Positions 1 through 64,000 of a stretch of 64,000 nucleotides of DNA are shown here, one piece after another. Location of the stretch: assembly GCA_037440925.1 (NCBI GenBank), contig JBBITF010000006.1:1-64000 (forward strand), in the 5' to 3' direction. The notes below the pieces were generated by a model that searched no databases, had not been told where the DNA came from, and saw nothing but the letters and a program-made list of their open reading frames with translations. Both the position numbers and the translations under genes were made by a program. Within the stretch, counting starts at the first letter, position 1. The number at the start of each line of letters is the position of its first letter. The DNA is from Chloroflexota bacterium. Its GTDB lineage: Bacteria > Chloroflexota > Anaerolineae > Anaerolineales > Villigracilaceae.

Positions 1-194
1 GATTTGTCGTATTTCGGTTCGTTTTTAAGGTTCAACGCCTTTGGCGAAACTACAGGATGTAAGTTTGGGTAAATGCTTTCGAGCGCTCCGCCAGCAAGGG
101 GCTTGGATTTGGCAATCCAAGCCAGCGGTTTCCAAGCCGCCATTTTTTTGCTCGTGCGGGTTGCCAAATCCGCACATGCCTCCCTTGTGGGCAA

Positions 195-1346
195 TCACCA
201 ATTTAGCAGGATGACGCCCTGCGCCTGCAAAGATTCGATTTCTTGCTGGCTGAGGCCTATTTCCATCAGCAGCGCGCGCGTGTCGGCGCCCAGGGCCGGC
301 GCTGGGGCGCGCTGCGGGCGGGAGAAGACGAAGGGCGAGTTCATGCCGGCCGCACGTCCTTCCACGCACGAGACATGGCCGCGCGCTTGTACCTGCGGGT
401 GCGAAAGCGCCTGTTCGACGGTGTTGAGCGGCTCGATACACACGTCATGCTCTTTGAACGCTGCCAGCCATTCCGCTTGCGTTTTCTGGCGGAAGATGTC
501 TGCCAGCGTCTCGCCCAAATTGGCCTCGAACTGGCGTCCAATCAAGTCGGGGCGCCCTATCGTTTTACAGAAATCTCCCCAAAAGTTCGGTTCCAGGGCT
601 GCCAGGCTGAGGTATTTGTGGTCGGCTGTTTCGTAGATGTTGAAGCAGGCTTGCCCGCCCAGTAAAGGGTGGCTGCCGGCCGTTACTTCCAGCCCGCTGA
701 AATAGGCGCTAAAAGCCAGCGGCGTCATCCAGGAGAGGACGCCATCCAGCAAGGCGATATCGAGGTACAGGCCTCCCCGCCCGCGTTCGCGGCCGAGCAG
801 CGCGCTCAGGATGGCGATGGCCGCCAGCATTGCGCCGCTCAAGTCGGCCACCGGCAGGCCATAGGGAAGGGGCTTTTCGGCGGGGTGGGCGTTCAAAGCA
901 AGCGCCCCGCCAATCGCCATGTAGTTCAAGTCATGTCCGGCGCGCTGACGGTAGGGGCCTTCTTGTCCGTAGCCGGAGAGCGAGCAATAGACAATGTCTT
1001 CTTTAACCTTTCGCACCGCCTGGTAGCCAATTCCATATTTATCGGCCACGCCGGGGCGGAATCCCTCTAGCACCACATCGGCTGTGGCCGCCAATTGCAA
1101 GAACAGGCGGCGTCCGTGCGGATTACGGTAGTTCAGCGCCAGGCTTTTCTTGCCGCGGTTGAGCGTCTCGTACAGGTTGCCCAGTCCCAGTTCGGGAGGC
1201 GCCAGGCGGGCGTAATCGCCGGCCAGCGGCGTTTCGACTTTGATGACCTCTGCGCCCAAATCGGACAACAATTGCGTGAGATACGGTCCCGGCAGCAAGC
1301 GCGACAGGTCGAGGATGCGAAAGCCGGTCAGGGGAAAGGCGGGCAT
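195..1346 (-). CDS. Family-III CoA-transferase (CaiB/BaiF-type)
   Basis: ORF 195..1421. N-terminus has ...FRILDLSRLLPGPY... typical of CaiB/BaiF transferases. Start moved to Met26 (ATG at 1346) so it no longer overlaps the GNAT gene ending at 1355. Confidence 0.75.
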   Translation of the reverse strand: MPAFPLTGFRILDLSRLLPGPYLTQLLSDLGAEVIKVETPLAGDYARLAPPELGLGNLYETLNRGKKSLALNYRNPHGRRLFLQLAATADVVLEGFRPGVADKYGIGYQAVRKVKEDIVYCSLSGYGQEGPYRQRAGHDLNYMAIGGALALNAHPAEKPLPYGLPVADLSGAMLAAIAILSALLGRERGRGGLYLDIALLDGVLSWMTPLAFSAYFSGLEVTAGSHPLLGGQACFNIYETADHKYLSLAALEPNFWGDFCKTIGRPDLIGRQFEANLGETLADIFRQKTQAEWLAAFKEHDVCIEPLNTVEQALSHPQVQARGHVSCVEGRAAGMNSPFVFSRPQRAPAPALGADTRALLMEIGLSQQEIESLQAQGVILLNW

Positions 1347-1354
1347 GTTTGGGC

Positions 1355-1783
1355 TTACATCTCCAGCGGCTGCGACATGGTAATCAATTCTACGCGTTGC
1401 TGCCAACCGAGGCTTTTCCAAAACGCCAGGCCGGGTTGATTATCGCCCAGGACGAACAAATGACAGCGGTGAATGCCCTGACGCATGAGCGCAAACATGC
1501 AGCGACCTACCAGCGATTTGCCAATGCCTTGCCGGCGGTGAGATTTGCGCACTGCCAGGTTGTGGATGTAACCGTGCCGTCCATCGCTGCCGCATAAGGC
1601 CGCGCCGACGATTTCTCCCTTATCCAATGCTACGAAACTCAGGTCGGGGTTATGCTCCAAAAAGCGTTTGACGCTCTCGCGCGAGTCGTCTTCGCTGTTC
1701 AACTTCAGGCCTTCGCTTTCCTTCCAGAGCGCGTAGACAACATCGTAGTCGTGAATGCTCATTTCACGCAATTCGACTTTCAT
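1355..1783 (-). CDS. GNAT family N-acetyltransferase
   Basis: ORF 1355..1840. Acetyl-CoA binding motif (VRKSHRRQGIGKSLV). Start at MKVELREM (ATG 1783). Confidence 0.7.
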   Translation of the reverse strand: MKVELREMSIHDYDVVYALWKESEGLKLNSEDDSRESVKRFLEHNPDLSFVALDKGEIVGAALCGSDGRHGYIHNLAVRKSHRRQGIGKSLVGRCMFALMRQGIHRCHLFVLGDNQPGLAFWKSLGWQQRVELITMSQPLEM

Positions 1784-1937
1784 GCTGCCCTCCTTTAACT
1801 TGAGACGAAAGGTACCTCTCTGCACGCTTGCCCAAAGCACAGCAACAAGTAAGAAGTTTGGCTAACCAAACAGACACAGGGTCCATCCCAAAGGTTGAGA
1901 GCAAAAGCGGCCTTGATTTCCCAGAACCTTCGGGACG

Positions 1938-2786
1938 TTACTGATAGACGTAGAAACCTCTTCCCGATTTCCTGCCCAGATAGCCTGCATCTACCATCTT
2001 TTTCAACAAGTAGGCGGGGCGGTATTTGTCATCGCCCAGGTCGCGCTGCAAGATTTCCATCACGTTCAACACTACGTCTAGCCCAATCAGGTCGGCCAGG
2101 GTGAGGGGACCCATGGGGTGATTCATGCCTAGCTTCATTACCTGGTCAATGGCTTCGGGCGTGCCAATGCCTTCTTGCAAGGCGAAAATGGCTTCATTGA
2201 TCATCGGGCAAAGGATACGGTTAGAGATGAAACCGGGGGCGTCGTTGGCTTCGACGGGCGTCTTCCCCAGGCGTTGACAGACCTGGAAGACGGTATCGCG
2301 CGTTTCATCGCTGGTGGCCAGGCCGCGGATGACCTCTACCAGTTTCATCAGCGGCACCGGGTTCATAAAGTGCATCCCAATCACTTTATCGGGGCGGGCG
2401 GTGGCGGCAGCCAGTTTGGTGATGCTGATGGAGGAGGTATTGCTCGCCAGGATGACCCCTGCGCGCGCCTTTTCGTCCAATTCTCTGAAGAGGCGGAATT
2501 TCAATTCTGGGTTCTCGCTGGCGGCTTCAATGACCAGGTCGGCCTCGCCGACTGTCGCCAGGTCTGAAACGAAGGCGATTTGTTCTGTCGCCGCCTTTTG
2601 CTCTGGGGTCAGGCTGCCTTTTTCGAGCAGTTTAGCGGTGGACTTGGCAATGGCGGCTTTGGCTTTTTCGAGAGCCGCCGGCAAGATGTCCATGCATGTG
2701 ACGCGGTAGCCGCAGGTGGCTGCGGTTTGAGCAATGCCGTTTCCCATCGTACCGGCGCCCACCACGAAGATGTGTTCGATTGTCAT
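1938..2786 (-). CDS. 3-hydroxyacyl-CoA (3-hydroxybutyryl-CoA) dehydrogenase
   Basis: N-terminal Rossmann motif [12 protein letters not shown]. Conserved Hbd/FadB C-terminal region. GGGAGAAG RBS before ATG 2786. Confidence 0.85.
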
Positions 2787-2850
2787 GTCTTCTCCCGTTG
2801 GGTAGTTCAATCGTCCTATGGCCGGAAGAGTCGGATAGCCGCAAGCCTGC

Positions 2851-4050
2851 CTATTCGACTTCTATCGCCATGGCTACGGCCTCTGCCCCGCCCAGGCAGA
2901 GCGAGGCAATGCCGCGCTTCAGGCCGCGGTCTTTGAGCGCATAGATGAGGGTGGTCAGCACGCGCGCGCCGCTGGCCCCGATGGGGTGCCCCAGGGCGAT
3001 TGCGCCGCCATGCACGTTGACCTTGTTCCAGTCCCAGCCCAGGTCTTTCAAGGCGTAACCGTCTGCCAAAACCTGGGCGGCAAAGGCCTCGTTCAGCTCG
3101 ATGAGGTCTACTTCCTTCAGCGTCCAGTTGACCTTTTTCAGCAATTTGGGAATTGCCAGGGCCGGCGCGCGGAACAGATATTTCGGCTCGTCTGCGGCTT
3201 GATCGTAGCCAACGATGCGCGCCAGCGGCTTTAGGTCCTTCTCTTCGGCGTATGCGCGGCTGGCAACGACGAGCGCCGCTGCGCCGTCATTGAGGCCGGG
3301 CGCGTTGCCGGCCGTGACTTTGCCGTCCTTTTGGAAGGCGGGTTTCAGAGCGGCGAGAGTCTCCGGCGTGGTATCGCGGCGAGGCGTCTCATCGGTGTCG
3401 AAGAGGGTCGTCCCTTTCTTGCTGACCAGTTCCACCGGAACGATCTCGGCCTTGAACTTACCACTATCTATGGCGGCAATGGATTTTTGGTGGCTTTGAT
3501 AGGCAAACTGATCCATCGCTTCGCGGGAGACGCTATACTCTTGGGCGATGAATTCCGCCGAGTCACCCATGCTCCAATCTTCGAAGGGGTCCCACAAGCC
3601 ATCGTATTGCAGCGCGTCCACCAGGGTTACGTTGCCAAAACGCAACTCGCCGCTGCGGCCGCGAAGCAGGAAGGGAGCGCGGCTCATGCTTTCCATCCCG
3701 CCTGCCACAAAGAGACGGCCATCCCCCGCGCGGATGGCTTGGGCGGCCAGCATCACCGCTTTCAGCCCCGAGCCGCATACCTTGTTCAAGGTGGTAGCGC
3801 CCACAGAGACCGGCAGGCCGGCAAAAATGGCTGCCTGACGAGCCGGGTTTTGTCCCAAGCCGGCCGAAACCACGTTGCCCATCAGCACTTCATCTATCTC
3901 AGCCGCATTGGGAATGTTTGCTCGTTCGACCGCAGCCTTGACCACAATGGCCCCCAACTTTGGCGCAGTGAGTCCAGACAAACTGCCCTGAAAGCGCCCG
4001 CTGGGCGTGCGCACAGCAGAAAGAATGACGGCTTCCTTCTCTTTACTCAT
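2851..4050 (-). CDS. Acetyl-CoA C-acetyltransferase (thiolase II)
   Basis: Thiolase signatures: N-terminal AVRTPxGRF, active-site NxxCGSGLKA, C-terminal [17 protein letters not shown] and CxG. Start at [10 protein letters not shown] (ATG 4050) rather than the 5'-extended ORF. Confidence 0.85.
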
Positions 4051-4351
4051 GTGTCTCTCCTTGGGAAAATGCTGGATTACATCATTTATTATAGCGTGAA
4101 TTGTGAAAAAAACGTAATTGCTGTGGCTCTCTTCCTTGTAATCTCTCATCACACAAGCCAAAACCCTTGGGTTGCGTCTGTCAGAATCAAAAAGGCTCCA
4201 ACCCCAGAGATGCAAAATCTTTTTAACACAAAGGAACGGCGGAAGAGCCAAAAATTTGCGACTCTGCGTCTCTGGGTGAGCCTAATTTCTTCTTACTTGC
4301 CTGCGCTGTATGCAGGCGCATGTGTGCAAGAAGGTATCTCTGCCTGCCTGA

Positions 4352-4909
4352 TTACTCCTCGCTTCCTTTCGGCACGAAATACACATCCGTTGGCTTCAAC
4401 TTGGAATTACGCAGGAAGCGCGGGCGTACCTCCATGCCGATCCAATCCAGCGAGGGGGCGGCAGGATCCACGCCCATCAAGCGTGTCAGCAGCAGCGTGT
4501 TCACGCCCTCGAATTCGATGAGGGCCAGCACAAACGGCGTCTCGGGCAGGAACTCCTCCGAACCGAAGTAGCAGACGGTGAAGGCGTGAATCTTGGCAGG
4601 CACATTCGTGATGTCAACCCATTTGGTCTCTACACCCGAATACATGTCGTGGCCGCGCGGGTTGGCGTAGGTATAGCCGCTTTGGGGGTCGCGCGAAGCC
4701 AGCAGTCGCTTGTTGGTCAGCGCCGCGAACCAGGGGCTGTCTTGTCCGTAAGAGTGCAAATAGGTAATTTTATATTCCTGCTCGATTTGAATGGGCGCCA
4801 TCTTCTTCAGAAATTCCAGCGCCTCCTCGTCCGTGCTAAGCGGGAACGGTACACCGTGAACGATGTAGCCGCCCAGAGCCTCTTGGCGTTGTGTTGGTAG
4901 TTTAGCCAT
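4352..4909 (-). CDS. OB-fold (DUF35-like) protein paired with SCP-x-type thiolase
   Basis: 185-aa ORF immediately downstream of an SCP-x-type thiolase. This arrangement is typical of DUF35 OB-fold partners. It lacks the usual N-terminal Zn-ribbon cysteines, so assignment is by context and size. Confidence 0.4.
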   Translation of the reverse strand: MAKLPTQRQEALGGYIVHGVPFPLSTDEEALEFLKKMAPIQIEQEYKITYLHSYGQDSPWFAALTNKRLLASRDPQSGYTYANPRGHDMYSGVETKWVDITNVPAKIHAFTVCYFGSEEFLPETPFVLALIEFEGVNTLLLTRLMGVDPAAPSLDWIGMEVRPRFLRNSKLKPTDVYFVPKGSEE

Positions 4910-4976
4910 GTGAGTTTTCTCCTTACGCTTTACCCATTACGTTTTACTGCCATAAAGCGTGAAATGTGAAACGAAA

Positions 4977-6341
4977 CTAACCTTCTCTTTCCAGCACCGA
5001 AACGGTGACATACGTCCCCGTCCCCGCGTGGCTGTGGATCGCGCCCCGCTTCGCGTCCTTGACTTGAAGCGCGTCGTCGTTGAAATGTTTTTTGATTGCC
5101 CCCTGGAGTTGCCAGATGGCGAACACGGCCTGCATCAGTCCCGTCGCGCCGACGGGGTGTCCGCAGGCGATCAACCCACCGGACGGATTCACCGCACACC
5201 GACTCTTCTCTTTCAACTTCAAGCCATAGTCAATGTTCGGGAGGAAGGCTTTACCCGACGCGGCGAACGGTCCGCCCTCACCGTAGCGGCAGAGACCGAG
5301 GTCTTCGTAGGTCTGGATTTCGGACGATGTGTAGGCGTCGTGCAATTCCACGAAGTCGAGTTCGTTCAGCGGGTCTTTGATGCCCGCGTGTTTCCAGGCC
5401 ATGTTGCCCGCCGTGCGCCCCGCGCGGAACGAGTGAACGCCGGGGTAGCGCGTGCCGTGATCCCAAAGTTTTTTGTAGTAGGCGCGCGTTTCGTCCGAGG
5501 ATTTCTCCTGCTCGGTGGCGTAGTCGCGCATGAAGGTGTCGTAGTCCACGTGCGGACGGTCGGCCATGCGCATGGCGTCGGTGCCGCGGCCGATGCCCGT
5601 CACGCGCACGAGCGGACGCGGAATCTTCGCGCCGGCGGCCTCCAGTTTTTTGAGTCCCTCCTCCGAGACGAGAATGGTCGCGGCCGCGCCGTCGGACATC
5701 ACGCAAATGTCGAGGCGGGTGAGCGGCCAGGCCACCATCGGCGCATTGCGGACATCCGCGATAGTGTAGCGATTACGCTTCTGCGCGTATGGGTTATGGA
5801 AGGCGTTGATGTGATTCTTCACGCTGACGTGCGCCATCTGCTCCACAGTGGTGCCAAACTCCTTCATGTGGCGCGTCACCATCATGGCGTAGTAGCCAGA
5901 ATAAAAACCTCCGACGGGATAGTCAAAAGACACGTCGGAGGCAAGCGCGATGAATTCATTTCCTTTCCACGTTTCCACGTGAGACATGGTCTCGAAGCCG
6001 TAGGCCACACACACGTCCATGTGGCCGCTGGCGACCGACTTCCACGCTTCCTGGAAGCACAGACCGCCTGTCGCGCCGCCGCCCTCCACGCGATGACTGG
6101 GTTTCGGGCAAAGACCGAGGTAGTCCTGCGCCATGATGCCAGCCATCAACTGGCGGGCGAAATGATCCGAGAAGTACGAGGCAACCGAACCATCCACGAT
6201 GCGCGTGAAGGTCGGGAAGTCCAGGCCAATGTCGGCGATGGCATAGTCGTATGCCTCCTTGATGATGGCCTGGAAGGTCTTGTCGGGGCGGGCTTTGGCA
6301 AACTTGGATACCCCCCCTGAGATTGCGTATACGGGTCTCAT
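4977..6341 (-). CDS. Thiolase-like protein, SCP-x / nonspecific lipid-transfer-protein type
   Basis: Start MRPVYAISGGVSKF (ATG 6341). Thiolase-fold C-terminal CGHPVGATG. Lacks the classic thiolase II N-terminus. Paired with a small OB-fold ORF. Confidence 0.7.
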   Translation of the reverse strand: MRPVYAISGGVSKFAKARPDKTFQAIIKEAYDYAIADIGLDFPTFTRIVDGSVASYFSDHFARQLMAGIMAQDYLGLCPKPSHRVEGGGATGGLCFQEAWKSVASGHMDVCVAYGFETMSHVETWKGNEFIALASDVSFDYPVGGFYSGYYAMMVTRHMKEFGTTVEQMAHVSVKNHINAFHNPYAQKRNRYTIADVRNAPMVAWPLTRLDICVMSDGAAATILVSEEGLKKLEAAGAKIPRPLVRVTGIGRGTDAMRMADRPHVDYDTFMRDYATEQEKSSDETRAYYKKLWDHGTRYPGVHSFRAGRTAGNMAWKHAGIKDPLNELDFVELHDAYTSSEIQTYEDLGLCRYGEGGPFAASGKAFLPNIDYGLKLKEKSRCAVNPSGGLIACGHPVGATGLMQAVFAIWQLQGAIKKHFNDDALQVKDAKRGAIHSHAGTGTYVTVSVLEREG

Positions 6342-6887
6342 CAGCAAACCTCCTTTGGAATGGGAATGGGGGTATTGTAATAGAAAATAGGGGAGATGCA
6401 ACATAAAAATTGTCGAAGATGATATTATCAAGGATGCAAAAAAACACGAAAGAAGAAAAAATAGGCGCAGGTGTGTTCATGAAATATGCCGAGCGGATTT
6501 TGACGGTTCCTTCTGAGATCACGAACGATCCGATTTCGAAAATGGAAGTCTATCGCCTTGCTCTTTTTGTGGGCGACATTGGCTGGCATGATGTTCTCGT
6601 GGCCTCCAAAGAAATATTTATTCACGATGAGTCGGCAGGGGATAAATCCCTGCCTCAGTACATGGAAGTCGGCTCAAGCCGACTCGCCCATCAGTCCGAA
6701 GGACTTCCATGAACTGAGCAGGGGCTTCAGCCCCGCGAATATCATCACCAACGCAAAAACGCCATCCGCGAAGAACAAGCCGAATATATCACCTCACTAC
6801 CATCAACCTTCGACATCGATTCAGAAGTGCCAATGCCTTAAAACCTTCTTTCGTCTTTCATCTTTCTTCTCATCAACGGAGACTCCC

Positions 6888-8582
6888 ATGCTCTTCAACC
6901 CCAACAGCCCCTCCCGCTTCTACCCCGACGAAACCTCCCGCCAGATCATGCTCAAAACCATCGCCTTCTTTGAGTCAAAGGGCAAGCAAAAAATCAAAGA
7001 AGACGACCGCAAGCGCGTCTGGTACGCGGACTTCCTCAACTTCCAGAAAAAAGAAAAACTCTTCGCCACGCTCCTCACGCCCACGCCCTACGGCGGCGCG
7101 GACGCGCGCTGGGACACCTGGCGCAACTGCGAGTTCAACGAAATCCTCGGCTTCTATGGCTTGGCGTATTGGTACACGTGGCAGGTGTCCATCCTCGGGC
7201 TGGGACCCATCTGGATGTCCAGCAACGAGGCGCTCAAGCGCAAGGCCGCGCAACTGCTCAGCGACGGGGAAGTCTTTGCCTTCGGTCTCTCGGAGCGCGA
7301 ACACGGGGCGGACATCTACGCCACCGAGATGACCCTCACCCCTCAGCCCGACGGCACGTACCTGGCCAACGGCGAAAAATATTACATTGGCAACGGCAAC
7401 GTCGCGCCGATGGTCTCCACCTTCGGCAAGTTCGCCAACACGGGCGAGTACGTTTTCTTCGCGGCCGATTACCGTCACCGCAACTACAACCTGATCAAGA
7501 ACGTCACCGACAGCCAATCCTACGTCGCCAACTTCGCGCTGACCGACTACCCCATCACCGAAGCGGACATCCTCCACCGCGGACAGGACGCCTGGGACGC
7601 GGCGCTGAACACGGTCAACATCGGGAAGTACAACCTGGGCTGGGCCTCGATCGGAATCTGCACCCACGCCTTTTACGAGGCCATCCACCACGCTTCGCAC
7701 CGACGCCTGTACGGGTTCGCCGTCACCGACTTTCCCCACGTCCGCGGCATGTTCACCGACGCCTGGGCGCGTCTCGTGGCGATGAAACTTTTTACCCTGC
7801 GCGCCGCCGACTACATGCGCGCCGCCTCGCCCGATGACCGCCGCTACCTGCTCTACAATCCGACCGTCAAGATGAAGGTGACCACCCAGGGCGAGGAAGT
7901 CATCAACCTGCTGTGGGACGTGATCGCCGCCAAGGGCTTTGAGAAGGACATGTACTTCGAGATGGCCGCGCGTGACATCCGTGCCCTGCCCAAACTCGAA
8001 GGGACGGTACATGTCAACATCGCGCTCATCGTCAAATTCATGGCCAATTACTTTTTCTCCCCTCGCGAGTATCCGCCCGTGCTGACGCGCAGCGAGGCCG
8101 CCAACGACAACTTCCTCTTCCATCAGGGCCCCGCCAAGGGACTCGGCAAGATCCAATTCCACGATTACAACCTGGCCTACGGACTCTACGACCTGCCCAA
8201 CATCCGTCTCTTCCGCGAGCAGATCGAGACGCTGAAACTCTTCCTCGCCACTGCCACGCCCAGCGACGCCCAGCAAAAGGACACGGATTTCCTCCTCGCT
8301 TTGGGCGAACTTTTCACGCTGGTCGTCTACGGTCAACTCATCCTCGAGAACGCGCGTCTCTATCAAATTGACGACGACATCGTTGACCAGATCTTCGACT
8401 TCATGGTGCGCGACTTCTCCAAGTACGCCCTGGGACTCTACAGCAAACCCAGCGCCACGCCTCAACAGATGGACTTGTGCCTCAAGATGATCCACAAGCC
8501 CGTGGTCGCCATGTCCCGCTTCGAACGCGTTTGGCAGAACTCCGTGTTCTCATTGTGCGACGCGTACGAGATGAAATCGTAA
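6888..8582 (+). CDS. Acyl-CoA dehydrogenase family protein (long form)
   Basis: 564 aa from ATG 6888 (GGAG RBS). ACAD-like central and C-terminal region. The N-terminal 110 codons of the six-frame ORF are low-complexity and unlikely to be coding. Confidence 0.6.
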   Translation: MLFNPNSPSRFYPDETSRQIMLKTIAFFESKGKQKIKEDDRKRVWYADFLNFQKKEKLFATLLTPTPYGGADARWDTWRNCEFNEILGFYGLAYWYTWQVSILGLGPIWMSSNEALKRKAAQLLSDGEVFAFGLSEREHGADIYATEMTLTPQPDGTYLANGEKYYIGNGNVAPMVSTFGKFANTGEYVFFAADYRHRNYNLIKNVTDSQSYVANFALTDYPITEADILHRGQDAWDAALNTVNIGKYNLGWASIGICTHAFYEAIHHASHRRLYGFAVTDFPHVRGMFTDAWARLVAMKLFTLRAADYMRAASPDDRRYLLYNPTVKMKVTTQGEEVINLLWDVIAAKGFEKDMYFEMAARDIRALPKLEGTVHVNIALIVKFMANYFFSPREYPPVLTRSEAANDNFLFHQGPAKGLGKIQFHDYNLAYGLYDLPNIRLFREQIETLKLFLATATPSDAQQKDTDFLLALGELFTLVVYGQLILENARLYQIDDDIVDQIFDFMVRDFSKYALGLYSKPSATPQQMDLCLKMIHKPVVAMSRFERVWQNSVFSLCDAYEMKS

Positions 8583-8592
8583 AGGAAACCCT

Positions 8593-9495
8593 ATGCCTAC
8601 CTATCCCCTCTACCAGGTGGATGCCTTCACCACTCGCCCCCTCGGCGGGAACCCCTGCGCGGTAGTCTTCGACTGCGCAGACCTGGACGACGCTACCATG
8701 CTGGCAATCGCCAGGGAGATGAACCTGTCGGAGACGGCTTTCGTCTGGCGCAAAGCGGACGGTCGCTTTCGGGCGCGCTACTTCACCCCGGCCGAGGAGA
8801 TTCCCCTGGCCGGGCATCCCACCATTGCCACCCTCTACGCGCTGGTGGATTCGGGACGCCTGGCGCTGGGCGGCGACTATCTCAAGATGCCGCTCGACTT
8901 GCGGGATGGCCCGATTGACGTGGAAATCTTTGCAAAAGGCGGCAAAGTGGAACGCATCGTCATGTCGCAGCGCAAGCCGCAGTTCCTGTCCACGCATCCT
9001 CCTGCCGATGTTTTGCCTGCTTTTGGCCTTGACGAATCTGACTTGCTGCCCGGCGCCGTCATCCAGACCGTCAGCACCGGCACGCCCCAGATCATGATCC
9101 CGCTCAAAGGACACGCCTCCCTGCGCAAAGCCGTGCTGGATGTCGAGAAGTACACCGCCCTGCGCGCCAGCAGCGACTTCTTCAGCCCCCACCTGTTCTG
9201 CCTGGCAGGTGTGGAGCAGGGCGCAACCTTCGCCCGTCACTTCGGCGTGCCGCCCGACACCCCCGAAGACCCCTTCACCGGCTCGGCCACCGGCGGCATG
9301 GCGGCCTACCTGTGGCGTTACGGCTTGATCGCTTCCCCGACCTTCCTGGCCGAGCAGGGACATTGGATGGGACGCCCCGGCCGGGCGTATGTCGAAGTGA
9401 TTGGTCCGCGCAATGCGATCGAAACGGTCAAGGTTGGCGGCAGCGCCGTCACCGTGTTGCGAGGCGAACTCACGCTTCCCACAGCCAATGCCTGA
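8593..9495 (+). CDS. PhzF-family isomerase
   Basis: 300 aa. N-terminal YQVDAFT..G..NPCAVV motif and overall PhzF/DAP-epimerase-like architecture. Confidence 0.8.
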   Translation: MPTYPLYQVDAFTTRPLGGNPCAVVFDCADLDDATMLAIAREMNLSETAFVWRKADGRFRARYFTPAEEIPLAGHPTIATLYALVDSGRLALGGDYLKMPLDLRDGPIDVEIFAKGGKVERIVMSQRKPQFLSTHPPADVLPAFGLDESDLLPGAVIQTVSTGTPQIMIPLKGHASLRKAVLDVEKYTALRASSDFFSPHLFCLAGVEQGATFARHFGVPPDTPEDPFTGSATGGMAAYLWRYGLIASPTFLAEQGHWMGRPGRAYVEVIGPRNAIETVKVGGSAVTVLRGELTLPTANA

Positions 9496-9563
9496 CGGCC
9501 TCGCGAGGAAAATGGAATGGGTGCTTACACCTGCGCAGATGTATAATTCTGGTAGAGGTGACG

Positions 9564-11207
9564 ATGTCCCAAAGACATAAATACCGCGCCCAGATCCTGC
9601 TCAAGCCGCAGCAACACAAACAACTGGCAAAGATCGCTGCCCGCGAGAAGCGTAGCATCTCCGCCGTGGTGCGCGAGGCGGTGGCGGAATATGTGACGGC
9701 GCAAATGAAGGATGGACTCGCCTCTGATCTGGCCTTTTTGTTGCTTGTACTCATGGGCATGATGCTGCGCCTGTGGCAGTACGCCGCCAACCGCTCGCTG
9801 TGGGCCGACGAGGCCAGCCTGGCCTATAACCTAGTAAACCGCTCCTTCACGGAACTGACCCAATTGTTGGATTATCACCAGGCCGCGCCCATCGGCTTCC
9901 TGTTCATCGAAAAGTTCTTCGTGGTGATATTAGGCAATCACGATTACGTCATGCGCATCTTCCCGTTGTTGGCTGGTTTGCTAGCCACCGTCCTGGTCTA
10001 CCGAATCGCGCGGGAACATTTCGGATGGGCGGGGCTGTTCGCTTTGGCGATGTTCTCAGTGGGGTACTGGCTAGTGTACTACGCTTCGGAGCTCAAGCAA
10101 TATTCTAGCGACGTGATGGCGGCGGTGTTGTTGGTCTACTTGGCAAGCCGGTGTTTGCGGAAAGAAGCGCAAGGGCGGGACTTCTTTTGGCTGGGCATGG
10201 CGGGGACGATTCTTATCTGGATCTCGCATCCGTCCGTGTTCATTCTGGCGGGCGTTGGGCTGGCGCTACTGCTTGAAGTGCTGACCGGCCAGGGACGCGC
10301 GCCTCTGTCCTGGCTGGCAGGCATGGGACTGGCCTGGCTGGCCTCCTTCGGGCTAGAATATCTTGTCTCCCTGCAGCACATAATTGCGGACGAATACCTG
10401 ATTGACTATTGGCGCCGGACGTATATGCCCATGCCGCCCTGGAGCAATCTGGGTTGGTTTCTGAAGACTTACCATTCCTTTTTGTTTATCTGCCTGCATC
10501 GCACCGATTGGGTGATGTCTGGCATTTTTCTCACCCTGGCGGGGATTGGTATAGCCTGCTTGCTTTTGAGGAACCGCAACATGGCGCTGTTGGTCATCTC
10601 ACCGTTTGTGATGGCCCTGGTCGCCTCAGCCTTGCAGCGCTATCCGCTCCAGTATCGTTTCATGCTGTTCTTGATCCCTTTCGCGTTCTTCCTGATGGCG
10701 GCTGGGTTGCAGGGCCTGTACTGGTTGGTTGTAAAACTGAACCGCATGCTGGCGCTGGCTGTGTGCAGCATACTTGCACTGGCAGCCTTCTGGATGATTG
10801 CGCCTCACACGTTCAGCATGGTTGCCAACCCAGAAAAGGACGACATCAAGCCTGCCCTGGAATATATTGCAACCCACAGAATGGAGGGCGATACCCTCTA
10901 CGTTTTCCATGCCGCCGACCCTGTGTTCCGTTACTACGCTCCCTTTTACGGCCTGGAGGTGGGAGAGGTTATCATTGGCTTCGACACCCCCCGGAAAAAA
11001 CGGGCGCTTCAAGGATTCCAAGATGATGTTAAAGCGCTGTGGGGAAAGGACAGGGTCTGGTTCCTGTTTGCCGAAATCGTAGACTGCCCCGGCTGCGAGA
11101 GCGACCAGCAGGCTTTTTACCTGGAATATCTCAATCAGTTTGGCGTAATGTTGGACAGTTTTGATGGGACTGGTGGGAATGCCTACCTGTACGACTTGAA
11201 CCCTTAA
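9564..11207 (+). CDS. Ribbon-helix-helix (CopG/Arc-like) N-domain fused in frame to a GT-C family (ArnT/PMT-like) membrane glycosyltransferase
   Basis: ATG 9564. Residues 1-50 (KYRAQILLKPQQHKQLAKIAAREKRSISAVVREAVAEYV) look like an RHH DNA-binding fold. The rest is a 12+ TM protein with a GT-C-type DE motif (WADEASLAYN) in the first loop. Confidence 0.55.
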   Translation: MSQRHKYRAQILLKPQQHKQLAKIAAREKRSISAVVREAVAEYVTAQMKDGLASDLAFLLLVLMGMMLRLWQYAANRSLWADEASLAYNLVNRSFTELTQLLDYHQAAPIGFLFIEKFFVVILGNHDYVMRIFPLLAGLLATVLVYRIAREHFGWAGLFALAMFSVGYWLVYYASELKQYSSDVMAAVLLVYLASRCLRKEAQGRDFFWLGMAGTILIWISHPSVFILAGVGLALLLEVLTGQGRAPLSWLAGMGLAWLASFGLEYLVSLQHIIADEYLIDYWRRTYMPMPPWSNLGWFLKTYHSFLFICLHRTDWVMSGIFLTLAGIGIACLLLRNRNMALLVISPFVMALVASALQRYPLQYRFMLFLIPFAFFLMAAGLQGLYWLVVKLNRMLALAVCSILALAAFWMIAPHTFSMVANPEKDDIKPALEYIATHRMEGDTLYVFHAADPVFRYYAPFYGLEVGEVIIGFDTPRKKRALQGFQDDVKALWGKDRVWFLFAEIVDCPGCESDQQAFYLEYLNQFGVMLDSFDGTGGNAYLYDLNP

Positions 11208-11347
11208 GCGGCGGCGCCTTTCCCCGCCTTGAAATCGGAGTAAAAGGTCATATTTCCTCTGTGACCTCCATCACTTGCTTTGTCGCAAATCTCACAATAA
11301 AATCACTATAACTGATAAAAATTACCTGCATTGTAAGAGAGGTTGCT

Positions 11348-11761
11348 ATGCAAATCACCCGCCAAGCCGATTATGCTGTCCGCGCTGTGTTATATCTTGC
11401 GCGCATGAAAGGAAATCAGCGCGCCGCTACCAGCGCGATTGCCAAAGAGCAAGACATCCCCCCTTCCTTCTTGGCAAAGATCATTTCGCAACTTTCGATT
11501 GCAGGTCTATTGCATACCTCACGCGGTGCGCGCGGCGGCGTCACTTTGGCGCGTGAGCCGAAAGATATTACGCTTTTGGAAGTCATTGAAGCCATTGATG
11601 GCCCCATTATGCTGAATGAATGTGTGGGCGATAGCGCTACCTGCACGTTCAATGAGAATTGCCCGCTCAAGCCGGTGTGGTGTGATGCGCAGAATGAACT
11701 GGTGACGCGGCTGAAAGGCACCAACTTTGCTCAATTGCTGAACCATAAAGCCGCTGCATGA
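11348..11761 (+). CDS. Rrf2-family transcriptional regulator
   Basis: MQITRQADYAVRAVLYLA... canonical Rrf2 wHTH N-terminus. C-terminal region carries Cys (CVGDSATCTFNENC), possibly an Fe-S ligand set. Confidence 0.85.
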   Translation: MQITRQADYAVRAVLYLARMKGNQRAATSAIAKEQDIPPSFLAKIISQLSIAGLLHTSRGARGGVTLAREPKDITLLEVIEAIDGPIMLNECVGDSATCTFNENCPLKPVWCDAQNELVTRLKGTNFAQLLNHKAAA

Positions 11762-12013
11762 CGATAGAAAGTCGTCCCCATTTTCTTGCCGGCTCTCTGA
11801 GAATGGCAGTGACGCTTGGCTGGATTGACGAATCCAGCCGCCAGAAGGCAGCGCAAGCCAGCGTTCTGCCTGTATTTTCGGGATTGGCAATACCCGTTAC
11901 GGCGGTGAGGGGGAAACAAGGATTTCACTTGTAAGGCACGAATTCTCTTCATCGCGTATAATAGCGGGGAGATGGATGTACAGCCGTTTGAGCGGCTGGA
12001 ATTTCGAGGCGCT

Positions 12014-12745
12014 ATGCACAAGCGAGTCATCTTTCCCTGTCTGGCCTTGACGCTGGCGGCCCTGGCTTGCAGTCTGTCTGATTACCTGCCTGCGCCGGCG
12101 CCGGTCATCGAGCCATCTCCTTTGCCTACCTTTGCGATCCCTAGCGAGACGCCCATCCCAACCGAGACGCCCCTGCCGACGATCACGCCGACGCCGCAAA
12201 AGCCGGTCGCCTGGCCGAAGGACCAAGGCGTCCACTGCCGCTACGGGCCGGGGAAGGAATGGGAAGCGGTTAGCGCCGTGCCGGCCGGCACAACGGTCGA
12301 AATCTTGGGGCGGGTGTCGGAAACGACCTGGTGGTATGTGACAGACCCGCTGCACGAAGGGGACGCTTGCTGGGTAGCCTTCGATGTGATGGATACCGCC
12401 GGGGATTTGAGAATCATCCCCATCGTCGAGCCGCCAACCGCGCGAGTCACGCAGGTTAAGGTGGAAGCAACTGTTTCCTTCGTAACTTGCGGGGGACCCA
12501 ACCCGGTCACGTTCAGCGGGAAGATCACCGCCAACGGGCCGACGACGGCCACCTATCATTGGGAGATAGGCGGCGAAAAGCAGAGCGTCACCGGCGACCA
12601 AACGCTGACGTTTGCCGAAGCCGGCACGCAAAAATTGACCTTCGACGCCTACGACGCCGATTGCGGGAACTATTTCGTCGTCCTGTCGGTCACCAGCCCG
12701 AACGAGATGACGGCGCAGCAGGACTTCTCGATCAAAGCGCCGTAA
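12014..12745 (+). CDS. Secreted lipoprotein with bacterial SH3 (SH3b) domain
   Basis: Signal peptide plus lipobox (LAALAC|S). Pro/Thr-rich linker. SH3_3-like segment (VHCRYGPGKEWEAVSAVPAGTTVEILGRVSETTWWYV). Confidence 0.55.
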   Translation: MHKRVIFPCLALTLAALACSLSDYLPAPAPVIEPSPLPTFAIPSETPIPTETPLPTITPTPQKPVAWPKDQGVHCRYGPGKEWEAVSAVPAGTTVEILGRVSETTWWYVTDPLHEGDACWVAFDVMDTAGDLRIIPIVEPPTARVTQVKVEATVSFVTCGGPNPVTFSGKITANGPTTATYHWEIGGEKQSVTGDQTLTFAEAGTQKLTFDAYDADCGNYFVVLSVTSPNEMTAQQDFSIKAP

Positions 12746-12772
12746 AGCGGCATATCGGGTACAATTCGCCGC

Positions 12773-13393
12773 ATGTCCAAACGCCTTTCCTACTCATTGC
12801 TCTTCCTGGGTGCGTTGGCGGCCATTGCCATTTTGGCCTTCTTCGGGCCGGAGGAACAATCGCTCGGCTCCAACGTGCGCATCGTGTACCTGCACGGCGC
12901 CTGGGTGCTGGCGGCAGAAGCCGCCTTCGCCGCCGCCGCCCTGACCGGGCTGCTGGGCCTGGCCCTGCGCCGCGAAAGATTGCATCACTGGTCTGCGGCG
13001 CTGGGGCGGGCTGGCATCCTCTTCTGGCTGACCTACCTGCCGCTCTCGCTGTGGGCCATGCAGGCCAATTGGAACGGCTTGTTCCTGGCTGAGCCGCGTT
13101 TCCGCCTGGCGTTGACCTTTGCCATCGTGGGCGCGCTGCTGCAAATCGGGCTGTGGCTGACCGGCAAAGCATGGCTGACCTCGCTGGCGAACCTGGCCTT
13201 TTTCATCGTCCTGCGCGTGGCCTTTTCCACCGCCTCCAACGTCATGCACCCGCCGCCTTCTCCCATCTTTTCTTCCGGCTTGTGGGACGTCATCTTGTTC
13301 TTCATCGCCTTGAATGTATTGGCCTGGGCAGCCGCCTACTTTTTGGCAAGAGTTTTTTTGCAGCCCCAGTCGTTCAAGGAAAAAAGCGGCTAA
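12773..13393 (+). CDS. Hypothetical polytopic membrane protein
   Basis: 206 aa with about 6 predicted TM helices. No recognisable family. Confidence 0.4.
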   Translation: MSKRLSYSLLFLGALAAIAILAFFGPEEQSLGSNVRIVYLHGAWVLAAEAAFAAAALTGLLGLALRRERLHHWSAALGRAGILFWLTYLPLSLWAMQANWNGLFLAEPRFRLALTFAIVGALLQIGLWLTGKAWLTSLANLAFFIVLRVAFSTASNVMHPPPSPIFSSGLWDVILFFIALNVLAWAAAYFLARVFLQPQSFKEKSG

Positions 13394-13493
13394 GGCCGCC
13401 ACAAGAGCGGCTAAAGCCGCCACTACCGATTATCCGACTACCGACTATCTGACTCGCCAATCCTTGCCTATCTCCATCCAACTCCTCATCGTC

Positions 13494-14627
13494 ATGGCGC
13501 TGCGCACCGTTCTCAACACGGCGCACCGCATGGTCTACCCCTTCCTGGCGGTCTTTGCGCGCGGGCTGGGCGTGGACATTACCGCCCTGTCGCTGGCGCT
13601 CACGGGACGCTCGGTGGCCGGGGCGTTTGTTCCCTTCGTCTCTTCGGTGGCCGATCAGCGCGGGCGGCGCTTTGGGATGCTGGCGGGGGTTGCCTTGTTC
13701 ACCTTCGGGGTGGCACTGGTCGCGCTTGCGCCCTCGCTGTGGACGATGACGGCGGCCCTCATCCTGGCTATGCTGGGCAAGTACCTGTTCGACCCGGCCA
13801 TGCAGGCTTACTTCGGCGACCGCATCCCCTACCGGCGGCGCGGACTGGCGCTGGCCGTGACCGAGATGAGTTGGTCGCTGGCCTTCATCGTCGGCGTGCC
13901 GCTCATGGGTTTCTTGATTGCGCGCTACGGCTGGTCGGCGCCTTTCCCGCTGCTGGCGCTGCTGGGCGTGGGCATGTTCGCCGTCCTGTGGTGGATGACG
14001 CCGCGCCGCGACCCGAACCACGCGCCCGCAAGCAGTCCCTGGGCGAACTTTGGGATCGTATTGCGCAACGTCCCGGCGCTGGCGGGCATCTCGGTGGCGT
14101 TGTGGGCCAGCGCCGCCAATGAACTGGTTAATCTCATCTTCGGCGTGTGGCTGGAGGATTCGTTTGGCCTGCAAATCGCCGCGCTGGCGGGCGCTTCGGC
14201 GGTCATCGGCCTTTCAGAATTGAGCGGCGAGGGGCTGGTGGCGCTGCTGACCGACCGCCTGGGCAAGCCGCGTGCGCTGGCCTTCGGCTTGACCGGCAAC
14301 GCGCTGGCCTGCCTGCTTCTTCCTTTCATTGGGCGGACACAGGCCGGCGCCCTGCTGGGATTGACGCTGTTCTACATCACCTTCGAGTTCATCATGGTCA
14401 GCCACATCCCGTTGATGACGGAGATCATGCCGGGCGCGCGCGCCACGATGCTCTCCTTCAACCTGACCGGCCATTCGCTGGGACGTGCGCTGGGCGCCTT
14501 CCTGGCGGCTTTCGTTTACCGGCAGTTCGGTTTCTTCGCCGTGACCCTGCTGGCGCTGGTTTTCAATCTCTTTGGACTGTTGGCGCTGCGCAGGCTGGGA
14601 CAGGATGCCCGCTTGCGGGAGGCGTGA
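13494..14627 (+). CDS. MFS transporter
   Basis: 12-TM architecture. MFS loop motif (ADQRGRRFGM) between TM2 and TM3. Start ATG 13494 chosen to limit overlap with the upstream gene. Confidence 0.7.
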   Translation: MALRTVLNTAHRMVYPFLAVFARGLGVDITALSLALTGRSVAGAFVPFVSSVADQRGRRFGMLAGVALFTFGVALVALAPSLWTMTAALILAMLGKYLFDPAMQAYFGDRIPYRRRGLALAVTEMSWSLAFIVGVPLMGFLIARYGWSAPFPLLALLGVGMFAVLWWMTPRRDPNHAPASSPWANFGIVLRNVPALAGISVALWASAANELVNLIFGVWLEDSFGLQIAALAGASAVIGLSELSGEGLVALLTDRLGKPRALAFGLTGNALACLLLPFIGRTQAGALLGLTLFYITFEFIMVSHIPLMTEIMPGARATMLSFNLTGHSLGRALGAFLAAFVYRQFGFFAVTLLALVFNLFGLLALRRLGQDARLREA

Positions 14628-14662
14628 GACGTGCAATGGGGAGGCGTGCAATGGGGAGACGT
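14628..14662 (+). repeat. Short tandem repeat (~2.5 x 14 nt, GCGTGCAATGGGGA) spanning the methyltransferase start
   Basis: gacGTGCAATGGGGAggcGTGCAATGGGGAgacGTGCAAg. Encodes QWGGVQWGDVQ at the protein N-terminus. Confidence 0.6.
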
Positions 14663-15179
14663 GCAAGACATCTCCCTGCTGGTGTTGGCGGCCCTCTTCC
14701 TGCTGGGCAGCGGACTGTGGCTGCTCGTGCCGGCATGGTATGGCGTCCCCTGGGTGCCGGCGCGCAGGGAGCGCATCCGCAGGGCGCTGCAACTGGCGAA
14801 TTTGCGGCCTGGCGAAACGCTCTACGATCTGGGCGCGGGCGATGGGCGCGCGCTGTTGATAGCCGCTGAGGAGTTCGGCGCCCAGGCGGTGGGCATCGAG
14901 ATCGGCCCGATGCAATGCCTGTGGGGGCGGCTGAAATGTCTGTTTAGCGGGAGCAGGCACAGGGTCCGGCTGCGATGCGGGAATTTCTACCGCGCTGACC
15001 TGTCGGCGGCGGATGTCGTTTTCGTGTATCTGCTCTCGGCCCAGACCGCCCGTCTCGCAGGGAAGTTGAAACGCGAACTGCATCCCGGCGCGCGCGTGGT
15101 CAGCCTGGCGGCAGATTTCCCTGCCTGGCAGCCAGCGGCGGTGGATCGGGAGAATCTCATCTTTTTGTATGTGATGTAA
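14631..15179 (+). CDS. Class I SAM-dependent methyltransferase with N-terminal TM anchor
   Basis: Motif I LYDLGAGDGRALL and post-I acidic residue. GTG start at 14631 right after the MFS stop. Confidence 0.65.
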   Translation: MQWGGVQWGDVQDISLLVLAALFLLGSGLWLLVPAWYGVPWVPARRERIRRALQLANLRPGETLYDLGAGDGRALLIAAEEFGAQAVGIEIGPMQCLWGRLKCLFSGSRHRVRLRCGNFYRADLSAADVVFVYLLSAQTARLAGKLKRELHPGARVVSLAADFPAWQPAAVDRENLIFLYVM

Positions 15180-15187
15180 GGAGGATT

Positions 15188-16351
15188 ATGTCGAACACAG
15201 CAGATGTCATCATCATCGGCGCGGGCGTGCATGGCGCAAGTCTGGCCTTCCACCTGGCCGAGCGCGGCGTGAAGGCGCTGGTGCTGGAAAAGAGTTTCGT
15301 GGCGGCCGGCGCGACCGGGCGCTCCAGCGGCCTGGTGCGGATGCACTACGACGTGCGCCAGGACTCGCAACTGGCCTGGATTTCGTTCGGTTATTTCCGA
15401 AACTGGGCCGAAAGGGTGGGCGGGGAATGCGGCTTCACCCGCACGGGCTTCATCCAGATTGTAGCGCGCGAAAGCGAGGCAGCGCTGCGGGCCAATACCG
15501 CCATGCATCAGGAAATCGGTATTCCTGCCTTCCTGGTCTCTGCGGCGGATGTGGGACGGCTGGCGCCCTCCTTCACGACGGGCGACTTCGACCTCGCTTC
15601 TTACGAACCCGAATCCGGCTACGCGGACCCAAGCGCTACTGCCGCCTCGTTCTTTTCCGCCGCCCGCGACAGGGGCGCGCGCCTCATCCAGGATTGCGCC
15701 GTGACGGGCGTGATCGTGCAGGGCGGCCAGGTCAAAGGCGTGCAGACCAGGCAGGGCGATTTTTACGCGCCGGCCGTGGTCAACGCCGCCGGGCCGTGGG
15801 CCGATCAAATCAATGCGATGGTCGGGCTGGACCTGCCCTTCACCACCTGGCGGCACGATACGATGTTCGTAGGGCGTCCCAGGGAAATGGGACCCAGCCA
15901 TCCGGTGGTGATTGATTTCCCCAACGAGATGTACTTCCGCCCGGAGACCGGCGGGTTGACGCTGGTGGGCCTGGAAGACGGCAACCCGCTGGGCGATTCG
16001 CCCGACGGCGACGCCGATCACCCGCTCAAAGGCTTCGTGGAACGCGCCGTGGAACGCATCTGCCGCCGCATCCCGGCCATGGAAAACAGTTACCTGCACA
16101 CCGCGCACGGCGGCTACGACGGCTTGACCCCCGACCAACATCCCCTGCTAGGGCAGGCCGGGCCAGACGGCTTCTACCTGCAATGCGGCATGAGCGGCAC
16201 CGGCTTCAAGATCGCCCCGGCGGTGGGATTGTGCATGTCTGAGTTGATCCTGGACGGCGCAGCCAAGAGCGTGGACATCTCCATTTACCGCCCGCAGCGC
16301 TTTGCCGAAGGGAAGGAAATCAAGGGAAATTACCAGAGCATCTGGCGTTGA
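15188..16351 (+). CDS. FAD-dependent oxidoreductase (DAO/sarcosine-oxidase-beta-like)
   Basis: N-terminal DVIIIGAGVHGASLAFHLA dinucleotide-binding motif. DAO-family length of 387 aa. Confidence 0.75.
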   Translation: MSNTADVIIIGAGVHGASLAFHLAERGVKALVLEKSFVAAGATGRSSGLVRMHYDVRQDSQLAWISFGYFRNWAERVGGECGFTRTGFIQIVARESEAALRANTAMHQEIGIPAFLVSAADVGRLAPSFTTGDFDLASYEPESGYADPSATAASFFSAARDRGARLIQDCAVTGVIVQGGQVKGVQTRQGDFYAPAVVNAAGPWADQINAMVGLDLPFTTWRHDTMFVGRPREMGPSHPVVIDFPNEMYFRPETGGLTLVGLEDGNPLGDSPDGDADHPLKGFVERAVERICRRIPAMENSYLHTAHGGYDGLTPDQHPLLGQAGPDGFYLQCGMSGTGFKIAPAVGLCMSELILDGAAKSVDISIYRPQRFAEGKEIKGNYQSIWR

Positions 16352-16381
16352 TGGATTTGTGATAAAATTGCGCCTGCAATT

Positions 16382-16453
16382 GCCCCCGTAGCTCAGTGGA
16401 TAGAGCGTCGGCCTCCGGAGCCGAAGAGGACAGTTCGAGTCTGTCCGGGGGTA
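16382..16453 (+). tRNA. tRNA-Arg (anticodon CCG)
   Basis: Cloverleaf read by hand: acceptor GCCCCCG/CGGGGGU (G1-U72 wobble), D-arm GCTC-AGTGGATA-GAGC, anticodon arm TCGGC-CTCCGGA-GCCGA, T-arm GACAG-TTCGAGT-CTGTC. No encoded CCA. Followed by hairpin GCCAGCAGtgatcCTGCTGGC. Confidence 0.8.
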
Positions 16454-16591
16454 TTCCCATCACGGGGTTGTCCGCCAGCAGTGATCCTGCTGGCGTAATC
16501 ATTAGACCTTGTCGGAAATAACATGCAAGCATCGTTCCGAAGGCTGATTCATCTGACGGCAACCTTCGAGAGGTTTTTCCCCAGGCTGGCG

Positions 16592-16626
16592 CTTGAAAGA
16601 GAGAAAACCCGGCGCTGTGCTATAAT
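16592..16626 (+). promoter_or_regulatory. Candidate sigma70-type promoter for secA (perfect TATAAT -10)
   Basis: TATAAT at 16621-16626, 18 nt upstream of the secA ATG. TTGAAA at 16594-16599 is a possible -35 but the spacer is long (about 21 nt). Confidence 0.3.
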
Positions 16627-16644
16627 CTCGTCAGAAAGGTAAGT

Positions 16645-19600
16645 ATGCTGCAAAAATTCGTCAAATGGTTTGGGGGCGACCCCAACAAACGCCAAATTGA
16701 GAATTTGAGCGAACTGGTTGAAGTCATCAATGCTTTCGAACCAACGTTGGAAGCGTTGAGCGATGAAGCCTTGCGCGCCAAAACGGAGTCGTTCCGCGCC
16801 AGATTACGTCAGGCTACGGATGGCATCGAAGAGGATGACAAACGCTTCCAGGTGGAACAGGAAGTTTTAGAAGAAATCCTGCCCGAAGCCTACGCTGTAG
16901 TGCGCGAAGCCTCCAAACGCACCATTGGCTTGCGGCACTATGACGTGCAGATGATCGGCGGCATCGTTCTGCATCACAATTCCATCGCCGAGATGCGTAC
17001 CGGCGAGGGCAAAACGTTGGTCGCCACGCTGCCGCTCTATCTGAATGCGCTGGCCGGCCATGGCTGCCACCTGGTCACGGTCAACGATTACCTGGCGCGC
17101 CGCGATGCGCGCTGGATGGCGCCTATTTTCAATTTCCTGGGGCTGTCGGTGGGCGTCTTGCAAATGGCGGTGGTAACCGAAAACGGCAAGAAGGCCTTCC
17201 TGGTGGACCTGGAAAAAGACTCCCCGCATGAAGATCAACACCAGTTGCGTATGGTGGAGCGCGCTGAGGCCTATCGCGCCGACATCACTTATGGTACCAA
17301 CTCTGAATTCGGCTTCGATTACTTGCGCGACAATATGGCCATGCGTCTGGAAGACCGCGTTCAACGCGGTCACCATTACGCCATCGTAGACGAAGTGGAC
17401 AATGTGCTGATTGACGAGGCGCGCACGCCGCTCATCATCTCTGGCCCGGCTTCGGGCGACCTGGAATGGTATGGCAAGATGGCGCAACTCGTCAAGCAGT
17501 TGCAGCCAGAAGACTACGAAGTCAGCGAGAAAGACCGCACCGTTTCTTTGACCGAGATTGGCATTGCGCATGTCGAGCAATTGCTCGGTCAGCCGCTGCA
17601 AGACCCTGACCGCCCCGAAGATGTGACCCCCGAGCAGGCGCGTTTACTTGGCTACCTGGAACAGGCTTTGCGCGCTCAGCACCTTTTTAAGCGCAACAAA
17701 GACTACCTCGTTCAAGGCGGAAAGGTCGTCATCGTAGACGAGTTCACCGGGCGCTTGATGCCCGGCCGCCGCTGGAGCGACGGCTTGCATCAGGCGGTAG
17801 AAGCCAAAGAAGGCGTGCGGGTCGAACCAGAAAGCGTCACGTATGCCACGATTACCCTGCAAAACTACTTCCGCATGTACAGGAAACTGGCCGGCATGAC
17901 CGGCACCGCCCTGACCGAAGCGGAAGAATTCAACAAAATCTACAAACTGGAAGTGACGCCCATCCCTACCAACCTGGAATATCAGGCCTTTGGCAAGGAT
18001 GCGCCGCTGGTCGAGCGGAAGGCAAAAGATGAGGACGGTTACGAATACACCTATTACGTGCGGCGCGATGCGCTCTCTCCCACAGGGCAAGGGCAGGGCG
18101 AAATTGTGCTATGGAAGCGCAAGGATTATCCCGATGTCATCTACCGCACGGTAGAAGCCAAGTTGCGCGCTATCGTCAAGGAGATTGTGCGTTTGCACGT
18201 CATGGGCAGGCCTCAATTGGTAGGCACCACCTCGGTCGAGTCATCCGAGAGGCTATCGGAGCGGCTGAAAGCGGACATGGTACGCCGCTTGATGCAAATC
18301 CTGCTGGTACGCCATCTCTGGCTGAAAGCCAACGACCGTGTGGAGGACGGCCGCCTCATCGAAGAATTTGTCCCCTTCAATGCGCCGTTGGAAAAGATTG
18401 ACATCAGTCAACTGCGCAAGTTTGCCCAGCCTTTAGGAATCTCCAGCCTCAATCCCGATGACGCTTCTAACCTGCCCGTCCTGCTGGAGGTTCTCAACCT
18501 GCCGGACGAATACGCTGACCGCCTGAAGGCGGTGTTACAGGCGGGCGTGCCGCACCAGGTTTTGAACGCTCGCAAGCATACCGAAGAAAGTCAGATTATT
18601 GCCGGGGCGGGGGCGTTTGGCGCTGTGACGATTGCCACCAACATGGCCGGGCGCGGCGTAGACATCAAACTGGGCGGCGAACTGGCCGAGGAAGTCATCG
18701 CTGTCGTCAACCGCGTCTTGCGCCGCCTGGGCATTCCTGACCCTTACGACCTGCCGCTGGAAGAAAAACGCCAGGCGCTGCTCAAAGCCGATCCATCTGC
18801 CTTTGGCATCTACGAGGGCGAGGTCAAATTCTTCCTGACGTACTTTGAAGACAGGGAGCGCGTCAAGGCGCTGGGCGGCCTGCACGTCATCGGTTCTGAG
18901 CGCCACGAGGCCCGCCGTATAGATAATCAGTTGCGTGGACGCGCCGCCCGCCAGGGCGACCCCGGCTCCTCGCGCTTTTACCTCTCGCTCGAAGACGATT
19001 TGATGCGCCTGTTCGCCGGTCAACAGGTAGGCGCGCTGATGGAGCGCCTCAAAGTGGACGATTCGCTCCCGCTCGAAAGCCGCCTGGTGAGCAGCCTGGT
19101 CGAGCAGTCTCAGCACCGCGTCGAAGGCGCTAACTTTGACGTGCGCAAGCACCTGCTCGAATACGACGATGTCCTCAACAGCCAGCGCGAGCGCATCTAT
19201 GGCCAACGCGATCGCGTCTTCACCAAAGAAGACCTGCGCGACGACATCCAGGCCATGCTGCGCACCGAAGTGGAAGCGCGCGTGCCGGCCGGGCTGGAGG
19301 ACGAAGAAGGCCCTTGGAAGTTGATGGCCTGGTTGGAACAGGTCCAGCCGCCTTTTTCCTACGCCGACGAGCGCATCTTTCCCAGTTTTGGCCTACGCCT
19401 GCTCCTCGAGCGTCTCGGCGACCCGCCGGATATCCGCTCTGCTGCCCTGGAGTTGGTGCGCGAGGCGGTCGAAGCCGAACACGCCCACACCCTGCGCGCC
19501 ATCCAGCGCCTGCTCGAACGCAGCGCCGAAAGTCTCGACCAGCAGATCGAAGAACGTTACGATGCGCTGGACGCATTCCTCGAGGGTCTGAGCGACAGCG

Positions 19601-20619
19601 AAGAACAGCGCCGCCCGCAGCAAATCCTGGAAGAATTGCAGGGCGTCGTTCGCTTGTCGCTGAAACTGTCCAACGAGCAGATGCGCAGCCTGGCAAGCGA
19701 CCCGTCCGACCTGGAAGACGACCTCAAACAGGCCATTGCTACGCAATTGACCGCCCTGAGCGCCATGCGCGTTTCTGCCGCCATCGAGAACCGCCTGGGC
19801 GAATCGCTGAACCTGGACAGGGGCGTCTTTCAAACCGACGATTGGGACGGGCTGGCTGCGCTCATCCTGGAGACCACCGAAGTCTTGTTGCAGAAACAGC
19901 GCGAGCGCCTGGTTGGGTCAAACGGTCAAATCCAGCGTGACATCGAGGCCAGCCTCGAGCGCGAGCCTGCGCACGACGAGAGCGCCAAACTGCGTTTGCT
20001 CTTGGCCCTCTCGCAAGGCGTCCGCACTGCCTTCGATGCCAGGACCCACCGACAGGTGAAGCAGGTTTTTAGCCGCTTTAGTTATGTCTTTCTGACGGCG
20101 CGTTACCTGCAAGACCGCCCGGCGGAAGAGGTGGTCGAAGAAGTGTTGGATCACCTGGCGCAAGCCGAAGAGGCCCTCGCGCTGGCCTGGGGGCAGGGAG
20201 AACTTGCGAAACGGGCATCGTCCCCGCAGGAGGGGCGGGCTGAGGTCCAGGACGAAGCGTATGTCCGTCAAATCGGGCGGCAGGTTCTTAATCAAATCTA
20301 TCGCCAGTTGTTGCTGCAAGCCATCACCGAGCAATGGGTGGAATACCTGACGCGCGTCGAAGCCCTGCGCGTGTCCATTGGCCTGGAGGCTTACGCCCAA
20401 CGCGACCCGCTGGTACAATACAAAAGCCAGGCGTCCGAAATGTTCCAGGGATTAATGGCCGACATCCGCGCGCTGGTCGTCAGCCGCATCTTTGCCTATC
20501 GCCCGCGCCAGATCCGCCTCACGATTACCGACATGAGCGAGGCGCGTCCGGTTGCTGGCAGAGAGACAGGCCCGGCGGCGCCCTCCGAAAAAAAGAAAAA
20601 GAAACGCAAGCGGCATTGA
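16645..20619 (+). CDS. secA: Preprotein translocase ATPase SecA (long form, 1324 aa)
   Basis: N-terminal [15 protein letters not shown]..., DEAD-like motor with Walker A (MRTGEGKTL), DEVD box, conserved helical scaffold region. Ends in a polylysine tail KKKKKRKRH. Confidence 0.9.
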
Positions 20620-21665
20620 AATTGGCATCCAACTTAACCATTCCCCTGAACCCGTACAAGGCCTTGCCCAAGGTGGAATTGCACCGCCACCTGGAAGGGT
20701 CGTTGCGCCTGCAAACCATGCTGGATATTGCCCGCGCGCATGGCGTGACCGTGCCGGCCAGCGTTTTACGCTTGAGCGGTATGGTGCAAGTGCAAGACGA
20801 AGACCCGCTAACGTTTCAGAACTTTCTGGCCAAGTTCAATACCCTGCGGCTGTTCTATCGCTCGCCGGAGGTCATTCATCGTGTGACGCGCGAGGCGGTA
20901 GAAGATGCGGCGCACGACAACATCAAGTACCTGGAATTGCGTTTCACCCCAGTTGCCCTCAGCCGCGCTGAGCGTTTTCCCTTACATGATGTGATGGATT
21001 GGGTTTGTTCCAGTGCGGCTCAAGCGGCGCAGGAGTTTGGGATTACGGTGCGACTGATTGCCTCGGTCAACCGCCATGAGAGCGCCGAACTGGCTGAGCA
21101 GGTGGCCTGGCTGGCGGCCTCCCACATCGAGCGCGGCATCGTAGGGATGGATCTGGCCGGGAACGAGGCCGAATTTTCGGCCAAGCCGTTTGCGCCCATC
21201 CTGGCAGAAGCCAGCCAGGCCGGCTTGAAACTCACCATCCATGCCGGCGAATGGGGCGGCGCGGAGAATGTGCGCGAAGCCATCGAAGTCCTCGGCGCCG
21301 ACCGGATCGGTCATGGCGTGCGCGTGATGGAAGACGAGAACGTGGTGGCGCTGGCGCGCGAGCGCGGCACGATTTTTGAGGTCTGCCCTACCAGCAATTA
21401 TCAAAGCGGCGTTGTCCCTGCGCTAGGCGTCCACCCCTTGCCGCGTATGTTGCAGGCCGGCTTGAATGTGACGGTCAACACCGACGACCCCAGCGTCTCG
21501 CGCATTGACTTGAGTCATGAGTACAAACTCGTTTGCGAAGACCTCGGCTTACCGCTCGACATTCTGCACCGCCTCGTTTTGGCGGCAGCCCAGGCAGCGT
21601 TCTTACCGCCGGCTCAGAAGGAGGCGCTGGTTGCCAGGCTGCAAAAAGAACTATCAAGGCGGTAA
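20616..21665 (+). CDS. add: Adenosine deaminase
   Basis: [13 protein letters not shown] signature plus later metal-ligand His/Asp residues. No in-frame ATG after the secA stop, so a TTG start (20616 or 20622) overlapping the secA TGA is proposed. Confidence 0.7.
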
Positions 21666-21691
21666 ACATATTCGACCCGAAGGAGACCAGT

Positions 21692-24430
21692 ATGCAAGAT
21701 TTTTTTGGTGCGCGTGATACCTTGAAAACCAGACATGGGACATACGTTTTCTATCGGCTGGATGCGCTCGAAAAGGCCGCTCTGACCACCCTGAAGCGGC
21801 TTCCGTTTTCGATTCGTATCCTGCTCGAAGCGGCTCTGCGCCAATGCAACGAGCGCGAGATCACGCAAGAAGATGTGAAAAATATTGCTGCATGGATGCC
21901 TGCCCCTCCCTCTCCCGCCGGGAAAGGGGAAGGGGTGAGAGTAGGCATTCCCTTCCTGCCCTCGCGGGTGGTGATGCAAGACTTTACCGGCGTGCCGGCG
22001 GTTGTGGATTTGGCTGCCATGCGCGCGGCAGTGGCCCGCCTGGGCGGCGATCCCAAGAAAATCAATCCGCTCGTGCCGGTAGACCTGGTCATTGACCACT
22101 CGGTGCAGGTGGATTTCTTTGCCACCCCCGATGCCCTCCAGCGCAACGCCGAAGTCGAATTTCAGCGCAATCGCGAGCGTTACGAATTTCTTAAGTGGGG
22201 ACAAAAGGCCTTCTCCAACTTCCGGGTTGTCCCGCCGATGACCGGCATCGTTCATCAGGTCAATCTGGAATATCTTGCCAGCGTAGTGGCTGTCCGAGAG
22301 GTGGAAACGCCGCAATCTGGCTCGGAACGGATAGCCTTTCCCGATACGCTGGTCGGTACCGATTCGCATACCACCATGATCAACGGCCTGGGCGTTCTTG
22401 GCTGGGGCGTGGGCGGCATCGAGGCCGAGGCCGTGATGCTCGGCCAGCCCATGGATATGTTGCTGCCAGAGGTGGTGGGCTTCAAACTGTATGGGAAACT
22501 GTCGGAGGGCGTCACTGCGACCGATTTGGTGCTGACCGTTACCCAAATGCTGCGCCAGAAAGGCGTGGTAGGCAAATTCGTCGAATTCTACGGCCCCGGC
22601 CTGGATGGAATGCCGCTGCCCGACCGCGCTACCATTGCCAACATGGCGCCCGAATATGGCGCTACCATAGGCTTTTTCCCCGTAGACAACGAAACTCTGC
22701 GCTATTTGCGTTTGACCGGCCGCCCGGCCGAACAAGTGGAACTGGTGGAAGCCTATTGCCGCGCCCAGGGCTTGTTCCGCGACGCAGATACCCCCGACCC
22801 GCAATTCACCGACACGCTCGAACTAGACCTGGGGGCTGTTGTCCCCTCCCTGGCGGGGCCCAAGCGCCCTCAGGACCGCGTGCCGCTTGCGGCTATGAAA
22901 GAAACCTTCCGGGCGGCGCTCAAAGCCCCGGTCAAAGAACGCGGTTTCGAGTTGAGTCCTGAAGCGTTGCAGCGTCGAGGCAAGATTGGCGTCAACGGCG
23001 GGTCATACTTCATCGGGCATGGGGCCGTCGTGCTTGCCGCCATCACATCTTGTACCAACACCAGCAACCCATCGGTCTTGATTGCAGCCGGGCTGGTGGC
23101 GAAGAAAGCGGTCGAAAAGGGCCTGAGGGTCAAGCCTCACGTCAAGACTTCGCTGGCGCCCGGCTCGCGCGTGGTGACCGAATATCTGAGTCAGGCCGGC
23201 CTGCTGGAGCCGCTGGGGCAATTGGGATTTAATGTAGTGGCGTATGGTTGCACGACCTGTATCGGCAACTCGGGTCCCCTGCCCGGAGAAGTGGCCAAGG
23301 CCGTTTCCAGCGAGGACCTGGTAGCGGCTGCCGTTATTTCGGGCAATCGCAACTTCGAGGGGCGGGTACATCCATTGGTGAAAGCCAACTACCTGGCCTC
23401 GCCGCCGCTGGTGGTGGCCTACGCTTTGGCTGGGACGGTGGATATTGACTTGCTCCATGAGCCGCTTGGAACAGGCGCAGACGGTCAGCCTGTGTACCTG
23501 AAAGACATCTGGCCGACCACGCAAGAAGTGAGCGAGTCGGTGGCTGCCAACGTCAAAGCAGAAATGTTCCGCCAAAAATATGCCGATGTATTCTCTGGCT
23601 CTGAGATGTGGCAAAACGTGGAAGTGAGCGGCGGCGACCTGTACGAGTGGGATGCAGCCTCGACTTACATTCAGCATCCTCCTTTCTTCCAAGATTTGAC
23701 CCTTGAAACGCCCAAAATCAGCGACATTCGGGGCGCGCGCGTCTTGTGCCTGTTTGGAGATTCGATTACCACCGATCACATCTCGCCGGCCGGCTCAATT
23801 GCTCCCGACAGTCCGGCCGGCAAATTCTTGCTGGCTTATGGCGTGCAACAGCGTGACTTCAACTCGTATGGCTCACGACGCGGCAATGACCGTGTGATGG
23901 CGCGCGGCACGTTCGCCAACATCCGCCTGAAGAATCAACTGGTTGCGCCCAAAGAAGGCAATTGGACCAAACACATGCCGTCGGGCGAGGAAATGGCCAT
24001 CTATGATGCGGCTATGAGGTATAAAGAAGAGGGCGTTCCTTGTATCGTCATTGCCGGTAAGGAGTATGGCACCGGCTCCAGCCGCGATTGGGCCGCCAAG
24101 GGCCCTCTACTGCAAGGGGTGAAAGCCGTCATTGCCGAATCGTTCGAGCGCATTCACCGCTCTAACCTGGTCGGCATGGGAATCCTGCCTTTGCAGTTCG
24201 TGGACGGGCAAAACGCCGAATCGCTTGGCTTGCGAGGCGATGAAGTGTACGATATCGAGTGTCTGCACGACGATATGCCGCCGCGTGCGCGGGTCAATGT
24301 GCGTGTACATCGAGCGAACGGTCGCAAAGATATGTTCGAGGCCGAGGCTTTGCTCAATACTGAAGTGGAGGTCAATTATTACCGCAATGGCGGCATTTTA
24401 CATACGGTTTTGAGGCATTTGGTGAAATGA
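21692..24430 (+). CDS. acnA: Aconitate hydratase A
   Basis: AGGAG RBS and ATG 21692. AcnA/IRP-like throughout, with Fe-S cysteines and SGNRNFEGR substrate motif. Small Pro/Gly-rich insertion near residues 70-85. Confidence 0.9.
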
Positions 24431-24470
24431 ACAGAGACCGGCGGTGAGCCGGTCTCTGTTCATTTATTTC
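24430..24470. terminator. Bidirectional intrinsic terminator between convergent acnA and flotillin
   Basis: AACAGAGACCGGC-ggtga-GCCGGTCTCTGTT is a perfect 13-bp stem, followed by CATTTATTTCTT. Confidence 0.7.
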
Positions 24471-26455
24471 TTCGGTTCGGGTTTCTTTTCCATATCTTTG
24501 CGGATTTGCTGGCGCAGCGTCTCGGCTTGCTCCGAGCGAGGCCTCTGGGCGGCCTCGTTTGCCAGCGCGCCGAAGCGGTCGGAAAGCAGCATGGTGAGCA
24601 GAGCTTCCATGATGCTGCTGTTGGCCGTTCCGCCTTCGCCTTCGCCTTTGCCGCCATTGACGACCACGCGCGGCACCACGTCTACGCCGGATTGCTGGAT
24701 GGCCTCTGCAAAGCGGTTAAGCACCTGCTGCGTCACCTGGAATTGCGGTCCGCCATACGCGCGCACCTGCTCTTCCGTTGCCAGCGCCTGGGCGATACCC
24801 ACGCGGGCAATCTTTTCCGCTTCGGCCTCCGCCAGGGCGCGGATCTGGGCTGCTTGCTGGATGGAACGCTGGTACTCGGCTTTGCCCTGGTCGGCCTGGA
24901 TATTGATGTTCAACTCTGCTTCGGTCATTCTCGTTTGCATCTCGGCGCGCGCTTGAGCCTCGCGCAGTTCACGCTCTTTAATTGCCGCTTGTTGTTGCCG
25001 CGCGTAGGTTTCCACCTGTTCGGTGGCAATTTGGCGAGAGCGCAACTGAGTCAAGATGGTTTCGATTTGGCTGTCATCCTCTGGCGAGGAAGGCGTGCCA
25101 ATCAGCACCTCTTCCAATTCCAAATTGTAGTGCGCAAATTTCTCCTTCATCTCGCTACTGGCCTGTTGTTGGATAGCGCTGCGTTCCTGTAAAAGTTGAA
25201 TTAAGGTGCGCGTCTGTCCAATGTTTTTGAAGTAAGCCGATACCATTGGGTCGAGGGTCTGTTCAACCAGGCGTTTGATATCTCCAAAACGCTGGATCAC
25301 AAGCGGGGCTTTCTGATAGTCAATATGAACAACCACTGAGAGCGGCAGTGACGGCTCAAAGGCGTCTTTGGTGATGAGCGAGACCTCGGTCAGGTTTTCA
25401 TCGAAGCGGTGCGCGCCAACCTCAGTCCGAATCCATTTCAAGATGATGTTGGTAGTGGGGACAGGAATCACTTTGCCAGCATAAGTATTGAAAGCATATT
25501 TACCGGGCAGAAGCGGCTCATTCCAAACACCGCGTTGGCCTTTTGAGACCAGTTCGCCGTGCCGGTATTCTGCCCCTGAAAGATCGGCGCCGGTTTCACC
25601 GGTGTATGATACAACCACGCCTACATTGCCGACTTCGATGACGGTCTTGGGTATCATTTCGACTGTGGCAAACAAGCGGTTGATATAGTAAGTGCCTTCT
25701 ACAAGAACCTGCAACTGACGGCCGCGATAGCCGCCTGCTGCCAAAAAGCGGTCAGCATCTTGGAAGTTGTTATGATAGGTGTCGGGCTTTTCAGGGTCAT
25801 CGCCCACGATGGGGGCAATGATCTCGCCCTGCACCAGGGACGGGCCATCATGCACGGTAACGATCCCCACTGTGTCGTCGGTATCCTTGATCACCACCGG
25901 GCGGAAGCCTCCGCGCTGGGCGATCACCTCGGCCATGTTGCGGATGGTCTCGGCTTCTTCCTTGCTGAGCGAGATGGTGTAGATCCGCTCTTCAGTGATG
26001 ACGATGAACTGCACCAGGTTGATGGCGTACGTACCTTCGCGCAGGATGCGGCGCTGCGGGCCGCGCTGTCCGCCGTTTTTCAGGAAGCCTTCTACATCCT
26101 GGAAATCCTGGACCACCGCATTGGACGCCAGCACCTGGGCCGGTTCCAACTGCTTGCCGTCGCGGGCAAAGACGTAGCCGATCTTGCCCTGGGAGATGGT
26201 CACCAGGGGCATGGTGTGGACGACATATTGGATCGGCATCAAGTAATGCAGGCCGCCGCGCAAAATCCGGGGTTGGTAACCGGCCTCGCCGTTCAGGGCG
26301 ATCAGGCCCGATTTCACCGAGCCCCTGCCGCTGAAGCGTTTCTCGACGATGCCGATACGGTTGTTGGGGATAAAGCGTATCCCGGATAGGATGATGAGGA
26401 ACAGGATTCCCAGCAGCATCACCCAAAACAGTGAGGATAACGTTATTGCAAACAT
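24464..26455 (-). CDS. Flotillin-family protein (SPFH/band-7 domain)
   Basis: N-terminal TM helix, SPFH domain, long Glu/Ala/Gln-rich coiled-coil C-terminal half. 663 aa. Confidence 0.8.
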   Translation of the reverse strand: MFAITLSSLFWVMLLGILFLIILSGIRFIPNNRIGIVEKRFSGRGSVKSGLIALNGEAGYQPRILRGGLHYLMPIQYVVHTMPLVTISQGKIGYVFARDGKQLEPAQVLASNAVVQDFQDVEGFLKNGGQRGPQRRILREGTYAINLVQFIVITEERIYTISLSKEEAETIRNMAEVIAQRGGFRPVVIKDTDDTVGIVTVHDGPSLVQGEIIAPIVGDDPEKPDTYHNNFQDADRFLAAGGYRGRQLQVLVEGTYYINRLFATVEMIPKTVIEVGNVGVVVSYTGETGADLSGAEYRHGELVSKGQRGVWNEPLLPGKYAFNTYAGKVIPVPTTNIILKWIRTEVGAHRFDENLTEVSLITKDAFEPSLPLSVVVHIDYQKAPLVIQRFGDIKRLVEQTLDPMVSAYFKNIGQTRTLIQLLQERSAIQQQASSEMKEKFAHYNLELEEVLIGTPSSPEDDSQIETILTQLRSRQIATEQVETYARQQQAAIKERELREAQARAEMQTRMTEAELNINIQADQGKAEYQRSIQQAAQIRALAEAEAEKIARVGIAQALATEEQVRAYGGPQFQVTQQVLNRFAEAIQQSGVDVVPRVVVNGGKGEGEGGTANSSIMEALLTMLLSDRFGALANEAAQRPRSEQAETLRQQIRKDMEKKPEPKK

Positions 26456-26638
26456 TTTTTCTCCTTTGTTCGTTACATGGGCAATACAACTTTATATACG
26501 TAGATTTCAATCCTGTGTTGCGCAATAGGCCCTGGTGTTCGATTGTATCAGCAGGAGGCGAAAAGGGTATAGGGTTGGCTGGCAATTTGTTACCGAGTTG
26601 GTGGGTTCCTGTTAGCCAAAGTCTTTTCCATCCCGCTG

Positions 26639-26854
26639 TTGGGCGCGTACATGCGCAAAATGCGCCAGATCGAGGTGATTCCCGGAAAAGGGGAGCAGGT
26701 CCTCGGTCAGGCAAAAGAGGCGCTGGAGGCGGGCCGCTCGGTGACCATCTTCCCAGAGGGCGCGATCAGCCCGGCAGATGGCTTTGCTCCCGTCCGATCT
26801 GGCGTGGCGCGTTTGGCGCTGGAAAGCAAGACCAGGATGCAAGTATGTGCTTGA
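26639..26854 (+). pseudogene. Remnant of a lysophospholipid (PlsC-type) acyltransferase, C-terminal fragment only
   Basis: 71-aa ORF with acyltransferase block III/IV (VTIFPEGAIS...PVRSGVARLA). No upstream HxxxxD block in any frame. Lies in the 410-bp flotillin/HEAT intergenic gap. Confidence 0.4.
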
Positions 26855-26866
26855 GTTGAGACAGGG

Positions 26867-27439
26867 TTACGTCCCTTGTGAGTTGGCAGGCTCGGCAGCG
26901 GTTAACTGCTCCAGGCATTGTAAGGCAGTTTCCTTTTCGCCCGGCGACAGGATGGCATTCCCATCGAGCAGGGATTGAATGTGCGGTATGGCTGGGAGCA
27001 TTGCCTGCCGGGCGGTCTGCGCAACCCGGCCAATAGCCCACAGCGTCCCGGCGCGGAAGCGCGGCGCGTCCTCTTCCTCGAGGTCCAACAGGGAGATCAG
27101 CATGGGGAAGAATTGGTCGAATTGCGGGCAATGGTATAGAATTTCCCCAATCAGTTCGGGCGCTCGCCAGCCAATACCGCCCGATTCGTCGTTGACCAGC
27201 CAGAACAAACGCAGCAGGGTATTGCGAATGAATTCTGAGTCGCGCTCGGCAATGATTTTGGCGGCCAGGCCTGCGACCTCAATGGCGCGTTGGCTGACGG
27301 TGGCATCTTCATCATAGGTCAGCGCGGTCAATTGGCTTAGAATGTGCTTTTTGTGTTTGGCAAGGCTCAGGATGGCCTGGTATTGGCCTTCTAGCAGCCA
27401 TTGGCGGATGGTAGGCAGGTTCGCGGCGTGAGGTTCCAT
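26867..27439 (-). CDS. HEAT-repeat protein
   Basis: All-alpha repeat protein with PBS-lyase/HEAT-like spacing. ATG at 27439 (MEPHAANL) preferred over GTG at 27454. Confidence 0.5.
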   Translation of the reverse strand: MEPHAANLPTIRQWLLEGQYQAILSLAKHKKHILSQLTALTYDEDATVSQRAIEVAGLAAKIIAERDSEFIRNTLLRLFWLVNDESGGIGWRAPELIGEILYHCPQFDQFFPMLISLLDLEEEDAPRFRAGTLWAIGRVAQTARQAMLPAIPHIQSLLDGNAILSPGEKETALQCLEQLTAAEPANSQGT

Positions 27440-27558
27440 AGGAGGATGTGGCACTTTCGATTATACTTTGTTTGTAATGCGCGGAGCAATTCCTGGCGTT
27501 AGGCGCTTGAGGGATACTGCACCTGCGCTGTACGATTTCTTGATACGCGGAGTACAAC

Positions 27559-27969
27559 ATGACGAAGAAGATTGCTCAAAAAAGTAAGAAAACAACCTCT
27601 ATGGAGCGCCGTTCCCCGGCTCAGAATGTATTGCTTGCCCTTACTTTGGTGCCGTTGGTGATTGGTATCATCTTGGTTGGCGCCTGGGTGTTAGATTTAG
27701 AAGTGTTGGAGGATTCTCAGTCTCAGGTCATTGTCGGCGTCTTCTTTTTTCTTCTGGCTTTCACGGCATCCAATCTCATTCAAAAGCGTTGGCGGCTAGC
27801 GGCCGGGTGGGGGTTGCTGGCAGTGGCTGACCTTGTTACGCTGGGTTGGCTGAATCTGGCTGCTCAAATCGTGGCGCTGATGGCCGGCTTGTGTGGCGTT
27901 GTTTTGCTGGCTTTGGAGTTCTATCGGCAATATAAGTTGAACCAGGCTGGGCAGAAAAAGAGTAGATAA
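27559..27969 (+). CDS. Small hypothetical membrane protein (3-4 TM)
   Basis: 136 aa, basic N-terminus then hydrophobic helices. No family recognised. Confidence 0.45.
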   Translation: MTKKIAQKSKKTTSMERRSPAQNVLLALTLVPLVIGIILVGAWVLDLEVLEDSQSQVIVGVFFFLLAFTASNLIQKRWRLAAGWGLLAVADLVTLGWLNLAAQIVALMAGLCGVVLLALEFYRQYKLNQAGQKKSR

Positions 27970-27974
27970 GGACT

Positions 27975-28014
27975 CCGAAGTCTCAAGACTTCGGGCGAAA
28001 TCGGGAGATTTCGC
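27975..28014 (+). terminator. Two tandem 8-bp-stem hairpins immediately after the stop at 27969
   Basis: CCGAAGTC-tcaa-GACTTCGG (27975-27994) followed by GCGAAATC-ggga-GATTTCGC (27995-28014). No U-tract, so could also be REP-like. Confidence 0.4.
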
Positions 28015-28496
28015 ACTCCAGAAACGTTATCTAAACAGTATTGGGGCTAAGAGGAAATCCAGCCTTTCTACTTTGTGCTATTTTGCACTAAGACTTTTCT
28101 TAAGGGGATTAAGACTTGTCTTAGATTCCTTTCTTTGCAATTTTCTTATAATGAATTTGGAATTGACTGTTTATATAGTCAATTTATTTGCTCTTACTGT
28201 TTACTGTTTTTTACGGTTGAGAGAAAATTTCTTGTAAAGGAGGTGAAAATCGTCAAGGCTCTGCAAAGCCAAAAAAGGGGAAGGGGTGTTGGCAGGCAGG
28301 CTGTAAGAGAATGCGTTCATCTTGAGTTTGTTTGCTCGTTCATAATACCCTATTCGATTGTGAATGCAAGGAGAGAAACAATGAATGTCAAAATTAATGA
28401 GGATTGGCTTGCAACTATCCTGGCCTTCGTGTTGCTGATTCTGGCCTTAGTCAATGTCATCCAGCCCGGCTGGGTTAAATTCTAGGAGGAATCGAG
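28015..28496 (+). promoter_or_regulatory. AT-rich (~38% GC vs ~62% genome) regulatory island upstream of the dsr operon with several palindromes
   Basis: GTGCtattttGCAC (28075-28088). CTAAGAC...TTAAGggggaTTAAGAC..GTCTTAG cluster (28088-28123). ATTGACTgtttatatAGTCAAT (28162-28183). TTACTGTT x2 (28196-28211). TATAAT at 28146-28151. TTGTAA at 28232. Confidence 0.55.
28381..28485 (+). CDS. Possible 34-aa leader/small membrane peptide (MNVKINEDWLATILAFVLLILALVNVIQPGWVKF)
   Basis: GGAGAG RBS 6 nt before ATG 28381. Single hydrophobic helix. Ends 11 nt before the transporter RBS. Confidence 0.25.
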   Translation: MNVKINEDWLATILAFVLLILALVNVIQPGWVKF

Positions 28497-29612
28497 ATGA
28501 CTACTACTGCTGCAAAACAAGAAAAGGCTGCCGGTTCGGGAGTATTGAACTTCCTGGTCGGTCTCGTGATCGTTGTGGTGCTGTCCTTCCTGGCACGCTG
28601 GTTCAAAGATCAGGTCTATGGAATCAAAGACCTTTTCGGCTGGGGCATTCCGGGTAAAGTGTTGGAATTCCCGCTCTGGGCTGCGCTGTTGGGTTTGATT
28701 TTCAATCCCATTCTGAAAGCGCTCAAGATCTATGAGTATGCCAAATCTGGCTTTCGCACCGAATTGTTCCTGAAGATTGGTCTGGTATTGCTCGGCGCAG
28801 GCATCAGTTTTAAGGTGATTGTCACCGCTGCGGCGGGCGCCATCATTCAGGGCATCATCATGGTCACTGCGGTGTACTTCTTCTCGTGGTGGCTAGGCGG
28901 TAAGTTTGGTCTGTCCGATTCCCTGCGCGCAGTTATGTCCACGGCTATTTCGATCTGCGGCGTCTCGGCTGCGATCGCTGCTGCTGGCTCAGTGTTGGCT
29001 AAGAAGGAAGAGATCACTTACGTGACCGCTCTCGTCATCATCACCGCGCTGCCTCTAATGGTGATTGCTCCGTTACTGGCAGGCGCAATGCACATGCCCG
29101 AGCCGGTAGCAGGCGCCTGGTTTGGCGGCAACGTAGATACGACGGCTGCAGTCGTGGGCGCAGGTACGATCTATGGCGAGACGGCTCAAAAGATCGCCAG
29201 TATCGTCAAGCAGACCCAGAATGCCTTGATTGGTGTGGTGGCCTTCCTGCTGGCGCTGTACTTCTCGACCGTGGTTGAAGGCAAGAAGGAAAAGCCCAGC
29301 GCCGCCATTATTTGGCAGCGCTTCCCCAAATTTGTGTTGGGTTTCATCATCACTTCGTTGCTTTTCACCTTTGCCGTGATCCCCGGACCCGGCAAAGACA
29401 CTCCTACGGCTGGCAACACAATTTCTAGCATGAAGGATTGGGCCTTCTGCCTGGCCTTTGTGTGCATGGGCCTGGAACTGTCGGTGAGCGGCCTCAAGAA
29501 GATGGGCTGGCCGCCGGTCATTGTATATCTCATCGTGACCGTGTTCAACACCCTGTTGGCCCTGGTGGTGTCTTGGCTGATCTTCGGCTGGTTATTCCCT
29601 GCAAGCCTGTAA
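28497..29612 (+). CDS. YeiH/UPF0324-family membrane protein (putative sulfate-exporter-family transporter)
   Basis: 371 aa with 10-11 TM helices. Gly-rich helices (FKVIVTAAAGAIIQGIIMVTAVYF, AAIAAAGSV) typical of PF03601. AGGAGG RBS. First gene before dsrA. Confidence 0.6.
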   Translation: MTTTAAKQEKAAGSGVLNFLVGLVIVVVLSFLARWFKDQVYGIKDLFGWGIPGKVLEFPLWAALLGLIFNPILKALKIYEYAKSGFRTELFLKIGLVLLGAGISFKVIVTAAAGAIIQGIIMVTAVYFFSWWLGGKFGLSDSLRAVMSTAISICGVSAAIAAAGSVLAKKEEITYVTALVIITALPLMVIAPLLAGAMHMPEPVAGAWFGGNVDTTAAVVGAGTIYGETAQKIASIVKQTQNALIGVVAFLLALYFSTVVEGKKEKPSAAIIWQRFPKFVLGFIITSLLFTFAVIPGPGKDTPTAGNTISSMKDWAFCLAFVCMGLELSVSGLKKMGWPPVIVYLIVTVFNTLLALVVSWLIFGWLFPASL

Positions 29613-29740
29613 GAGAATCTGCTCTGAGACGTAAAGAACATTTTCTGTGACCGTCTGAAAAGATAGAGGAGGGGAAAGCAAAGAGCATGCTTTCCCCTCT
29701 GCATAAAAACGGACTTCAGCGGTCGCATGGAGGTAAAAAT

Positions 29741-30928
29741 ATGGCTAAGGACTCCAAAACCCCTATGCTGGATCAACTTGAAACAGGGCCCTGGCCGAGT
29801 TTTGTAAAAGAGATTAAGCGCGCTGCTGCCAAAAAAGACACAGCCAAGGATTTGCTGGGGCAGTTGGAGCGTTCTTATCGTGACAAAATCGGTCACTGGA
29901 AACATGGCGGTATCGTTGGCGTGAAGGGCTACGGCGGCGGCGTGATCGGGCGTTATTCCGACCTGCCAGAGGAATTCCCGTCTGTGGCTGAGTTTCACAC
30001 CTTGCGCGTCAATATGCCGGCCGGGTGGTTCTATACTACCGAGAAATTACGCCAATTATGTGATGTGTGGGACAAACATGGCAGCGGCCTGACCAACATG
30101 CACGGCGCCACCGGCGACATCATCCTGCTCGGCGCGCCCTCGGATGCGTTGCAGCCCTGCTTCGACGACTTGAGCGAAATTGACTTCGATTTGGGCGGTT
30201 CCGGCAGCGATATGCGCACGCCTTCCGCTTGTGTGGGACCTGCCCGCTGCGAGTATGCCTGCATCGATACCCTGGATATCCTTCGTGAGGTTACCCTGGA
30301 ATTCCAGGATGAGTTGCACCGCCCGATGTTCCCCTATAAATCCAAGATCAAGATTTCGGGCTGCCCGAACGATTGCGTGGCTTCGGTAGCGCGCTCGGAT
30401 TTCTCGGTCATTGGTACCTGGCGGGACAAAATCCTGATTGACCCTGCCGAGGTTGTCAATTATGCCAACAGCGGTCTGGATATCCAGGACGAAGTGGTCA
30501 ACCTTTGCCCGACGAACTGCATGAAATGGGATGCAGCCGCGAAGAAACTGAGCATCGATGACGCAGAATGCAACCGCTGTATGCACTGCATCAACCTGAT
30601 GCCTAAGGCGCTGCGCCCCGGCAAAGACAAGGGCGCGACCATCCTGGTCGGCGGCAAGGCCCCCATTGTGCATGGCGCGTTGATGTCTTGGGTGGTTGTT
30701 CCTTTCATGAAAATGGAGCCGCCATACGATGAACTGAAAGAATTCATCCGCAAGGCTTGGGAATGGTGGGACGAGAATGGCAAGATGCGCGAGCGCTTGG
30801 GTGAACTGATTCACCGCATGGGCATGCGTTCGTTCTTGAAAGCCATGGGCCTGCCGCCCGTGCCGCAGATGATTCGCACACCGCGTGCAAACCCCTATTA
30901 CTTCTGGGATCCTGAGGAGGTGAAATAA
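29741..30928 (+). CDS. dsrA: Dissimilatory sulfite reductase alpha subunit
   Basis: [27 protein letters not shown]-terminus. Siroheme/[4Fe-4S] cysteine clusters ([18 protein letters not shown]). Ferredoxin-like insert (CPTNCMKW...CNRCMHC). GGAGGT RBS. Confidence 0.9.
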
Positions 30929-31986
30929 TGGCCCGCACTGACTTTGGCCCTCCGAACTATAAAGACATGCTTCCGCCTGTCATTGCAAAGAACTATGGAC
31001 AGTGGAAGTATCACGAGCGTGTCAAACCAGGCGTTTTGAAGCATGTTGCCGAATCTGGCGATGAGTTGTATACCGTCCGCGTCGGTTCTTGCCGCCTGGT
31101 CAGCACCGACTGGATCCGCGATGTGTGCCAGATTGCCGACAAATATTGCGGCGGCCACCTGCGGTTTACCAGCCGCCACAACCTAGAGTTTCTGGTTTCT
31201 GACAAGAATCAGGTTGAACCTCTGCTGGCTCATCTCAAGCAAGAAGGCTACGCCGTAGGCGGCACCGGCCATGCCATCAGCAACCCGGTGCATACTCAGG
31301 GGTGGATTCACTGCCATACGCCCGCCACCGACGCCTCCGGCATTGTCAAGGCCGTGATGGACGATTTGTTCGAGTATTTCACAGATTGGAAGTTGCCGGC
31401 CTATTGCCGCATTTCTCTGGCTTGTTGTTTGAACATGTGCGGCGCGGTGCATTGCTCCGACATCGCCATCCTGGGTATCCATCGCAAGCCGCCGCACATC
31501 AATCACGATACGGTGCGCGCTAAATGCGAAATCCCCAACGTGATTGCGGCTTGTCCTACTGGCGCCATTCGTCCTGACCCCAAGGAAAAATCGCTGACGG
31601 TCAATGAAGAGAAGTGTATGTACTGTGGCAACTGCTATACCATGTGCCCGGGCATGCCGTTGGCCGATCCAGAGGGCGATGGCGTATCCATTTGGGTGGG
31701 CGGCAAGATTTCGAGCGCGCGCACAGCCCCCAAATTCTCTCGTCTGGTCATCCCTTACTTGCCCAACAATCCGCCGCGCTGGCCCGAAGTGACCGCGGCC
31801 GTGCGCAACATTGTTGAGACTTGGGCAAGCCATGCCCGCAAGCACGAGCGCATGGGCGAGTGGATTGACCGTATTGGTTGGGAACGATTCTTCGATCTGA
31901 CAGGCATTCCGTTCACTGTCCAACTCATTGACGACTTCACTCTGGCTACTGAAACCTTCCGGTCAACGCCTGCCTTCAAGTGGTAA
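30928..31986 (+). CDS. dsrB: Dissimilatory sulfite reductase beta subunit
   Basis: TAATG overlap with dsrA. Cysteine clusters (CHTPATDASG; CCLNMCGAVHC). Ferredoxin domain (CPTGAIRP...CMYCGNCYTMCP). Confidence 0.9.
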   Translation: MARTDFGPPNYKDMLPPVIAKNYGQWKYHERVKPGVLKHVAESGDELYTVRVGSCRLVSTDWIRDVCQIADKYCGGHLRFTSRHNLEFLVSDKNQVEPLLAHLKQEGYAVGGTGHAISNPVHTQGWIHCHTPATDASGIVKAVMDDLFEYFTDWKLPAYCRISLACCLNMCGAVHCSDIAILGIHRKPPHINHDTVRAKCEIPNVIAACPTGAIRPDPKEKSLTVNEEKCMYCGNCYTMCPGMPLADPEGDGVSIWVGGKISSARTAPKFSRLVIPYLPNNPPRWPEVTAAVRNIVETWASHARKHERMGEWIDRIGWERFFDLTGIPFTVQLIDDFTLATETFRSTPAFKW

Positions 31987-31997
31987 AGAGGTGAAGC

Positions 31998-32207
31998 ATG
32001 AGCGACGAAGTGACGGAGGAACTGAAGAATCAAATCGTTGAATTCTTCAAACAAAAAGGGAAGATGATGACCCATCGTGATGTTGCCAAAGGCCTTGACC
32101 TGGATCAAAAACTGGTCAAGAAGGCGCTGACAGAATTAGTCAATGCCGGCACATTGGAATTTACTTCCTTTGGCGGCGCCACGTTCATCAAACTCCCCGG
32201 CACATGA
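31998..32207 (+). CDS. dsrD: DsrD (small winged-helix protein of reductive-type dsr operons)
   Basis: 69 aa directly after dsrB. KKALTELVNAGTLEFTSFGGATFIKL matches the DsrD wH signature (K-K-x-L-x-x-L-V-N-x-x-L-E-(Y/F)-x-S-x-G). Confidence 0.7.
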   Translation: MSDEVTEELKNQIVEFFKQKGKMMTHRDVAKGLDLDQKLVKKALTELVNAGTLEFTSFGGATFIKLPGT

Positions 32208-32251
32208 CAGACCGAAGCGCTTTGTAAGATATTCTTTTTGAGGAGGTAGAT

Positions 32252-32569
32252 ATGCCTGTAGTCGAACTGAATGGGATACAGGTAAGTGTGGACGAGGATG
32301 GTTTCATTGAAGACCCTTCCGTATGGAATGAGGAATTGGCGGCTGCCATTGCCAAAACCGAGGAAGTCAATGAATTGACCGAGGATCATTGGAAGGTAGT
32401 CAAGTATCTGCGGGAATATTACCTGCAATTTGGCATTGCGCCCATGATCCGTAAACTCTGCAAAGAGACCGGTTACGACCTCAAAACCATTTACGAGTTA
32501 TTTCCAAGCGGTCCAGCCAAAGGCGCCTGCAAGATTGCTGGCTTGCCCAAGCCCACTGGCTGCGTCTAG
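32252..32569 (+). CDS. dsrC: DsrC (TusE/DsrC family) with complete C-terminal arm
   Basis: 105 aa ending ...CKIAGLPKPTGCV with both conserved cysteines. GAGGAGG RBS. Confidence 0.9.
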   Translation: MPVVELNGIQVSVDEDGFIEDPSVWNEELAAAIAKTEEVNELTEDHWKVVKYLREYYLQFGIAPMIRKLCKETGYDLKTIYELFPSGPAKGACKIAGLPKPTGCV

Positions 32570-32601
32570 TCCGTTTAGCGCGAGGTTACATTCTCCACAC
32601 T

Positions 32602-32668
32602 GGGGATAGGGGGGAGCAGATGTGCAAATCAGCCGTCTTCCTGCCCCCTATCCCTTGTTGTTTCTTTG
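32602..32668 (+). terminator. Attenuator/partial intrinsic terminator between dsrC and dsrM
   Basis: GGGGATAGGGGGGAGCA ...21-nt loop... CTGCCCCCTATCCC followed by TTGTTGTTTCTTT. Confidence 0.45.
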
Positions 32669-32675
32669 AGGCACT

Positions 32676-33422
32676 ATGAGCACAAGCGATATTTTGTGGA
32701 CCCTGCTTTCCCTCTTTTTCATTGGTCTGGCTTATTTTGCAGCCTTTTCTTTCGTGGCAGGTTTGCTGTGGAAATTCTACGGTTACTTGCGCACTCCCAT
32801 GCCTTTACCTCATGCTGTGACACCTGCTCCTAAGACAGAAGGGGGAGCCGTCTTACGCGTGTTAGGAGATGTCACCCTCTTCTCCAACCTGTTCAAAGCC
32901 GATAAATGGTTGTGGGGAGGTGCGTGGCTCTTCCATGTTGCCTTGGCTGCGGTTTTATTCCGTCACTTGCGTTATTTTACTTACCCCGTGCCTGGACTGG
33001 TCCTATACATGGAATCGGTGGCGCTATTCTTTGGCAGTTTGCTGGGGGCGGCTGCCTTGTTCCTGTTTTGGCGGCGGCTGGCTTTGCCGCGCACACTCTA
33101 TATTTCTAATATCCCCGATTATTTTGCCCTGGCTTTGTTGGGCGTGATTGCCGGCAGTGGCCTGATGGTGAATTACTGGTTGCGCGTCAATATCGTAGAT
33201 GTCAAAGGCTTTATTTTGGGATTGATGACTTTCCATCCTGTCGAAGTACCTCATCATCCCTTGTTCCTCTTGCATTTACTGGCCGTCCTGATTTTGATGA
33301 TTTACTTCCCTTTCAGCAAGTTGCTCCATGCAGGCGGTCTGATTTTCAGCCCCTCGCGTCATCAGCCTTTTCAGGTGCAGGTGCGCGGCAAGCGTTATAT
33401 CAATCCAGTTGACCGTTATTGA
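32676..33422 (+). CDS. dsrM: DsrM (NarI-like diheme b membrane subunit)
   Basis: 248 aa, 5-6 TM. Conserved His in TM helices (FHVALAAVLFRHL; HHPLFLLHLL). Position and size match DsrM/HdrE. Confidence 0.8.
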   Translation: MSTSDILWTLLSLFFIGLAYFAAFSFVAGLLWKFYGYLRTPMPLPHAVTPAPKTEGGAVLRVLGDVTLFSNLFKADKWLWGGAWLFHVALAAVLFRHLRYFTYPVPGLVLYMESVALFFGSLLGAAALFLFWRRLALPRTLYISNIPDYFALALLGVIAGSGLMVNYWLRVNIVDVKGFILGLMTFHPVEVPHHPLFLLHLLAVLILMIYFPFSKLLHAGGLIFSPSRHQPFQVQVRGKRYINPVDRY

Positions 33423-33433
33423 GAGAATAACCT

Positions 33434-34879
33434 ATGTCGAAATTCGATGAGACTCCGATTGTCAAAGACCCGGCAGTAAATGGCGTCTTGCGCCCGCCCA
33501 AACTCCGCGAACACGCTTCGGCAGAGGTGCAGTGTTATCCGAGCAAGCCCAAAGATACTTCGGCCATTGATTTGCCGACCGAATTGGTGCCGGATTGGAA
33601 AGAGCGTGCCATTGCCAGATTGGGCGAGTTGTTGGAAAAGAACCAGGCCTTGCGCGTCTACATGGACATCTGTGTGCGCTGCGGCGCCTGCACCGACAAA
33701 TGCCAGTTCTTCCTGGGGACGGGCGACCCGCAGAACTTCCCGGTGGCGCGCGCGGAACTGCTGCGAAAAGTCTATCGCCGCTACTTTACGCCGGCCGGTC
33801 TCTTCCCAGACCTGGGAGAGGCCGCCGATTTAGACGAAGAGATGCTCCAGAAGTGGTACACCTACTTCTACCAATGCTCCGAATGCCGCCGCTGTTCGGT
33901 CTTTTGCCCGTATGGCATAGATACTGCCGAAATTACCATTGCCGCGCGCGAGATCATGGCCTCGATTGGTGTCTCGACCAAATACATCACGGAAGTTGTG
34001 GCAAAGGTCTATGCTACTGGCAACAATCTGGGCATTCCGCCGGCTGCCTGGAAGGACAACTGCGAATTTCTCGAAGAGGATGTGCAGGCGGATACCGGCC
34101 TGCCTATCCGCTTCCCAGTCGATGAGAAAGGCGCCGAAGTTCTGCTGGTGCCGCCCTCGGCCGATAACTTTGCCAATACTGACACCATGATTGGCTATGG
34201 CAAACTCTTCCATTTCTTGGGCGTCAGTTGGACAACCAGCACCTACTGTAATGAAGGCGGTAACTTTGGCCTGTTCTTGAATTTTGCCAACTTGAAAAAA
34301 GTCAACCGCCGCATTCTGGATGCCGCCCGCGAATTGGGCGTCAAGACCATTATCTGGGGTGAGTGTGGACATGCCTGGCGGGCAGGCATTATGACGCCTT
34401 CGCTCAATGGCCCGATGGATGATTTCGATCCGCCTTATCCGTACCATATTAGCCAGTATATCGTTGACATGCTGCACAAAGGCGCTTTCGAGGGCCACAT
34501 AGACAAGTCGGCCAATGACCAGTATCTTGTCACCTATCATGACCCGTGCAATTCTGCGCGCGCGGGCTACCTCATCGAAGAACCGCGTGAGATCATCCGC
34601 GCCGTTTGTAACCGCTTTGTCGAAATGCCAGAAGGCACCATCCGCGAAAAGACTTTTTGCTGCGGCGCAGGCAACGGCCTGTTGACGGATGAGATTATGC
34701 CCATCCGCATGGCGGGCGGCAAACCGCGCGCCATGGCCGTCAAGCACACCGGCGCCAATTACCTGGCCACTGTATGTGCAATTTGCAAGGCGCAATTGCC
34801 CGAATCCATGCACTATTGGCAGGTGCCGGTCAAGGTGGGTGGCGTGATTGACTTGCTGGCGAACGCTCTCAAATTCTAG
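33434..34879 (+). CDS. dsrK: DsrK (HdrD-like CCG-domain Fe-S protein)
   Basis: Two ferredoxin Cys clusters (CVRCGACTDKC; CSECRRCSVFCP). Two CCG motifs (YHDPC...CCGAGNG). Confidence 0.85.
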   Translation: MSKFDETPIVKDPAVNGVLRPPKLREHASAEVQCYPSKPKDTSAIDLPTELVPDWKERAIARLGELLEKNQALRVYMDICVRCGACTDKCQFFLGTGDPQNFPVARAELLRKVYRRYFTPAGLFPDLGEAADLDEEMLQKWYTYFYQCSECRRCSVFCPYGIDTAEITIAAREIMASIGVSTKYITEVVAKVYATGNNLGIPPAAWKDNCEFLEEDVQADTGLPIRFPVDEKGAEVLLVPPSADNFANTDTMIGYGKLFHFLGVSWTTSTYCNEGGNFGLFLNFANLKKVNRRILDAARELGVKTIIWGECGHAWRAGIMTPSLNGPMDDFDPPYPYHISQYIVDMLHKGAFEGHIDKSANDQYLVTYHDPCNSARAGYLIEEPREIIRAVCNRFVEMPEGTIREKTFCCGAGNGLLTDEIMPIRMAGGKPRAMAVKHTGANYLATVCAICKAQLPESMHYWQVPVKVGGVIDLLANALKF

Positions 34880-34894
34880 CCCTTGGAGACAGCC

Positions 34895-35197
34895 ATGCGC
34901 AAAGTAGCCTTGTCTCTCGTTGTATTCGGAATTCTGCTCTTGACGGTCCTCTTTTATCCGCGCTATGTGGAGAAACCCGTCAAGGACGGTGAAGGGCCGT
35001 TGGCGATTTACCTTGACCCCAGCCTGCCGGCGCCTGAATATCACAGCCCCTTAGACTGGTGGAAACGGAATCACAAGACGATCGTCAATCGCGGCGACCT
35101 GGACAGGCGCGATTGCCTGCAATGCCATGACCCGGCCACCTCTTGCAACAATTGTCACGCTTATGTGGGCGCGGCTGAGATTGTCGTTGCCCCCTAA
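34895..35197 (+). CDS. Membrane-anchored diheme cytochrome c
   Basis: ATG 34895 (GGAGA RBS). N-terminal TM anchor. Two CxxCH motifs (CLQCH, CNNCH). 100 aa. Confidence 0.65.
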   Translation: MRKVALSLVVFGILLLTVLFYPRYVEKPVKDGEGPLAIYLDPSLPAPEYHSPLDWWKRNHKTIVNRGDLDRRDCLQCHDPATSCNNCHAYVGAAEIVVAP

Positions 35198-35659
35198 ATG
35201 GTGAGCGCTATGACGGATACTTCTGTTTCCTCTCCTAAACCTTCCATTTTCTCCCGCCGCCGCCAGTTTATTCAACTGGGCTTCTTGACGGTGGCAGCCG
35301 CCTGGCTGGGAACATGGCTGCAAGCGCGTCTCTTCCCGGCCGCCAGCGCCAGCCAGGAAGCTGCGCCGGTCTCTTTTCCATTGAGCGACTTGCCGGTTGG
35401 CGGAGCCAAAGCCATTACGTATGGCGGCATTCCTGTATTGGTATTGCGCACCCCGCAGAGTCTCCGCGCCTTCTCGTTGATTTGCACGCACCTGGGCTGT
35501 ATTGTGGAATGGCAAGATAACAAGAAGGAATTTTATTGCCCTTGTCACGATGGCCGCTATGATGAATTTGGCGATGTGTTGGCCGGCCCCCCGCCCATTC
35601 CGTTGGAGCAATTTGCCGTGCGCATCGAGGGCGAACAAGTCATCGTCGGCGAGGCTTGA
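35198..35659 (+). CDS. TAT-exported Rieske [2Fe-2S] protein
   Basis: Twin-arginine motif SRRRQFIQ. Rieske boxes CTHLGC and CPCHDG. TAAATG overlap with upstream gene. Confidence 0.8.
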   Translation: MVSAMTDTSVSSPKPSIFSRRRQFIQLGFLTVAAAWLGTWLQARLFPAASASQEAAPVSFPLSDLPVGGAKAITYGGIPVLVLRTPQSLRAFSLICTHLGCIVEWQDNKKEFYCPCHDGRYDEFGDVLAGPPPIPLEQFAVRIEGEQVIVGEA

Positions 35660-35674
35660 GGCAGGAGAATGAAC

Positions 35675-36049
35675 ATGAAACGTTTTCTAATTTTCTTCGG
35701 TTCACTGCTTGTGACTGTGGCGTTGCTGTTGGCCCTCTTGCCCGCTGCTACGGCCCAAGCCCTTCCCGAATATTCAGCGCAGACCGGGGAACCCTGCGCC
35801 TCTTGTCACATCAGCCCCTCGGGCGGCGGCCCCCGCGGCCCGCGCGGGCAGGCCTGGGTAGCCTCCGGCAAACCCGGCGCCGTGCCGGATACGCTCCAGG
35901 CGCTCGAATTGCTGGGCGTCGAATTGAGCGTGGATCCGGCCTATTTTACGGCAACAGGTTTCGAGGTCCAGGAACCGGAAGCGCTGCAGGTCGCTCCGGC
36001 CCAGAGCGTGCGCTTGTACCGTTGGTTGAGTCAATATGATGGCAATTAG
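35675..36049 (+). CDS. Secreted monoheme cytochrome c
   Basis: Signal peptide and a single CASCH motif. ATG 35675 preferred over 35669 because of AGGAGA RBS spacing. Confidence 0.65.
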   Translation: MKRFLIFFGSLLVTVALLLALLPAATAQALPEYSAQTGEPCASCHISPSGGGPRGPRGQAWVASGKPGAVPDTLQALELLGVELSVDPAYFTATGFEVQEPEALQVAPAQSVRLYRWLSQYDGN

Positions 36050-36080
36050 TCGTCGTGCGTTGATCGGTAAAGGATAGCCT

Positions 36081-38450
36081 ATGGAAAACTTCCCCTCTCA
36101 GACTCCTCCCTCAGAACTTTCCCGTCGTGATTTCATCAAATTTGGCGCCGCTGCCGCCATCGCCGGCGTTGGACTGAACGCTTTGCAGCCAGCGCAGCAG
36201 GCTACCTCGGTGCAAGCGGCGGTGGGTGAAGAGACGATTGTTAAAACGACATGCGCCTTGTGCCCCTCAGGCTGCGGCCTGGATGTGCGCGTGGTGAACG
36301 GCAAGGCGGTGAAAGTGGAAGGCAACCCGCTGCACCCGCTCAACCAGGGCGTATGCTGCCTGCGGGGACAGACCTCGTTGGAGGTGCTGTATAGCCCAGA
36401 GCGCATCCAACGCCCGCGCGTCCAGATGGGCGAGCGCGGTTCGGGCGATTGGAAAGAAATCTCGTGGGACGAGGCGCTTGAACTGGCGGCTGGCAAACTC
36501 GGTGAACTGCGCGCCGCTGGAAAGCCTCATAGCGTTGCGCTCATGCATGGCGAACTGCGCGGGCAAATGCGCCAGACGGTGCAGCGTTTCATGCGCGCCT
36601 ATGGCTCGCCGAATGTCATTTCGCGCGAGAGTTTGGGCGAAGGCGCGGCCCGTATGGCTTTATGGCTTTCACAAGGCGTAAACGCGCTGCCGGTCTACGA
36701 CATCAACAACGCCAATTATGTGTTGACCTTTGGGGGCAACCTGCTCGAATCCAGCCGCAACTTGATTGGCTATCTGGGCGCGACGGCTTTCATGCGGCGC
36801 GGACGCCCACAGCGCGGCAAACTGGTGGCCGTCCACCCGCGCCTTTCTCTGACCGGCATCAAGGCCGACGAGTGGGTGCCAATCCGCCCTGGCACGTATG
36901 GCGCGCTGGCTTTGGGCATGGCCAATGTCATCATCAACAGCAAACTATATGACGAAGCCTTCGTGCGCGACTTTACCTTTGGCTTCGAGGATTTCGAGGA
37001 CGCCGAGGGGACGTTGCACAAAGGCTTCAAGTCGCTGGTGTTGGAAACCTATACCCTCGAGCGCGTCTCGGCTATTACGGGCGTCTCTACCGATAAGATT
37101 GCCCGCATTGCGGGCGAATTTGCCACCAACCGCCCGGCGGTCGCCATGCTGCCCACCGAGGCGGGCGAACTCTCTAGCGGCAATGCGCTGTACACGGCGC
37201 TGGCCGTCCATGCCTTGAATGCCCTGGTTGGCTCGATAGACGTCAAGGGCGGCGTCCTCTTGCAGCGCTTCCCTAAATTGGCCGACTGGCCTGACTACAC
37301 CCTCGATGCGACAGCCCGCCTGGGAGAAAGCCGCGAGCGCATAGACGGGGCCGGCTCCCAATTCCCCTTGGCGCTATCGGCCTATCAGAATGTGCCAGAG
37401 CGCATCCTGGAGGGCAAGCCTTACCCCATCGAGGCCCTCTTCTTGCTGAACGCCAACCCGCTCTACGACCTGCCCAATGGCGGGCGTACCCTGGAAGCCT
37501 TGCAAAAAGTACCTTTTGTGGTCAGTTTTGCCTCCACCCTCGACGAAAGCGCGGCCTATGCCGACCTGATTTTGCCGGCCAGCACCTTCCTAGAAGTGTG
37601 GGGCGACGATTACCTGGAAGGCACGGGCTATGCGGGCATCTCCCTGCGCCAGCCGGCTGTTGCGCCGCTCCACGATACGCGCAATCCCGGCGACGTGCTG
37701 CTCGACCTGGCGCACCGCATCGGAGGTAATCTGGCAAAAGCCTTCCCCTGGGAAACCTACCAAGACCTGATCATGCAGCGCCTGTCTACCCTGGATTGGG
37801 AGAAATTGCAGGCCAACGGCAACTGGTCCGAACTGGTCTATTTCAACGCCCAACCCGGCAGCCCCGCCTGGAGCGAGGTGGTCGGACGTGACCGCTTGAA
37901 CGCTCCCAAAGATGGACGCTTCGACTTCTTCTCGCGCGAACTCTTCGCCCTGCTCGCTTCGGACTCGGACTTGGCCTGCTTGCCCCACTTCGAGATTCCC
38001 CCCGCCCTGGCCGACACTGCCGAGGGCGCCCTCGACTATCCTTTCCTGCTGGTCGTACAGCCGCTCATCACCCAGTCGCAGCAATGGCAAGGCATCGTCC
38101 CCACCTTGCAGGAGAGTTACGGCTTGCAAGGGCATGTCAAGTGGGACAGTTGGGTAGAAATCAGCCAGAAGGCAGCCGAAGCCCTCCACCTCGAGGATGG
38201 GCAGCGCGTGTGGGTAGAATCGCCGCTCGACCGCGTGCAGGCCACCGTTAGGGTATATGCTGGCATCTGGCCGAATGCCGTCTTCCTGCCGCCTGGACAG
38301 GGCCATCACACCTTTGTGCGCTGGGGCCGCAAATCTGAGCAGAACATGGTCGTCGGCGCCAACCCGAATGTTCTGAGTTTGTTTACGAGCGAGCCGTTGA
38401 GCGGACTGGCCGTAGCCGGCCCCACCCGCGTCCGTATTTATCCGGTTTGA
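36081..38450 (+). CDS. Molybdopterin (Mo-bisPGD) oxidoreductase catalytic subunit, PsrA/PhsA/TtrA-like, TAT-exported
   Basis: RRDFIKFGAAAA twin-arginine signal. FS0 [4Fe-4S] motif CALCPSGC...GVCCLRG. 789 aa, domain order typical of CISM A subunits. Confidence 0.8.
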   Translation: MENFPSQTPPSELSRRDFIKFGAAAAIAGVGLNALQPAQQATSVQAAVGEETIVKTTCALCPSGCGLDVRVVNGKAVKVEGNPLHPLNQGVCCLRGQTSLEVLYSPERIQRPRVQMGERGSGDWKEISWDEALELAAGKLGELRAAGKPHSVALMHGELRGQMRQTVQRFMRAYGSPNVISRESLGEGAARMALWLSQGVNALPVYDINNANYVLTFGGNLLESSRNLIGYLGATAFMRRGRPQRGKLVAVHPRLSLTGIKADEWVPIRPGTYGALALGMANVIINSKLYDEAFVRDFTFGFEDFEDAEGTLHKGFKSLVLETYTLERVSAITGVSTDKIARIAGEFATNRPAVAMLPTEAGELSSGNALYTALAVHALNALVGSIDVKGGVLLQRFPKLADWPDYTLDATARLGESRERIDGAGSQFPLALSAYQNVPERILEGKPYPIEALFLLNANPLYDLPNGGRTLEALQKVPFVVSFASTLDESAAYADLILPASTFLEVWGDDYLEGTGYAGISLRQPAVAPLHDTRNPGDVLLDLAHRIGGNLAKAFPWETYQDLIMQRLSTLDWEKLQANGNWSELVYFNAQPGSPAWSEVVGRDRLNAPKDGRFDFFSRELFALLASDSDLACLPHFEIPPALADTAEGALDYPFLLVVQPLITQSQQWQGIVPTLQESYGLQGHVKWDSWVEISQKAAEALHLEDGQRVWVESPLDRVQATVRVYAGIWPNAVFLPPGQGHHTFVRWGRKSEQNMVVGANPNVLSLFTSEPLSGLAVAGPTRVRIYPV

Positions 38451-38477
38451 TTGGAATTTTATATTTGGAGGTAGAAC

Positions 38478-39164
38478 ATGCCCCGCTGGGGAATGGTCAT
38501 TGACCTGGACAAATGCTTTGCCTGCCAGAGCTGCACCGCAGCCTGCCGCATGGAAAACAACACGCCTGTGGCCGGAAAGAACCAGGCCGATATGGGGCGC
38601 GCCATCCTGTGGAACGAGGTCTTGCCGTTCATAGAAGGCGAGTATCCCAATATCCACACCACCATGTTGCCGCGCCCGTGTATGCACTGCGACAACCCAC
38701 CCTGCGTTAAAGTCTGCCCGGTGCAGGCGACTTACAAAAACGAAGAAGGCATCGTGCTGGTGAACTACGATCGCTGTATTGGCTGCCGCATGTGCACTGT
38801 GGCTTGCCCTTATGCCGTGCGTTACTTCAACTGGTACCCCCCCGAATGGCCCGAGGAACTGAAAGCGCACTTGAATCCAGAACCGGAAGTGCAGCCTCGT
38901 CCTAAAGGCGTGGTCGAAAAATGTACCTTCTGCTTCCAGCGTTTGCGCAAAGCGCGTGAAGAAGCCGATGCAGAAGGTCGTCCTTTCAACGCCACTGACT
39001 ACACCCCTGCCTGCGTGCAAACCTGCACCGGCCACGCCCGCTACTTTGGCGACCTGGATGACCCGAACAGCCTGGTCTCTAAACTGGCGCATAGCCCGCG
39101 CGCCTTCCGTATGTTCGAAGAACTTGGCACACAGCCCAAAGTCTATTACTTGAAGCAAGGGTGA
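38478..39164 (+). CDS. 4x[4Fe-4S] ferredoxin-type electron-transfer subunit (PsrB/DsrO/NrfC-like)
   Basis: Four Cys clusters (CFACQSCTAAC; CMHCDNPPCVKVCP; CIGCRMCTVACP; CTFCFQR...CVQTC). No own signal peptide, consistent with TAT hitch-hiking on the A subunit. Confidence 0.8.
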   Translation: MPRWGMVIDLDKCFACQSCTAACRMENNTPVAGKNQADMGRAILWNEVLPFIEGEYPNIHTTMLPRPCMHCDNPPCVKVCPVQATYKNEEGIVLVNYDRCIGCRMCTVACPYAVRYFNWYPPEWPEELKAHLNPEPEVQPRPKGVVEKCTFCFQRLRKAREEADAEGRPFNATDYTPACVQTCTGHARYFGDLDDPNSLVSKLAHSPRAFRMFEELGTQPKVYYLKQG

Positions 39165-39168
39165 TGAT

Positions 39169-40497
39169 ATGGAACCCAAGAATCAAAACGTACAGCAAAT
39201 CCTTGCTCCCGTGCGCCGCGTTTCGGCTGGCGATTACCTGCTGTGGGGCGTCTTGCTTGCCTTGTTGTTGACCGGCCTGGGCGCCTGGACGTGGCAATTC
39301 ATCGAGGGCTTGGGCATCACCGGCATGAACCGCCCGGTCTATTGGGGCGTATACATTACCAACTTCGTTTTCTTCATCGGCCTGGCGCATTCCGGCACCT
39401 TCATCTCGGCCATCTTGCGCATCGCCGGGCAGAGTTGGCGCGCCCCGCTCACCCGCGCTGCCGAAGCCATCACGCTTTTCAGCCTGCCCTTCGGTGCTGG
39501 CTCCATCATTATTGATATGGGGCACCCCGAGCGCATCCTCAATGTCATTTTCTATGGACGTTACCAGTCGCCCATCCTGTGGGATGTGACAGCCGTCAGC
39601 CTGTATATGCTCTCCAGCATCATCTTCTTCTACTTCTCGCTCATCCCCGACATTGCGATTTGCCGCGACCGCCTCACCGACGCTCCGCGCTGGCAGCGCC
39701 GCATGTACCAAATCCTGGCTCTGGGTTGGAAGCACCATCCTGAGCAATATCGCCGTCTGGAAAAAGTGCTGGATGGTATGGCCGTTTTCATGACCATGTT
39801 GGTCGTCACCGTTCACACTGTGGTTTCCTGGCTGTTTGGCATGACCGTCCAACCTGGCTGGCATACCGCCTTGATCGGGCCGTTCTTCCTGTTGGGCGCC
39901 ATCCTATCGGGAACGGCGGCGGTGGTGATCACCTTGGCCATCCTGCGCAAGGTCTATCATCTGGAAAATGTCTTGCATGTCGGCCTGTTCAACTCTTTGC
40001 GCAAACTGTTGATTACCTTTGTCCTGGGCTGGCTGTACATGATGATCGCCGAGCATCTCACCATTGGTTATAGCAGCATGACCGAAGAGATGGTCGTCCT
40101 CAACGACAAATTCAGCGGCACCTTCTCGTTGATTTTCTGGAGCATGGCTACCTTCGTGTTTGGTCTTCCTTTGCTCATCTTCCTCTTCAAAGGCAAGAAC
40201 AATATCGGTTGGATGGTGTTTGCCTGTGTCCTCATCAATATTGGCATGTGGCTGGAGCGTTACATTGTCATCATCCCTACCGAGGTTAGCCCGCGCATGT
40301 TGCATGTCATGGGACAGGGACACTACCTCCCCCAACTGCCTGAAATCCTCATCACGATTGCCTGTTTCGCTGGCCTCATCCTGCTCTACGCGGTCTTTAC
40401 TCGTTTCTTCCCCATTGTTCCCATCTGGGAGACGGCTCAGGAACTGCCCGGCCACGCGCATTCTCAGCCGGCTCCGGCAGCCGCAGCCAGCGATTAG
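39169..40497 (+). CDS. NrfD/PsrC-family polytopic membrane quinone-interacting subunit
   Basis: 442 aa with about 10 TM helices, NrfD-like (DsrP/PsrC/ActC) organisation. 4-nt gap after the FeS gene. Confidence 0.75.
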   Translation: MEPKNQNVQQILAPVRRVSAGDYLLWGVLLALLLTGLGAWTWQFIEGLGITGMNRPVYWGVYITNFVFFIGLAHSGTFISAILRIAGQSWRAPLTRAAEAITLFSLPFGAGSIIIDMGHPERILNVIFYGRYQSPILWDVTAVSLYMLSSIIFFYFSLIPDIAICRDRLTDAPRWQRRMYQILALGWKHHPEQYRRLEKVLDGMAVFMTMLVVTVHTVVSWLFGMTVQPGWHTALIGPFFLLGAILSGTAAVVITLAILRKVYHLENVLHVGLFNSLRKLLITFVLGWLYMMIAEHLTIGYSSMTEEMVVLNDKFSGTFSLIFWSMATFVFGLPLLIFLFKGKNNIGWMVFACVLINIGMWLERYIVIIPTEVSPRMLHVMGQGHYLPQLPEILITIACFAGLILLYAVFTRFFPIVPIWETAQELPGHAHSQPAPAAAASD

Positions 40498-40515
40498 CCC
40501 CTTCAGGAGGTTGAC

Positions 40516-40704
40516 ATGAACATTGGCGGTTTGGTTCACGCATATTTCGACAATGCCGGCCCGGGCGGAGTCTTTGTCTTGCTGGTTGTCGGCGTTGCCT
40601 GCACTACCTACTACCTCCTGGCCCGCTGGTTCGTAGCCGGCGGTAGAACAGAGAGCCAGGCAGTTCCTTCTACCGATGAACAACCTGTGAGCATGGACGA
40701 ATGA
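40516..40704 (+). CDS. Small single-TM membrane protein
   Basis: 62 aa. ATGA overlap with the downstream gene. Hydrophobic core GVFVLLVVGVACTTYYLLA. Confidence 0.4.
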   Translation: MNIGGLVHAYFDNAGPGGVFVLLVVGVACTTYYLLARWFVAGGRTESQAVPSTDEQPVSMDE

Positions 40705-42791
40705 AACGACGAATTCTGCTTCCCTCCCTGGTCTTCCTGGCGGTCCTGACGCTGGCCGTCGGCTCCGTCTCCGCTTCCTCCCTCGACTTCAGCCTGCCTG
40801 CCTCGGCCGAAGGAGAGACTCTCGTCTCCGGCAATTACTGCGCCTCCTGTCATCTGACCGATGACCCGCGCCTGGCGTCTGCCACGGCTTGGAAAGGCGG
40901 CATCCAAAGCAAAGTCAACTCGCCCTGCCCGGCAGCCATCAAAATACACGAAGAACTATATTACACCGAACGGTTGCTGCTCATGATCGAACGCGCCGAA
41001 AACGCAGTTGGCCCCTTGCCCGAAAAGAGCCAGGCTCGTTTGGAGGACTATACCCAGCGTTACAGCCGTATGCTCGATACGCCTGTCGGCAGCCTGGACG
41101 CTTTCGTCAGTGAAGCCCAGTCAACTCGTTATCAGTTGAACAAGGCCTATGCTGCGCTCAATCAAATGGCGCAAGACGCCAAACAGCGCACAATCTTGAC
41201 GTATGCGGCGGCGATTACCTTGATTGTGCTTGGCTCATTGGCCTGGGGCGTGTACAACTCCCGCGCGCTGGCCTCTGGAAAGGTGAGCCGATCTTGGGGG
41301 CTATTCTGGCGTGTGCTGTTTATCGTGGCTGTTGTGGCGTTCTTTACCTTGCCTTTCTTCCGTGTGCCGGCCGAAGAGGTGGTGATGACCACTGCCGAAC
41401 AGCAGGAAGCCCAGGCAACCCTCGATGCCGCTCAACGCGCAGCCGACGCTGCCGACCGTTCGCAGGCGCGCGCCTGGATGTTAGCCCGCGTTGCGGCTGC
41501 CTATGCCGAAATGGACGCCGCCCAAGCCCAGGCTATCCTGGATGAAGCGCTGACCTCGCTCGACGTAGCCCGCAAGAACGAAGAAGCCCTGTGGGGGCAA
41601 AGCCTGGTCGTGCAAGAAGTGACGGTTGGCACCAAAATCGAAATGGAATCGGCCGGCCTCATCACCGCCGACCTGAACGCTGCCCGCGCCCGCGCCTGGG
41701 CCTTGCCGCTGGTTGCCCGGCAGTGGAACGCCCTCGATCCAATCAAAGCCGCCGCCCTCTTACAGGCCGAACAGGACGCCCTGATTGGCCAAGAAGGCCT
41801 CTACCGTGATTTACAATTGCGCGCCCTATCGCTGGCCTGGGTCGAAGTGAATCCTTCCAAGGCCGCCCCTGCTGCCGCCCAAATACAGGACGCTTCCCTG
41901 CGCGCCTGGACCTTCCGTGAACTGGCGGACCTGACCCACAACCCCTCACTCTATGACAAAGCCCTCCAGGCTGCGCGTGAAATCACGGACCCTGTCCAGA
42001 AAGCGCGCGCCCTGCGAGAGATTGCCCACTCTTCTGGCAAGAGCGCCCTTTTCGAGGAAGCCCTGACCGCGCTAGATGGCGTGACCGACCCCGCTTTGGC
42101 CTATGCCCTCAGCGACCTGGCCGCTGCCTGGGGCAACGCTTCTCTGGTCGAAAGAATCGCCTACCCCGATGCCCGCGCCAGCGCCTTGCTGCGCATGGGA
42201 GAATACCCCTCCGCTTGGGAGGCGGCGGCAGGCATCGCTGATCCTTACGAACAGGCGCGCGCCCAAGCCGCCATTGCTTCTGCCTGGGGCAATGCCGATG
42301 CCGCCATGCAGATTGCTGTCCCCTTATACCGCGATTTGGCATTGCGCGATGTCATCCGAAAAACGGGAAATACGTCACTGGCAGAGGCAATTACCTCCAA
42401 GTACTATAAAGTCCAGGCTCTAACTGCTCTAGGCGAGACCGAATCTGCCCTCCAAGTAGCCGCCGACCTGGGCGAAACCTACCCCTTGGTTGATTTGGCT
42501 GTCCATTTGTCCGCCTCCAATCCGCAGGCGGCGTTGGCCTTGGTCGAGCAGATGAAGCGCGAAAGCGACAAAGCCATTGCCTTGCAGGCTATTGCTGTTG
42601 CCTCGCAGGACCCGTCGCTCATCGAACAGGCGCAGGGCATGGCACTGGCCGCCCGCGTGCGCGGCGACTCGCTGGCCCCGGCCCAGGCTTTGCTCGATCT
42701 TGCAAATGCCCTTCTGGAAGTAGATGTCAAATACGCAGAAGCAGCCTTTCGTCAGGCGTATGAAGCGGCGCAGCGCATTGCAACCAAATGA
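40701..42791 (+). CDS. Monoheme cytochrome c fused to two TM helices and a ~450-aa Ala-rich alpha-helical repeat domain
   Basis: Signal peptide. CASCH heme motif at residues 48-52. TM helices near residues 175-230. Then about 31-aa repeats (…DP..QKARALREIAHS…; …DPALAYALSDLAAAWGN…; …DPYEQARAQAAIASAWGN…). Confidence 0.6.
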   Translation: MKRRILLPSLVFLAVLTLAVGSVSASSLDFSLPASAEGETLVSGNYCASCHLTDDPRLASATAWKGGIQSKVNSPCPAAIKIHEELYYTERLLLMIERAENAVGPLPEKSQARLEDYTQRYSRMLDTPVGSLDAFVSEAQSTRYQLNKAYAALNQMAQDAKQRTILTYAAAITLIVLGSLAWGVYNSRALASGKVSRSWGLFWRVLFIVAVVAFFTLPFFRVPAEEVVMTTAEQQEAQATLDAAQRAADAADRSQARAWMLARVAAAYAEMDAAQAQAILDEALTSLDVARKNEEALWGQSLVVQEVTVGTKIEMESAGLITADLNAARARAWALPLVARQWNALDPIKAAALLQAEQDALIGQEGLYRDLQLRALSLAWVEVNPSKAAPAAAQIQDASLRAWTFRELADLTHNPSLYDKALQAAREITDPVQKARALREIAHSSGKSALFEEALTALDGVTDPALAYALSDLAAAWGNASLVERIAYPDARASALLRMGEYPSAWEAAAGIADPYEQARAQAAIASAWGNADAAMQIAVPLYRDLALRDVIRKTGNTSLAEAITSKYYKVQALTALGETESALQVAADLGETYPLVDLAVHLSASNPQAALALVEQMKRESDKAIALQAIAVASQDPSLIEQAQGMALAARVRGDSLAPAQALLDLANALLEVDVKYAEAAFRQAYEAAQRIATK

Positions 42792-42812
42792 ACGATTCTG
42801 CGAGGTCATGCG

Positions 42813-43196
42813 ATGTTGAATGAATATACCGGTAAGCGCGTTCTTGTGATTGCCACCTTTGGTTCTGCTAACCCAGAGCGCGGCCCCGGTCCATTTGTCT
42901 TTGCCGGCGAAGCCGCCAGGGGCGGCGCTGAAGTCATGCTCATCTTTGTCTTGCAAGCGCCGCTGCTCCTCAAGCGGGGCGTTGCGGAGAAATTGTATGC
43001 CAAACAAGGCGGGCGTACCATCCGCGAATTCATTGATGATGCCCTGCGGCTTGGGGTAAAATGCTATGTGTGTGATACGGCGTTGCAACTTTGCGACATG
43101 ACGCCCGAAGACTTGATTGAAGAAGTGGACGAACTGGTCGGCCCCAGTTTCTTGATCAAACAAGGATTACAGGCTGATCTGGTTCTCTCTTTCTAA
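42813..43196 (+). CDS. DsrE/DsrF-family (sulfur-relay-like) protein
   Basis: 127 aa, KRVLVIATFGSANPERG N-terminus characteristic of the DsrE/DsrF/TusD fold. Conserved Cys (CYVCD). Confidence 0.55.
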   Translation: MLNEYTGKRVLVIATFGSANPERGPGPFVFAGEAARGGAEVMLIFVLQAPLLLKRGVAEKLYAKQGGRTIREFIDDALRLGVKCYVCDTALQLCDMTPEDLIEEVDELVGPSFLIKQGLQADLVLSF

Positions 43197-43215
43197 AAAA
43201 CCATTTGGAGGTAGT

Positions 43216-43416
43216 ATGTTCATCGTAACCATTGATATCCAAAAATGTAAAGCCTGCGGTGATTGCGTGGAAAATTGCCCTCAACAGGCCATTGCCATCA
43301 CCGAAGAAGGCGGCAAAAAGTATGCCATGTTTACCGGTAGTCCCGATGATTGTATTGGCTGCTTATCCTGCGAATCTTCTTGTGAAGAAGGCGCCATTAC
43401 CGTTACCGAGTACTAA
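43216..43416 (+). CDS. 2x[4Fe-4S] ferredoxin
   Basis: 66 aa. CKACGDCVENCP and CIGCLSCESSCE motifs. Confidence 0.8.
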   Translation: MFIVTIDIQKCKACGDCVENCPQQAIAITEEGGKKYAMFTGSPDDCIGCLSCESSCEEGAITVTEY

Positions 43417-43463
43417 TCGCGCTGTTTTCTCCTCTTACGCTAACGGCTGGATGTATTCCCCTG

Positions 43464-44888
43464 ATGACTGCTCGAACCCGTCATGCGCCTCGTCTGGTCA
43501 TTGCGGCGCCCCAGGGTCGAAGTGGAAAAACCACCCTGACCTTGGGATTGTGCGCCGCATTCAAAGCGCGCGCGCTGACCATCCAGCCCTACAAAAAAGG
43601 ACCCGATTACATTGATCCCTCCTGGCTGAGTGAAGCCGCTGGAACCCTCTGCCGTTCCCTAGACCCTTTCTTTTACGAAAAGCCCGAAGAACTCTTACGG
43701 GCTTTTCTGCGCTCTGCTCCTCAAGATGGGGTGAGCCTGATCGAAGGCAATCACGGCTTGTTTGACTCCTTCGATGAAAGCGGACGAGGTAGCACGGCTG
43801 CGGTTGCGCGCACGTTGCAGGCTCCCCTCCTGTTGGTGATCAATGCCGCCCGCATGGGGCGCAGCGCCGCGGCCATCGTGCATGGCTGTCAAACCTTCGA
43901 GCCAGAAACGAACATCGCCGGCGTGGTTCTGAACAACGTAGCGCAAGGTCGCCACGAGGCCCGTATGCGCCAGGCCATTGAAAGTCGCTGCGGTGTGCCT
44001 GTATTGGGCGCCATTCCACGCGACGAAACCCTGACCATCCCCGACCGTCACCTGGGATTGGTGCCTCGCGCCGAACAAGACGCGCTTCTTCCCGCCATCA
44101 CAGCCTGCCGGCAGACTATCGAGCGCTACCTCGACCTCGATGCTGTCCTGGCTATAGCCCGGGCTGCGCCTGCTTTACCCGCTCCCTCTCCGGCCTCCTC
44201 CGCGGCCCAGCCGGTCTCGCATCGGCCGCTCATCGGCGTCCTGCGCGACCGTGCCTTTACCTTCTACTACCCTGAAAATTTAGAAGCCCTGGAAGAAGCC
44301 GGTGCCGACCTGCTCTTCCTGGACGCTTTGCGTGACGCCGAATTGCCCCCTGTAGACGCCCTCTACATCGGCGGCGGCTTCCCCGAAATATTCATGGACG
44401 AGTTGTCTGCCAACGTTTCTCTGCGCCGCGCCATCCGCGAAGCCATCGAAAACGACTTGCCGGTCTACGCCGAATGCGGCGGCCTGATGTACCTCTCCCA
44501 GCGCATTGTGTGGGGCGAAAAATCGGCCGAGATGGTGGGCGCCTTGCCCTGCGAAATCGAAATGACCTCCAAACCCCAGGGACATGGCTACGTAACTGCC
44601 CAGGTGGAGGCCGAGAATCCTTTTTTCTCGCCGGGCCTGCTCTTGCGTGGACATGAGTTCCACAACTCGCGGCTTGTAATGCTCCCTGGCAACCGCCTTG
44701 CAACGGCTTATCGCCTCTTGCGCGGCAATGGAGTAGGCGATGGCCGCGATGGGCTTCTTTACCGTAACACATTGGCTTCTTACACTCATTTGCATTCTGG
44801 CGGAGCGCCTGACTGGGCCGTTGGCCTGGTTCATCGGGCGCAGGTTTATCGAGAAAACCGCCTACAAGCAGAAATGGATAACAGATGA
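43464..44888 (+). CDS. dsrN: DsrN (cobyrinic acid a,c-diamide synthase homologue; siroheme amidase)
   Basis: CbiA/CobB architecture with N-terminal P-loop (APQGRSGKTT) and C-terminal glutamine amidotransferase domain (YAECGGLMYL). Located in the dsr locus. Confidence 0.75.
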   Translation: MTARTRHAPRLVIAAPQGRSGKTTLTLGLCAAFKARALTIQPYKKGPDYIDPSWLSEAAGTLCRSLDPFFYEKPEELLRAFLRSAPQDGVSLIEGNHGLFDSFDESGRGSTAAVARTLQAPLLLVINAARMGRSAAAIVHGCQTFEPETNIAGVVLNNVAQGRHEARMRQAIESRCGVPVLGAIPRDETLTIPDRHLGLVPRAEQDALLPAITACRQTIERYLDLDAVLAIARAAPALPAPSPASSAAQPVSHRPLIGVLRDRAFTFYYPENLEALEEAGADLLFLDALRDAELPPVDALYIGGGFPEIFMDELSANVSLRRAIREAIENDLPVYAECGGLMYLSQRIVWGEKSAEMVGALPCEIEMTSKPQGHGYVTAQVEAENPFFSPGLLLRGHEFHNSRLVMLPGNRLATAYRLLRGNGVGDGRDGLLYRNTLASYTHLHSGGAPDWAVGLVHRAQVYRENRLQAEMDNR

Positions 44889-46015
44889 GGCTGCCTCTCC
44901 TTTCCAATATTGGTAATTTTTTCCCAAAATTGCGCTCGAAACCGGATGTCCAGGCCTCCAAAAAACGGCCGTTTAACGTCGTGCAAATCGAAATCACCAG
45001 TCGCTGCAGCACCGGCTGTGTCTTCTGCCCGCATGATGCTTTGTCTGACAAATGGATAGACGGGGACCTGTCGCCGCTCATGTATGAAGAATATATCGTC
45101 CCGCATCTGGATTTGTTCGATTTGGTGTACCTGCAAGGCTGGGGCGAACCTATGCTGCACCCCAACCTGTGGGATATGCTGGCCTCGGCTCAAGACAAGG
45201 GTTGCCGCACCGGCTTCACCACCAACGGCGCCTGGCTGCAAAGCGAACAAAATCAGCGTCTGGTAGAGATGGGTGTGGATATGATTTCCGTCTCTTTTGC
45301 CGGGACGGCTGCTCCCATTCACGAATCGCTGCGTACCAATTCTCAGTTTGCCGAACTGTGTAGCAATTTCGAGAGCCTGGCCAACCTCAAGAAACAACGC
45401 GGCGTGACCAAACCCTGGCTCGAATTGCATTTCCTGATGACCCGCGCCAATTTGAAAGAATTCCCTGGCCTGGTCGAACTGGCTGCCTCCCTAGGCGCGG
45501 ATGAAGTAGTCGCCACCAACCTCACCTATTCCCCGAGCCTGGCGCTAGACCGGATGCACATCTTTGGCGAACAGCCTCTGCCTGAAGATGTCGAACTGAT
45601 TCAGCGCGCCCAAGCCAACGCTGAACGGCTGAACATTCCGCTGCGCGTTTACCCGCTCCAAACCGAACCCAATACCCTGGTCTGTGACGCTGACCCGCTC
45701 AATACCGTGTACGTCAACCATCGCGGCGAGGTCTCCCCTTGTGTCTATCTGGGGCTAACAGTGCAGGGAAGGGTTCCGCGCTTCTATCAGGGCGAAGCTC
45801 ACCCATTTGACGCCCTTTCCTTTGGAAATATTCAGACAGGTTTCTTGAAGGCGCTTCATGGAAAAGAGCGCGAGACCTTCCTGTCTGCTTTCAAACAACG
45901 CAATATGACCAGCGGCCCTCTGGCGATGCTTACCTACATGTCCGAACCAGGCCAGGCTGAATTGCCGCCTCCGCCTGTCCCTTGTCAGCATTGCTACAAA
46001 ATGTTGGGCGTGTGA
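44885..46015 (+). CDS. Radical SAM protein with C-terminal SPASM/twitch-like Cys cluster (AhbC/AhbD/NirJ-like)
   Basis: CxxxCxxC (CSTGCVFC). GGE-like GWGEP motif. C-terminal cysteines (CVYLG...CQHCYK). ATGA overlap with dsrN stop. Confidence 0.65.
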   Translation: MRLPLLSNIGNFFPKLRSKPDVQASKKRPFNVVQIEITSRCSTGCVFCPHDALSDKWIDGDLSPLMYEEYIVPHLDLFDLVYLQGWGEPMLHPNLWDMLASAQDKGCRTGFTTNGAWLQSEQNQRLVEMGVDMISVSFAGTAAPIHESLRTNSQFAELCSNFESLANLKKQRGVTKPWLELHFLMTRANLKEFPGLVELAASLGADEVVATNLTYSPSLALDRMHIFGEQPLPEDVELIQRAQANAERLNIPLRVYPLQTEPNTLVCDADPLNTVYVNHRGEVSPCVYLGLTVQGRVPRFYQGEAHPFDALSFGNIQTGFLKALHGKERETFLSAFKQRNMTSGPLAMLTYMSEPGQAELPPPPVPCQHCYKMLGV

Positions 46016-46085
46016 ACGATCATGATCGCTCAACTCCCTACTTTTCTTTTGAGAGGACCTAAAATTTTTGTTGAAGAGGTTTCCA

Positions 46086-48944
46086 ATGCCAAACGATGCA
46101 CAAAATAAGACAGCCAAGAACCAAGAGCAAGCCTGGCACGCGCTGCCTGTCGAGGAAGTGCTTCGCCACCTCGAAGTGCAGGAAAATGGATTGAGCGCCG
46201 AACAGGCTGCCCAACGTTTGAAACAATATGGACCGAACCAATTGCAGGAAGCGCCGCGCCCCACCTTTTGGCACATGCTGTGGGAGCAGTTGAACAACTT
46301 TGTGGTCATCCTGCTCATCGTGGCATCCATTATTTCTGCCCTCTTGGGCGATTACGTGGAAGCCGCTGCCATCATGGCCATCGTCGCGCTGAATGCCGTT
46401 CTCGGCATCATTCAGGAACAGCGCGCCGAAGAAGCCCTGGCGGCATTGAAAAAATTGGCCGCGCCCGATGCCCAGGTGCTGCGCGATGGCCGCCGGCAGA
46501 CCATCCCGGCGCGCGACCTGGTGCCCGGCGACATCGTCTTCCTGGAAGCAGGCAATTTCGTCCCGGCGGATGTGCGCCTGCTCGAGGCGGTCAACCTGCG
46601 CATCGAAGAGGCCTCCCTCACCGGCGAGTCCCTGCCGGTGCAGAAGAGCGCCGTTTCCATCATTGACAAGGATGTGCCGATTGGCGACCGCAAGAACACC
46701 GCCTTCATGGGGACGACCGTTTCCTACGGGCGCGGACGCGGCGTGGTGGTCAGCACCGGGATGCGCACCCAGTTGGGCCTGATCGCCACCATGCTCCAGA
46801 CCGTGGAAACAGAGGAAACCCCGCTCCAGCGTCGCCTCGATCAGTTGGGCAAGACCTTGAGCATCGCCTCGCTCATCCTGGTTGCCATCGTCTTCGTGGT
46901 GGCTTTGCTCGATTACACCAATATCAATTTGCTTTTCAGCGGGCCGCTGGATTACTTCAAATCCTATAGCCGCGAGATTACGGATGTGTTCATCATCGCG
47001 GTCAGTCTGGCGATTGCAGCCGTGCCAGAGGGCCTGCCGGCCGTTGTGACTATCAGCCTGGCGCTGGGTATGCGCGAGATGATCCGCCGTCACGCCCTCA
47101 TCCGCAAACTGGCCTCTGTGGAGACGCTTGGCTCGGCCACCGTCATCTGTTCCGATAAGACCGGCACCCTGACTCAGAACGAGATGACCGTTACGCGCCT
47201 GTGGGCCGACGGCCAGTTCTTGCATGTCACCGGCACGGGCTACGTTCCGCAAGGAGAGTTTCAGGTGGATGGGAAGACAGTGGACATCAAGAACTATCCC
47301 GCCATCCTGACCTCCCTGTGGCTGGGCGTGCTGAACAACGACGCCGACATCGAGATTACCGGCGAGACTGAGGACGAAAAGACCTACCGCATCGTGGGCG
47401 ATCCCACCGAGGGCGCGTTACTTGTGGCGGCGGCCAAAGCAGGCGCCTTCCACGTCGAGGTGAAGCAGGCCTACCCGCGTGAGAACGAAGTGCCGTTCGA
47501 CTCGGAACGCAAGCGTATGATCACCATCCACGATGTAAGCCAACCGCGCCCGGAGGATATTTCCCCCTTTTATGACAACAAGATGAAGGATTGGGAGGTG
47601 ATTGCCGTCAAAGGCGCGCCCGACATCGTGCTGGGATTGTGTTCCCATTACCAGACGATGGATGACAAATCGAAACCGCTGACCGAAGAACAGCGCCAGC
47701 GCATCTTAGCCGCCAACGACGAGATGACGAAAGATGCTCTGCGCGTGCTGGGCGTGGCTTACCGCATCGTAAAAGAAGTGCCACAGACGGCTGACGGCTT
47801 GAAACCCGAAGAACTGGAAAAAGACCTGGTCTTCGTCGGCCTCTTGGGCATGATTGACCCGGCGCGTTTAGAAGTCAAACCTGCGCTCGAACAGGCGCGC
47901 CAGGCCGGCATCCGCACCGTCATGATCACCGGCGACTATCCTAACACCGCGCGCGCCATCGCCGAATCCATCGGCCTGATGAAGCGCCGCACGCGCGTGC
48001 TGACCGGCGCCGAAGTAGACAAAATGTCTGACGATGGGTTGCGCGACGTCATCGAGGAGACGGCCGTCTTTGCGCGCGTCTCGCCGGAACACAAGATGCG
48101 CATCGTGGACGCGCTGCAAGCCAATGGCGAAGTGGTCGCCATGACCGGCGACGGCGTCAACGATGCCCCGGCCATCAAGCGCGCCGACATCGGCGTAGCC
48201 ATGGGCATCACCGGCACCGACGTGGCCAAGGAAACCGCCGACATGGTGTTGACCGACGACAATTACGCCAGCATCGTCTCGGCGGTCGAGCAGGGACGCA
48301 TCATTTACAGCAACATCCGTAAATTTGTATATTATCTGCTTTCCTGCAATGTGGCAGAAATCCTGGTCATCTTCCTGGGTACGCTCATCTCGAAGAGCTC
48401 TCCTCTCACGGCTATCCAATTGCTCTGGCTCAACTTGGTGACCGACGGCGCCCCTGCTTTGGCCCTGGCCACGGAAAAGGGAGATCCAGACATTATGTCT
48501 CGTTTACCCCGTCCAAAGAATGAACCCATTATCAATCGTTTCATGCAATTGGGCATTCTTGTCCAAACGCTTGCCATTACCAGCGTGACGCTGGGGGCCT
48601 ACTTCTTGGGGTTGAAACTTCACCCCGAACAGCCCGAGTTTGCAGAAGCCATGGCGTTCGTTACCTTGTCACTCTCTGAACTGGCGCGCGCTTTTACGGC
48701 TCGCTCGGAATACTACCCCTTGTTCAAAATCGGGGTGTTCACGAACCGCAATATGAACCTGGCGATTCTACTTTCGGCCGCTTTGATCTTTGCGGTCATC
48801 TACATCCCATTCTTCAACCCCATTTTCAATACCGTTCCGCTAGGCTGGCAACAATGGGAAGTGTTGCTGCCTTTGCTCCTGGTGCCATCCCTGGCTGCTG
48901 AGATACTCAAGTATATCCATCAAAAAACTCGGAAACAGGATTGA
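46086..48944 (+). CDS. P-type ATPase, type IIA (Ca2+/Mg2+-transporting, SERCA/PMR1-like)
   Basis: DKTGTLT phosphorylation motif, TGES, GDGVNDAPAIKRADIG hinge, 10 TM. ATG 46086 (alternative TTG 46068). Confidence 0.85.
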   Translation: MPNDAQNKTAKNQEQAWHALPVEEVLRHLEVQENGLSAEQAAQRLKQYGPNQLQEAPRPTFWHMLWEQLNNFVVILLIVASIISALLGDYVEAAAIMAIVALNAVLGIIQEQRAEEALAALKKLAAPDAQVLRDGRRQTIPARDLVPGDIVFLEAGNFVPADVRLLEAVNLRIEEASLTGESLPVQKSAVSIIDKDVPIGDRKNTAFMGTTVSYGRGRGVVVSTGMRTQLGLIATMLQTVETEETPLQRRLDQLGKTLSIASLILVAIVFVVALLDYTNINLLFSGPLDYFKSYSREITDVFIIAVSLAIAAVPEGLPAVVTISLALGMREMIRRHALIRKLASVETLGSATVICSDKTGTLTQNEMTVTRLWADGQFLHVTGTGYVPQGEFQVDGKTVDIKNYPAILTSLWLGVLNNDADIEITGETEDEKTYRIVGDPTEGALLVAAAKAGAFHVEVKQAYPRENEVPFDSERKRMITIHDVSQPRPEDISPFYDNKMKDWEVIAVKGAPDIVLGLCSHYQTMDDKSKPLTEEQRQRILAANDEMTKDALRVLGVAYRIVKEVPQTADGLKPEELEKDLVFVGLLGMIDPARLEVKPALEQARQAGIRTVMITGDYPNTARAIAESIGLMKRRTRVLTGAEVDKMSDDGLRDVIEETAVFARVSPEHKMRIVDALQANGEVVAMTGDGVNDAPAIKRADIGVAMGITGTDVAKETADMVLTDDNYASIVSAVEQGRIIYSNIRKFVYYLLSCNVAEILVIFLGTLISKSSPLTAIQLLWLNLVTDGAPALALATEKGDPDIMSRLPRPKNEPIINRFMQLGILVQTLAITSVTLGAYFLGLKLHPEQPEFAEAMAFVTLSLSELARAFTARSEYYPLFKIGVFTNRNMNLAILLSAALIFAVIYIPFFNPIFNTVPLGWQQWEVLLPLLLVPSLAAEILKYIHQKTRKQD

Positions 48945-48952
48945 CTTAACGA

Positions 48953-48992
48953 ACGTCCCGAAGGTTCCAAAACCTTCGGGACGTTTTATTTT
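48953..48992 (+). terminator. Strong rho-independent terminator (also serves the convergent minus-strand operon)
   Basis: GTCCCGAAGGTT-ccaa-AACCTTCGGGAC followed by GTTTTATTTT. Confidence 0.8.
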
Positions 48993-49014
48993 GTTCGGGA
49001 AATCCCCGGCTATT

Positions 49015-50820
49015 CTACTCGCCCGTCAAACCGGCCAGCGTCCCATTCAGGTCTTCCTGGTAGGTGGTGTGACAGGTGCTGCAAAGCGCCAGTTGGGGCT
49101 TGTTTTGTTCGACGGCTTGCTGTTGGTGGCAGGTCAGGCAGCGGCCGTGCATGGCGTCTTTGTAACCGGGCGCCATGGCTTCAAATACAGTTTGGCCTTC
49201 GGCAGGCGTCATGGTCTCATGGCAATCCTGGCAGATCGCTGACGTTAACCGAATGTGTTCCTGTGCATGGCATTCCTGGCAACTTGCGTTCCCGCCCAGT
49301 TCCTGCTGGTGCAGGCTGTGATCGAAGATCGAAGCCGGGCGATAATAATCGGTGTGACAGGCCGAACATGCCGTCGCTTCATCGTTTGGGCGGTCCAGGT
49401 GATGGCAAACCTGGCAGTTGCTCTCGCCGGTGGCCTTATTCATCAAACGTTCCTGGTGCTCCAGATGGGGAAAATTGACTACATAGCCGCTGCGGTTGCC
49501 GTCTATTTGCAGCGGTTCCCAGCCTCTAGCCTCCATGACCGGCGTGGCAGGCGGCTGCGCTTTGACAATCAACACCGGCACCGCCAGCGCCATGACGAAG
49601 ACGGCCAGACGGCTGCGATGCGCGACGATGGCCCTCAGCCACGAGCCTTGACCGGCCAACCAGGTCGCCCTGGCGGGCGCCGCCGCTTCTTCCTCCGCTT
49701 CGGCCTGCTTGCCGAACAATTGCAGATTCTCGGCGAAGAACAGGTACAGCAAGAACGCCGCCGACGGGATGGCGAAGGCGATGGCCGTTTCGCCCAGCGA
49801 AGGGGTATAGGCTGTACCCGCCGCCCGGTACATGGTGAACATGCTCAGCGACATGCGCTGGCTCATGATGCCCAGAATGCCCAGCACGGCGCCGGTCAGC
49901 AGGCCCTCGCGCCTCTCTCGTGTCTTTTTGATGCTGAACAGGACAATGGGAAGCACCCCGCACAACAGGATTTCGGCCAGGAATAAAATGCTTTGCCAGG
50001 AACCATCCAGCGCGCCGGGCAGCACCCCGCGCAGAACCTGGTCGCCCAGGCGCAGCAGCAAGTACAGTCCCAGCGGCAGGGGCGTCCACTTTCCCAAAGT
50101 GGTCAGGATGTCGAAGTGCATCCCGCGTTTGAACCAGCGCTCGACAAAGAAGCCTTCTACAATTAACGCCATCATGCCGGCTGCAATGGCGCTGGTGAAG
50201 AACAGGTAAGGCAGCCAGGGACTATACCACAGCGGGTGGACGCGATGCGGCATGATGAGGAACAGCGATCCCAGCGAGGACTGGTGCAAAGTAGATAGAA
50301 CGATGCCGGCAATCACCAGCGGCAGGGTGAACTTGTGAAGCCAGTGCAGCAGGGTCTTGAAGAGCGGGTGGCGGAACCAGGGATGTTCCAGGATGACCGG
50401 AGAAAACTCCAGCACCAGCACCGAGAAATACAGCATCACACACCAGGCAATCTCGAACATGACCGAGTGATGCTGCCAACTGATGATGGGCATGTAAATG
50501 TGCCAGGGCAGGCCCAGGTCGAAAATCAGGGAGACGATGAATGAGCCGTAGCCCAGCAGAGCCACCAAAATCGCCCGCCGCAAGATGGGGCGGAAGAATT
50601 CCAGGTGGAAAATGTACACCAGTGCCGCCAGGGTGAAGCCGCCGCCGGCGATGGCGACGAACACCAGTTTGAAAGCGATCCACAGCCCCCAGGGGGCAGA
50701 GTCATTGAGTCCGGTAGCGGCCCCAAGTCCGGCAGCGAAGCGAATGATAGAGGCCACCAGGCCCGCCAGGGCGATGGCCCACAATCCATCTTTGATCCAA
50801 GTGCGCGTAGTCGTGTTCAC
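49015..50820 (-). CDS. NrfD-family membrane subunit fused to a C-terminal hexaheme cytochrome c domain
   Basis: About 400-aa NrfD/HmcC/DsrP-like N-terminal part (≥8 TM). Then six CxxCH motifs (CQVCH, CSACH, CQECH, CQDCH, CLTCH, CSTCH) in the last ~160 aa. Confidence 0.7.
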   Translation of the reverse strand: MNTTTRTWIKDGLWAIALAGLVASIIRFAAGLGAATGLNDSAPWGLWIAFKLVFVAIAGGGFTLAALVYIFHLEFFRPILRRAILVALLGYGSFIVSLIFDLGLPWHIYMPIISWQHHSVMFEIAWCVMLYFSVLVLEFSPVILEHPWFRHPLFKTLLHWLHKFTLPLVIAGIVLSTLHQSSLGSLFLIMPHRVHPLWYSPWLPYLFFTSAIAAGMMALIVEGFFVERWFKRGMHFDILTTLGKWTPLPLGLYLLLRLGDQVLRGVLPGALDGSWQSILFLAEILLCGVLPIVLFSIKKTRERREGLLTGAVLGILGIMSQRMSLSMFTMYRAAGTAYTPSLGETAIAFAIPSAAFLLYLFFAENLQLFGKQAEAEEEAAAPARATWLAGQGSWLRAIVAHRSRLAVFVMALAVPVLIVKAQPPATPVMEARGWEPLQIDGNRSGYVVNFPHLEHQERLMNKATGESNCQVCHHLDRPNDEATACSACHTDYYRPASIFDHSLHQQELGGNASCQECHAQEHIRLTSAICQDCHETMTPAEGQTVFEAMAPGYKDAMHGRCLTCHQQQAVEQNKPQLALCSTCHTTYQEDLNGTLAGLTGE

Positions 50821-50821
50821 G

Positions 50822-51613
50822 TTATTGCTCCTCGGTGGGTTGACTCTGGCGCGCTTTTTGCGCCGCCTGTGCCTGCATACGCCGTTCGATAATCCAGAAC
50901 AGTCCGGTCATCAAACCCGCGGTGCCAATGGTAATGGCGGGTACCTTGCTTAGCCACTCCCAGGTCAGTTCTGGCATGGGCTTCTGGATAGGAGCGCCGT
51001 GATAGCCCAGGAAATCTAACGGAACGTGGGAAATGTACATTACGGCTGTGCCGCCGACTTCCTGCGCGCCATAGACGATGGGCAGATATTTGTGCGGGGC
51101 TTCCTGGATGCGCTGGTTGGCGATTTCGAGCAGTTCGCTCCTTTCGCCAAAGGTCAGCACCTTTTCAGGGCAGGTTTCTACACAGGCGGGCAGTTGTCCC
51201 TGTTGGATGCGGCCATAGCATAACGTACATTTCTGCACCAACGGCGCGGGGGAGTCCCATTCGTAGCGCGGAATGCCAAAGGGACAGGCCATCATGCAAT
51301 AGCGGCAGCCCATACACTTTTGGCTATCGTAGATCACTGCCCCTTCGGGCGTGCGGTACATGGCGCCGACCGGGCAGGCCGAGACGCAGGCCGGTTCCAG
51401 ACAGTGGCGACAGAATTTTCGCACGAAGCCGCCTTCGGGGCTTTCGACAATGGACGACCAGCGGCGCGCCGACAAGCCATCGGGAGATTGCTGCGGCAGG
51501 TATTCGAGCGCGCCCAGGTGGTTGACTTCGGCGCAGGCCTCCACGCATTGATTACAACCCGTACAGCGGGTGACATCCACTAAAATACCAACTTGTTTTA
51601 TCGTGCCGCTCAT
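50822..51613 (-). CDS. 4x[4Fe-4S] ferredoxin-type subunit with C-terminal TM anchor (HmcB/DsrO-like)
   Basis: Cys clusters CTGCNQCVEAC; CRHCLEPACVSACP; CMGCRYCMMACP; CTLC...CVETCP. C-terminal helix VPAITIGTAGLMTGLFWII. Confidence 0.75.
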   Translation of the reverse strand: MSGTIKQVGILVDVTRCTGCNQCVEACAEVNHLGALEYLPQQSPDGLSARRWSSIVESPEGGFVRKFCRHCLEPACVSACPVGAMYRTPEGAVIYDSQKCMGCRYCMMACPFGIPRYEWDSPAPLVQKCTLCYGRIQQGQLPACVETCPEKVLTFGERSELLEIANQRIQEAPHKYLPIVYGAQEVGGTAVMYISHVPLDFLGYHGAPIQKPMPELTWEWLSKVPAITIGTAGLMTGLFWIIERRMQAQAAQKARQSQPTEEQ

Positions 51614-52314
51614 ATTTTCCTCCCTTCGGGGCCATGAAGCGCTTGCACGGCTTTGCTGCCGGCTTGTGGGACGAAGTGCCAGGCAATTTCTGTGCTGAGG
51701 CGGATGAGGGGGAAGAGGACACAGTGGGCGATTTTGGTGAATGGCGTGACGAGCAGAAGAGCCATTCCATTCAGCGTGTGGAACAGCATTAGGCCGTTGT
51801 AAGGGATGGGGTTCCAGGGCTGCCCGGCAATGTAGCCGGAGAGGAAGATGTTGAAAATGAGTAACAACAGCACATAGTCGGCTGTCTTGCTCAAACGCCG
51901 CGAGGCCGGAACATACAGCCTGAACAGCAGCAACAGGCTGACCCCGACGATGCTGATGAGGGTCAGCACGTCTAGCACCGGCTTCGAGATGGCAAACCAG
52001 GCAATCCCGATGTTGTCCTTCAGAATGTCCAGGTGATTACGCAGGAAGAGGGACACAACCAGGATGCCGACGTGTAAGCCAAAAGAGGCAAAACTATAAG
52101 CGGCGCGGTTACGGTGCAGGCGGTTGAAGGGGAACAGCCATGAGAATGTCTGCACGACGATCTGCCGCATAGGAAGGCGGCGATCGCCGGCGCGGCGGAT
52201 GGCTGTAACCATATCCCAAACGGTCAAGGCAACCAGCCGCAGCAATGCCAGCGCGACCAGCGTCGCTACAAAGAAAAAGGCAGGGCCTTTGGCAAGCATC
52301 AACCAGGTTGGCAT
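51610..52314 (-). CDS. NarI/HdrE-like diheme b membrane protein (DsrM paralogue)
   Basis: 234 aa, 5 TM. Conserved His in helices. 4-nt overlap with the downstream FeS gene. Confidence 0.65.
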   Translation of the reverse strand: MPTWLMLAKGPAFFFVATLVALALLRLVALTVWDMVTAIRRAGDRRLPMRQIVVQTFSWLFPFNRLHRNRAAYSFASFGLHVGILVVSLFLRNHLDILKDNIGIAWFAISKPVLDVLTLISIVGVSLLLLFRLYVPASRRLSKTADYVLLLLIFNIFLSGYIAGQPWNPIPYNGLMLFHTLNGMALLLVTPFTKIAHCVLFPLIRLSTEIAWHFVPQAGSKAVQALHGPEGRKI

Positions 52315-52349
52315 ATCGAAAAGAGCCTCCTACTCATTAAAGTTGGATA

Positions 52350-53726
52350 TCAGGAAAGGTCAATGGCGCGCAACACCAGGTCATGCACGCCGACGATTTG
52401 AACGGGCAGTTTGTGATAATCTACCAATTCTCGCAGTTGTTTCTTGCAGTTGGCGCAGGGCGAGGCCACGATCTGCGCCCCGCTGGCGCGGATTTGTTCG
52501 GCTTTGGTTTTTCCTGAGACTTGCATACGGAAGTCGAAAGTTTCATCCAGTGAGACCAGGCCGCCGCCTCCGCCGCAGCAATAGTTTTCGCGGCCACGAG
52601 GCGTCATTTCGACAAAGTCGGAAACGAAACTGCGCAACAATTGGCGCGGCTGTTCGATGATCCAGCCCGAGCGGGCAATGTTGCAGGGGTCATGATAAGT
52701 GACGCGCTCGGTAATCACATCCTTTTTCAGCCGCAATTTTCCTTCTTGCGCCGCCTGCGCAGTCAATTCCAGAATGCTGACTACCGGCAACGCGCGTTCC
52801 CCGGCAAAGGCAGGGACGAATTGACGCGCCGAACGGGCGGCGTGACCGCACTCCCCGATCAAAATTTTTTGCGCTTTCAAGCGATGCGCTTCTTCGACCA
52901 GTTTTTCGATGATGCGTTCCAGCACCCAATCGTTGTAGAACAAGCCGTAGTTGATGCCATCGAAGTATTTCGAGCCAATCGTCCAGGAGACGCCGGCTGC
53001 ATAGAGTGCAGCGGCATTGCCCATGAGCGTGTCCGCTTCCATGAGGTAGTCGCTGACGGCCGGGAAGAAGATGTACTCGGCGCCTTCCTGGTCAACCGGG
53101 AATTTGATTTCTTTGCCGGTGGTGTCTTTCAATTCCTCTTCCAGGAACTCGATGTTGTCCATCAAGGCTGGTAGCGGAATGGCCGAGGTGTTGGCGGTTG
53201 CGCCTTCCAATTGTTCGCGTACTGAAACAACCAGGCCTTTGGGCGCGATGCCCGCTTCACTGAGAACATAGCGCCCCAGATGGGCAATCAGGCCGTGATC
53301 AATGCCCAGCGGGCAATCCAGCGTGCAGCGCCGGCAGGCGTTACAGCGATAGAAGAATTCGGCCATTTCGTCTATTTTTGCGTTGCTCAGACTATCTTTG
53401 GGAGTAGCCCAACCCAGCCAATTTCTATCGTCCGAAAAGTATTGCTTATATACGTCCAGCAGCAAATTGGTGCGATAGCAGGGTACATCATAAGGGTCAT
53501 TTGTAGTCTGGTAGACCTGGCAACTAGACGCACAGCGCCCGCATTTGGCGCTGGTTTTGGCATACAGTTCGATTAGAAAACGGTAGTTGCTGTTACGCAA
53601 AATGGCTTCAAAAGCCGCCAGAAAGCGTTCTGCCCGCTTGTCTAGTTCAGGCAGCGTGCTGGATTCGAGATGGTAAAAATAAGGTTGGGATAAAGCGTCG
53701 GTCTTCTTTTCGGCGGGAGTCGTCAT
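52350..53726 (-). CDS. HdrD/DsrK-like CCG-domain Fe-S protein (DsrK paralogue)
   Basis: Ferredoxin clusters (CGRCASSCQ; CNACRRCTLDCP). CCG motifs (YHDPC...CCGGGGG). Long identical stretches shared with dsrK at 33434 (e.g. FPVDQEGAE / FPVDEKGAE; VTYHDPCN). Confidence 0.8.
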   Translation of the reverse strand: MTTPAEKKTDALSQPYFYHLESSTLPELDKRAERFLAAFEAILRNSNYRFLIELYAKTSAKCGRCASSCQVYQTTNDPYDVPCYRTNLLLDVYKQYFSDDRNWLGWATPKDSLSNAKIDEMAEFFYRCNACRRCTLDCPLGIDHGLIAHLGRYVLSEAGIAPKGLVVSVREQLEGATANTSAIPLPALMDNIEFLEEELKDTTGKEIKFPVDQEGAEYIFFPAVSDYLMEADTLMGNAAALYAAGVSWTIGSKYFDGINYGLFYNDWVLERIIEKLVEEAHRLKAQKILIGECGHAARSARQFVPAFAGERALPVVSILELTAQAAQEGKLRLKKDVITERVTYHDPCNIARSGWIIEQPRQLLRSFVSDFVEMTPRGRENYCCGGGGGLVSLDETFDFRMQVSGKTKAEQIRASGAQIVASPCANCKKQLRELVDYHKLPVQIVGVHDLVLRAIDLS

Positions 53727-53738
53727 ATCATCACCTCG

Positions 53739-54296
53739 TTAAAGATTTTGAGAATGGGATGGAGGAAGCATCAATACTGCGATGCCGGTCGAGTCGCCGG
53801 TGTTGCGCCAGCGGTGGTAAGCGTCGCTGTTGAAAGCCAGGCTGTCGCCGGGGTTCAGGGTATAGGTTTGTCCGTCCAGTTCCAGTTCAACCTGGCCACA
53901 CAGGCATAAAATCGAGTGCCGGCGAGACGCCAGCGTTTCAGAGGGCGCAGCCGCTTTGGGCGCCGCAATCATACAGCCTGTGGTTTGAGGGGCGGTGGCC
54001 AGCAGTTGGAATGTCTGCCCGGCAATGTCGGCTTTGGCGGTGGCCTCATCTGCCCGCTGTAAGACCACAGCCGGCTTGCAAATTTCCAAAAATAGGGAAC
54101 TGGGCGTTACGCCCAGGGCGTGCGCAATTTTGCACAGGGTTTCGATACTTGGGGACACCTCGCTTCGCTCTACCATGCTGATGGTATTTGCAGACAGGTC
54201 GCACCCCCGCGCCAGTTGTTTGAGCGTCAGGCCATTTGCCTTGCGCAAGTAGCGGATCTTGTTACCTACATTGAGCCAGGTTTCGTGCGTTTTCAT
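53739..54296 (-). CDS. XRE-family HTH transcriptional regulator with C-terminal cupin domain
   Basis: HTH (LTLKQLARGCDLSANTISMVERSEVSPSIETLCKIAHALGV). Cupin-like C-terminus. ATG 54296. Confidence 0.7.
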   Translation of the reverse strand: MKTHETWLNVGNKIRYLRKANGLTLKQLARGCDLSANTISMVERSEVSPSIETLCKIAHALGVTPSSLFLEICKPAVVLQRADEATAKADIAGQTFQLLATAPQTTGCMIAAPKAAAPSETLASRRHSILCLCGQVELELDGQTYTLNPGDSLAFNSDAYHRWRNTGDSTGIAVLMLPPSHSQNL

Positions 54297-54474
54297 CGTT
54301 AAGACCTGAAAGAACAAGAACAATTTTCTTCTGTATCTTCTCGAAAGAGGCAGAACAGCCCTCTCGCTATTGAGAGGATACTTCTTCGACCTTTTCGGGA
54401 GCAAATTCGACTAAAGGGAGGCCTCGAAAAGAGCGTATTGTGCAAAAAAACACTATCTTTAATCTACCAAATTG

Positions 54475-54497
54475 TTGACAGGTCGTCAAGTATTTTG
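54475..54497 (+). promoter_or_regulatory. Palindromic operator-like site TTGAC-N6-GTCAA overlapping a TTGACA -35-like hexamer, in the regulator-proximal intergenic region
   Basis: aTTGTTGACaggtcgTCAAgtatttt. A second TGACAaTGTCA palindrome lies at 54617-54627. Confidence 0.3.
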
Positions 54498-54652
54498 TGT
54501 ATTTTGGTTGAAATTAAGTGACAAACAACAAAAAAATTGGTTATTTTTATCCCCCCTCCTCGGCAAACTCTACAGCCGCCAGATCAGGCGCTGTTTGCAA
54601 TGGTTTGTAACTATCTTGACAATGTCACATTAAACATTTGTTCTGGTAAATC

Positions 54653-54770
54653 GCCCTCACCCGGCCCTCTCCCGGCGGGAGAGGGGGCAAATCACTTGAA
54701 TTTTCGCGTTATTGCCTCTCCCTTTGGTGGTCGAGCTTGTCGAGACCTAGGAGAGGGTTAGGGTGAGGGC
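54653..54770. repeat. Long-range GC-rich inverted repeat (about 21 bp arms, about 75-bp spacer) with an internal 10-bp-stem hairpin
   Basis: Left arm GCCCTCACCCGGCCCTCTCCC (54653-54673). Right arm GGAGAGGGTTAGGGTGAGGGC (54750-54770). Internal hairpin CCCTCTCCCG-g-CGGGAGAGGG (54665-54685). Confidence 0.6.
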
Positions 54771-54862
54771 CAAACTACCTACCCGTTGATGAAGGATTGC
54801 TAAGCAAAACGCCAAATTTATCCACAGATGATGCAGATTTCGCCGATTTTTTTCTTCAATTG

Positions 54863-55042
54863 TAACTGCCTACCTCTAACATCGGTTTGGTTTTTGGGTG
54901 AGAAAACCATCCACGAATAAACCACGAATGCTCGAATGACGGCGTGATTCGTGTATTCGTGCAGTATTCGTGGACGGTTTGCGCTCGAATATAGGCAGGG
55001 TACGACATCTGCGGATGGTTTCCGAAGCCAGGTAGGCAGTTA
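54863..55042. repeat. MITE-like element: perfect 13-bp terminal inverted repeats flanking about 154 bp that contain a CACGAAT/ATTCGTG repeat hairpin
   Basis: TAACTGCCTACCT (54863-54875) and AGGTAGGCAGTTA (55030-55042) are exact reverse complements. Interior 54911-54973 has CCACGAATA / CCACGAATG / CTCGAATG on one arm and GATTCGTG / TATTCGTG / TATTCGTGG on the other. Confidence 0.55.
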
Positions 55043-55206
55043 CCCGCTTTTTGTGTTTCGGCGGTTGATTGCACAAAAGTCAGGCTAGCAGTCTGTCGGA
55101 GAATACTTGAAAATCGCCCCAGGGGAAGTGCAGGCGCCCGACAGTGTTACTATCGGACAACGAACCGCATGGGGGTTGCGGTGAGCAAGCAGGCGTTCTG
55201 GCGCCG

Positions 55207-55926
55207 TTAGTTTGCTAAATCGAATGTAAATTCCCAGGGGCCGCTCACCGTAAAGAATTCATCGCTGAACACGATTTGCTCGGCCTCTTCCTGACTCATT
55301 GTCTCTGGCTTAGATACGATTTGCATACTTTCAGCGCCATTCACTGTTTGACATTCCAGGGTAATGGCAATGCCGCGTTCGAGAAGCGCCTGTTGAATTT
55401 TGGGCATGTAAATCGAGCAATCTTCCTCTTCGCGTGGATAGGCGGCCAACGCCTGGATGCTGACGGCGACGACGTCGAGGTTGGCGTCTGGCGGGACGTA
55501 GAATTCCAGCATGTCACAGCGCAAACCGGGTTGCCCGTCTGCGCCTGGCTCTTGCAGGCTGATGAGTGTAGTGCCATATTCTTGCACCGTCTGATCGGCA
55601 TATTTCAGGCTGGCTTTCCAAATCGTCCAATCGGAGGCGTCGGGCAGGGTGAAACACACCTCGGCATAGACTTGTTTACCTTCCTGCCAGGCGCGCGTGA
55701 TGTTGACCTGAATGCCTCCTACCGCCTGCGGGGGCGAAATCTCGGCCGCCTCGGCAGTAGGATAGGAGGCTGCAATGAATGGGGTGGCCGAAGGTTGCAT
55801 GACGATGGCCGGTAGGAGGGTCGGGGAGGGTACAGGGGCAGCCGTTTGGGATGCAGCAGTCAACGGCCCGCAGGCCAATGCGGTCAGCAGAATGCCTGCC
55901 GCAGCCAGGAAGAGTTTTTTTTCCAT
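55207..55926 (-). CDS. Hypothetical lipoprotein
   Basis: Signal peptide with lipobox LTALAC|G. 239 aa. No recognised domain. Confidence 0.5.
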   Translation of the reverse strand: MEKKLFLAAAGILLTALACGPLTAASQTAAPVPSPTLLPAIVMQPSATPFIAASYPTAEAAEISPPQAVGGIQVNITRAWQEGKQVYAEVCFTLPDASDWTIWKASLKYADQTVQEYGTTLISLQEPGADGQPGLRCDMLEFYVPPDANLDVVAVSIQALAAYPREEEDCSIYMPKIQQALLERGIAITLECQTVNGAESMQIVSKPETMSQEEAEQIVFSDEFFTVSGPWEFTFDLAN

Positions 55927-56004
55927 GTTCTACTCCTAAAAATATTTTCTCGAAAGGTGGGGGGAGAGGTAGATGAACGCGACGCGCCTCACCCTCGCCC
56001 CAAT

Positions 56005-56913
56005 TTATTGAGGTGCGACCTTGAAAATATCTTGCAAGGCTTCTGGAAGGGTTGGGAAGCGGAAAGTATAGCCTAGTTCGAGCAGGCGGCGGGGATGGGC
56101 AAAACGCCCCTCCAGCACCAGGTTGCTCATCTCTCCCAGGGCCAGCCGCATCAAGAAGGCCGGCGCAGGCAGCCAGTAAGGACGGTGTAGGGTTTGCGCC
56201 AGTGTGCGCATGAATTCGGCGTTGGAGGTGGGCTGGGGCGCAATGAGATTGTAGGCGCCGCTGGCCTGGGGGTTGTCCATTAGGAAGCGAATAGCGCCAA
56301 TCTGGTCTGCAATGTGAATCCAGGGCAGGGCTTGCTTTCCGCTGCCCAGCGGGCCGCCTGCAAACAGGCGTACCGGCAGGGCCATCAATCGCATCAGGCT
56401 GGCATCCTGGGCCAGCACTACCGCCGTGCGGCAGATGACGCGCCGTACCCCCCATTCTTCGACGCTGCGGGTGGAATCTTCCCAGGCAACGGTCAGTTGC
56501 GCCAGATAATCGTCCGCTGCGGGCGTCGTTTCGTCGGCCGGCTGGCCGCGCAGGCCGTAATGGTTGATACCGGAGATTTGCACGAACACGCCCGGGCGGC
56601 GGTCAGCGCTGGCGATAGCGGAAGCAAGCGCCCGTCCGGGAATGACGCGCGAGTCCAGGAAGCGTTGTTTGTTGGCCTTTGTCCAGGGCCAATGATTCAA
56701 ACTGAAGCCGGTCAAATTGATTACGGCGTCCATTTCTCCTAGCAGGCGGCTCCAATCGCCCGTCGAGCGTCCATCCCAAGGGACTATTTGGGGACCCGCA
56801 GGCGTTTGTTGCGGCCGGCGCGATAGGATCCAAATTTGGTGATGATCGGTCAGTAAGGATTGGGTAAGGTGGCGGCCCAAAAAGCCGTTGCCGCCAGCAA
56901 GCAGTACTTTCAT
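56005..56913 (-). CDS. TIGR01777/YfcH-family NAD-dependent epimerase/dehydratase-like protein (DUF1731 C-terminus)
   Basis: N-terminal MKVLLAGGNGFLGRHL Rossmann motif. About 300 aa with a YfcH-like C-terminal extension. Confidence 0.65.
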   Translation of the reverse strand: MKVLLAGGNGFLGRHLTQSLLTDHHQIWILSRRPQQTPAGPQIVPWDGRSTGDWSRLLGEMDAVINLTGFSLNHWPWTKANKQRFLDSRVIPGRALASAIASADRRPGVFVQISGINHYGLRGQPADETTPAADDYLAQLTVAWEDSTRSVEEWGVRRVICRTAVVLAQDASLMRLMALPVRLFAGGPLGSGKQALPWIHIADQIGAIRFLMDNPQASGAYNLIAPQPTSNAEFMRTLAQTLHRPYWLPAPAFLMRLALGEMSNLVLEGRFAHPRRLLELGYTFRFPTLPEALQDIFKVAPQ

Positions 56914-56967
56914 CGCAGAGTCTCCTGAATTCGAGTGTGCTATAATGAGCGCTATTGTGGAGTCGCC

Positions 56968-57471
56968 ATGCAAGAGCCGGTGCTGGTCTTGAATGCCAAT
57001 TTCGAGCCAATCAACGTGTGTTCCACGCGGCGGGCCATTGGCCTGATCCTTTCGGGGAAGGCCGATATGGTCGTCAATGGCCGCGGCTCTATTCGCACGG
57101 TGCGACAGGTTTTACCGCGCCCTTCGGTCATACGGCTGGAGCAGATGGTGCATCGTCCGCGCCCGCGCGTCAAGTTGACGCGCCGCGAGGTCTTTCGGCG
57201 CGATAATTATACCTGCCAGTATTGCGGACGCCGCGACCTTCCCTTGACGGTTGATCATGTGCTGCCCAAGCATTTGGGCGGGGAACATACCTGGACGAAT
57301 GTCGTAACGGCTTGCCCGGCTTGCAATCACCGCAAAGGGGGGCGCAGGTTGGAAGAAGCGCACATGACACTATTGCGCGCGCCTGAAGAACCGCCCGCCA
57401 GCGCCGCTTATTTGTATGGGCGGCATTTGACCGAGAACCTCGAATGGGCGACTTATATTTCCGGCTGGTAA
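56968..57471 (+). CDS. HNH endonuclease
   Basis: CQYCGRR...DHVLPKHLGGEHTWTNVVTACPACNHRK is a complete HNH/zinc-finger motif. TATAAT at 56941-56946 upstream. Confidence 0.75.
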   Translation: MQEPVLVLNANFEPINVCSTRRAIGLILSGKADMVVNGRGSIRTVRQVLPRPSVIRLEQMVHRPRPRVKLTRREVFRRDNYTCQYCGRRDLPLTVDHVLPKHLGGEHTWTNVVTACPACNHRKGGRRLEEAHMTLLRAPEEPPASAAYLYGRHLTENLEWATYISGW

Positions 57472-57496
57472 TAGGCAGGCTAGATCACCGCCAGCC

Positions 57497-58351
57497 TCAA
57501 GCCTTTTTCAGCACGGCCGCCGCTGCATAGCCTACTACCGCGGCGTAATCGCCGGTGACGTCGCCAGAGGTAGCATGGCGTAGTATTTGCACTGTATCTG
57601 CGCCCAGTTCACGCGCCGCCCACAACACCGCCGCCATGGCGGCATGACCGCAAGCAAAGCCTTTGCCGCTGCGCTCGGCCTGGAAAATGCCTTCTGGAGA
57701 AAAGGCCTCCACCTCTGCCAACATGGTTCGATCGAGGTGCAGGGCTGCCTTCTGGTCGTAGAAGTGGGAAAGGTCAGTGCTGGCGACCAGCATGGCATTC
57801 TTGCCACGCAATATTGCGGCCAACGCCTTCCCCAATGCCTGCGAGACGTCCTGTTGTTGAGAACGCACCATCACCGGCAGTAAGCGGAAATTTCCGCTCA
57901 GCGCGCGCTGTAAGAACGGCAGTTCGATTTCCAGCGAATGCTCCGGGTCATTCGACACGGCGCTCAGGCCAAAGCCTACGCTGACTTGTAAGGTTTGATT
58001 CAATTGTTCCACCGCTTCTCTGTCCACCGGTACAAGGCCTAACGGCGTGGCGTAGGCGGCGTGAGCGGTGGTGAGCAACGGCTCTCGGTAGGGGTGGTGC
58101 ATGGGCGCAATCACGGCAACCACGTCGAAGGAGCGGCCGCGCAGGGCGGCAAAGGCATAGCCCGCTACGGGGCCAGAATAGCGGTGACCGGCATGAGGCG
58201 CAATGACAGCCACCACTTCGCCGGGTAAATCTGGCAGGTGGGCTTCGTCCATGTAAGTATCCACGCTGTGCGCCAGGGACTGAGGGTCGCCCTCATACCA
58301 GGTCCCGGCAATGGGCGAGGGGCGCGCACTAGAAATAACTTGCATAGACAT
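57497..58351 (-). CDS. MEMO1-family protein (AmmeMemoRadiSam system protein B)
   Basis: RPSPIAGTWY N-terminal motif. Conserved His/Asp/Cys residues (HAGHRYSG, GFACGH). Start at Met6 (58351) has best GGAGG spacing. The ORF as given runs 5' to 58366. Confidence 0.75.
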   Translation of the reverse strand: MSMQVISSARPSPIAGTWYEGDPQSLAHSVDTYMDEAHLPDLPGEVVAVIAPHAGHRYSGPVAGYAFAALRGRSFDVVAVIAPMHHPYREPLLTTAHAAYATPLGLVPVDREAVEQLNQTLQVSVGFGLSAVSNDPEHSLEIELPFLQRALSGNFRLLPVMVRSQQQDVSQALGKALAAILRGKNAMLVASTDLSHFYDQKAALHLDRTMLAEVEAFSPEGIFQAERSGKGFACGHAAMAAVLWAARELGADTVQILRHATSGDVTGDYAAVVGYAAAAVLKKA

Positions 58352-58583
58352 TTCTAAAGCCTCCATCTCTATTATACGACTGCGGGGCTTATTTTAGATT
58401 GGCAATTGACGAGGTTTTCGAGCCATGCTATCATGCAGGCATTATTCTCTCTCATTATATTCGGTTCTTTACCAAAGCGATCTTCTCAAAGAGAATGGGC
58501 GAAGCAGAATTTTTGGGTGTGCCAGGCGCGCCGAAAACATCTGCACCCCAATTGATTGAGAGGATCCCCAAAGGAGTTATTCT

Positions 58584-59657
58584 ATGAGTATTGAATTTGT
58601 TTTACGTATTATCGGAATGATTGTCTTTGCAATCATGGGCGGCTACGGAGGAGACATCCTAGGGCGCGTTGATCCTCGCCAGAGATTATTCTACATTGTA
58701 CTACTTGGGTTAGTAGGGGCGCTGGCCGGTCTCATCTTAACTCCCTATCTTACCACGCGCCCGGCGCGCGCCATGCGCGCTCGGCTGGGACGCCTGGCCG
58801 CAGAGACCTTGTTTGCCGGCTTGATTGGGTTGGTGGTCGGTTTGTTGATCGCGGCGCTGCTGGCCTTTCCGCTTTCGCTCCTGCCTGACCCTTTTGGCAG
58901 TATCCTGCCTTTTGTGGGGGTGGTTGTCTTTGGCTACCTGTCGGTGTCCCTGTTTATCATGCGCCAAGGCGACATCATGAGCCTGATCAGCGCCCTGGGG
59001 GGGCGCAACGAAGGCGGCGGCTCTTCTGCCTGGACAAACTTGAACCGCACCATCCTGCTCGATACCAGCGTTATCATTGATGGGCGCGTAGCCGATATTG
59101 TCAAATCGGGTTTCCTGCCTGGCACCTTGTTGATTCCCCGCTTTGTGCTGAACGAATTGCAATATATCGCCGACTCGCCCGACGGCCTGCGTCGTCAGCG
59201 TGGACGGCGCGGCATGGAAGTGTTGGCCGAATTGCAAAAACAGCCCAACATCCTGACGCGCGTCAGCGACATAGACGTGGAAGGGATGCGCGAGGTGGAC
59301 GACAAACTGGTCGTTTTGGCGCGCCAGTTGAAATGTCCCATCCTGACCAATGACTACAACCTGAACCGTATTGCCGAATTGCAGGGCGTCACCATTTTGA
59401 ACATCAACGAACTGGCCAATGCCGTCAAATCGGTGGTGCTGCCTGGCGAGATTTTGCGCATCAACGTCATCCAGGAAGGCAAAGAACGCGACCAGGGCGT
59501 TGGCTACATGGACGACGGCACAATGGTGGTGGTCGAGAATGGCCGCGATTGTATCGGCGAATACTGCGAAGTCAGCGTCACCAAGGTCTTGCAGACCGCC
59601 GCCGGCCGCATGATCTTTGCCAGGGTGGAGGAAGAAAAGAACAACAAGAAGAAATAA
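58584..59657 (+). CDS. PIN/TRAM-domain membrane protein (YacL-like)
   Basis: N-terminal TM helices. PIN-like core ([11 protein letters not shown]...). C-terminal TRAM-like beta domain. Located immediately upstream of cysS. Confidence 0.6.
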
Positions 59658-59661
59658 TCCT

Positions 59662-61059
59662 ATGATCCGTGTCTACAACACCCTCACCCGTCAAAAAGAA
59701 GACTTTGTGACTATTGAACCGGGCAAGGTCCGCATGTACGTATGCGGACCCACCGTCTACAGCGACGCGCACGTCGGCCATGCTATGTCGGCGTTGGTGT
59801 TCGACATCATTCGCCGCTACCTCGAATATCGCGGCTACCAGGTCAAGCACGTCATGAACTATACCGACGTGGACGATAAAATCATCAAACGCGCCAACGA
59901 AATGGGCGTTGACCCTTTCCAACTCTCCCAAAAATACATCCAAGATTTCGACCGCAGCCTCGAAGACCTCAACATCCTGCCTCCCAGCGCCAAGCCGCAG
60001 GTCAGCAAGACCATGCCGCAAATCATCGCCTTTGTGCAGGGCCTCATCGAAAAAGGCTATGCCTATGCGGCTCCCAATGGCGATGTGTACTTCCATGTCA
60101 CGCGCGACGAAGACTATGGCAAATTGTCGGGCCGCAAATTAGACCAAATGCAGGCCGGCGCGCGTATCGAAATCGGCGAACAAAAAGAACACCCGATGGA
60201 CTTTGCCCTGTGGAAAGCCGCCAAACCCGGCGAACCGGCCTGGGATTCACCCTGGGGTAAAGGCCGCCCCGGCTGGCACATCGAATGCTCCGCCATGAAC
60301 CTGGCCGAACTGGGCGAACAAATTGACATTCACGGCGGCGGCAACGACCTCATCTTCCCACACCACGAAAACGAAATCGCCCAGACCGAATGCTACACCG
60401 GCAAACCCTTTGCCCGCTATTGGATACACAACGGCATGTTACAACTGGGCGGCGAGAAAATGTCCAAATCACTTGGCAACATCATCAGCATCCAAGAATT
60501 CCTCCGCCAGCGAGACGCAGATGTGATGCGGATGCTGGTGTTGAATGGCGCCTACCGCGCCCCGCTTCTGTTCACGGACGAGACGCTGGACGCTGCCGAA
60601 AACGGCCTCGCCCGCCTCAAAACCGGACTTCGACCCGCTCTGCCCAACTCAAAGGGAATCTCCGCCGCAAGCGCCGCTGAACTTGCCTCCCAGGCCGAAT
60701 CTGCAAAAGCAGCCTTCATCGCCGCTATGGACGACGACTTCAACACTGCCGGCGCCCTGGCCCCGCTGTATGAACTGGTCAAAGCCATCAACACCGCCCG
60801 CGATGCCGGCGCCGCGCCTGAACAACTTGCCCCCGCCCAAACCATCTTGCGCGAACTCACTGCTGTACTCGGCCTGCGCCTCACCCAAAAGACCGCTGCC
60901 GGCGAGGCCGACAAATTCATCGAACTGTTGCTCGAAGTGCGCAGCGAAGCGCGCAAACAAAAACTATGGGCTTTGTCAGATATGATTCGCGATAGGCTCA
61001 AAGACCTGGGCGTGATCGTCGAGGACGGCAAAGAAGGAACGATATGGAGATGGGGATAA
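59662..61059 (+). CDS. cysS: Cysteine--tRNA ligase
   Basis: HIGH (HVGHA) and KMSKS motifs. Zinc-ligand cysteines (CGPT...; ECS). 465 aa from ATG 59662. Confidence 0.9.
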
Positions 61060-61070
61060 CTGACTCCACC

Positions 61071-61814
61071 ATGAAAAAACAACGAGAATTTCTCAAAGCC
61101 TATCGCTGGGACAGGTTTGCAAGCGAGCAAACCCCTCAGCGCCAGAACGTGCCTCCGCCTCCACTCCAAAAGCCCTACCCTAAGGATGCAGAACGCATTG
61201 ATCTGGTGACACCGGACGATTTTCAGGTAGGAAAAGCGCCCCTGCTGGAGGTCATCCGCTCCCGCAAGAGCCACAGGGCCTACACAGACGATCCCCTCTC
61301 ACTGGAAGAATTGTCGTTCTTGCTGTGGGCCACCCAAGGCATACGGGAGGTATCACAAGACGGCAAATATACCAGGCGGACGGTGCCATCGGGCGGAGCG
61401 CGCCATTCGTTCGAAACGTACCTGCTGGTGAGTCGCGTAGAACGCCTGGCGCCCGGCTTGTATCGCTACCTGCCTATCGAGCATAAGTTACTTTTTCTCC
61501 ATCCTGTGAACAACCTGGCTGAACAAGTTAGCGCAGGCTGCCGCGACCAGAAGTTTGTTGGCAATGCAGCGGTGGTATTCGTGTGGACAACCCTCCCTTA
61601 CCGGGCAGAGTGGCGCTATGGTCTGGTTGCGCACAAGATGATTGCCATGGATGCCGGCCATGTATGCCAAAACCTGTACCTGGCTTGCGGCGCAATTGGG
61701 GCTGGCGCCTGCGCCGTGGATGCCTATAACCAGGACAAAATGGACGCCCTGGTAGATGTGGATGGAGAAGATGAATTTGTAGTCTACGTTGCGCCGGTAG
61801 GGAAGGTCAGGTGA
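61071..61814 (+). CDS. SagB/ThcOx-type (nitroreductase-superfamily) dehydrogenase
   Basis: RSRKSHRAY...PSGGARH...AGHVCQNLYLA are the SagB-type dehydrogenase signatures. Start at MKKQ (61071) just after the cysS stop. ORF is open from 61044. Confidence 0.65.
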   Translation: MKKQREFLKAYRWDRFASEQTPQRQNVPPPPLQKPYPKDAERIDLVTPDDFQVGKAPLLEVIRSRKSHRAYTDDPLSLEELSFLLWATQGIREVSQDGKYTRRTVPSGGARHSFETYLLVSRVERLAPGLYRYLPIEHKLLFLHPVNNLAEQVSAGCRDQKFVGNAAVVFVWTTLPYRAEWRYGLVAHKMIAMDAGHVCQNLYLACGAIGAGACAVDAYNQDKMDALVDVDGEDEFVVYVAPVGKVR

Positions 61815-61820
61815 ACGGCG

Positions 61821-62309
61821 ATGAACGCTACGCACGGCACATACATCCTCTTGCTGCACAACCAGGCGCAAATCAAAGTTCAAGTGGGCCGTTTGCGAGA
61901 GATTGTGTTCGAACCAGGCTACTACCTTTATGTGGGCAGCGCATTCGGGCCGGGGGGCGTGCGTGCGCGGGTGCTGCGTCATTGCCGCCGTCATAAGCCC
62001 CTTCACTGGCACATAGATTACCTGAGCGCAGTGACTACTCCTTTGGGCGCATGGTACTGTCATGCAGCGACGCCGCTCGAACATGACTGGGCTGGCGCCT
62101 TACAGAAAATGGACGGTTTTTTGCCCATTTTGGGGTTTGGATGCAGCGATTGCAAGTGCGCTTCACATCTCTTTCATACACTTACCCCACCAGACCTGGC
62201 GCAATTTCCAGGCGTTGCAGGGCAAGAAGACCCTAAAGGTTTGCCTTACTATCGCAACCTCTATCTGCCCGCCTCTCCCTTTGGGAGAGTGTTGGTACCT
62301 TACAACTGA
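61821..62309 (+). CDS. DUF123 (GIY-YIG-like nuclease superfamily) protein
   Basis: GTYILLLHNQ...YLYVGSA...HWHIDYL pattern typical of DUF123 proteins. 162 aa. Confidence 0.55.
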   Translation: MNATHGTYILLLHNQAQIKVQVGRLREIVFEPGYYLYVGSAFGPGGVRARVLRHCRRHKPLHWHIDYLSAVTTPLGAWYCHAATPLEHDWAGALQKMDGFLPILGFGCSDCKCASHLFHTLTPPDLAQFPGVAGQEDPKGLPYYRNLYLPASPFGRVLVPYN

Positions 62310-62369
62310 AATTCTTGTTTTTTGGTCACTGCCTACCCTCGCGCCTATTTTGATGTTGAGAAGAGGCAA

Positions 62370-62457
62370 CGGTTGTAGGACGGTTGTAGGACAGACCTTT
62401 GGTCTGTCCAGGACAGGTCGGAGACCTGTCCTACGGTTGGTTGCGGCTGGAAGCCGC
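62370..62457. repeat. Cluster of a 12-nt tandem direct repeat and three consecutive hairpins
   Basis: CGGTTGTAGGAC x2 (62370-62392). GGACAGACC-ttt-GGTCTGTCC (62389-62409). GGACAGGTC-gga-GACCTGTCC (62411-62431). GCGGCT-gga-AGCCGC (62443-62457). GTAGGAC/GTCCTAC can close the first two hairpins. Confidence 0.6.
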
Positions 62458-62559
62458 GCTATGGTGAGGCTAGGCAGTTATCATTAACCTGAATTTGCTA
62501 TGCATAGGAGGGTGGGGCATCAGAGTATAATTTACATATCCTATTGCCTGGAGGATGAG

Positions 62560-63729
62560 ATGAGCGATCTTGCCTTGTTTCCTTTGACCGATGAACACAA
62601 GATGATTCGCGACACAGCGCGCGATTTTGCCCAAAAAGAAATTGCTCCCATTGCAGCAGAATTCGATGAGAGCGGAGAGTTTCCCAATAAGACCATCCAA
62701 AAGATGGGCGCCATGGGCTTCATGGGCATCGAAGTCCCTGAAGCCTACGGCGGCGCGGGCATGGACACCTTGTCTTATGTGCTGGCGCTGGAGGAAATCT
62801 CCAAAGTGGATGCAGCGCATGGCGTCATCATGTCTGTCAATAATTCTCTCTACTGTCACGGCATTCTCAAATTTGGGACAGAAGAACAGAAGAAGAAATA
62901 TCTACCGCCTGTCGCCTCTGGCCGCAGTATCGGCGCGTATTCGCTCACCGAGCCGATGTCGGGTTCGGATGCCGGCTCGATGCGTACCCGCGCTGTGCGG
63001 GATGGCGATTTTTACATCTTGAATGGACGCAAGTCCTGGGTCACGAGCGGACCGGTGGCCGACTATGTAGTTGTCTTTATGATGACCGATCCGGCCAAGA
63101 AACAAAAGGGCATTAGCGCCTTCATCGTCGAAGCCAATACGCCCGGCTTTGTGCGCGGCAAGAAAGAGCCTAAACTCGGCATCCGCGCCTCGGCTACCAG
63201 CGAATTGGTCTTCGAGGATTGCCGCGTGCCAGTCGAAAACCGCTTGGGCGAGGAAGGCGAAGGCTTCAAAATTGCGATGACGGTGTTGGATGTGGGGCGC
63301 ATTGGCATTGCGGCGCAAGCGTTGGGCATTGCCGAGGCCGCGTATGAGGCTGCCCTGGCTTACGCCCGCGAGCGCGAGGCTTTTGGTCAGAAGATCGGCG
63401 AATTTCAGGGTATTTCTTTCAAATTAGCCGATATGAAGACGCGCATCGAGGCCTCCCGCCTGCTGATTTACAATGCCGCCATGGCTAAAGAGAGGTCCAA
63501 GACAAGCGGTGAACGCTTCACACTTCAATCCTCGACGGCAAAATTGTTTGCCTCCGAGACGGCCATGTTCTGCGCCCATGCCGCCGTCCAGATTCACGGC
63601 GGCATCGGCTACAGCAAGGAATACCCCGTCGAACGCTACTTCCGCGACGCTAAGATTACCGAAATCTACGAAGGCACCAGCGAGATTCAACGCCTGGTCA
63701 TCAGCCGCAGCGAATTGGGATTGAAATAG
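62560..63729 (+). CDS. Acyl-CoA dehydrogenase (short/butyryl-CoA type)
   Basis: GGAGGA RBS and ATG 62560. Canonical ACAD N-terminal, middle and C-terminal domains, with catalytic Glu in YEGTSEIQ. Confidence 0.9.
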   Translation: MSDLALFPLTDEHKMIRDTARDFAQKEIAPIAAEFDESGEFPNKTIQKMGAMGFMGIEVPEAYGGAGMDTLSYVLALEEISKVDAAHGVIMSVNNSLYCHGILKFGTEEQKKKYLPPVASGRSIGAYSLTEPMSGSDAGSMRTRAVRDGDFYILNGRKSWVTSGPVADYVVVFMMTDPAKKQKGISAFIVEANTPGFVRGKKEPKLGIRASATSELVFEDCRVPVENRLGEEGEGFKIAMTVLDVGRIGIAAQALGIAEAAYEAALAYAREREAFGQKIGEFQGISFKLADMKTRIEASRLLIYNAAMAKERSKTSGERFTLQSSTAKLFASETAMFCAHAAVQIHGGIGYSKEYPVERYFRDAKITEIYEGTSEIQRLVISRSELGLK

Positions 63730-63754
63730 AGAAAAGCCGCCACACTGAAACTGT

Positions 63755-64000
63755 ATGACCAAACCGATGCGCACACAGCAGATGACCTGGCTCAAACACC
63801 GCTGGTTGGCCGGGGTGATTGGCCTGGTTTTGATGGTCAGCGGGCAGGCTTGGGTGAGTCTCGATACGCTGCCGCCTCGTCCCCCGCTCAAGTTGGGCAT
63901 CTGGCTGACCGAAGAAATCCATCTTGCCATTCCCAGTATAGACAATGTCTTGTATGGCCTGCCGTTGTTGCTGATGGGGGGCGCGCTGTTGGCGTGGACG
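63755..64000 (+). CDS. Hypothetical membrane protein, 5' fragment (runs off window end)
   Basis: ATG 63755. MTKPMRTQQMTWLKHRWLAGVIGLVLMV... hydrophobic helices. No stop before the window end. Confidence 0.35.
   Translation, partial: MTKPMRTQQMTWLKHRWLAGVIGLVLMVSGQAWVSLDTLPPRPPLKLGIWLTEEIHLAIPSIDNVLYGLPLLLMGGALLAWT

Follow-up and report, generated by a model that had tools for sequence, protein, structure and literature searches.

A reductive-type dsr locus from an uncultured Anaerolineae bacterium with a conserved redox module adjoining dsrMK

The 64-kb stretch of DNA analysed here (the window) holds a dissimilatory sulfite reductase, or sulfite-respiration, locus of an uncultured member of the Anaerolineae (Chloroflexota) known from a metagenome-assembled genome (MAG). 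Adjoining dsrMK is a conserved and previously undescribed eight-gene module of ~7.9 kb, which starts 3 bp after dsrK and encodes two small cytochromes c (c2 and c1), a Rieske protein, a molybdopterin-oxidoreductase-family subunit (MoB), an FeS subunit, an NrfD-family subunit, a 62-aa protein and a 696-aa protein (c696). We tentatively read the locus, at somewhat less than an even chance, as a sulfite-reducing dsr core in which this lineage-specific module replaces DsrJOP and feeds DsrMK. Every gene listed in the first-pass annotation, which was made from the sequence alone, was recovered on the + strand between 28497 and 48944 with significant family matches, and the co-directional, closely spaced arrangement it described was borne out, with intergenic distances of -4 to 128 bp; its inventory nevertheless overlooked the 62-aa ORF and a convergent Hmc-like complex. 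The features are as follows.

26867–27454, − strand: HEAT-like protein of the DVU0298 family, oriented away from the locus (NCBIfam NF045662, 118 bits, cutoff 75)
27559–27969, + strand: conserved 136-aa membrane protein, function unassigned, upstream of the YeiH gene
28497–29612, + strand: YeiH-family transporter (PF03601, 147 bits)
29669–29699, + strand: GC-rich hairpin of 13 bp in the 5' leader of dsrA (fold of 29610–29745, -47 kcal/mol, z = -5.5)
29741–30928, + strand: dsrA, alpha subunit, 395-aa form (TIGR02064, 579 bits, cutoff 393)
30928–31986, + strand: dsrB (TIGR02066, 527 bits)
31998–32207, + strand: dsrD (PF08679, 32.7 bits against a cutoff of 24.2)
32252–32569, + strand: dsrC, with both C-terminal cysteines (…KGACKIAGLPKPTGCV; PF04358, 135 bits)
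32602–32655, + strand: hairpin and subsequent U-rich tail between dsrC and dsrM (fold z = -3.3)
32676–33422, + strand: dsrM, NarI-like dihaem cytochrome b (PF02665; NF038037, 142 bits with a cutoff of 300)
33434–34879, + strand: dsrK, CCG-domain catalytic subunit (NF045796, 527 bits against a cutoff of 400)
34883–35197, + strand: c2, membrane-anchored dihaem cytochrome c (two CxxCH motifs)
35198–35659, + strand: bc/b6f-type Rieske [2Fe-2S] protein with TAT signal and anchor (PF00355, 49 bits; TIGR01416, 70 bits)
35669–36049, + strand: c1, secreted monohaem cytochrome c (one CxxCH motif)
36081–38450, + strand: MoB, with TAT signal (PF00384, PF04879, PF01568, PF10518)
38478–39164, + strand: four-cluster FeS subunit without signal peptide (QrcC 267, DsrO 192 with a cutoff of 200, ArrB 160 bits)
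39169–40497, + strand: ActC-like 10-helix NrfD-family quinone-interacting membrane subunit
40516–40704, + strand: conserved 62-aa protein with a single transmembrane helix
40701–42791, + strand: c696, 696-aa protein with signal peptide and monohaem c domain (CASCH at residue 47)
42813–43196, + strand: DsrE-like protein (PF02635, PF13686)
43216–43416, + strand: 66-aa 2x[4Fe-4S] ferredoxin (matches many ferredoxin families)
43464–44888, + strand: dsrN, CobB/CfbB-like amidase, sirohaem amidation (PF07685, PF01656; TIGR00379, 445 bits)
44885–46015, + strand: radical SAM/SPASM maturase-like protein, overlapping dsrN by 4 bp (PF04055, PF13186)
46068–48944, + strand: type IIA (Ca2+/PMR1-like) P-type ATPase (TIGR01522, 737 bits)
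48951–48995, no strand assigned: hairpin with a perfect 16-bp stem, flanked by U and A tracts (fold z = -5.3)
49015–53726, − strand: convergent Hmc-type transmembrane redox complex, just past the locus end at 48944
49015–50820, − strand: HmcC-like NrfD protein with a fused C-terminal domain carrying six CxxCH motifs
50822–51613, − strand: HmcB-like FeS protein
51610–52314, − strand: HmcE-like cytochrome b
52350–53726, − strand: HmcF/DsrK-like CCG protein

The dsr core is of the reductive type and includes DsrD, in agreement with the first-pass annotation: among solved structures, DsrA finds its best matches exclusively in reductive enzymes (A. fulgidus, PDB 3MM5_A, 582 bits; Desulfovibrio-type, ~500 bits), and published surveys describe Chloroflexota DsrAB as reductive, with DsrD and without DsrL (PMC10591310, PMC8477390). 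Anaerolineae/Chloroflexota MAGs supply the best homologues of DsrA, MoB and c696, those of DsrA being 80-100% identical Anaerolineae proteins of 395 aa. Thus, from the two candidate dsrA starts, 29687 and 29741, the latter is most likely the true one, since it yields the length of the homologues, is preceded by GGAGG and lies beyond the hairpin covering 29669–29699. DsrC ends in PKPTGCV, its C-terminal arm being invariant among 45 sequences. No sat, aprAB or qmo gene occurs among the major ORFs of the window, as had been reported, and it was appropriate that the physiological direction had been left open.

Conservation was assessed in 59 species-level genome loci, eight metagenome loci and L001-L005. 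All sufficiently long loci, ~67 with a single exception, keep the module syntenic with dsrMK in the order YeiH-dsrABDC-MK-c2-Rieske-c1-MoB-FeS-NrfD-small TM protein-c696, followed further on by the DsrE-like, ferredoxin and DsrN genes, while the outer flanks vary. Every locus reaching that far has a PF03601 gene ahead of dsrA, and dsrD is kept in all loci; the 136-aa membrane protein, with no match in the family search, has homologues (30-92% identity) at the same position in most loci, and the DVU0298-family gene also lies upstream in ~12 relatives. Haem and Rieske motifs of the module persist in at least 96% of loci: both CxxCH motifs of c2 in 52/52, that of c1 in 57/58, the CASCH of c696 in 53/54 and both Rieske boxes (CTHLGC and CPCHDGRY, with the disulfide cysteines) in 53/55. 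The ~14 kb of accessory genes first described after the dsr core are present, although not as a loose set, ~7.9 kb of them forming a tightly conserved module welded to dsrK.

Directly abutting the Rieske gene (gap of 0 bp), c2 has no match in Pfam, NCBIfam or PDB; the Rieske protein best matches b6f/bc1 Rieske structures (up to 80 bits). The 62-aa protein fills an apparent gap between the NrfD and c696 genes in an HmcD-like position, has homologues in 35 loci with the motif MDIGxLVxAFFxxAGPGG...LTRWI, and corresponds in position to ORFs of 47-59 aa called in L002, L004 and L005. Besides its haem domain, c696 has two transmembrane helices and, at the C-terminus, an alpha-solenoid of ~470 aa; it has no Pfam, NCBIfam or PDB sequence match, its 233 homologues all bear automatic hypothetical or generic names, and its AF2 model (pLDDT 81.6) matches a generic repeat-protein fold only.

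The MoB, FeS and NrfD subunits had been described as a PsrABC-like Mo enzyme, an assignment that their sequences contradict. MoB scores below the respective cutoffs for PhsA (336 bits), QrcB (294 bits) and ArrA (274 bits), far below them for all catalytic families, and its Gly186 aligns opposite Cys193 of ArrA; among 62 loci this Mo-ligand column is occupied by Gly (45), Ala (8), Asp (7), Asn (1) or a gap (1), and by Cys, Ser or Sec in none. The FS0 cysteines, the bridging Lys/Arg and Glu187, beside the ligand position, are invariant, and the 'DPR' motif reads HPR. Of the 142 nearest 50%-cluster representatives, only 16 have a Cys near the ligand position, and no Moco riboswitch was found. The FeS subunit, presumably co-exported with MoB, matches in the PDB the C-terminal half of ACIII ActB (190 bits), and the NrfD subunit matches ActC over its full length (217/202/200/182 bits) with no PsrC match; a Psr/Phs polysulfide reductase was thus rejected as an identity for the three. 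The NrfD subunit conserves the 13 residues of the N-side proton channel, the Glu-Arg gate, Ser133 and Asp138, and carries Asp116 at the position of ActC His139 and DsrP Asp106, as in DsrP and QrcD (PMC8076601). The FeS and NrfD subunits are relatives of DsrO/DsrP, QrcCD and ActBC, and QrcB is a cofactor-less relative with a TAT signal (PMC13059093).

Since MoB retains FS0, the bridging Lys/Arg, PF01568 and Glu187, it may, as judged from its sequence, still be catalytic, with a Mo/W cofactor bound by a carboxylate or by no protein ligand. A Mo cofactor without protein ligand is known from arsenite oxidase. That the three subunits form a genuine periplasmic sulfur-compound oxidoreductase, of Psr/Phs/Ttr or a new type, nevertheless appears quite unlikely. 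Such an enzyme would act on thiosulfate, polysulfide or tetrathionate to yield sulfite and/or sulfide, the sulfite then being imported by YeiH and reduced by DsrAB, with cytochromes and Rieske protein as additional electron entry or exit points. The retained features just listed, the TAT signal, the best family scores of MoB, to PhsA (336 bits) and to ArrA/PsrA (274 bits; 241/207 bits in the PDB), and a metabolic logic that fits the transporter and the genes annotated psrA/phsA in Ca. Desulfolinea (PMC8359478) favour it; the variable, cysteine-free ligand position, the altered HPR motif, the sub-cutoff scores and partners resembling ActB/ActC/QrcC rather than PsrB/PsrC do not, and a Psr-type enzyme requires neither a Rieske protein nor three cytochromes. 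Alternatively, the module may be an autonomous Hmc/Qrc-like transmembrane complex serving an HmcE/HmcF-like pair, merely co-located and co-regulated with dsrMK. The order c1-MoB-FeS-NrfD-small TM-c696-E-F mirrors hmcABCDEF, such a pair directly follows the module in most relatives, so that the module may serve it instead of or besides DsrMK, and in L037 no dsr gene lies within 10 kb of its c1-MoB-FeS-NrfD-c696 set. However, in the window and its nearest relatives the E/F pair has been lost at that position, yet the module still abuts dsrK; in all dsr-linked loci dsrK is separated from the remaining module by c2 and Rieske, which are exactly what L037 is missing; and L037 is the only dsr-less locus of ~67, its closest metagenomic relative being dsr-linked. 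We therefore give this alternative only a slim chance.

Reductive-type Dsr can be used in the oxidative direction or with high-potential acceptors, as in cable bacteria and Desulfurivibrio. An at least facultatively oxidative locus, or one coupled to such acceptors, is accordingly a further alternative, albeit an unlikely one: an ACIII-like quinol:cytochrome c oxidoreductase would sit on Dsr, electrons passing from DsrC via DsrK/DsrM, or from quinol via the NrfD unit, to the Rieske centre and the cytochromes c, and from these to reductases of nitrate, nitrite or oxygen. The bc-type Rieske protein with its disulfide cysteines, the ACIII-like NrfD and FeS subunits and a DsrE-like protein with a conserved cysteine (Cys87) are consistent with it. 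So is the placement of Chloroflexi DsrMK and DsrN as sisters to oxidative-type proteins in a 'chimeric' system, which means that electron flow could be reversed (PMC10504309), and the presence of the locus (L009) in Ca. Desulfolinea nitratireducens, abundant in suboxic water and encoding nitrate reductases and oxidases (PMC8359478). On the other side, the locus encodes DsrD and lacks DsrL and DsrEFH, and its DsrAB is reductive (PMC10591310); within the window it has no linked terminal oxidase or nitrate reductase; and the ACIII hallmarks, namely pentahaem ActA, the second NrfD-like subunit ActF and fused ActB, are all missing.

Downstream of the module, the DsrE-like, ferredoxin and DsrN genes are conserved among relatives, the ferredoxin gene preceding dsrN in nearly all loci (a 127-aa ORF at 43232–43615 is spurious, the correct frame being the ferredoxin); they would serve sulfur handling, electron supply and cofactor amidation, respectively. 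The radical SAM protein scores below the cutoffs of TIGR04317 (125 bits) and TIGR04311 (117 bits), and its gene is located downstream in 17 loci (nine close relatives with 68-93% identity and eight distant ones with 42-46%), whereas 12 others have a homologue of ~30% identity upstream on the − strand. The P-type ATPase occurs here only in the closest relatives (L006, L007, L013, L015 and L016) and is probably not part of the system; both genes, counted as locus members before, are thus present but of shifting position or minority occurrence. Transcription had been proposed to yield one or two transcripts and probably involves more than one unit, because the structured dsrC-dsrM spacer has a U-rich tail and a perfect terminator follows the ATPase gene. 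That spacer, of 75-508 nt, is strongly structured in 48/48 loci where it could be measured, its hairpin likely being a terminator, attenuator or RNA-stability element, and the hairpin at 48951–48995 is a bidirectional intrinsic terminator closing the locus. The convergent Hmc-type complex beyond it represents a second DsrMKJOP-like complex.

The replacement of DsrJOP thus remains the reading that we favour. No orthologous dsrJOP occurs at the locus, as noted at the outset by analogy with Gram-positives, but a JOP-like function is probably supplied by the module, given the kinship of its FeS and NrfD subunits with DsrO/DsrP, QrcCD and ActBC. DsrM has haem histidines H87, H97, H200 and H218 and an invariant R96-H97-L-R99 motif, followed by YFTYPVP, whose arginines flank the distal haem histidine. 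According to a cryo-EM preprint on DsrMKJOP, quinol oxidation is proposed at DsrP, with electrons moving O to J to M to K, and the quinol site of DsrM itself is blocked by two arginines in JOP-containing systems (10.64898/2026.08.25.746951); R96 and R99 are candidate counterparts of these. Neither synteny nor co-transcription would by itself demonstrate that the module forms a complex with DsrMK.

For a Rieske centre of the bc type with disulfide cysteines, a potential of ~+100 mV or higher is expected; it would be poorly suited to relaying electrons from menaquinol to DsrK, which suggests a high-potential branch or another function. In the route that we infer, the YeiH-family carrier, a candidate for a sulfur oxyanion such as sulfite, would probably move this substrate, and DsrAB with DsrD would reduce sulfite onto DsrC. 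The NrfD subunit would oxidise menaquinol at the outer face, where protons would be released, and electrons would pass through the FeS subunit (and possibly FS0) and outer-face c haems to the b haems of DsrM, which would anchor DsrK, and then across the membrane to DsrK for reduction of the DsrC trisulfide, paralleling the route proposed from DsrP through DsrO, DsrJ and DsrM to DsrK. MoB, likened to QrcB and ActB1, would chiefly be a partner for TAT export, a scaffold and an electron wire rather than a polysulfide or thiosulfate reductase, and c696 would be a further scaffold. The module would then be physically associated with DsrMK, as a lineage-specific replacement of DsrJOP.

Directly 3' of dsrK, the dsr locus (28497-48944, + strand) continues with a module of eight genes, which encode a dihaem cytochrome c (c2), a Rieske protein, a monohaem cytochrome c (c1), a Mo-like large subunit (MoB, 36081-38450), an iron-sulfur subunit (FeS), an NrfD subunit, a one-helix protein of 62 residues (sTM62) and a 696-residue monohaem/alpha-solenoid protein (c696, 40701-42791). 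The locus as a whole is an unbroken co-directional chain, and its families agree with those listed in the first-pass annotation. DsrA (TIGR02064, 579 bits against a cutoff of 393), DsrB (TIGR02066, 527 against 342) and DsrK (NF045796, 527 against a family cutoff of 400) are all recognized. DsrD, which had been proposed from its winged-helix motif, is found 11 bp 3' of dsrB (PF08679, 32.7 bits against 24.2) and in all relatives; DsrC, likewise proposed from its C-terminal PKPTGCV, possesses both cysteines, scores above the curated cutoff and ends in an arm, …GACKIAGLPKPTGCV, that is unchanged in 45 sequences. The best PDB matches of DsrA are reductive enzymes throughout, the literature places Chloroflexota DsrAB in the reductive type (PMC10591310, PMC8477390), and in MAG surveys dsr-bearing Chloroflexota encode DsrD and reductive-type DsrAB and lack DsrL (PMC10591310, PMC8477390, PMC6018805). 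No oxidative-type rDsrA reference sequence was returned by a scan of viral contigs (DsrA alignment) or by tblastn against plasmids. The absences reported from the sequence also stand, since the window contains no dsrJOP orthologues and no sat, aprAB or qmo among its major ORFs; genes in the flanks code for enzymes of beta-oxidation, for SecA, aconitase and CysRS, and for functions of this kind.

Several gene boundaries could be refined. The start of dsrA is most likely at 29741, judging from 395-aa homologues and from a GGAGG and a strong leader hairpin 5' of the codon. The leader (29610-29745) is strongly structured (z = -5.5), and a 13-bp GC-rich hairpin within it overlaps an upstream in-frame ATG at 29687. 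The ferredoxin gene corresponds to a 66-aa ORF (43216-43416), and an apparent gap of 203 bp after NrfD is filled by the conserved single-helix ORF of 62 aa at 40516-40704. Two ORFs of 127 aa (43232-43615 and 35656-36039) were dropped as wrong-frame overlaps of the ferredoxin and monohaem cytochrome genes, respectively. A 136-aa ORF at 28075-28485 (+), with low GC3 (0.42), patchy conservation and no family match, is probably not a gene, and this region may instead hold the promoter or leader of the YeiH gene. An Rfam scan of the window found no riboswitch, the Moco riboswitch included; its sole match is a tRNA gene at 16382-16453 (+).

When considered from the point of view of distribution, the system belongs to one lineage: the nearest homologues of DsrA, MoB and c696 come from Chloroflexota/Anaerolineae MAGs throughout. 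Scanning a single genome from each GTDB species gave 59 loci, including that of Candidatus Desulfolinea nitratireducens; 58 are from Chloroflexota, the exception being a 2.5-kb fragment (L064) filed under an "uncultured Eubacteriales" MAG. The closest relative found, DAOUCM010000240.1 (L016), is 97% identical in the species scan, with proteins at 91-100% identity. According to a synteny matrix (tblastn/blastp over the homologous loci L001-L064 plus eight metagenome loci), the order YeiH-dsrABDC-dsrMK-c2-Rieske-c1-MoB-FeS-NrfD-(sTM)-c696 is present in every sufficiently long locus save one, with variable outer flanks, and the cofactor motifs of the module are retained in at least 96% of loci. 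The exception, L037 (CP070811.1, 2216190-2238556), lies on a complete Anaerolineales chromosome and is the sole dsr-less copy, consisting of c1-MoB-FeS-NrfD-c696. Since dsr, the dihaem cytochrome and the Rieske gene are all missing within 10 kb of it, c2 and Rieske travel with the linkage to DsrMK. Upstream of this copy lie a LuxR/GerE-type gene and a 161-aa ORF without family match, and its closest metagenomic relative is dsr-linked. In the MAG that also holds L004 and L010, a further locus (L060, JBMOMN010000017.1) contains a second MoB-like gene, truncated to residues 349-786, and behind it 23 aa left over from the FeS gene; this copy is probably a pseudogene or an assembly fragment.

The large subunit MoB combines a TAT signal (PF10518) with Mo-oxidoreductase domains and scores best against PhsA, QrcB and ArrA, each time far under cutoff. 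Its initial description as part of a PsrABC-like Mo enzyme needs revising, as a Mo-ligand Cys is absent from 62 loci and NrfD does not match PsrC. In an ungapped HMMER alignment anchored at GSPNxIS, MoB Gly186 faces Cys193, the Mo ligand of ArrA; the ligand column of the 62 loci reads G in 45, A in eight, D in seven, N in one and a gap in one, with no Cys, Ser or Sec. The cysteines of its [4Fe-4S] site FS0 (C58, C61, C65 and C92/93) are invariant across the 62 loci, as is the Lys/Arg that follows the last of them, and HPR stands in place of the DPR motif, which we take to be MGD-binding. This substitution and the lack of a Moco riboswitch are the only hints in the sequence that bear on the presence of Mo-bisPGD. 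A Cys close to the ligand position is found in just 16 of the 142 nearest cluster representatives (50% identity), and the DPR-motif Asp is retained in 12 of these 16 versus 24 of the 126 Cys-less ones. Judged by its sequence, the MoB-FeS-NrfD trio is no polysulfide or thiosulfate reductase by the defining test, and its place is intermediate between the CISM enzymes that are catalytic and QrcB and ActB1, which lack cofactors (PMC13059093). Arsenite oxidase, another candidate that would account for a ligand-less Mo subunit next to a Rieske protein, was rejected, with only 27 bits for AioA and 33 for AioB; the four-Cys FS0 site and the large subunit's own TAT signal also speak against it.

The FeS subunit, devoid of a signal peptide, is nearest to QrcC (267 bits, the best NCBIfam score), DsrO (192, cutoff 200) and the C-terminal half of ActB of alternative complex III (ACIII; 190). 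NrfD can be aligned from end to end with the ActC subunits in four solved structures of ACIII (182-217 bits, the highest for 6F0K_C); PsrC was unmatched in the structure search, and the protein is of the 10-helix ActC-like kind, not an 8-helix PsrC-type anchor. Of the residues listed for ActC, it conserves every one of the 13 in the N-side channel, the Glu-Arg pair of the gate, and a Ser and an Asp at the quinol site; an Asp replaces ActC His139, as in DsrP and QrcD (PMC8076601). With NrfD reaching 108 bits against DsrP (cutoff 350), FeS and NrfD are relatives, not orthologues, of DsrO and DsrP. The c2 gene starts 3 bp 3' of dsrK, and the Rieske protein is of bc/b6f type, with a TAT signal and the disulfide cysteines. 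c696 comprises a monohaem domain, two transmembrane helices and an alpha-solenoid; a fold search with its AF2 model (pLDDT 81.6) gave generic alpha-solenoid/TPR matches only, at low TM-scores. The cytochromes of the module, with two, one and one CxxCH motifs, match no family, and PDB sequence searches with DsrM, the dihaem cytochrome and c696 returned nothing useful. The identity of NrfD to that of the window is bimodal (69-92% versus 38-45%; loci L002, L012, L014, L020, L059 and others) and out of step with the other subunits; for instance, NrfD may be only 43% identical where MoB is ~80% and FeS ~85%. Loci with the divergent NrfD mostly have no detectable sTM62 homologue, which suggests that NrfD and the small helix protein (39169-40704) are swapped jointly as a cassette.

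Downstream of c696, the DsrE-like protein (with one conserved Cys), the ferredoxin and DsrN are conserved among relatives. Most relatives additionally encode an HmcE-like (213 aa) and an HmcF-like protein (454 aa, 332 bits) between c696 and the DsrE-like gene (e.g., L004, 17092-19107), so that their order c1-MoB-FeS-NrfD-sTM-c696-E-F recalls hmcABCDEF; the clade of the window has no such pair at that position. The gene 3' of DsrN is hemA in some relatives and a radical-SAM gene in the window's clade, and a radical-SAM homologue of ~30% identity occurs upstream, on the - strand, in 12 other loci. A DVU0298-family HEAT-like protein (26867-27454, -) and a radical SAM/SPASM gene are repeatedly located beside the dsr locus (L001, L005, L024-L026 and others); in L001 the two adjoin each other upstream on the - strand, and in the window one stands at either end of the locus, an association hinting that the two act together in maturation. 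The P-type ATPase (46068-48944) occupies the window's position in the closest relatives only, and a type IIA P-type ATPase of 55-58% identity lies upstream on the opposite strand in five distant loci (L030, L032, L034, L036 and L049). The recurrence near the dsr locus is not universal, and the ATPase is treated as outside the system.

Concerning transcription, the small or overlapping gaps ascribed to the locus do exist within dsrABDC and from dsrM to the radical-SAM gene (-4 to 47 bp), but dsrC and dsrM are 106 bp apart. This spacer contains a long hairpin followed by UUGUUGUUUCUUU (fold z = -3.3), and spacers at this junction, 75-508 nt in length, are strongly structured in 48/48 loci where they can be measured. 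This suggests a conserved attenuator or stability element dividing a dsrABDC unit from dsrMK plus the module. At the locus end, a perfect 16-bp hairpin with flanking U/A tracts (48951-48995) separates the convergent ATPase and HmcC-like genes. These hairpins were found by folding the spacers, a consensus terminator scan performing no better on the window than on shuffled sequence.

The HmcC-like gene belongs to a second membrane complex:

49015-53726 (to 54404 with its regulator), - strand: Hmc/Tmc-like complex, convergent with the dsr locus and just past its end

Its CCG protein scores 291 bits against DsrK, 214 against TmcB and 193 against HmcF, and is accompanied by a cytochrome b resembling HmcE, an FeS protein that resembles HmcB and has a C-terminal anchor but no signal peptide, and the HmcC-like NrfD, to which a C-terminal domain bearing six CxxCH motifs is fused. 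The complex is preceded by an HTH_3/cupin regulator. Together with the module, the window thus contains two different JOP-like solutions.

In the kinds of its parts and in their topology, the window matches DsrMKJOP: it has DsrM with its two b haems, the CCG protein DsrK (above cutoff), a DsrO-related FeS protein, a 10-helix NrfD with the DsrP-type quinol-site Asp, and c haems on the outer face. However, dihaem, monohaem and monohaem proteins stand in place of the trihaem DsrJ, NrfD is nearer to ActC than to DsrP, and there are additional components, namely the FS0-bearing Mo-like subunit, the Rieske protein, and the one-helix and alpha-solenoid proteins. ACIII shares with the module the NrfD related to ActC over its full length, channel residues included, an FeS protein closest to the C-terminal half of ActB, a Mo-family domain without canonical active site, a monohaem subunit and small transmembrane subunits; in contrast, the pentahaem ActA, the second NrfD-like ActF and the fused ActB1-B2 are all missing from the locus, the Mo-like and FeS proteins are separate genes, FS0 is kept, and the module, which includes a Rieske protein, is tied to dsrMK and not to oxidases. 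We know of no ACIII associated with a Rieske protein. Qrc, the menaquinone reductase of Desulfobacterota, also combines a TAT-bearing Mo-family subunit without catalytic Mo with FeS, a 10-helix NrfD and cytochrome c partners, and works with the Dsr pathway, but QrcB is entirely devoid of cofactors (PMC13059093), and MoB conserves FS0. Moreover, the scores stay below cutoff (QrcB 294 versus 440 bits, QrcC 267 versus 400), the hexahaem QrcA is missing, NrfD does not match the QrcD model, and a Rieske protein is present. With PsrABC, PhsABC and ArrAB the module has in common the three-gene order of large subunit, FeS and NrfD, the TAT signal on the large subunit and the best sequence scores (PhsA, ArrA and PsrA), while differing in the lost Mo-ligand Cys, the 10-helix ActC-like NrfD and the added cytochromes and Rieske protein. 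Finally, cable bacteria, with DsrMKJ and a separate DsrOh-Ph-cytochrome complex, likewise have a JOP part that is re-partitioned and joined with other cytochromes, although the subunits and the phylum are different; to our knowledge, no Mo-like or Rieske subunit has been reported from that complex.

A 2026 cryo-EM preprint on DsrMKJOP proposes quinol oxidation at DsrP, with an electron path from DsrO via DsrJ and DsrM to DsrK; it reports that in JOP-containing systems two arginines, together with a break in TMH3, block the quinol site of DsrM, and that in MK-only systems this site is open and NarI-like (10.64898/2026.08.25.746951). The DsrM of the window (32676-33422; 142 bits against NF038037, cutoff 300) contains an invariant F-R96-H97-L-R99-Y-F-T-Y-P-V-P, in which R96 and R99 flank the distal haem His, and these residues may represent the arginine-blocked site of JOP-associated DsrM. 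The reading we prefer, tentatively and at slightly less than an even chance, is that the module is a functional counterpart of DsrJOP. Menaquinol would then be oxidized at the ActC-like NrfD, and electrons would travel by way of the FeS subunit, FS0 being a possible further step, to the haems on the outer face and from these to DsrM and DsrK. MoB would be a partner in TAT export and would serve as scaffold and wire.

Its expected potential makes the bc-type Rieske centre a poor fit to this scheme, and it is mainly for this reason that rival readings stay live. Operation in the oxidative direction or in a high-potential branch is one of them, and is considered unlikely. A catalytic Mo/W enzyme appears improbable. 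It also seems rather doubtful that the module is an autonomous Hmc-like complex. In most relatives the gene order parallels hmcA-F, running from a cytochrome c through FeS, NrfD and a small transmembrane protein to a cytochrome b and a CCG protein; unlike in Hmc, the 16-haem HmcA is missing, Mo-like and Rieske subunits are added, and the module-adjacent cytochrome b/CCG pair in the window is DsrMK itself. A further reading, held to be very improbable, has DsrM and Rieske form a bc-like Qo-type site at which the two menaquinol electrons part ways. One of them would move up the b haems to DsrK and the DsrC trisulfide, and the other down Rieske and the c haems to a Qrc/ACIII-like FeS-NrfD unit, which would hand it back to the quinone pool or to a high-potential acceptor. 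If true, this would be a new electron-bifurcating means of making the poorly driven menaquinol-to-DsrC step feasible and of pumping protons. In a weaker form of this idea, the ligand-less MoB would be a new kind of catalytic site, acting via Glu187 or without a protein ligand.

The locus type as such is already known from public MAGs and surveys, and one review annotated psrA/phsA/sreA-type genes in Ca. Desulfolinea (PMC8359478). Searches of the full-text literature on dsrMK with Rieske, on NrfD/ACIII/Qrc/DsrMKJOP with Rieske and on Anaerolineae dsr found no description of the module, and both the DsrMK-Rieske-ACIII/Qrc-like composite and a ligand-less large subunit that retains FS0 appear to be undescribed. 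The way in which sulfite reduction, at its last step, is coupled to electron flow and energy conservation is under active study, and the counterpart reading would contribute a lineage in which JOP is replaced by ACIII/Qrc-like parts and a Rieske protein. This lineage is environmentally widespread: it extends over 59 or more Anaerolineae genomes at species level and over hundreds of protein clusters from metagenomes, and Ca. Desulfolinea of the Black Sea is part of it. It would offer a natural experiment on the purpose of the JOP part. The locus also cautions against annotating MoB as psrA/phsA, and hence against inferring sulfur or thiosulfate respiration in these MAGs. In terms of molybdoenzyme decay, MoB would represent an intermediate stage between Psr-type enzymes and the cofactor-less QrcB/ActB1, in which the Mo ligand has been lost and FS0 kept.

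Follow-up and report, generated by a model that had tools for sequence, protein, structure and literature searches.

Uncultured Anaerolineae (Chloroflexota) with genes for sulfite reduction have a conserved set of eight genes in place of dsrJOP. It encodes a molybdopterin-oxidoreductase-like protein (MoL), an FeS protein, a quinone-binding NrfD protein, a Rieske protein, a small transmembrane (TM) protein and, in all, four c-type hemes. The set probably connects sulfite respiration to the quinone pool by a new route, and no description of it was found in the literature searched. We put the chances at about even (roughly 50%) that it is a functional substitute for DsrJOP, in which electrons would pass from menaquinol through FeS clusters, the Rieske protein and c-type hemes to DsrM, DsrK and finally DsrC.

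Gene order and conservation

The window, the whole stretch of 64,000 nucleotides that was analysed, carries the eight genes on its plus strand, directly 3' of dsrABDC-dsrMK. An earlier note on this DNA had described seven tightly packed ORFs after dsrK, at the usual site of dsrJOP. All seven are present there and co-oriented, with gaps of 4-31 nt between them and with the TAAATG and ATGA junctions that the note had given. The seven do not, however, make up the complete set, since an eighth gene (40701..42791), syntenic and joined by an ATGA overlap, had been overlooked. Within the module, no terminator-like intergenic site was detected on the plus strand, where the scan did not exceed the shuffled expectation.

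A comparison of gene neighbourhoods in relatives, which the note had suggested as a check, bore out the linkage: the order of the module after dsrK is identical in 47 of 59 species-representative Anaerolineae genomes; at the other 12 loci, contig ends or N-runs cut the sequence short. Given this dsrK-linked order, the arrangement is far beyond chance. The module always lies between dsrK and dsrE/dsrN, its heme, Rieske and FeS ligands are invariant across 49-56 orthologs, and no dsrJOP homologs occur in these dsr operons, to which the search was confined. Downstream of the module lie a DsrE-like gene and a radical-SAM gene that weakly resembles a maturase of W-cofactor enzymes (125 bits; cut-off 380). 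An Hmc-like complex is also encoded in the window (49015-53726).

Subunits of the module

The first gene, c2h (34895..35197, plus strand), encodes a membrane-anchored dihaem cytochrome c with two CXXCH motifs. Its ATG at 34895 is conserved in 47 of 49 orthologs, and a TTG at 34883 is also open. The protein has a single N-terminal TM helix (residues 8-26), and CLQCH, CNNCH, H54 and H64 are invariant in the 49 orthologs, which suggests two bis-His hemes; it has no match among Pfam, NCBIfam or PDB sequences. The Rieske 2Fe-2S protein (35198 or 35210..35659, plus strand) has a twin-arginine signal and the boxes CTHLGC..CPCH, with C96, H98, C101, C114, C116 and H117 invariant in 52 orthologs. It scores 49 bits with Pfam Rieske. 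Its top NCBIfam models are the bc1 and b6f Rieske proteins (67-70 bits, all under their cut-offs), AioB gives 33 bits, the top PDB match is 8hn2_A (80 bits), and it shares 49% identity over 71 aa with the Rieske protein of a true Rieske/cytochrome b cluster in contig L086. The third gene, c1h (35669..36049, plus strand), encodes a periplasmic monohaem cytochrome c with a signal peptide and one CXXCH (CASCH). The mature N-terminus, LPEYS..TGE.C..CH.SPSGGG.R, is invariant, and no conserved His or Met that might act as distal ligand is present in the orthologs.

The eighth gene, here called 'big' (40701..42791, plus strand), encodes a 696-aa protein with a signal peptide, a monohaem c domain, two TM helices and a periplasmic alpha-solenoid, and is syntenic at every locus whose contig extends that far. 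Of 52 orthologs, 51-52 keep C47, C50, H51 and a lone C76, and no His or Met is conserved among them. Its named homologs, among only 233 found, are labelled hypothetical, and the few labelled with an organism come nearly all from Anaerolineales/Chloroflexota. The AF2 model has a pLDDT of 80, and Foldseek retrieved only generic helical repeats with a TM-score of at most 0.25 by query length. Homology to DsrJ was undetectable for c2h, c1h and 'big'.

The FeS subunit (38478..39164, plus strand) is a four-cluster protein without a signal peptide of its own, and all 16 of its Cys are invariant in 55 orthologs. Its motif III reads CIGCRMC against CIGTRYC in ActB, and therefore lacks the 3Fe-4S signature; motif IV has the long insertion of the ActB type. 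It reaches 267 bits with QrcC (cut-off 400), 192 with DsrO (cut-off 200) and, in the PDB, 190 with ActB2. The membrane subunit (39169..40497, plus strand) is a quinone-interacting member of the NrfD family with about 10 TM helices (Pfam NrfD 104 bits; ActC in the PDB 217 bits; DsrP 108 bits, cut-off 350). No PsrC hit appeared in the PDB search and no QrcD match was reported by the NCBIfam search. In its predicted quinol pocket, W59, F66, D116, W138, D139 and V219 do not vary among 53 orthologs, which include both NrfD variants; Asp116 occupies the position of ActC His139. It is followed by sTM (40516..40704, plus strand), a small protein with one TM helix. A small ORF with the pattern D.(A/P)G.G ... 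Y..L.RW lies 3' of the NrfD gene at all 10 inspected loci, again with both NrfD variants.

MoL (36081..38450, plus strand; 789 aa) had been taken for a TAT-exported Mo-bisPGD catalytic subunit that keeps its FS0 cysteines. Export and FS0 held up: the TAT signal is kept, at 22.6 bits marginally below the 22.7 cut-off, C58, C61, C65 and C92/C93 are invariant, and K/R95 is retained. The catalytic assignment did not. Position 186, aligned to the Mo-ligating Cys of PsrA (C173) and ArrA (C193), is G, A, N or D. In a comparison set of 12 Cys-bearing relatives among the 138 nearest cluster representatives, D105, D273, G360 and R669 track the ligand Cys, as does D252 in 9 of the 12; MoL has S, Y, E, W and H at these positions. 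Four of the five replacements (H252, Y273, E360, W669) are invariant and mostly bulky, at positions where D, D, G and R prevail in the Cys-bearing relatives. Because the ligand position is variable and these four residues replace conserved ones, MoL is probably a non-catalytic scaffold with an FS0 relay, and probably lacks the Mo-bisPGD cofactor. The residues that we take to form the substrate site of ArrA are likewise not conserved in the MoL alignment. MoL nevertheless retains 82% of the columns conserved in the Cys-bearing relatives, together with Pfam Molybdopterin (121 bits), Molybdop_Fe4S4 and Molydop_binding (40 bits), and a weak alignment of domain IV with ArrA persists. Model scores are 336 for PhsA (cut-off 694), 293 for QrcB (440), 274 for ArrA (1600) and 27 for AioA, and PDB scores 241 bits for ArrA, 207 for PsrA and about 81 for ActB/ActB1. 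Of the two outcomes that the note had named as speaking against its proposal, loss of cofactor-binding residues was thus largely observed, but clustering inside ActB1 or QrcB was not (QrcB 293, below 440; ActB1 about 81).

The core c1h-MoL-FeS-NrfD-sTM is also present without dsr genes in the nearest outgroup contigs (L063-L066), an occurrence outside dsr operons that the earlier note had missed. The c1h homolog there lies directly 5' of the Mo-like gene (58% identity over 55 aa, E 5e-21), and sTM matches its counterpart in L063 with E 7e-5 in a pairwise comparison. In this outgroup the core is simply fused or adjacent to cytochromes. In L063 it adjoins other cytochromes and a candidate substrate enzyme is absent, which fits a quinone:cytochrome c electron-transfer module.

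A possible substitute for DsrJOP

In A. fulgidus, the solved path runs from the DsrP quinol site through four [4Fe-4S] clusters of DsrO and the DsrJ hemes (two bis-His and one His/Cys) to DsrM and DsrK. Like the module, DsrJOP of the DsrMKJOP complexes of A. fulgidus, Desulfovibrio and Allochromatium occupies the operon position after dsrMK. Both combine a periplasmic FeS protein of four clusters, a cofactor-free NrfD protein that has 10 TM helices and an Asp in its periplasmic quinol site, and a membrane-anchored bis-His cytochrome c, with a further heme that has a Cys ligand (a candidate one in the module). Asp107 of DsrP has been reported in a preprint where ActC has the conserved His. By this analogy, the two likely share the task of passing electrons from menaquinol to DsrM, DsrK and DsrC. 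They differ in that the module FeS protein has no TAT signal of its own and would be carried by the additional Mo-like subunit with FS0, in that the module hemes are divided among three unrelated proteins (2+1+1), none of which resembles DsrJ in sequence, and in the presence of the Rieske protein, sTM and the solenoid protein. The DsrO and DsrP cut-offs are not reached.

The partners on the DsrMK side are encoded immediately upstream. DsrM (32676..33422, plus strand), a NarI-type dihaem cytochrome b and the proposed membrane partner of the module, scores 142 bits with NCBIfam cytob_DsrM, below the cut-off of 300; DsrK (33434..34879, plus strand), the catalytic CCG-domain FeS subunit, scores 526.5 bits, above its cut-off of 400. 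An invariant DsrM motif, FRH(L/F)RYFTYPVPG, aligns to VGHFFG of E. coli NarI. In DsrM-2, two arginines block the quinol site (bioRxiv 10.64898/2026.08.25.746951), and the motif appears to fit this signature. With RH(L/F)R in place of GHFFG, the quinol site of DsrM itself may be blocked, and a periplasmic donor would therefore be needed.

On this basis, the eight genes would form a periplasm-facing, membrane-anchored electron-transfer complex that couples the menaquinone pool to DsrMK, with which we infer a physical association. Electrons would enter the four [4Fe-4S] clusters of the FeS subunit, which would be co-exported by TAT together with MoL; MoL, its Mo-bisPGD site probably lost, would serve as scaffold and export carrier, with FS0 as an extra relay. 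The c1h heme in the periplasm, the Rieske 2Fe-2S cluster, the two bis-His c2h hemes and possibly a His/Cys-type heme of 'big' would follow, listed here in no particular order. The DsrM hemes would then pass electrons to DsrK, and DsrC trisulfide would be reduced in the cytoplasm. The outcome would be a charge-separating redox loop, and electron flow through the same wire could also be reversed.

The substitute reading draws on the strict linkage to dsrK in operons without dsrJOP, the part-for-part analogy with A. fulgidus DsrJOP, the invariant quinol-pocket residues across both NrfD variants, the DsrM motif, the probably non-catalytic alpha subunit, and the fit of the core to a quinone:cytochrome c module. 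Against it, a bc-type Rieske protein with disulfide cysteines is expected to have a potential well above menaquinone and would be an odd relay towards DsrK. FS0 and the K/R that normally bridges FS0 and pterin are retained, leaving room for a cofactor; the Mo-binding domains are still recognisable, and domain IV aligns weakly with ArrA. The core is not specific to Dsr, the Hmc-like complex could be another route, and none of the three cytochromes resembles DsrJ. Of the two functions proposed in the earlier note, the new quinol:cytochrome c/Rieske oxidoreductase, which we take to be wired to DsrMK, is a better fit than the periplasmic sulfur-compound reductase or oxidase.

Other quinone-linked systems and alternative readings

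The mixture of CISM-type alpha, beta and gamma subunits with a Rieske protein and c-type cytochromes had been proposed to match none of the known systems, and this was confirmed: Psr/Phs, Qrc, ACIII and DsrJOP all fall below curated thresholds, and no module subunit reaches those for Psr/Phs, Qrc, DsrOP or Aio. ACIII (ActABCDEF) shares with the module a Mo-like alpha subunit without Mo ligand, the long insertion in beta motif IV, ActC as the best solved match with the pocket residues W, I, F, D and V conserved, and c-type cytochromes as periplasmic partners. As the note had stated, the alpha and beta subunits of the module are separate genes and ActF is absent. ActA (pentahaem), ActD and ActE are missing as well; FS0 is kept, unlike in the cofactor-free ActB1; ActC His139 and Asp253 correspond to Asp and Leu; and the module has a Rieske protein and is linked to dsr. 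Its quinone-proximal cluster retains the fourth Cys and therefore has no [3Fe-4S] signature, unlike ACIII.

An independent or reversible ACIII-like quinol:cytochrome c/Rieske oxidoreductase, carrying electrons from the quinone pool or an oxidative DsrMK through the Rieske protein and c-type hemes to high-potential acceptors such as O2 or nitrate, is an unlikely alternative. It would allow these Anaerolineae to use the dsr operon for sulfur-compound oxidation, disproportionation or microaerobic respiration. ActB2 and ActC are the closest solved structures to the FeS and NrfD subunits, the Rieske protein is of bc type and nearest to those of true Rieske/cytochrome b clusters, and the core occurs without dsr. 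In L074, L086, L070 and L071, related MoL-FeS-NrfD modules have Rieske/cytochrome b complexes and class I cytochromes as neighbours, and downstream of the module described here lies a DsrE-like gene. Chloroflexi Dsr systems have been described as chimeric, their DsrMK and DsrN forming a sister group to the oxidative type (Neukirchen et al.), and 'Ca. Desulfolinea nitratireducens' (L006) is reported to occur in suboxic water and to possess nitrate reductases and terminal oxidases. However, DsrD is present in the operon, DsrAB of these organisms is treated as the reductive type in surveys, the four-Cys cluster differs from the high-potential ACIII [3Fe-4S] at +140 mV, and the operon lacks ActA, ActD, ActE and ActF as well as oxidase genes. 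The constant placement from dsrK to dsrE/dsrN argues for a Dsr-specific role.

QrcABCD, the menaquinone reductase of Desulfobacterota, also acts in sulfate or sulfite respirers and also has separate Mo-like, FeS and NrfD genes with a cytochrome c. QrcC is the top NCBIfam model for the FeS subunit and QrcB the second for MoL, but none of the scores reaches its cut-off, and no QrcD match was reported for the NrfD subunit. QrcB has been described as lacking cofactors (PMC6303296), whereas the FS0 cysteines of the module are invariant; hexahaem QrcA is absent and a Rieske protein is added.

PsrABC, PhsABC and ArrABC are closest in sequence to MoL; like the module, they are exported by TAT, have FS0 and carry four 4-Cys motifs in the beta subunit. 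In the module, the Mo-ligand Cys and its accompanying positions are altered, the membrane subunit belongs to the 10-TM ActC/DsrP type and not the 8-TM PsrC type, and there are cytochromes and a Rieske protein in addition. In arsenite oxidase, Mo has no protein ligand, and the Mo subunit is paired with a Rieske subunit. To our knowledge, AioAB is the only well-known pairing of a ligand-less large subunit of the Mo-bisPGD family with a TAT-exported Rieske protein. Its FS0 is 3Fe-4S, it has no beta or gamma subunits, and its Rieske subunit is thought to sit where other family members have their beta subunit.

With this precedent, MoL might be a genuine periplasmic Mo/W enzyme that binds Mo/W-bisPGD either with no protein ligand or through a carboxylate, for example that of the nearly invariant E187. 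It would reduce or oxidise a sulfur compound, with polysulfide, thiosulfate, tetrathionate and sulfite among the candidates, while Rieske and cytochrome c serve as its electron partners and NrfD connects it to quinone. That PhsA, ArrA and PsrA outscore ActB1, that FS0, the K/R past its fourth Cys, the Mo-binding domains and most conserved columns are kept, and that a maturase-like gene lies downstream are all consistent with it. We consider it improbable, since the ligand position is unconserved within the family, the ligand-tracking residues and presumed ArrA substrate-site residues are lost, AioA and AioB scores (27 and 33 bits) indicate no family relationship, the beta and gamma subunits group with the non-catalytic ACIII, Qrc and Dsr systems, and the outgroup core merely joins cytochromes.

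The Rieske protein resembles those of bc1/b6f in both cluster-binding boxes, the disulfide cysteines and the best-scoring models. Its domain is minimal (about 95 residues), the operon has no bc-type cytochrome b or subunit IV, and its sole b-type cytochrome is DsrM. Rieske-assisted bifurcation, in which a Qo-like NrfD pocket would send one electron to the Rieske and c-type heme branch and the other through the low-potential 4x[4Fe-4S] chain and FS0 to DsrM and DsrK, a bc1-like mechanism in a cofactor-free NrfD protein, is highly improbable, being drawn from architecture only and with no high-potential sink evident under sulfate-reducing conditions. In its favour, the module encodes two types of primary acceptor, a bc-type Rieske protein and an all-[4Fe-4S] chain, the electron wires of ACIII already split at the quinone-proximal cluster, and bifurcation from quinone by DsrMKJOP has been considered in earlier work.

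Gene order and conservation of the operon

The dsr operon of the window lies on the + strand. Directly upstream of dsrA is a gene for a YeiH-family (Cons_hypoth698) putative sulfate/sulfite exporter (28497-29612), and dsrA, dsrB, dsrD and dsrC occupy the interval between it and dsrM (32676-33422), which is followed by dsrK (33434-34879; 526 bits on the NCBIfam DsrK model, above its cut-off). Behind dsrK we find eight co-oriented genes, spaced by 4-31 nt or overlapping. They encode a dihaem cytochrome c with a TM anchor and 2 CXXCH (c2h, 34895-35197); a Rieske protein with an RR signal and the boxes CTHLGC..CPCH (35198/35210-35659); a monohaem cytochrome c with a signal peptide and 1 CXXCH (c1h, 35669-36049); a Mo-like alpha subunit with a TAT signal and the FS0 cysteine motif (MoL, 36081-38450); a four-cluster beta subunit without signal peptide (FeS, 38478-39164); a membrane gamma subunit of ~10 TM helices (NrfD, 39169-40497); a small protein with a single TM helix (sTM, 40516-40704); and a larger protein, here called big, with a signal peptide, a monohaem domain, two TM helices and an Ala-rich helical domain (40701-42791). 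The earlier note had described the first seven as one tightly packed module, and the ORFs, domains and conservation in the window bear out every one of them as a real gene. As a list of the module it was incomplete: big, joined to sTM by an ATGA overlap, belongs to it as well. Downstream of big lie a DsrE-like gene, a ferredoxin gene, dsrN and a radical-SAM gene. A consensus scan found no + strand terminator-like site between the genes of the module, at a level equal to shuffled expectation and so uninformative; the promoter and terminator signal as a whole was no higher than in shuffled sequence.

The conservation of this arrangement was surveyed with one genome per species, yielding 59 loci. 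All come from Anaerolineae/Chloroflexota MAGs, including 'Ca. Desulfolinea nitratireducens' (L006) and an Anaerolineales MAG at 97% identity (L013), except one 2.5-kb fragment labelled Eubacteriales. When the window proteins were mapped onto these loci, a single gene order appeared wherever the contig was long enough: YeiH, dsrABDC, dsrMK, c2h, Rieske, c1h, MoL, FeS, NrfD, (sTM), big, DsrE, ferredoxin, DsrN. The dsr genes stand directly upstream of the module in 47 of the 59 loci; in the remaining 12 a contig end or, for L034, a series of N-runs interrupts the locus, so that synteny with dsrMK holds in 47/47 informative loci. L034, a MAG 'chromosome', was considered as a dsr-less exception and rejected because of the N-runs in its upstream region. 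Two independent homolog look-ups (69% and 82% identity) returned the same gene calls. Across 49-56 orthologs there is no variation in any CXXCH motif, in the ligands of the Rieske cluster, in the FS0 cysteines or in the 16 cysteines of FeS, and this ligand conservation validates the small ORFs.

The surroundings of the module are more varied. Where a locus extends far enough, the YeiH gene is almost always immediately 5' of dsrA, and it looks like part of the dsr operon of the clade. The radical SAM/SPASM gene after dsrN (44885-46015) scores highest on the model of a 'tungsten cofactor oxidoreductase radical SAM maturase' (125 bits, cut-off 380) and on one for a putative metalloenzyme maturase, and less well on AhbD and AhbC; elsewhere among the loci its position is either downstream, or upstream and in the opposite orientation, unless hemA takes its place. 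In many relatives the interval between big and dsrE contains a second gene of the DsrK type (17092-19107 in the locus L002, where a preceding 213-aa gene may encode a second DsrM-like partner), and the window has no such pair there. The MAG that contains locus L007 holds a second, partial MoL copy on another contig (L057, JBMOMN010000017.1; residues 349-786, 79% identity), with no module neighbours.

Subunits and their predicted cofactors

By sequence, catalytic enzymes are the nearest relatives of MoL. Its best NCBIfam models are PhsA (336, cut-off 694), QrcB (293, cut-off 440) and ArrA (274), all scoring far under their cut-offs; among PDB entries it matches ArrA with 241 bits and PsrA with 207, and ActB with only ~81. 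JGI annotation names it an 'anaerobic selenocysteine-containing dehydrogenase'. The Mo-ligand Cys of ArrA (SSVCAEAHK) and PsrA (SLCTAP; Cys173) nevertheless aligns, gap-free, to a Gly in the MoL stretch ESLGEGAAR. This position varies between G, A, N and D within the family, next to the invariant S184 and L185, and the FS0 cysteines C58, C61, C65 and C92/C93 are invariant.

A search of 1.8 billion cluster representatives showed that the MoL family collapses to about one 50% cluster. Among its 138 nearest full-length neighbours (P0241-P0390; ~32-51% identity), almost all keep the FS0 cysteines and only 12 have the ligand Cys. In these 12 relatives D105 and G360 are invariant, D273 and R669 occur in 11 and D252, of the DPR motif, in 9; the family of the window has S105, H252, Y273, E360 and W669 instead, the last four invariant in an alignment of MoL with 20 close homologs. 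Bulky residues in place of small or charged ones, at positions that track the ligand Cys, are the pattern expected if the cofactor cavity has been filled in. Loss of Mo-bisPGD is therefore likely, and MoL has probably become a scaffold without it. An AF2 model built from the same alignment (pLDDT 51, pTM 0.41) was too poor for inspection of the pterin cavity and was set aside. Since 10/10 neighbours tested fall under the curated cut-offs of QrcB, PhsA and ArrA, the MoL family is placed within a large unnamed radiation, a very large one of apparently ligand-less, Psr-like proteins. In many of the 138 representatives, E/E replaces the D/D of the DPR and PGTD motifs.

FeS scores best on the QrcC model (267 bits, cut-off 400) and then on DsrO (192, a near miss at a cut-off of 200). 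Its nearest solved structure is the B2 domain of ActB from Alternative Complex III (ACIII; 190 bits), with which it has a long motif IV insertion in common. Its motif III reads CIGCRMC, as in PsrB/ArrB, where four ActB structures have CIGTRYC, the signature of a [3Fe-4S] cluster. Cys103 is invariant, as are all 16 of the 16 cysteines, so that four [4Fe-4S] clusters are expected in this protein.

The PDB matches of NrfD are the ActC subunits of four ACIII structures, at 182-217 bits (217 to 6f0k_C), and PsrC (2vpw_C) gave no match at E<=1e-3. About 10 hydrophobic segments are present, and residues 30-427 align to the 10-TM ActC. The DsrP model gives a partial match (108 bits, cut-off 350); for QrcD no match was reported at E<=0.01 in the NCBIfam search, and that model matches the other NrfD gene of the window with 128 bits. 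The quinol-pocket residues of R. marinus ActC (PMC5928083), W82, I86, F89, D169 and V250, map in the alignment to W59, I63, F66, D139 and V219 of NrfD; four of these five are invariant in 53 orthologs, and I63 is I or L. ActC His139 corresponds to the invariant Asp116 and ActC Asp253 to a Leu. According to the DsrMKJOP cryo-EM preprint, a conserved His of ActC corresponds in DsrP to Asp107, which is strictly conserved; if Asp116 and Asp107 occupy the same position, the NrfD pocket would be DsrP-like.

NrfD falls into two lineages, one 69-96% identical to that of the window and the other only 38-45%, in genomes where MoL and FeS still retain 59-93%. Loci L009, L011, L017, L019, L020, L027, L030, L034, L036, L037, L042, L045, L047-L050, L052, L056 and L060 stand on one side of this split and the other loci on the other. 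In the loci inspected the type of sTM changes along with that of NrfD (MAHWFFDTPxIGS... versus MNIGGLVHAYFDNAGPGG...), which suggests that the membrane pair was replaced or has evolved faster.

The Rieske protein consists of a bc-type domain of minimal size that includes the disulfide cysteines, and both its CTHLGC and CPCH boxes are wholly invariant. It scores highest on the bc1 and b6f models (67-70 bits) and finds its top PDB match in 8hn2_A (80 bits), with AioB at only 33 bits. The residue after CPCH-DG-R is mostly Phe, and Gly takes the place of the Ser of high-potential Rieske proteins, suggesting a moderate potential typical of menaquinol systems.

Of the cytochromes, c2h combines an N-terminal TM helix and two CXXCH with two more invariant histidines, H54 and H64, suggestive of two bis-His hemes. 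c1h has one heme, no conserved His/Met and an invariant mature N-terminus (LPEYS..TGE.C..CH.SPSGGG.R). The lack of a conserved intrinsic sixth ligand, in a protein whose predicted mature start (A|LPEYS) is invariant, is reminiscent of cytochrome f with its heme ligation by the N-terminal amino group; a resemblance of c1h to the first heme motif of the 'multiheme cytochrome cf' (PDB 6qvm) is weak and non-significant. We considered the invariant His131 of FeS as a distal ligand of the c1h heme, as DsrO His148 is for DsrJ. This idea stays speculative: among the outgroup contigs described below, the residue is present in L063 and absent from L065, although L065 has c1h. big has one heme, one further invariant Cys (C76) and no conserved His/Met, making a His/Cys-ligated heme plausible. 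Its C-terminal domain is a confident alpha-solenoid (AF2 pLDDT 80), for which Foldseek against the PDB returned only generic TPR/HEAT-like or designed repeats with TM-scores <=0.25 by query length, and so pointed to no function. Lenient scans detected no Pfam domain above cut-off in c2h, c1h, sTM or big; in the PDB sequence search DsrM and c2h had no match and c1h only insignificant ones.

Relatives outside dsr operons and comparison with known families

The nearest out-of-family MoL neighbours were aligned and their contexts collected in a metagenome scan. In the closest outgroup contigs (L063-L066; MoL 46-50% identical), c1h stands directly upstream of MoL. L063 has the full series c1h-MoL-FeS-NrfD-sTM, with c1h fused to a class I cytochrome c domain, and behind the cluster come an SPFH protein and a multihaem cytochrome of 882 aa; L065 has at least c1h-MoL-FeS. 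No dsr gene, Rieske gene or c2h was found in the four contigs. More distant MoL-FeS-NrfD modules (34-37% identity), on metagenome contigs of other lineages, adjoin genuine Rieske/cytochrome b complexes. In L074 (1513-6883) a Rieske protein, a cytochrome b and a five-heme anchored cytochrome precede MoL-FeS-NrfD; in L086 (9878-22029) a cytochrome b6 and a subunit IV lie ~8 kb downstream, with a Rieske protein that shares 49% identity with that of the window; a Rieske-like match is found at a similar distance in L070 and L071. The association of the core with Rieske/cytochrome b may thus be a recurrent functional pairing. The L086 neighbourhood also contains a GltD-like FeS flavoprotein and multi-domain class I cytochromes. 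A kinship of c2h with the ActA-like five-heme cytochrome of L074 was dismissed (E = 0.016 over 39 residues, not significant). Because the core occurs without dsr in the outgroups, we regard it as an independent ACIII/Qrc-like family which an Anaerolineae ancestor took up into its dsr operon along with c2h, big and a Rieske protein of the bc type.

Psr/Phs, Qrc, ACIII, DsrJOP, Aio and the bc complexes were the families considered, and for each of them the tests showed defining features that the module does not have. With PsrABC/PhsABC it shares the FS0 [4Fe-4S] motif and a four-cluster beta subunit, but the conserved Mo-ligand Cys is missing (SLGEGAAR in its place) and the anchor is of the 10-TM type, not the 8-TM PsrC type. 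None of the equivalog cut-offs for QrcB, QrcC and QrcD is reached. QrcB has been called 'cofactor-less' (PMC6303296), whereas the FS0 cysteines of MoL are invariant, and the di- and monohaem cytochromes of the module are unrelated to the membrane-anchored hexahaem QrcA. The likeness to ACIII lies in the ActC-type 10-TM quinol subunit with its conserved W, I, F, D, V pocket. In ACIII, however, ActB fuses B1, which has no cofactors, to B2, and the quinone-proximal cluster is [3Fe-4S]; the module has separate genes (36081-38450 and 38478-39164), keeps FS0 and retains the fourth Cys of that cluster. The pentahaem ActA, ActD, ActE and ActF are absent from the operon, in which there is neither a second NrfD gene nor a pentahaem protein. 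The DsrO and DsrP cut-offs are likewise not reached, and DsrJ, a trihaem protein with one His/Cys heme, has no sequence homolog in the module; analogous content would be provided by the two bis-His hemes of c2h and the heme of big with its lone Cys76, whose ligation is predicted. Membership in AioAB is not indicated by the arsenite_ox_L (27 bits, cut-off 359) and arsenite_ox_S (33, cut-off 96) models. From the Rieske/cytochrome b complexes the module keeps the boxes CxHxGC and CxCH with the disulfide cysteines, but a scan of the 28-46 kb ORFs and of larger flanking ones turned up no gene for a partner cytochrome b of the bc type; the only b-type cytochromes there are the NarI-type DsrM and an HmcE-like protein.

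By analogy, the module would work most like DsrJOP, ACIII and Qrc, the class of CISM-derived quinone-interacting electron-transfer complexes. Full-text searches on Anaerolineae/Chloroflexi dsr genes with Rieske, NrfD and molybdopterin brought up no description of it, and targeted term searches of the leading reviews on how Dsr evolved, on NrfD complexes and on the diversity of SRM returned no mention. Nor did the literature searched describe a Rieske protein joined to a CISM-type module.

A proposed substitute for DsrJOP

Structures of A. fulgidus DsrMKJOP indicate that quinol is oxidised at DsrP, that electrons pass from DsrO via DsrJ and DsrM to DsrK, and that protons are released to the periplasm; in DsrM proteins that partner JOP, their own quinol site is blocked by two arginines (bioRxiv 10.64898/2026.08.25.746951). 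In the DsrM of the window an invariant RH(L/F)R stands at the place of the GHFFG of NarI, consistent with this 'two arginines' DsrM-2 signature as mapped from its description in the text rather than from an alignment. Given this motif and the analogous parts in the same operon position, we propose that the module may be a functional DsrJOP substitute, leading from the NrfD quinol site to the DsrC trisulfide, and put the probability of this reading at roughly one half. Quinol would be oxidised at the NrfD site, and electrons would pass through the four [4Fe-4S] clusters of FeS, then FS0 of the scaffold subunit MoL, then c1h, Rieske and c2h in one order or another, and finally DsrM, DsrK and the DsrC trisulfide. 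The retention of FS0 would follow from a wire that, in this family, runs on across the alpha subunit as far as c1h, the monohaem protein dedicated to it.

Several observations count against this proposal. A Rieske cluster of the expected potential would fit poorly into a relay towards DsrK, and the occurrence of the core without dsr speaks against a dsr-specific role. A further weak point is a second redox cluster of four minus-strand genes, 6 kb downstream (49015-53726), for an Hmc-like transmembrane complex. It encodes a CCG-domain protein of the DsrK/HmcF type (DsrK model 291 bits, cut-off 400), an HmcE/TmcC-like cytochrome b, an HmcB-like FeS protein (243 bits) and an HmcC-like NrfD whose fused C-terminal domain is of the c3 type and carries six CXXCH; as a whole the cluster looks like a compact Hmc or like the cable-bacterial 'DsrOhPhCyt' complexes.

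The module could instead form an ACIII-like or reversible link to high-potential acceptors, or serve an oxidative operation of Dsr. This would accommodate the Rieske protein, the Rieske/cytochrome b neighbours of related modules and the Chloroflexi Dsr system, noted as 'chimeric' (Neukirchen et al.); we hold it to be rather unlikely. Somewhat less likely still is that MoL is a true Mo/W enzyme without a Cys ligand. Counting against cofactor loss, MoL retains 82% of the columns conserved in the Cys-bearing relatives and keeps the K/R after the fourth FS0 cysteine; the bulky replacements at positions that track the ligand Cys argue for such a loss. Quite improbable is a Rieske protein docked at the periplasmic quinol pocket of the cofactor-free NrfD to make a Qo-like bifurcating site, with one electron leaving via Rieske and cytochrome c and the other down the all-[4Fe-4S]/FS0 wire to DsrM and DsrK; if true, this would amount to the reinvention, on a CISM scaffold, of a bc1-type mechanism that drives DsrC-trisulfide reduction or, reversed, serves sulfur oxidation.

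What DsrJOP adds to DsrMK is a standing question in the bioenergetics of sulfate respiration, and a natural replacement built of other parts would be informative. If the module is a DsrJOP substitute, it would mark as indispensable a periplasmic quinol site with an Asp, a four-cluster wire and anchored c-hemes, the rest being replaceable. From its sequences the complex looks intermediate between catalytic Psr/Arr-type molybdoenzymes and the cofactor-less ACIII/Qrc scaffolds: its Mo ligand is gone, FS0 remains, as does the fourth Cys of the proximal cluster, and alpha and beta are unfused, which makes the evolutionary path to ACIII and Qrc testable. There is also a consequence for annotation. 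Since PhsA, QrcB and ArrA are the best models of the alpha subunit, and given its JGI name, automated pipelines may credit these widespread Anaerolineae with thiosulfate, polysulfide or arsenate reduction, which is probably beyond this protein. 'Ca. Desulfolinea nitratireducens' and other MAGs have been credited with psrA/phsA/sreA (PMC8359478), a call that in this clade may derive from the Cys-less MoL of the dsr operon.

Follow-up and report, generated by a model that had tools for sequence, protein, structure and literature searches.

The 696-aa protein encoded at positions 40,701 to 42,791 of the window (the whole 64,000-nt stretch of contig JBBITF010000006.1 analysed here) is a genuine, conserved and uncharacterised membrane protein of sulfite-reducing Chloroflexota, in which a monoheme cytochrome c domain is joined to a large helical-repeat scaffold. 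This protein, hereafter the solenoid cytochrome, probably belongs to an undescribed respiratory complex and serves in its wiring and scaffolding. The explanation we favour, with about even confidence, places it in a periplasmic electron-transfer arm linked to DsrMK, as a subunit with both a redox and a scaffold function.

The Anaerolineales, including Ca. Desulfolinea, are widespread putative sulfite/sulfate reducers in which DsrJOP is replaced by a different gene set: a diheme cytochrome c, a Rieske protein, a monoheme cytochrome c, an ACIII/Qrc-like trio (Mo-like, FeS and NrfD subunits), a small TM peptide and the solenoid cytochrome. A 2026 preprint on the structure of DsrMKJOP (bioRxiv 10.64898/2026.08.25.746951) still listed two points as open: the electron supply of DsrMK in organisms lacking DsrJOP, and the function of the periplasmic Dsr subunits. 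Literature searches found no description of the module (Anaerolineae, Desulfolinea, Rieske, NrfD, DsrMK) and none of the protein family.

Gene integrity and domain architecture

The ORF reported by the first-pass annotation runs from its ATG to the stop codon with no internal stop, and GC3 is uniform along the gene. A total of 233 homologs, nearly all full length, were found in Anaerolineales and Chloroflexota MAGs, and every one of them is labelled hypothetical. The close full-length homologs have 687-711 aa and 52-80% identity; the distant ones have ~30-35% identity. The whole 696-aa protein matched no Pfam family (E<=0.01), and neither the full sequence nor its N-domain or solenoid had a meaningful match in Pfam and NCBIfam scans (the top match, AgaZ, is spurious). 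Searched against PDB sequences, the protein and an N-domain profile returned chance matches alone (FlgJ, TON_1535 and apolipoprotein). The family nevertheless has a recognisable signature, consisting of a signal peptide, CxxCH, a conserved Cys, a three-helix stalk, a TM hairpin and a solenoid. The AlphaFold model (pLDDT 83.6, pTM 0.80) is all-alpha, with the stalk, hairpin and solenoid as distinct parts.

The protein has an N-terminal hydrophobic stretch (residues ~3-27, hydropathy peak 3-30) and an SSVSASS consensus that is conserved in the family, and no lipobox Cys follows the signal peptide. Both the signal peptide and the single CASCH motif (residues 47-51) were found as first annotated. 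C47, C50 and H51 do not vary in any of three alignments, which comprise 78 members of the family, 9 divergent members and 29 members of the superfamily drawn from two phyla. In the heme-proximal segment, the only other residue invariant across the superfamily is Cys76, which lies 26-35 residues beyond CxxCH. Since CxxCH, Cys76 and Arg143 are the only residues of the heme domain conserved superfamily-wide, the alignments suggest a His/Cys-ligated heme, as in DsrJ. The conservation of Met95 and His83 is lost in distant members. Met95 is invariant within the close family (78-member alignment), and therefore His/Met ligation could still apply to the orthologue in the window. The N-domain modelled separately reached a pLDDT of 78 with low confidence in the heme loop, as expected because it was modelled without heme. 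A fold search with this model retrieved generic three-helix bundles only, with no class-I cytochrome fold.

The heme domain had been described as paralogous to the 126-aa cytochrome encoded upstream. The two proteins do have the pentapeptide CASCH in common (residues 43-47 in the smaller one), but paralogy is unsupported beyond a heme-attachment segment of ~26 residues. BLASTP aligned only 10 residues. The hhalign probability reached 93% only with the signal peptides included and fell to 31.6% over 26 columns for the mature regions. The mature-region score (26.5, against a shuffled-control maximum of 17.8) was confined to GxxCxSCH..PR..W. On these alignments, the smaller cytochrome is not supported as a demonstrable paralog.

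Stalk helix 3 continues into TM1, which is conserved in every relative checked. Two TM helices had been placed near residues 175-230; both are present, slightly more N-terminal, at 163-185 and 199-222. The charges are +3/0 in the loop at 185-199 and +3/-7, a net negative balance, in the segment that follows TM2. This pattern supports the earlier view of a periplasmic repeat domain, which is predicted to be extracytoplasmic with both protein termini outside. Together with the signal sequence, the positive-inside hairpin likewise predicts that the heme domain is exported and lies on the outer side of the membrane.

The C-terminal 465 residues (232-696) contain 21% Ala and are all-helical, with most 10-residue blocks at pLDDT >90. 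BLOSUM autocorrelation of the repeats was weak (best z = 3.1), so that a profile-based comparison of units was needed for repeat detection. In that comparison, the two-helix units scored 20-37 at best, whereas shuffled controls never exceeded 12.3; of the 105 unit pairs, 28 outscored all of the controls. As a superhelix of tandem two-helix units, the domain belongs to the alpha/alpha solenoid fold class. The earlier description of Ala-rich helical repeats of ~31 aa thus holds for their existence, composition and helicity, whereas the period varies between 26 and 34 aa and the units are divergent. The AWGN element, described as recurring, occurs just twice (at 476 and 528). Likewise, the suggested HEAT/PBS-lyase/TPR assignment is unsupported at the sequence level, as no Pfam HEAT, PBS-lyase, TPR or ARM repeat model matched the protein (E<=0.01). 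A fold search with the full model retrieved generic solenoids only.

The repeat flavour 'A..I.DP..RA.AL..IA' is common to the solenoid cytochrome, TON_1535 (PDB 3zpj) and other right-handed alpha/alpha solenoids (HEAT-like, TPR and PPR), and the repeat unit is also found in C-terminal arrays of bacterial NB-ARC/NACHT STAND proteins. However, the sequence match to TON_1535 is not significant (E about 1), and TON_1535 and its kindred are cytoplasmic proteins without heme or TM segments, both of which are present here. The many invariant Trp, Arg and Asp residues of the solenoid are consistent with specific binding surfaces.

The first-pass annotation had allowed for a frameshift or assembly error behind the fusion, or for a disordered low-complexity repeat region without conservation elsewhere. 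The fusion is conserved in the full-length homologs and the solenoid is predicted to be well folded and is conserved; therefore, neither applies. An artefactual fusion or a functionless disordered Ala-rich tail, to which only the Ala content and a somewhat lowered sequence entropy in the C-terminal part would point, is refuted by conservation and structure prediction and has a negligible probability, given full-length homologs on hundreds of independent contigs, uniform GC3, high pLDDT over most of the solenoid, numerous invariant non-Ala residues and statistically real repeats.

Operon neighbours and conserved gene order

Features of the operon and of the solenoid cytochrome (positions in the window)
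Feature	Coordinates	Strand	Basis
DsrM (NarI-type cytochrome b) and DsrK (HdrD-like catalytic subunit)	32676..34879	+	NCBIfam
Membrane-anchored diheme cytochrome c (CLQCH, CNNCH), DsrJ gene position	34883..35197	+	Sequence
TAT-type Rieske [2Fe-2S] protein, CTHLGC / CPCHDG boxes	35198..35659	+	Pfam Rieske, sequence
Secreted 126-aa monoheme cytochrome c (CASCH)	35669..36049	+	Sequence; orthologs conserved in 20 loci
TAT-exported molybdopterin-oxidoreductase-like subunit, FS0 motif present, Mo-ligand Cys absent	36081..38450	+	Pfam, NCBIfam
Four-cluster FeS subunit, closest to ACIII ActB2, QrcC, DsrO	38478..39164	+	NCBIfam, PDB
NrfD-family membrane subunit, 442 aa, closest to ACIII ActC	39169..40497	+	Pfam NrfD
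62-aa single-TM protein, stop overlapping the next ATG (ATGA)	40516..40704	+	Sequence, overlap conserved
Solenoid cytochrome: 696-aa monoheme cytochrome c, TM hairpin and alpha-solenoid	40701..42791	+	Intact ORF, homologs, AlphaFold model
Sec-type signal peptide, residues 1-24, cleavage-type motif VSA/SS	40701..40772	+	Hydropathy, family conservation
Heme c attachment motif C47-A-S-C50-H51	40839..40853	+	Invariance in alignments
Cys76, candidate sixth (distal) heme ligand	40926..40928	+	Superfamily invariance
Periplasmic (predicted) three-long-helix stalk, residues 77-160, with invariant Arg143	40929..41180	+	
TM helix 1, residues 163-185, out to in	41187..41255	+	Hydropathy
TM helix 2, residues 199-222, in to out	41295..41366	+	Hydropathy, loop charge
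Extracytoplasmic (predicted) right-handed alpha/alpha solenoid, residues 232-696, ~12 two-helix units of 26-34 aa	41394..42788	+	

DsrK scored 526 bits in NCBIfam, above the cutoff, and DsrM scored 142 bits. The diheme cytochrome has the signature GPGPL..APEYHxPL..CxxCH..SCxxCHxYVG, with orthologs in Chloroflexota and Thermodesulfobacteriota loci.

The Mo-like, FeS and NrfD neighbours had been called PsrABC-like, which is not supported. The FeS subunit (NCBIfam QrcC 267 bits, DsrO 192 bits; PDB 6f0k_B, E=5e-55) and the NrfD subunit (top PDB match 6f0k_C, E=4e-63) are closest to ActB2 and ActC, respectively. The top PDB matches of the Mo-like subunit were ArrA and PsrA, but their Mo-ligand Cys (SSVCAEA and VSLCTAP) aligns with Gly here (RESLGEGA). 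None of the 26 orthologs has a Cys at this site, which is occupied by G, A or S, and the FS0 cluster motif is conserved.

The gene order DsrAB-(D)-C-M-K-diheme-Rieske-cytochrome c-Mo-FeS-NrfD-small TM-solenoid cytochrome was strict in 30 of 30 genome loci, and the same order was found at the loci of the ~30-35%-identity homologs. In 24 of the 29 sources scanned (L001 and L026 being one contig), a small single-TM ORF with a 4-nt overlap precedes the solenoid cytochrome gene. Among the exceptions, one more source has a 1-nt offset, and the gene calls of L034 show a short ORF at this place. The small TM protein falls into two sequence types that track two sharply distinct NrfD types (~85% and ~43% identity). 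No region of the solenoid cytochrome, hairpin included, co-varied with these types (within/between-group ratio for TM2, 1.14), a result that speaks neither for nor against contact.

A DsrM/K-like pair, a small diheme cytochrome c and a Rieske protein of the same type were the constant partners in the examined neighbourhoods, with one exception (P0180), a homolog that lies on a short contig outside any respiratory operon. At one Chloroflexota locus (L038), the homolog stands beside DsrMK, the diheme cytochrome and the Rieske protein, with no Mo, FeS or NrfD genes. The solenoid cytochrome is thus not dependent on the NrfD module, and docking to NrfD cannot be its universal role. Moreover, relatives of ~1200 aa occur in Thermodesulfobacteriota. 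Their genes have a 4-nt overlap with an SdhB/FrdB gene and lie in a fumarase, succinate-fumarate oxidoreductase and tricarboxylate-transport operon without dsr genes. The core of the diheme cytochrome, the Rieske protein, the solenoid cytochrome and the DsrM/K-like pair recurs beside these relatives, in a second phylum and in a non-sulfur context, and so defines a testable new anaerobic respiratory-chain module.

The solenoid cytochrome had also been thought to end the module. It is the last of the membrane-complex genes, but the operon resumes 22 nt downstream with DsrE-like, 66-aa ferredoxin, DsrN-like and radical-SAM genes. A candidate gene in this part, orf127 (43232..43615), was rejected because it overlaps the 66-aa 2x[4Fe-4S] ferredoxin (43216..43416), which is conserved in other loci. 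The gene context gives no hint of a phage or defence origin.

A proposed DsrMK-linked electron-transfer arm and rival readings

We propose that the solenoid cytochrome is a stoichiometric, outward-facing membrane subunit with a redox part and a structural part. Once the protein has been exported by Sec and its signal peptide cleaved, a single c-type heme would be attached at C47/C50/H51; with Cys76 as the only conserved candidate for the sixth ligand, it may be a His/Cys heme like the unusual one of DsrJ. The three-long-helix stalk would lead into the TM hairpin, with its loop in the cytoplasm, and the 465-residue solenoid would be displayed outside the membrane. In Anaerolineales, the complex would comprise DsrM, DsrK, the TM-anchored diheme cytochrome, the Rieske protein, the 126-aa monoheme cytochrome, the Mo-like subunit without its ligand Cys, the ActB2/DsrO-like FeS subunit, the ActC/DsrP-like NrfD subunit, the 62-aa single-TM peptide and the solenoid cytochrome. 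We infer an electron path by analogy with the DsrMKJOP structure, in which electrons run from quinol at DsrP through DsrO, DsrJ and DsrM to DsrK. The NrfD subunit would oxidise menaquinol, and the FeS clusters would hand the electrons to c-hemes and Rieske centre at the outer face; from there the DsrM hemes would relay them to DsrK, which would reduce the DsrC trisulfide. The solenoid cytochrome would contribute one heme of this periplasmic wire, while its hairpin, stalk and solenoid could clamp and organise the peripheral subunits. The tether or scaffold role suggested in the first-pass annotation is compatible with the generic alpha-solenoid fold, the strict synteny and the translational coupling to the small TM subunit.

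One close parallel is DsrJ, likewise a periplasmic, membrane-anchored c-type cytochrome encoded with DsrMK. DsrJ carries a Cys/His-ligated heme, as the solenoid cytochrome probably does. In DsrMKJOP, DsrJ bridges the FeS subunit DsrO and DsrM (bioRxiv 10.64898/2026.08.25.746951), a role that we propose for the solenoid cytochrome together with the diheme protein. Mutation of the Cys ligand did not affect growth and the heme is non-catalytic (same preprint); therefore, a His/Cys heme need not be functionally critical. However, DsrJ has three hemes and the solenoid cytochrome one, the DsrJ gene position is taken by the separate diheme cytochrome, and the helical-stalk fold, TM hairpin and solenoid set the two proteins apart. 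The NCBIfam DsrJ model NF038038 did not match the N-domain even at E<=10. If the His/Cys ligation is true, a structurally unrelated protein would join the few His/Cys cytochromes of sulfur metabolism.

The clamping role can be likened to parts that are separate in Alternative Complex III (ACIII; PDB 6f0k), namely the monoheme cytochrome c ActE, the two-TMH hairpin ActD and the three-long-helix bundle ActH. ActH is a periplasmic bundle of three ~30-residue helices that touches ActA and ActB and stabilises the peripheral arm, and both termini of the ActD hairpin are cytoplasmic (PMC5928083). Like actD and actE, the solenoid cytochrome gene follows the NrfD gene. However, its termini are predicted to lie outside and it is all-alpha, a topology opposite to that of ActD, which moreover contains beta-alpha-beta motifs. 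ActE is a class-I-like His/Met lipoprotein, whereas no lipobox is present here and Met is unconserved across the superfamily. ACIII has neither a solenoid nor a Rieske protein, and the analogous elements are fused in one polypeptide here. No sequence similarity to the ACIII chains of 6f0k, 6btm, 6lod and 8k9e was found. More generally, the solenoid cytochrome has no sequence or fold similarity to DsrJ, ActD, ActE, ActH, TsdA/SoxA or cytochrome c1, and it represents a rare redox domain fused to a large extracytoplasmic solenoid.

QrcABCD, the menaquinone reductase of sulfate reducers, also resembles the module in its possibly cofactor-free Mo-like subunit, its FeS (top NCBIfam match QrcC) and NrfD subunits and its membrane-anchored cytochrome c, and in its setting, an organism with dissimilatory sulfite reduction. 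However, QrcA is a hexaheme cytochrome, all scores of Qrc models against the neighbours were below the cutoffs, the FS0 motif is conserved here, and Qrc has no Rieske, small TM or solenoid subunit.

Other roles were weighed. The foremost, which we still regard as unlikely, makes the protein an analogue of cytochrome c1 that accepts electrons from the co-encoded Rieske centre. Together with DsrM, or with cytochrome b in Thermodesulfobacteriota, it would form a quinol oxidase that depends on the Rieske protein, and the next acceptor would dock on the solenoid. The topology matches that of cytochrome c1 (signal peptide, near-N-terminal CxxCH and then a TM anchor), and no neighbour is more constant than the Rieske protein across the three recurring contexts. 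In L038 the homolog lies directly 3' of the Rieske gene, but this locus also encodes a separate, complete bc complex that includes a cytochrome c of its own. The Rieske/cytochrome b pair of L032 has no other obvious c1-type subunit; in the operon here, the diheme and 126-aa cytochromes are alternative Rieske partners. His/Cys hemes normally have potentials too low to accept electrons from a Rieske centre, which would hold for the candidate heme here, and the class-I cytochrome fold and similarity to c1 are both absent.

A role in assembly or maturation rather than as a structural subunit seems slightly less probable still. As a CcmH/CcmI/NrfG-like membrane chaperone, the protein would bind exported apo-subunits (cytochromes and TAT cargo) through its solenoid, and its Cys-rich N-domain would perform thiol/heme chemistry. 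E. coli CcmH/CcmI combine a periplasmic CxxC-containing domain, TM helices and a periplasmic helical-repeat domain, a layout that the one found here may resemble. The final place of the gene among the membrane-complex genes, its retention where the NrfD module is missing and the lack of co-variation with the NrfD type would fit such a factor. However, His51 is invariant, which makes the motif a canonical CxxCH for heme attachment and not a CxxC of the redox type. Additionally, CcmH, CcmI, NrfG and TPR profiles gave no match, and the gene is embedded in a structural operon, with tight translational coupling and one copy per operon, as is typical of structural subunits.

Considerably doubtful is a catalytic role, with TsdA/SoxAX-like chemistry at a His/Cys heme acting on periplasmic thiosulfate, polysulfide or protein persulfides and the solenoid binding a substrate carrier, in line with the DsrC-independent periplasmic carriers suggested in the first-pass annotation. 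Cys76 is the sole distal-ligand candidate, the His/Cys hemes of TsdA and SoxAX are catalytic (cited in bioRxiv 10.64898/2026.08.25.746951), the gene is part of a dsr locus and adjoins a DsrE-like sulfur-transfer gene, and a gene for a SoxA-TsdA-type cytochrome is found close to one of the homologs in Thermodesulfobacteriota. Against this, the Thermodesulfobacteriota relatives sit in the fumarase operon described above, the DsrJ His/Cys heme offers a non-catalytic precedent, and similarity to SoxA and TsdA is absent: Pfam PF21342 did not match, nor did any solved SoxA or TsdA chain with either the protein or the N-domain profile.

Equally doubtful is a bolder reading of the five-protein core (DsrM-like cytochrome b, DsrK/HdrD-like protein, diheme cytochrome c, Rieske protein and solenoid cytochrome) as an unrecognised Rieske-dependent respiratory complex that splits quinol oxidation. 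The outer branch would run through the Rieske centre and c-hemes, with the solenoid cytochrome as a c1-like, solenoid-docked terminal heme, and the inner branch through the b-hemes and DsrK would drive low-potential reduction of the DsrC trisulfide. If true, such a bc1-like bifurcation could explain how the last step of sulfite reduction is powered without DsrJOP.

Architecture of the 696-aa protein

The 696-aa protein belongs to a known kind, the membrane-anchored cytochrome c subunits of respiratory complexes; it has an architecture without precedent and is found within a so far undescribed alternative to DsrJOP. It falls outside every Pfam and NCBIfam family, no solved relative was found, and literature searches found no paper on the protein or its module.

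As read in the first-pass annotation, the protein starts with a signal peptide (a hydrophobic signal sequence and a conserved ...SSVSASS... cleavage-type motif) and carries a single heme motif, CASCH, at residues 47-51; its only three cysteines are at positions 47, 50 and 76. The two TM helices noted there exist as hydrophobic helices, but at residues 163-185 and 199-222 rather than at about 175-230. The C-terminal part is Ala-rich (Ala makes up 21% of the whole protein). The inter-helix loop carries charges of +3/0 and the segment past TM2 +3/-7. Since export of a c-type heme domain is obligatory, both this domain and the repeats are predicted to face outward, in agreement with the periplasmic placement of the repeats proposed earlier.

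An AlphaFold model based on 78 sequences (mean pLDDT 83.6, pTM 0.80) shows three long helices (77-103, 108-126 and 132-191), the third continuing into TM1, followed by the second TM helix and approximately 24 alternating helices, mostly with pLDDT above 90. The heme loop is poorly defined, as expected without heme. Simple autocorrelation gave a weak repeat signal. The family alignment was also divided according to the two-helix units of the model, and these were compared profile to profile. Units 397-429, 430-463, 464-487, 514-539, 540-565 and 620-657 proved related to one another (scores 20-37, probabilities reaching 96%); no column-shuffled control scored above 12.3, and 28 of the 105 unit pairs beat every control. 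The repeats described in the first pass are therefore real, but their 'AWGN' element occurs only twice and the period is 26-34 aa instead of about 31. Their assignment as HEAT/PBS-lyase/TPR-like was not borne out at sequence level, because no Pfam repeat model matches the protein.

A search of 5.8 billion proteins returned 233 homologs. Of the 120 best, 107 reach a length of at least 680 aa, share 52-80% identity and come from Anaerolineales or Chloroflexota MAGs; none of the 120 has a Pfam domain, and every one is labelled hypothetical. Searching 1.84 billion representatives with a profile gave 645 related proteins (E<=1e-3), including divergent full-length members of 700-770 aa and relatives of about 900-1200 aa. 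The full-length homologs and the even GC3 along the gene show that the fusion is genuine, and the homologs together with the confidently modelled solenoid refute disordered, unconserved low complexity. It is extremely improbable that the protein is an artefact.

Heme ligation and the 126-aa cytochrome

Residues N45, C47, C50, H51, C76, P77 and M95 are invariant in 78 close homologs. A wider comparison, first with nine members (28-47% identity) and then with 29 from Chloroflexota and Thermodesulfobacteriota, left C-x-x-C-H, Cys76 (26-35 residues downstream) and Arg143 in helix 3 as the sole invariant residues of the N-domain, and no conserved Met or second His survived in the heme domain of these 29 members. 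The simplest reading of this conservation pattern is that His51 would serve as proximal and Cys76 as distal ligand of the heme c, and His/Cys heme ligation is known in DsrJ, SoxA and TsdA. Within the close family, Met95 is a possible ligand.

The heme domain had been regarded as paralogous to the 126-aa secreted monoheme cytochrome c encoded upstream, with which it has the CASCH pentapeptide in common. BLASTP aligned 10 residues around CASCH. From related loci we collected 20 orthologs of the 126-aa protein and compared their profile with that of the 696-aa protein; the probability was 93.5% with signal peptides included and 31.6% over 26 columns (G-x-x-C-x-S-C-H...PR...W) for the mature regions only. 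Domain-level paralogy is thus unsupported. Because the mature-region score (26.5) exceeded the shuffled-control maximum (17.8), a common heme-attachment segment is possible; judged by these profiles, the remainder of the heme domain and the 126-aa cytochrome are unrelated, and the latter lacks a counterpart of Cys76. The family signature of the 126-aa cytochrome is ALPEYxxQTGEPCxSCHxSPSGGGPRGPRGQAW...YDGN. Across its 20 orthologs there is no conserved Cys beyond the CxxCH pair, and no obviously conserved Met or second His was seen. A partner subunit may supply its sixth heme ligand, in the way that DsrJ receives a His from DsrO.

Gene cluster and its conservation

In the window, the cluster runs in the order YeiH-like, DsrA, DsrB, DsrD, DsrC, DsrM, DsrK, diheme c, Rieske, 126-aa cytochrome, molybdopterin-oxidoreductase-like (Mo-like), FeS, NrfD, 62-aa TM, the 696-aa protein, DsrE-like, 66-aa ferredoxin, DsrN-like and radical-SAM. 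The presence of the DsrD gene points to a Dsr system of the reductive type. In the window, the Rieske gene has no cytochrome b gene next to it.

Features of the window and of two related contigs
Feature	Coordinates	Strand	Remark
SecA	16645-20619		1324 aa, unusually long; Pfam matches split
DsrD, 69 aa	31998..32207		between dsrB and dsrC
TM-anchored diheme cytochrome c	34883..35197		DsrJ gene position
TAT-type bc-like Rieske protein	35198-35659		directly after diheme c
126-aa cytochrome	35669..36049	+	CASCH
TAT-exported molybdopterin-oxidoreductase-like protein	36081-38450
Single-TM protein, 62 aa	40516..40704
696-aa protein	40701..42791	+	ORF intact
66-aa 2x[4Fe-4S] ferredoxin	43216-43416		conserved between DsrE-like and DsrN-like genes in other loci
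Second, Hmc-like membrane complex	49015-53726	-
HmcC-like NrfD protein, 601 aa	49015-50820	-	C-terminal multiheme cytochrome c3 domain fused
HmcB-like FeS protein	50822-51613	-
HmcE-like	51610-52314	-
HmcF/DsrK-like protein	52350-53726	-
Thermodesulfobacteriota operon contig L032	1-13600		Tct tricarboxylate transporter genes after homolog
Thermodesulfobacteriota operon contig L033	1-13534		Tct tricarboxylate transporter genes after homolog

The Mo-like, FeS and NrfD neighbours had been described as PsrABC-like. The nearest solved structures of the four-cluster FeS protein and the NrfD protein are ActB2 (6f0k_B, 5e-55) and ActC (6f0k_C, 4e-63) of Alternative Complex III (ACIII), and those of the Mo-like protein are ArrA and PsrA. 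The Mo-like protein retains the FS0 motif CxxCxxxC...C (four Cys), and the Mo-ligating Cys of ArrA/PsrA is replaced by Gly (residues ~181-188, RESLGEGA); all 26 Mo-like orthologs have G, A or S here, and none has Cys. The neighbours are therefore no straightforward PsrABC, and look like an ACIII/Qrc/DsrOP-type quinone module. The Mo-like subunit may lack the cofactor, as do ActB1/QrcB; alternatively, its Mo may have no protein ligand, as in arsenite oxidase, an enzyme that likewise pairs with a Rieske protein.

The view that the 696-aa gene ends the module holds for the membrane-complex genes, of which it is the last, but the DsrE-like, ferredoxin, DsrN-like and radical-SAM genes come after it. 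A 127-aa ORF (43232..43615) is probably spurious, being overlapped by the ferredoxin gene in another frame.

Synteny was compared in 30 loci from GTDB species representatives, all of them MAGs of Anaerolineales or Chloroflexota, with Ca. Desulfolinea nitratireducens among them. The order from DsrAB through the 696-aa gene to DsrE and DsrN was the same in every locus with enough flanking sequence, and homologs at only ~30-35% identity lie in the same module. A small single-TM gene stands directly before the 696-aa gene, translationally coupled to it by a 4-nt ATGA overlap in 24 of the 29 sources scanned (a 1-nt offset in one more). Its product occurs as two sequence types, MDIGGLVHxFFxNAGPGG... 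and MxHWFFDTPxIGS..., in the window and the homolog-bearing loci L001-L036. Each type pairs with one of two sharply different NrfD variants (~85% vs ~43% identity to the window NrfD), which suggests that the genes for NrfD and the small TM protein were swapped together, with the 696-aa gene kept. No region of the 696-aa protein co-varies with these types, a result that neither supports nor excludes a specific hairpin-NrfD contact. In several related loci, a second DsrM/K-like pair, absent in the window, lies between the 696-aa homolog and the DsrE-like gene.

Recurrent partners and a proposed periplasmic arm

Homologs also occur in other contexts. In L038 (1-16338), a 751-aa homolog directly follows DsrD-DsrC-DsrM-DsrK-diheme c-Rieske, and Mo/FeS/NrfD genes are absent. 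Past the homolog, this Chloroflexota-type dsr locus carries a DsrL-like gene, all genes of a Rieske/cytochrome b/diheme-c complex, another DsrMK-like pair, ferredoxin and DsrN. The ~1200-aa relatives from Thermodesulfobacteriota and Deltaproteobacteria MAGs have the same N-terminal signature and TM hairpin and a longer solenoid. Their operon comprises fumarase, DsrM-like, FeS, CCG, diheme c, Rieske, cytochrome b, SdhA/FrdA, membrane anchor, SdhB/FrdB and, last, the homolog, whose start overlaps the SdhB/FrdB stop. What is unusual in L032 and L033 is that a Rieske/cytochrome b complex occurs together with both an HdrD-like module and a succinate/fumarate oxidoreductase. One homolog (P0180) lies on a short contig outside any such operon.

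The diheme cytochrome signature (GPGPL..APEYHxPL..CxxCH..SCxxCHxYVG) is recognisably the same in the window-type, L038 and Thermodesulfobacteriota (L032, L033) contexts, as is the Rieske type. Given this recurrence and the absence of the NrfD module from some contexts, the partners that stay constant, judged by gene neighbourhood, are the DsrM/K-like pair together with the diheme c and Rieske proteins; the NrfD module is not one of them.

In the cryo-EM structure of DsrMKJOP, quinol is oxidised at DsrP and electrons pass through DsrO, DsrJ and DsrM to DsrK; DsrJ, with its Cys/His heme, connects DsrO to DsrM at the outer face (bioRxiv 10.64898/2026.08.25.746951). In ACIII, the accessory subunits ActE (a monoheme cytochrome c), ActD (a two-TMH hairpin) and ActH (a periplasmic three-long-helix bundle) surround the ActB/ActC core (PMC5928083). 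The 696-aa protein would unite analogues of all three in one protein, plus a solenoid. By analogy with these complexes, we propose, at about even odds, that it is a redox and scaffold subunit of a periplasmic arm feeding DsrM/DsrK. Its heme would form one link in a wire of c-hemes and the Rieske centre, and the exported subunits would be held together by its hairpin, stalk and solenoid. The gene, its architecture and conservation, the synteny and the translational coupling are observed, whereas the ligation of the heme, membership of the complex, the route of the electrons and the scaffolding are inferred. With the Rieske protein among the constant partners, a cytochrome c1-like protein that takes electrons from the Rieske centre is the foremost alternative, though an unlikely one; a CcmI-like assembly factor is slightly less probable, and a His/Cys heme with catalytic activity on sulfur compounds is more doubtful still.

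Elsewhere in the window, a second, Hmc-like membrane complex is encoded on the minus strand. Additionally, the split Pfam matches of SecA imply large insertions in this protein.
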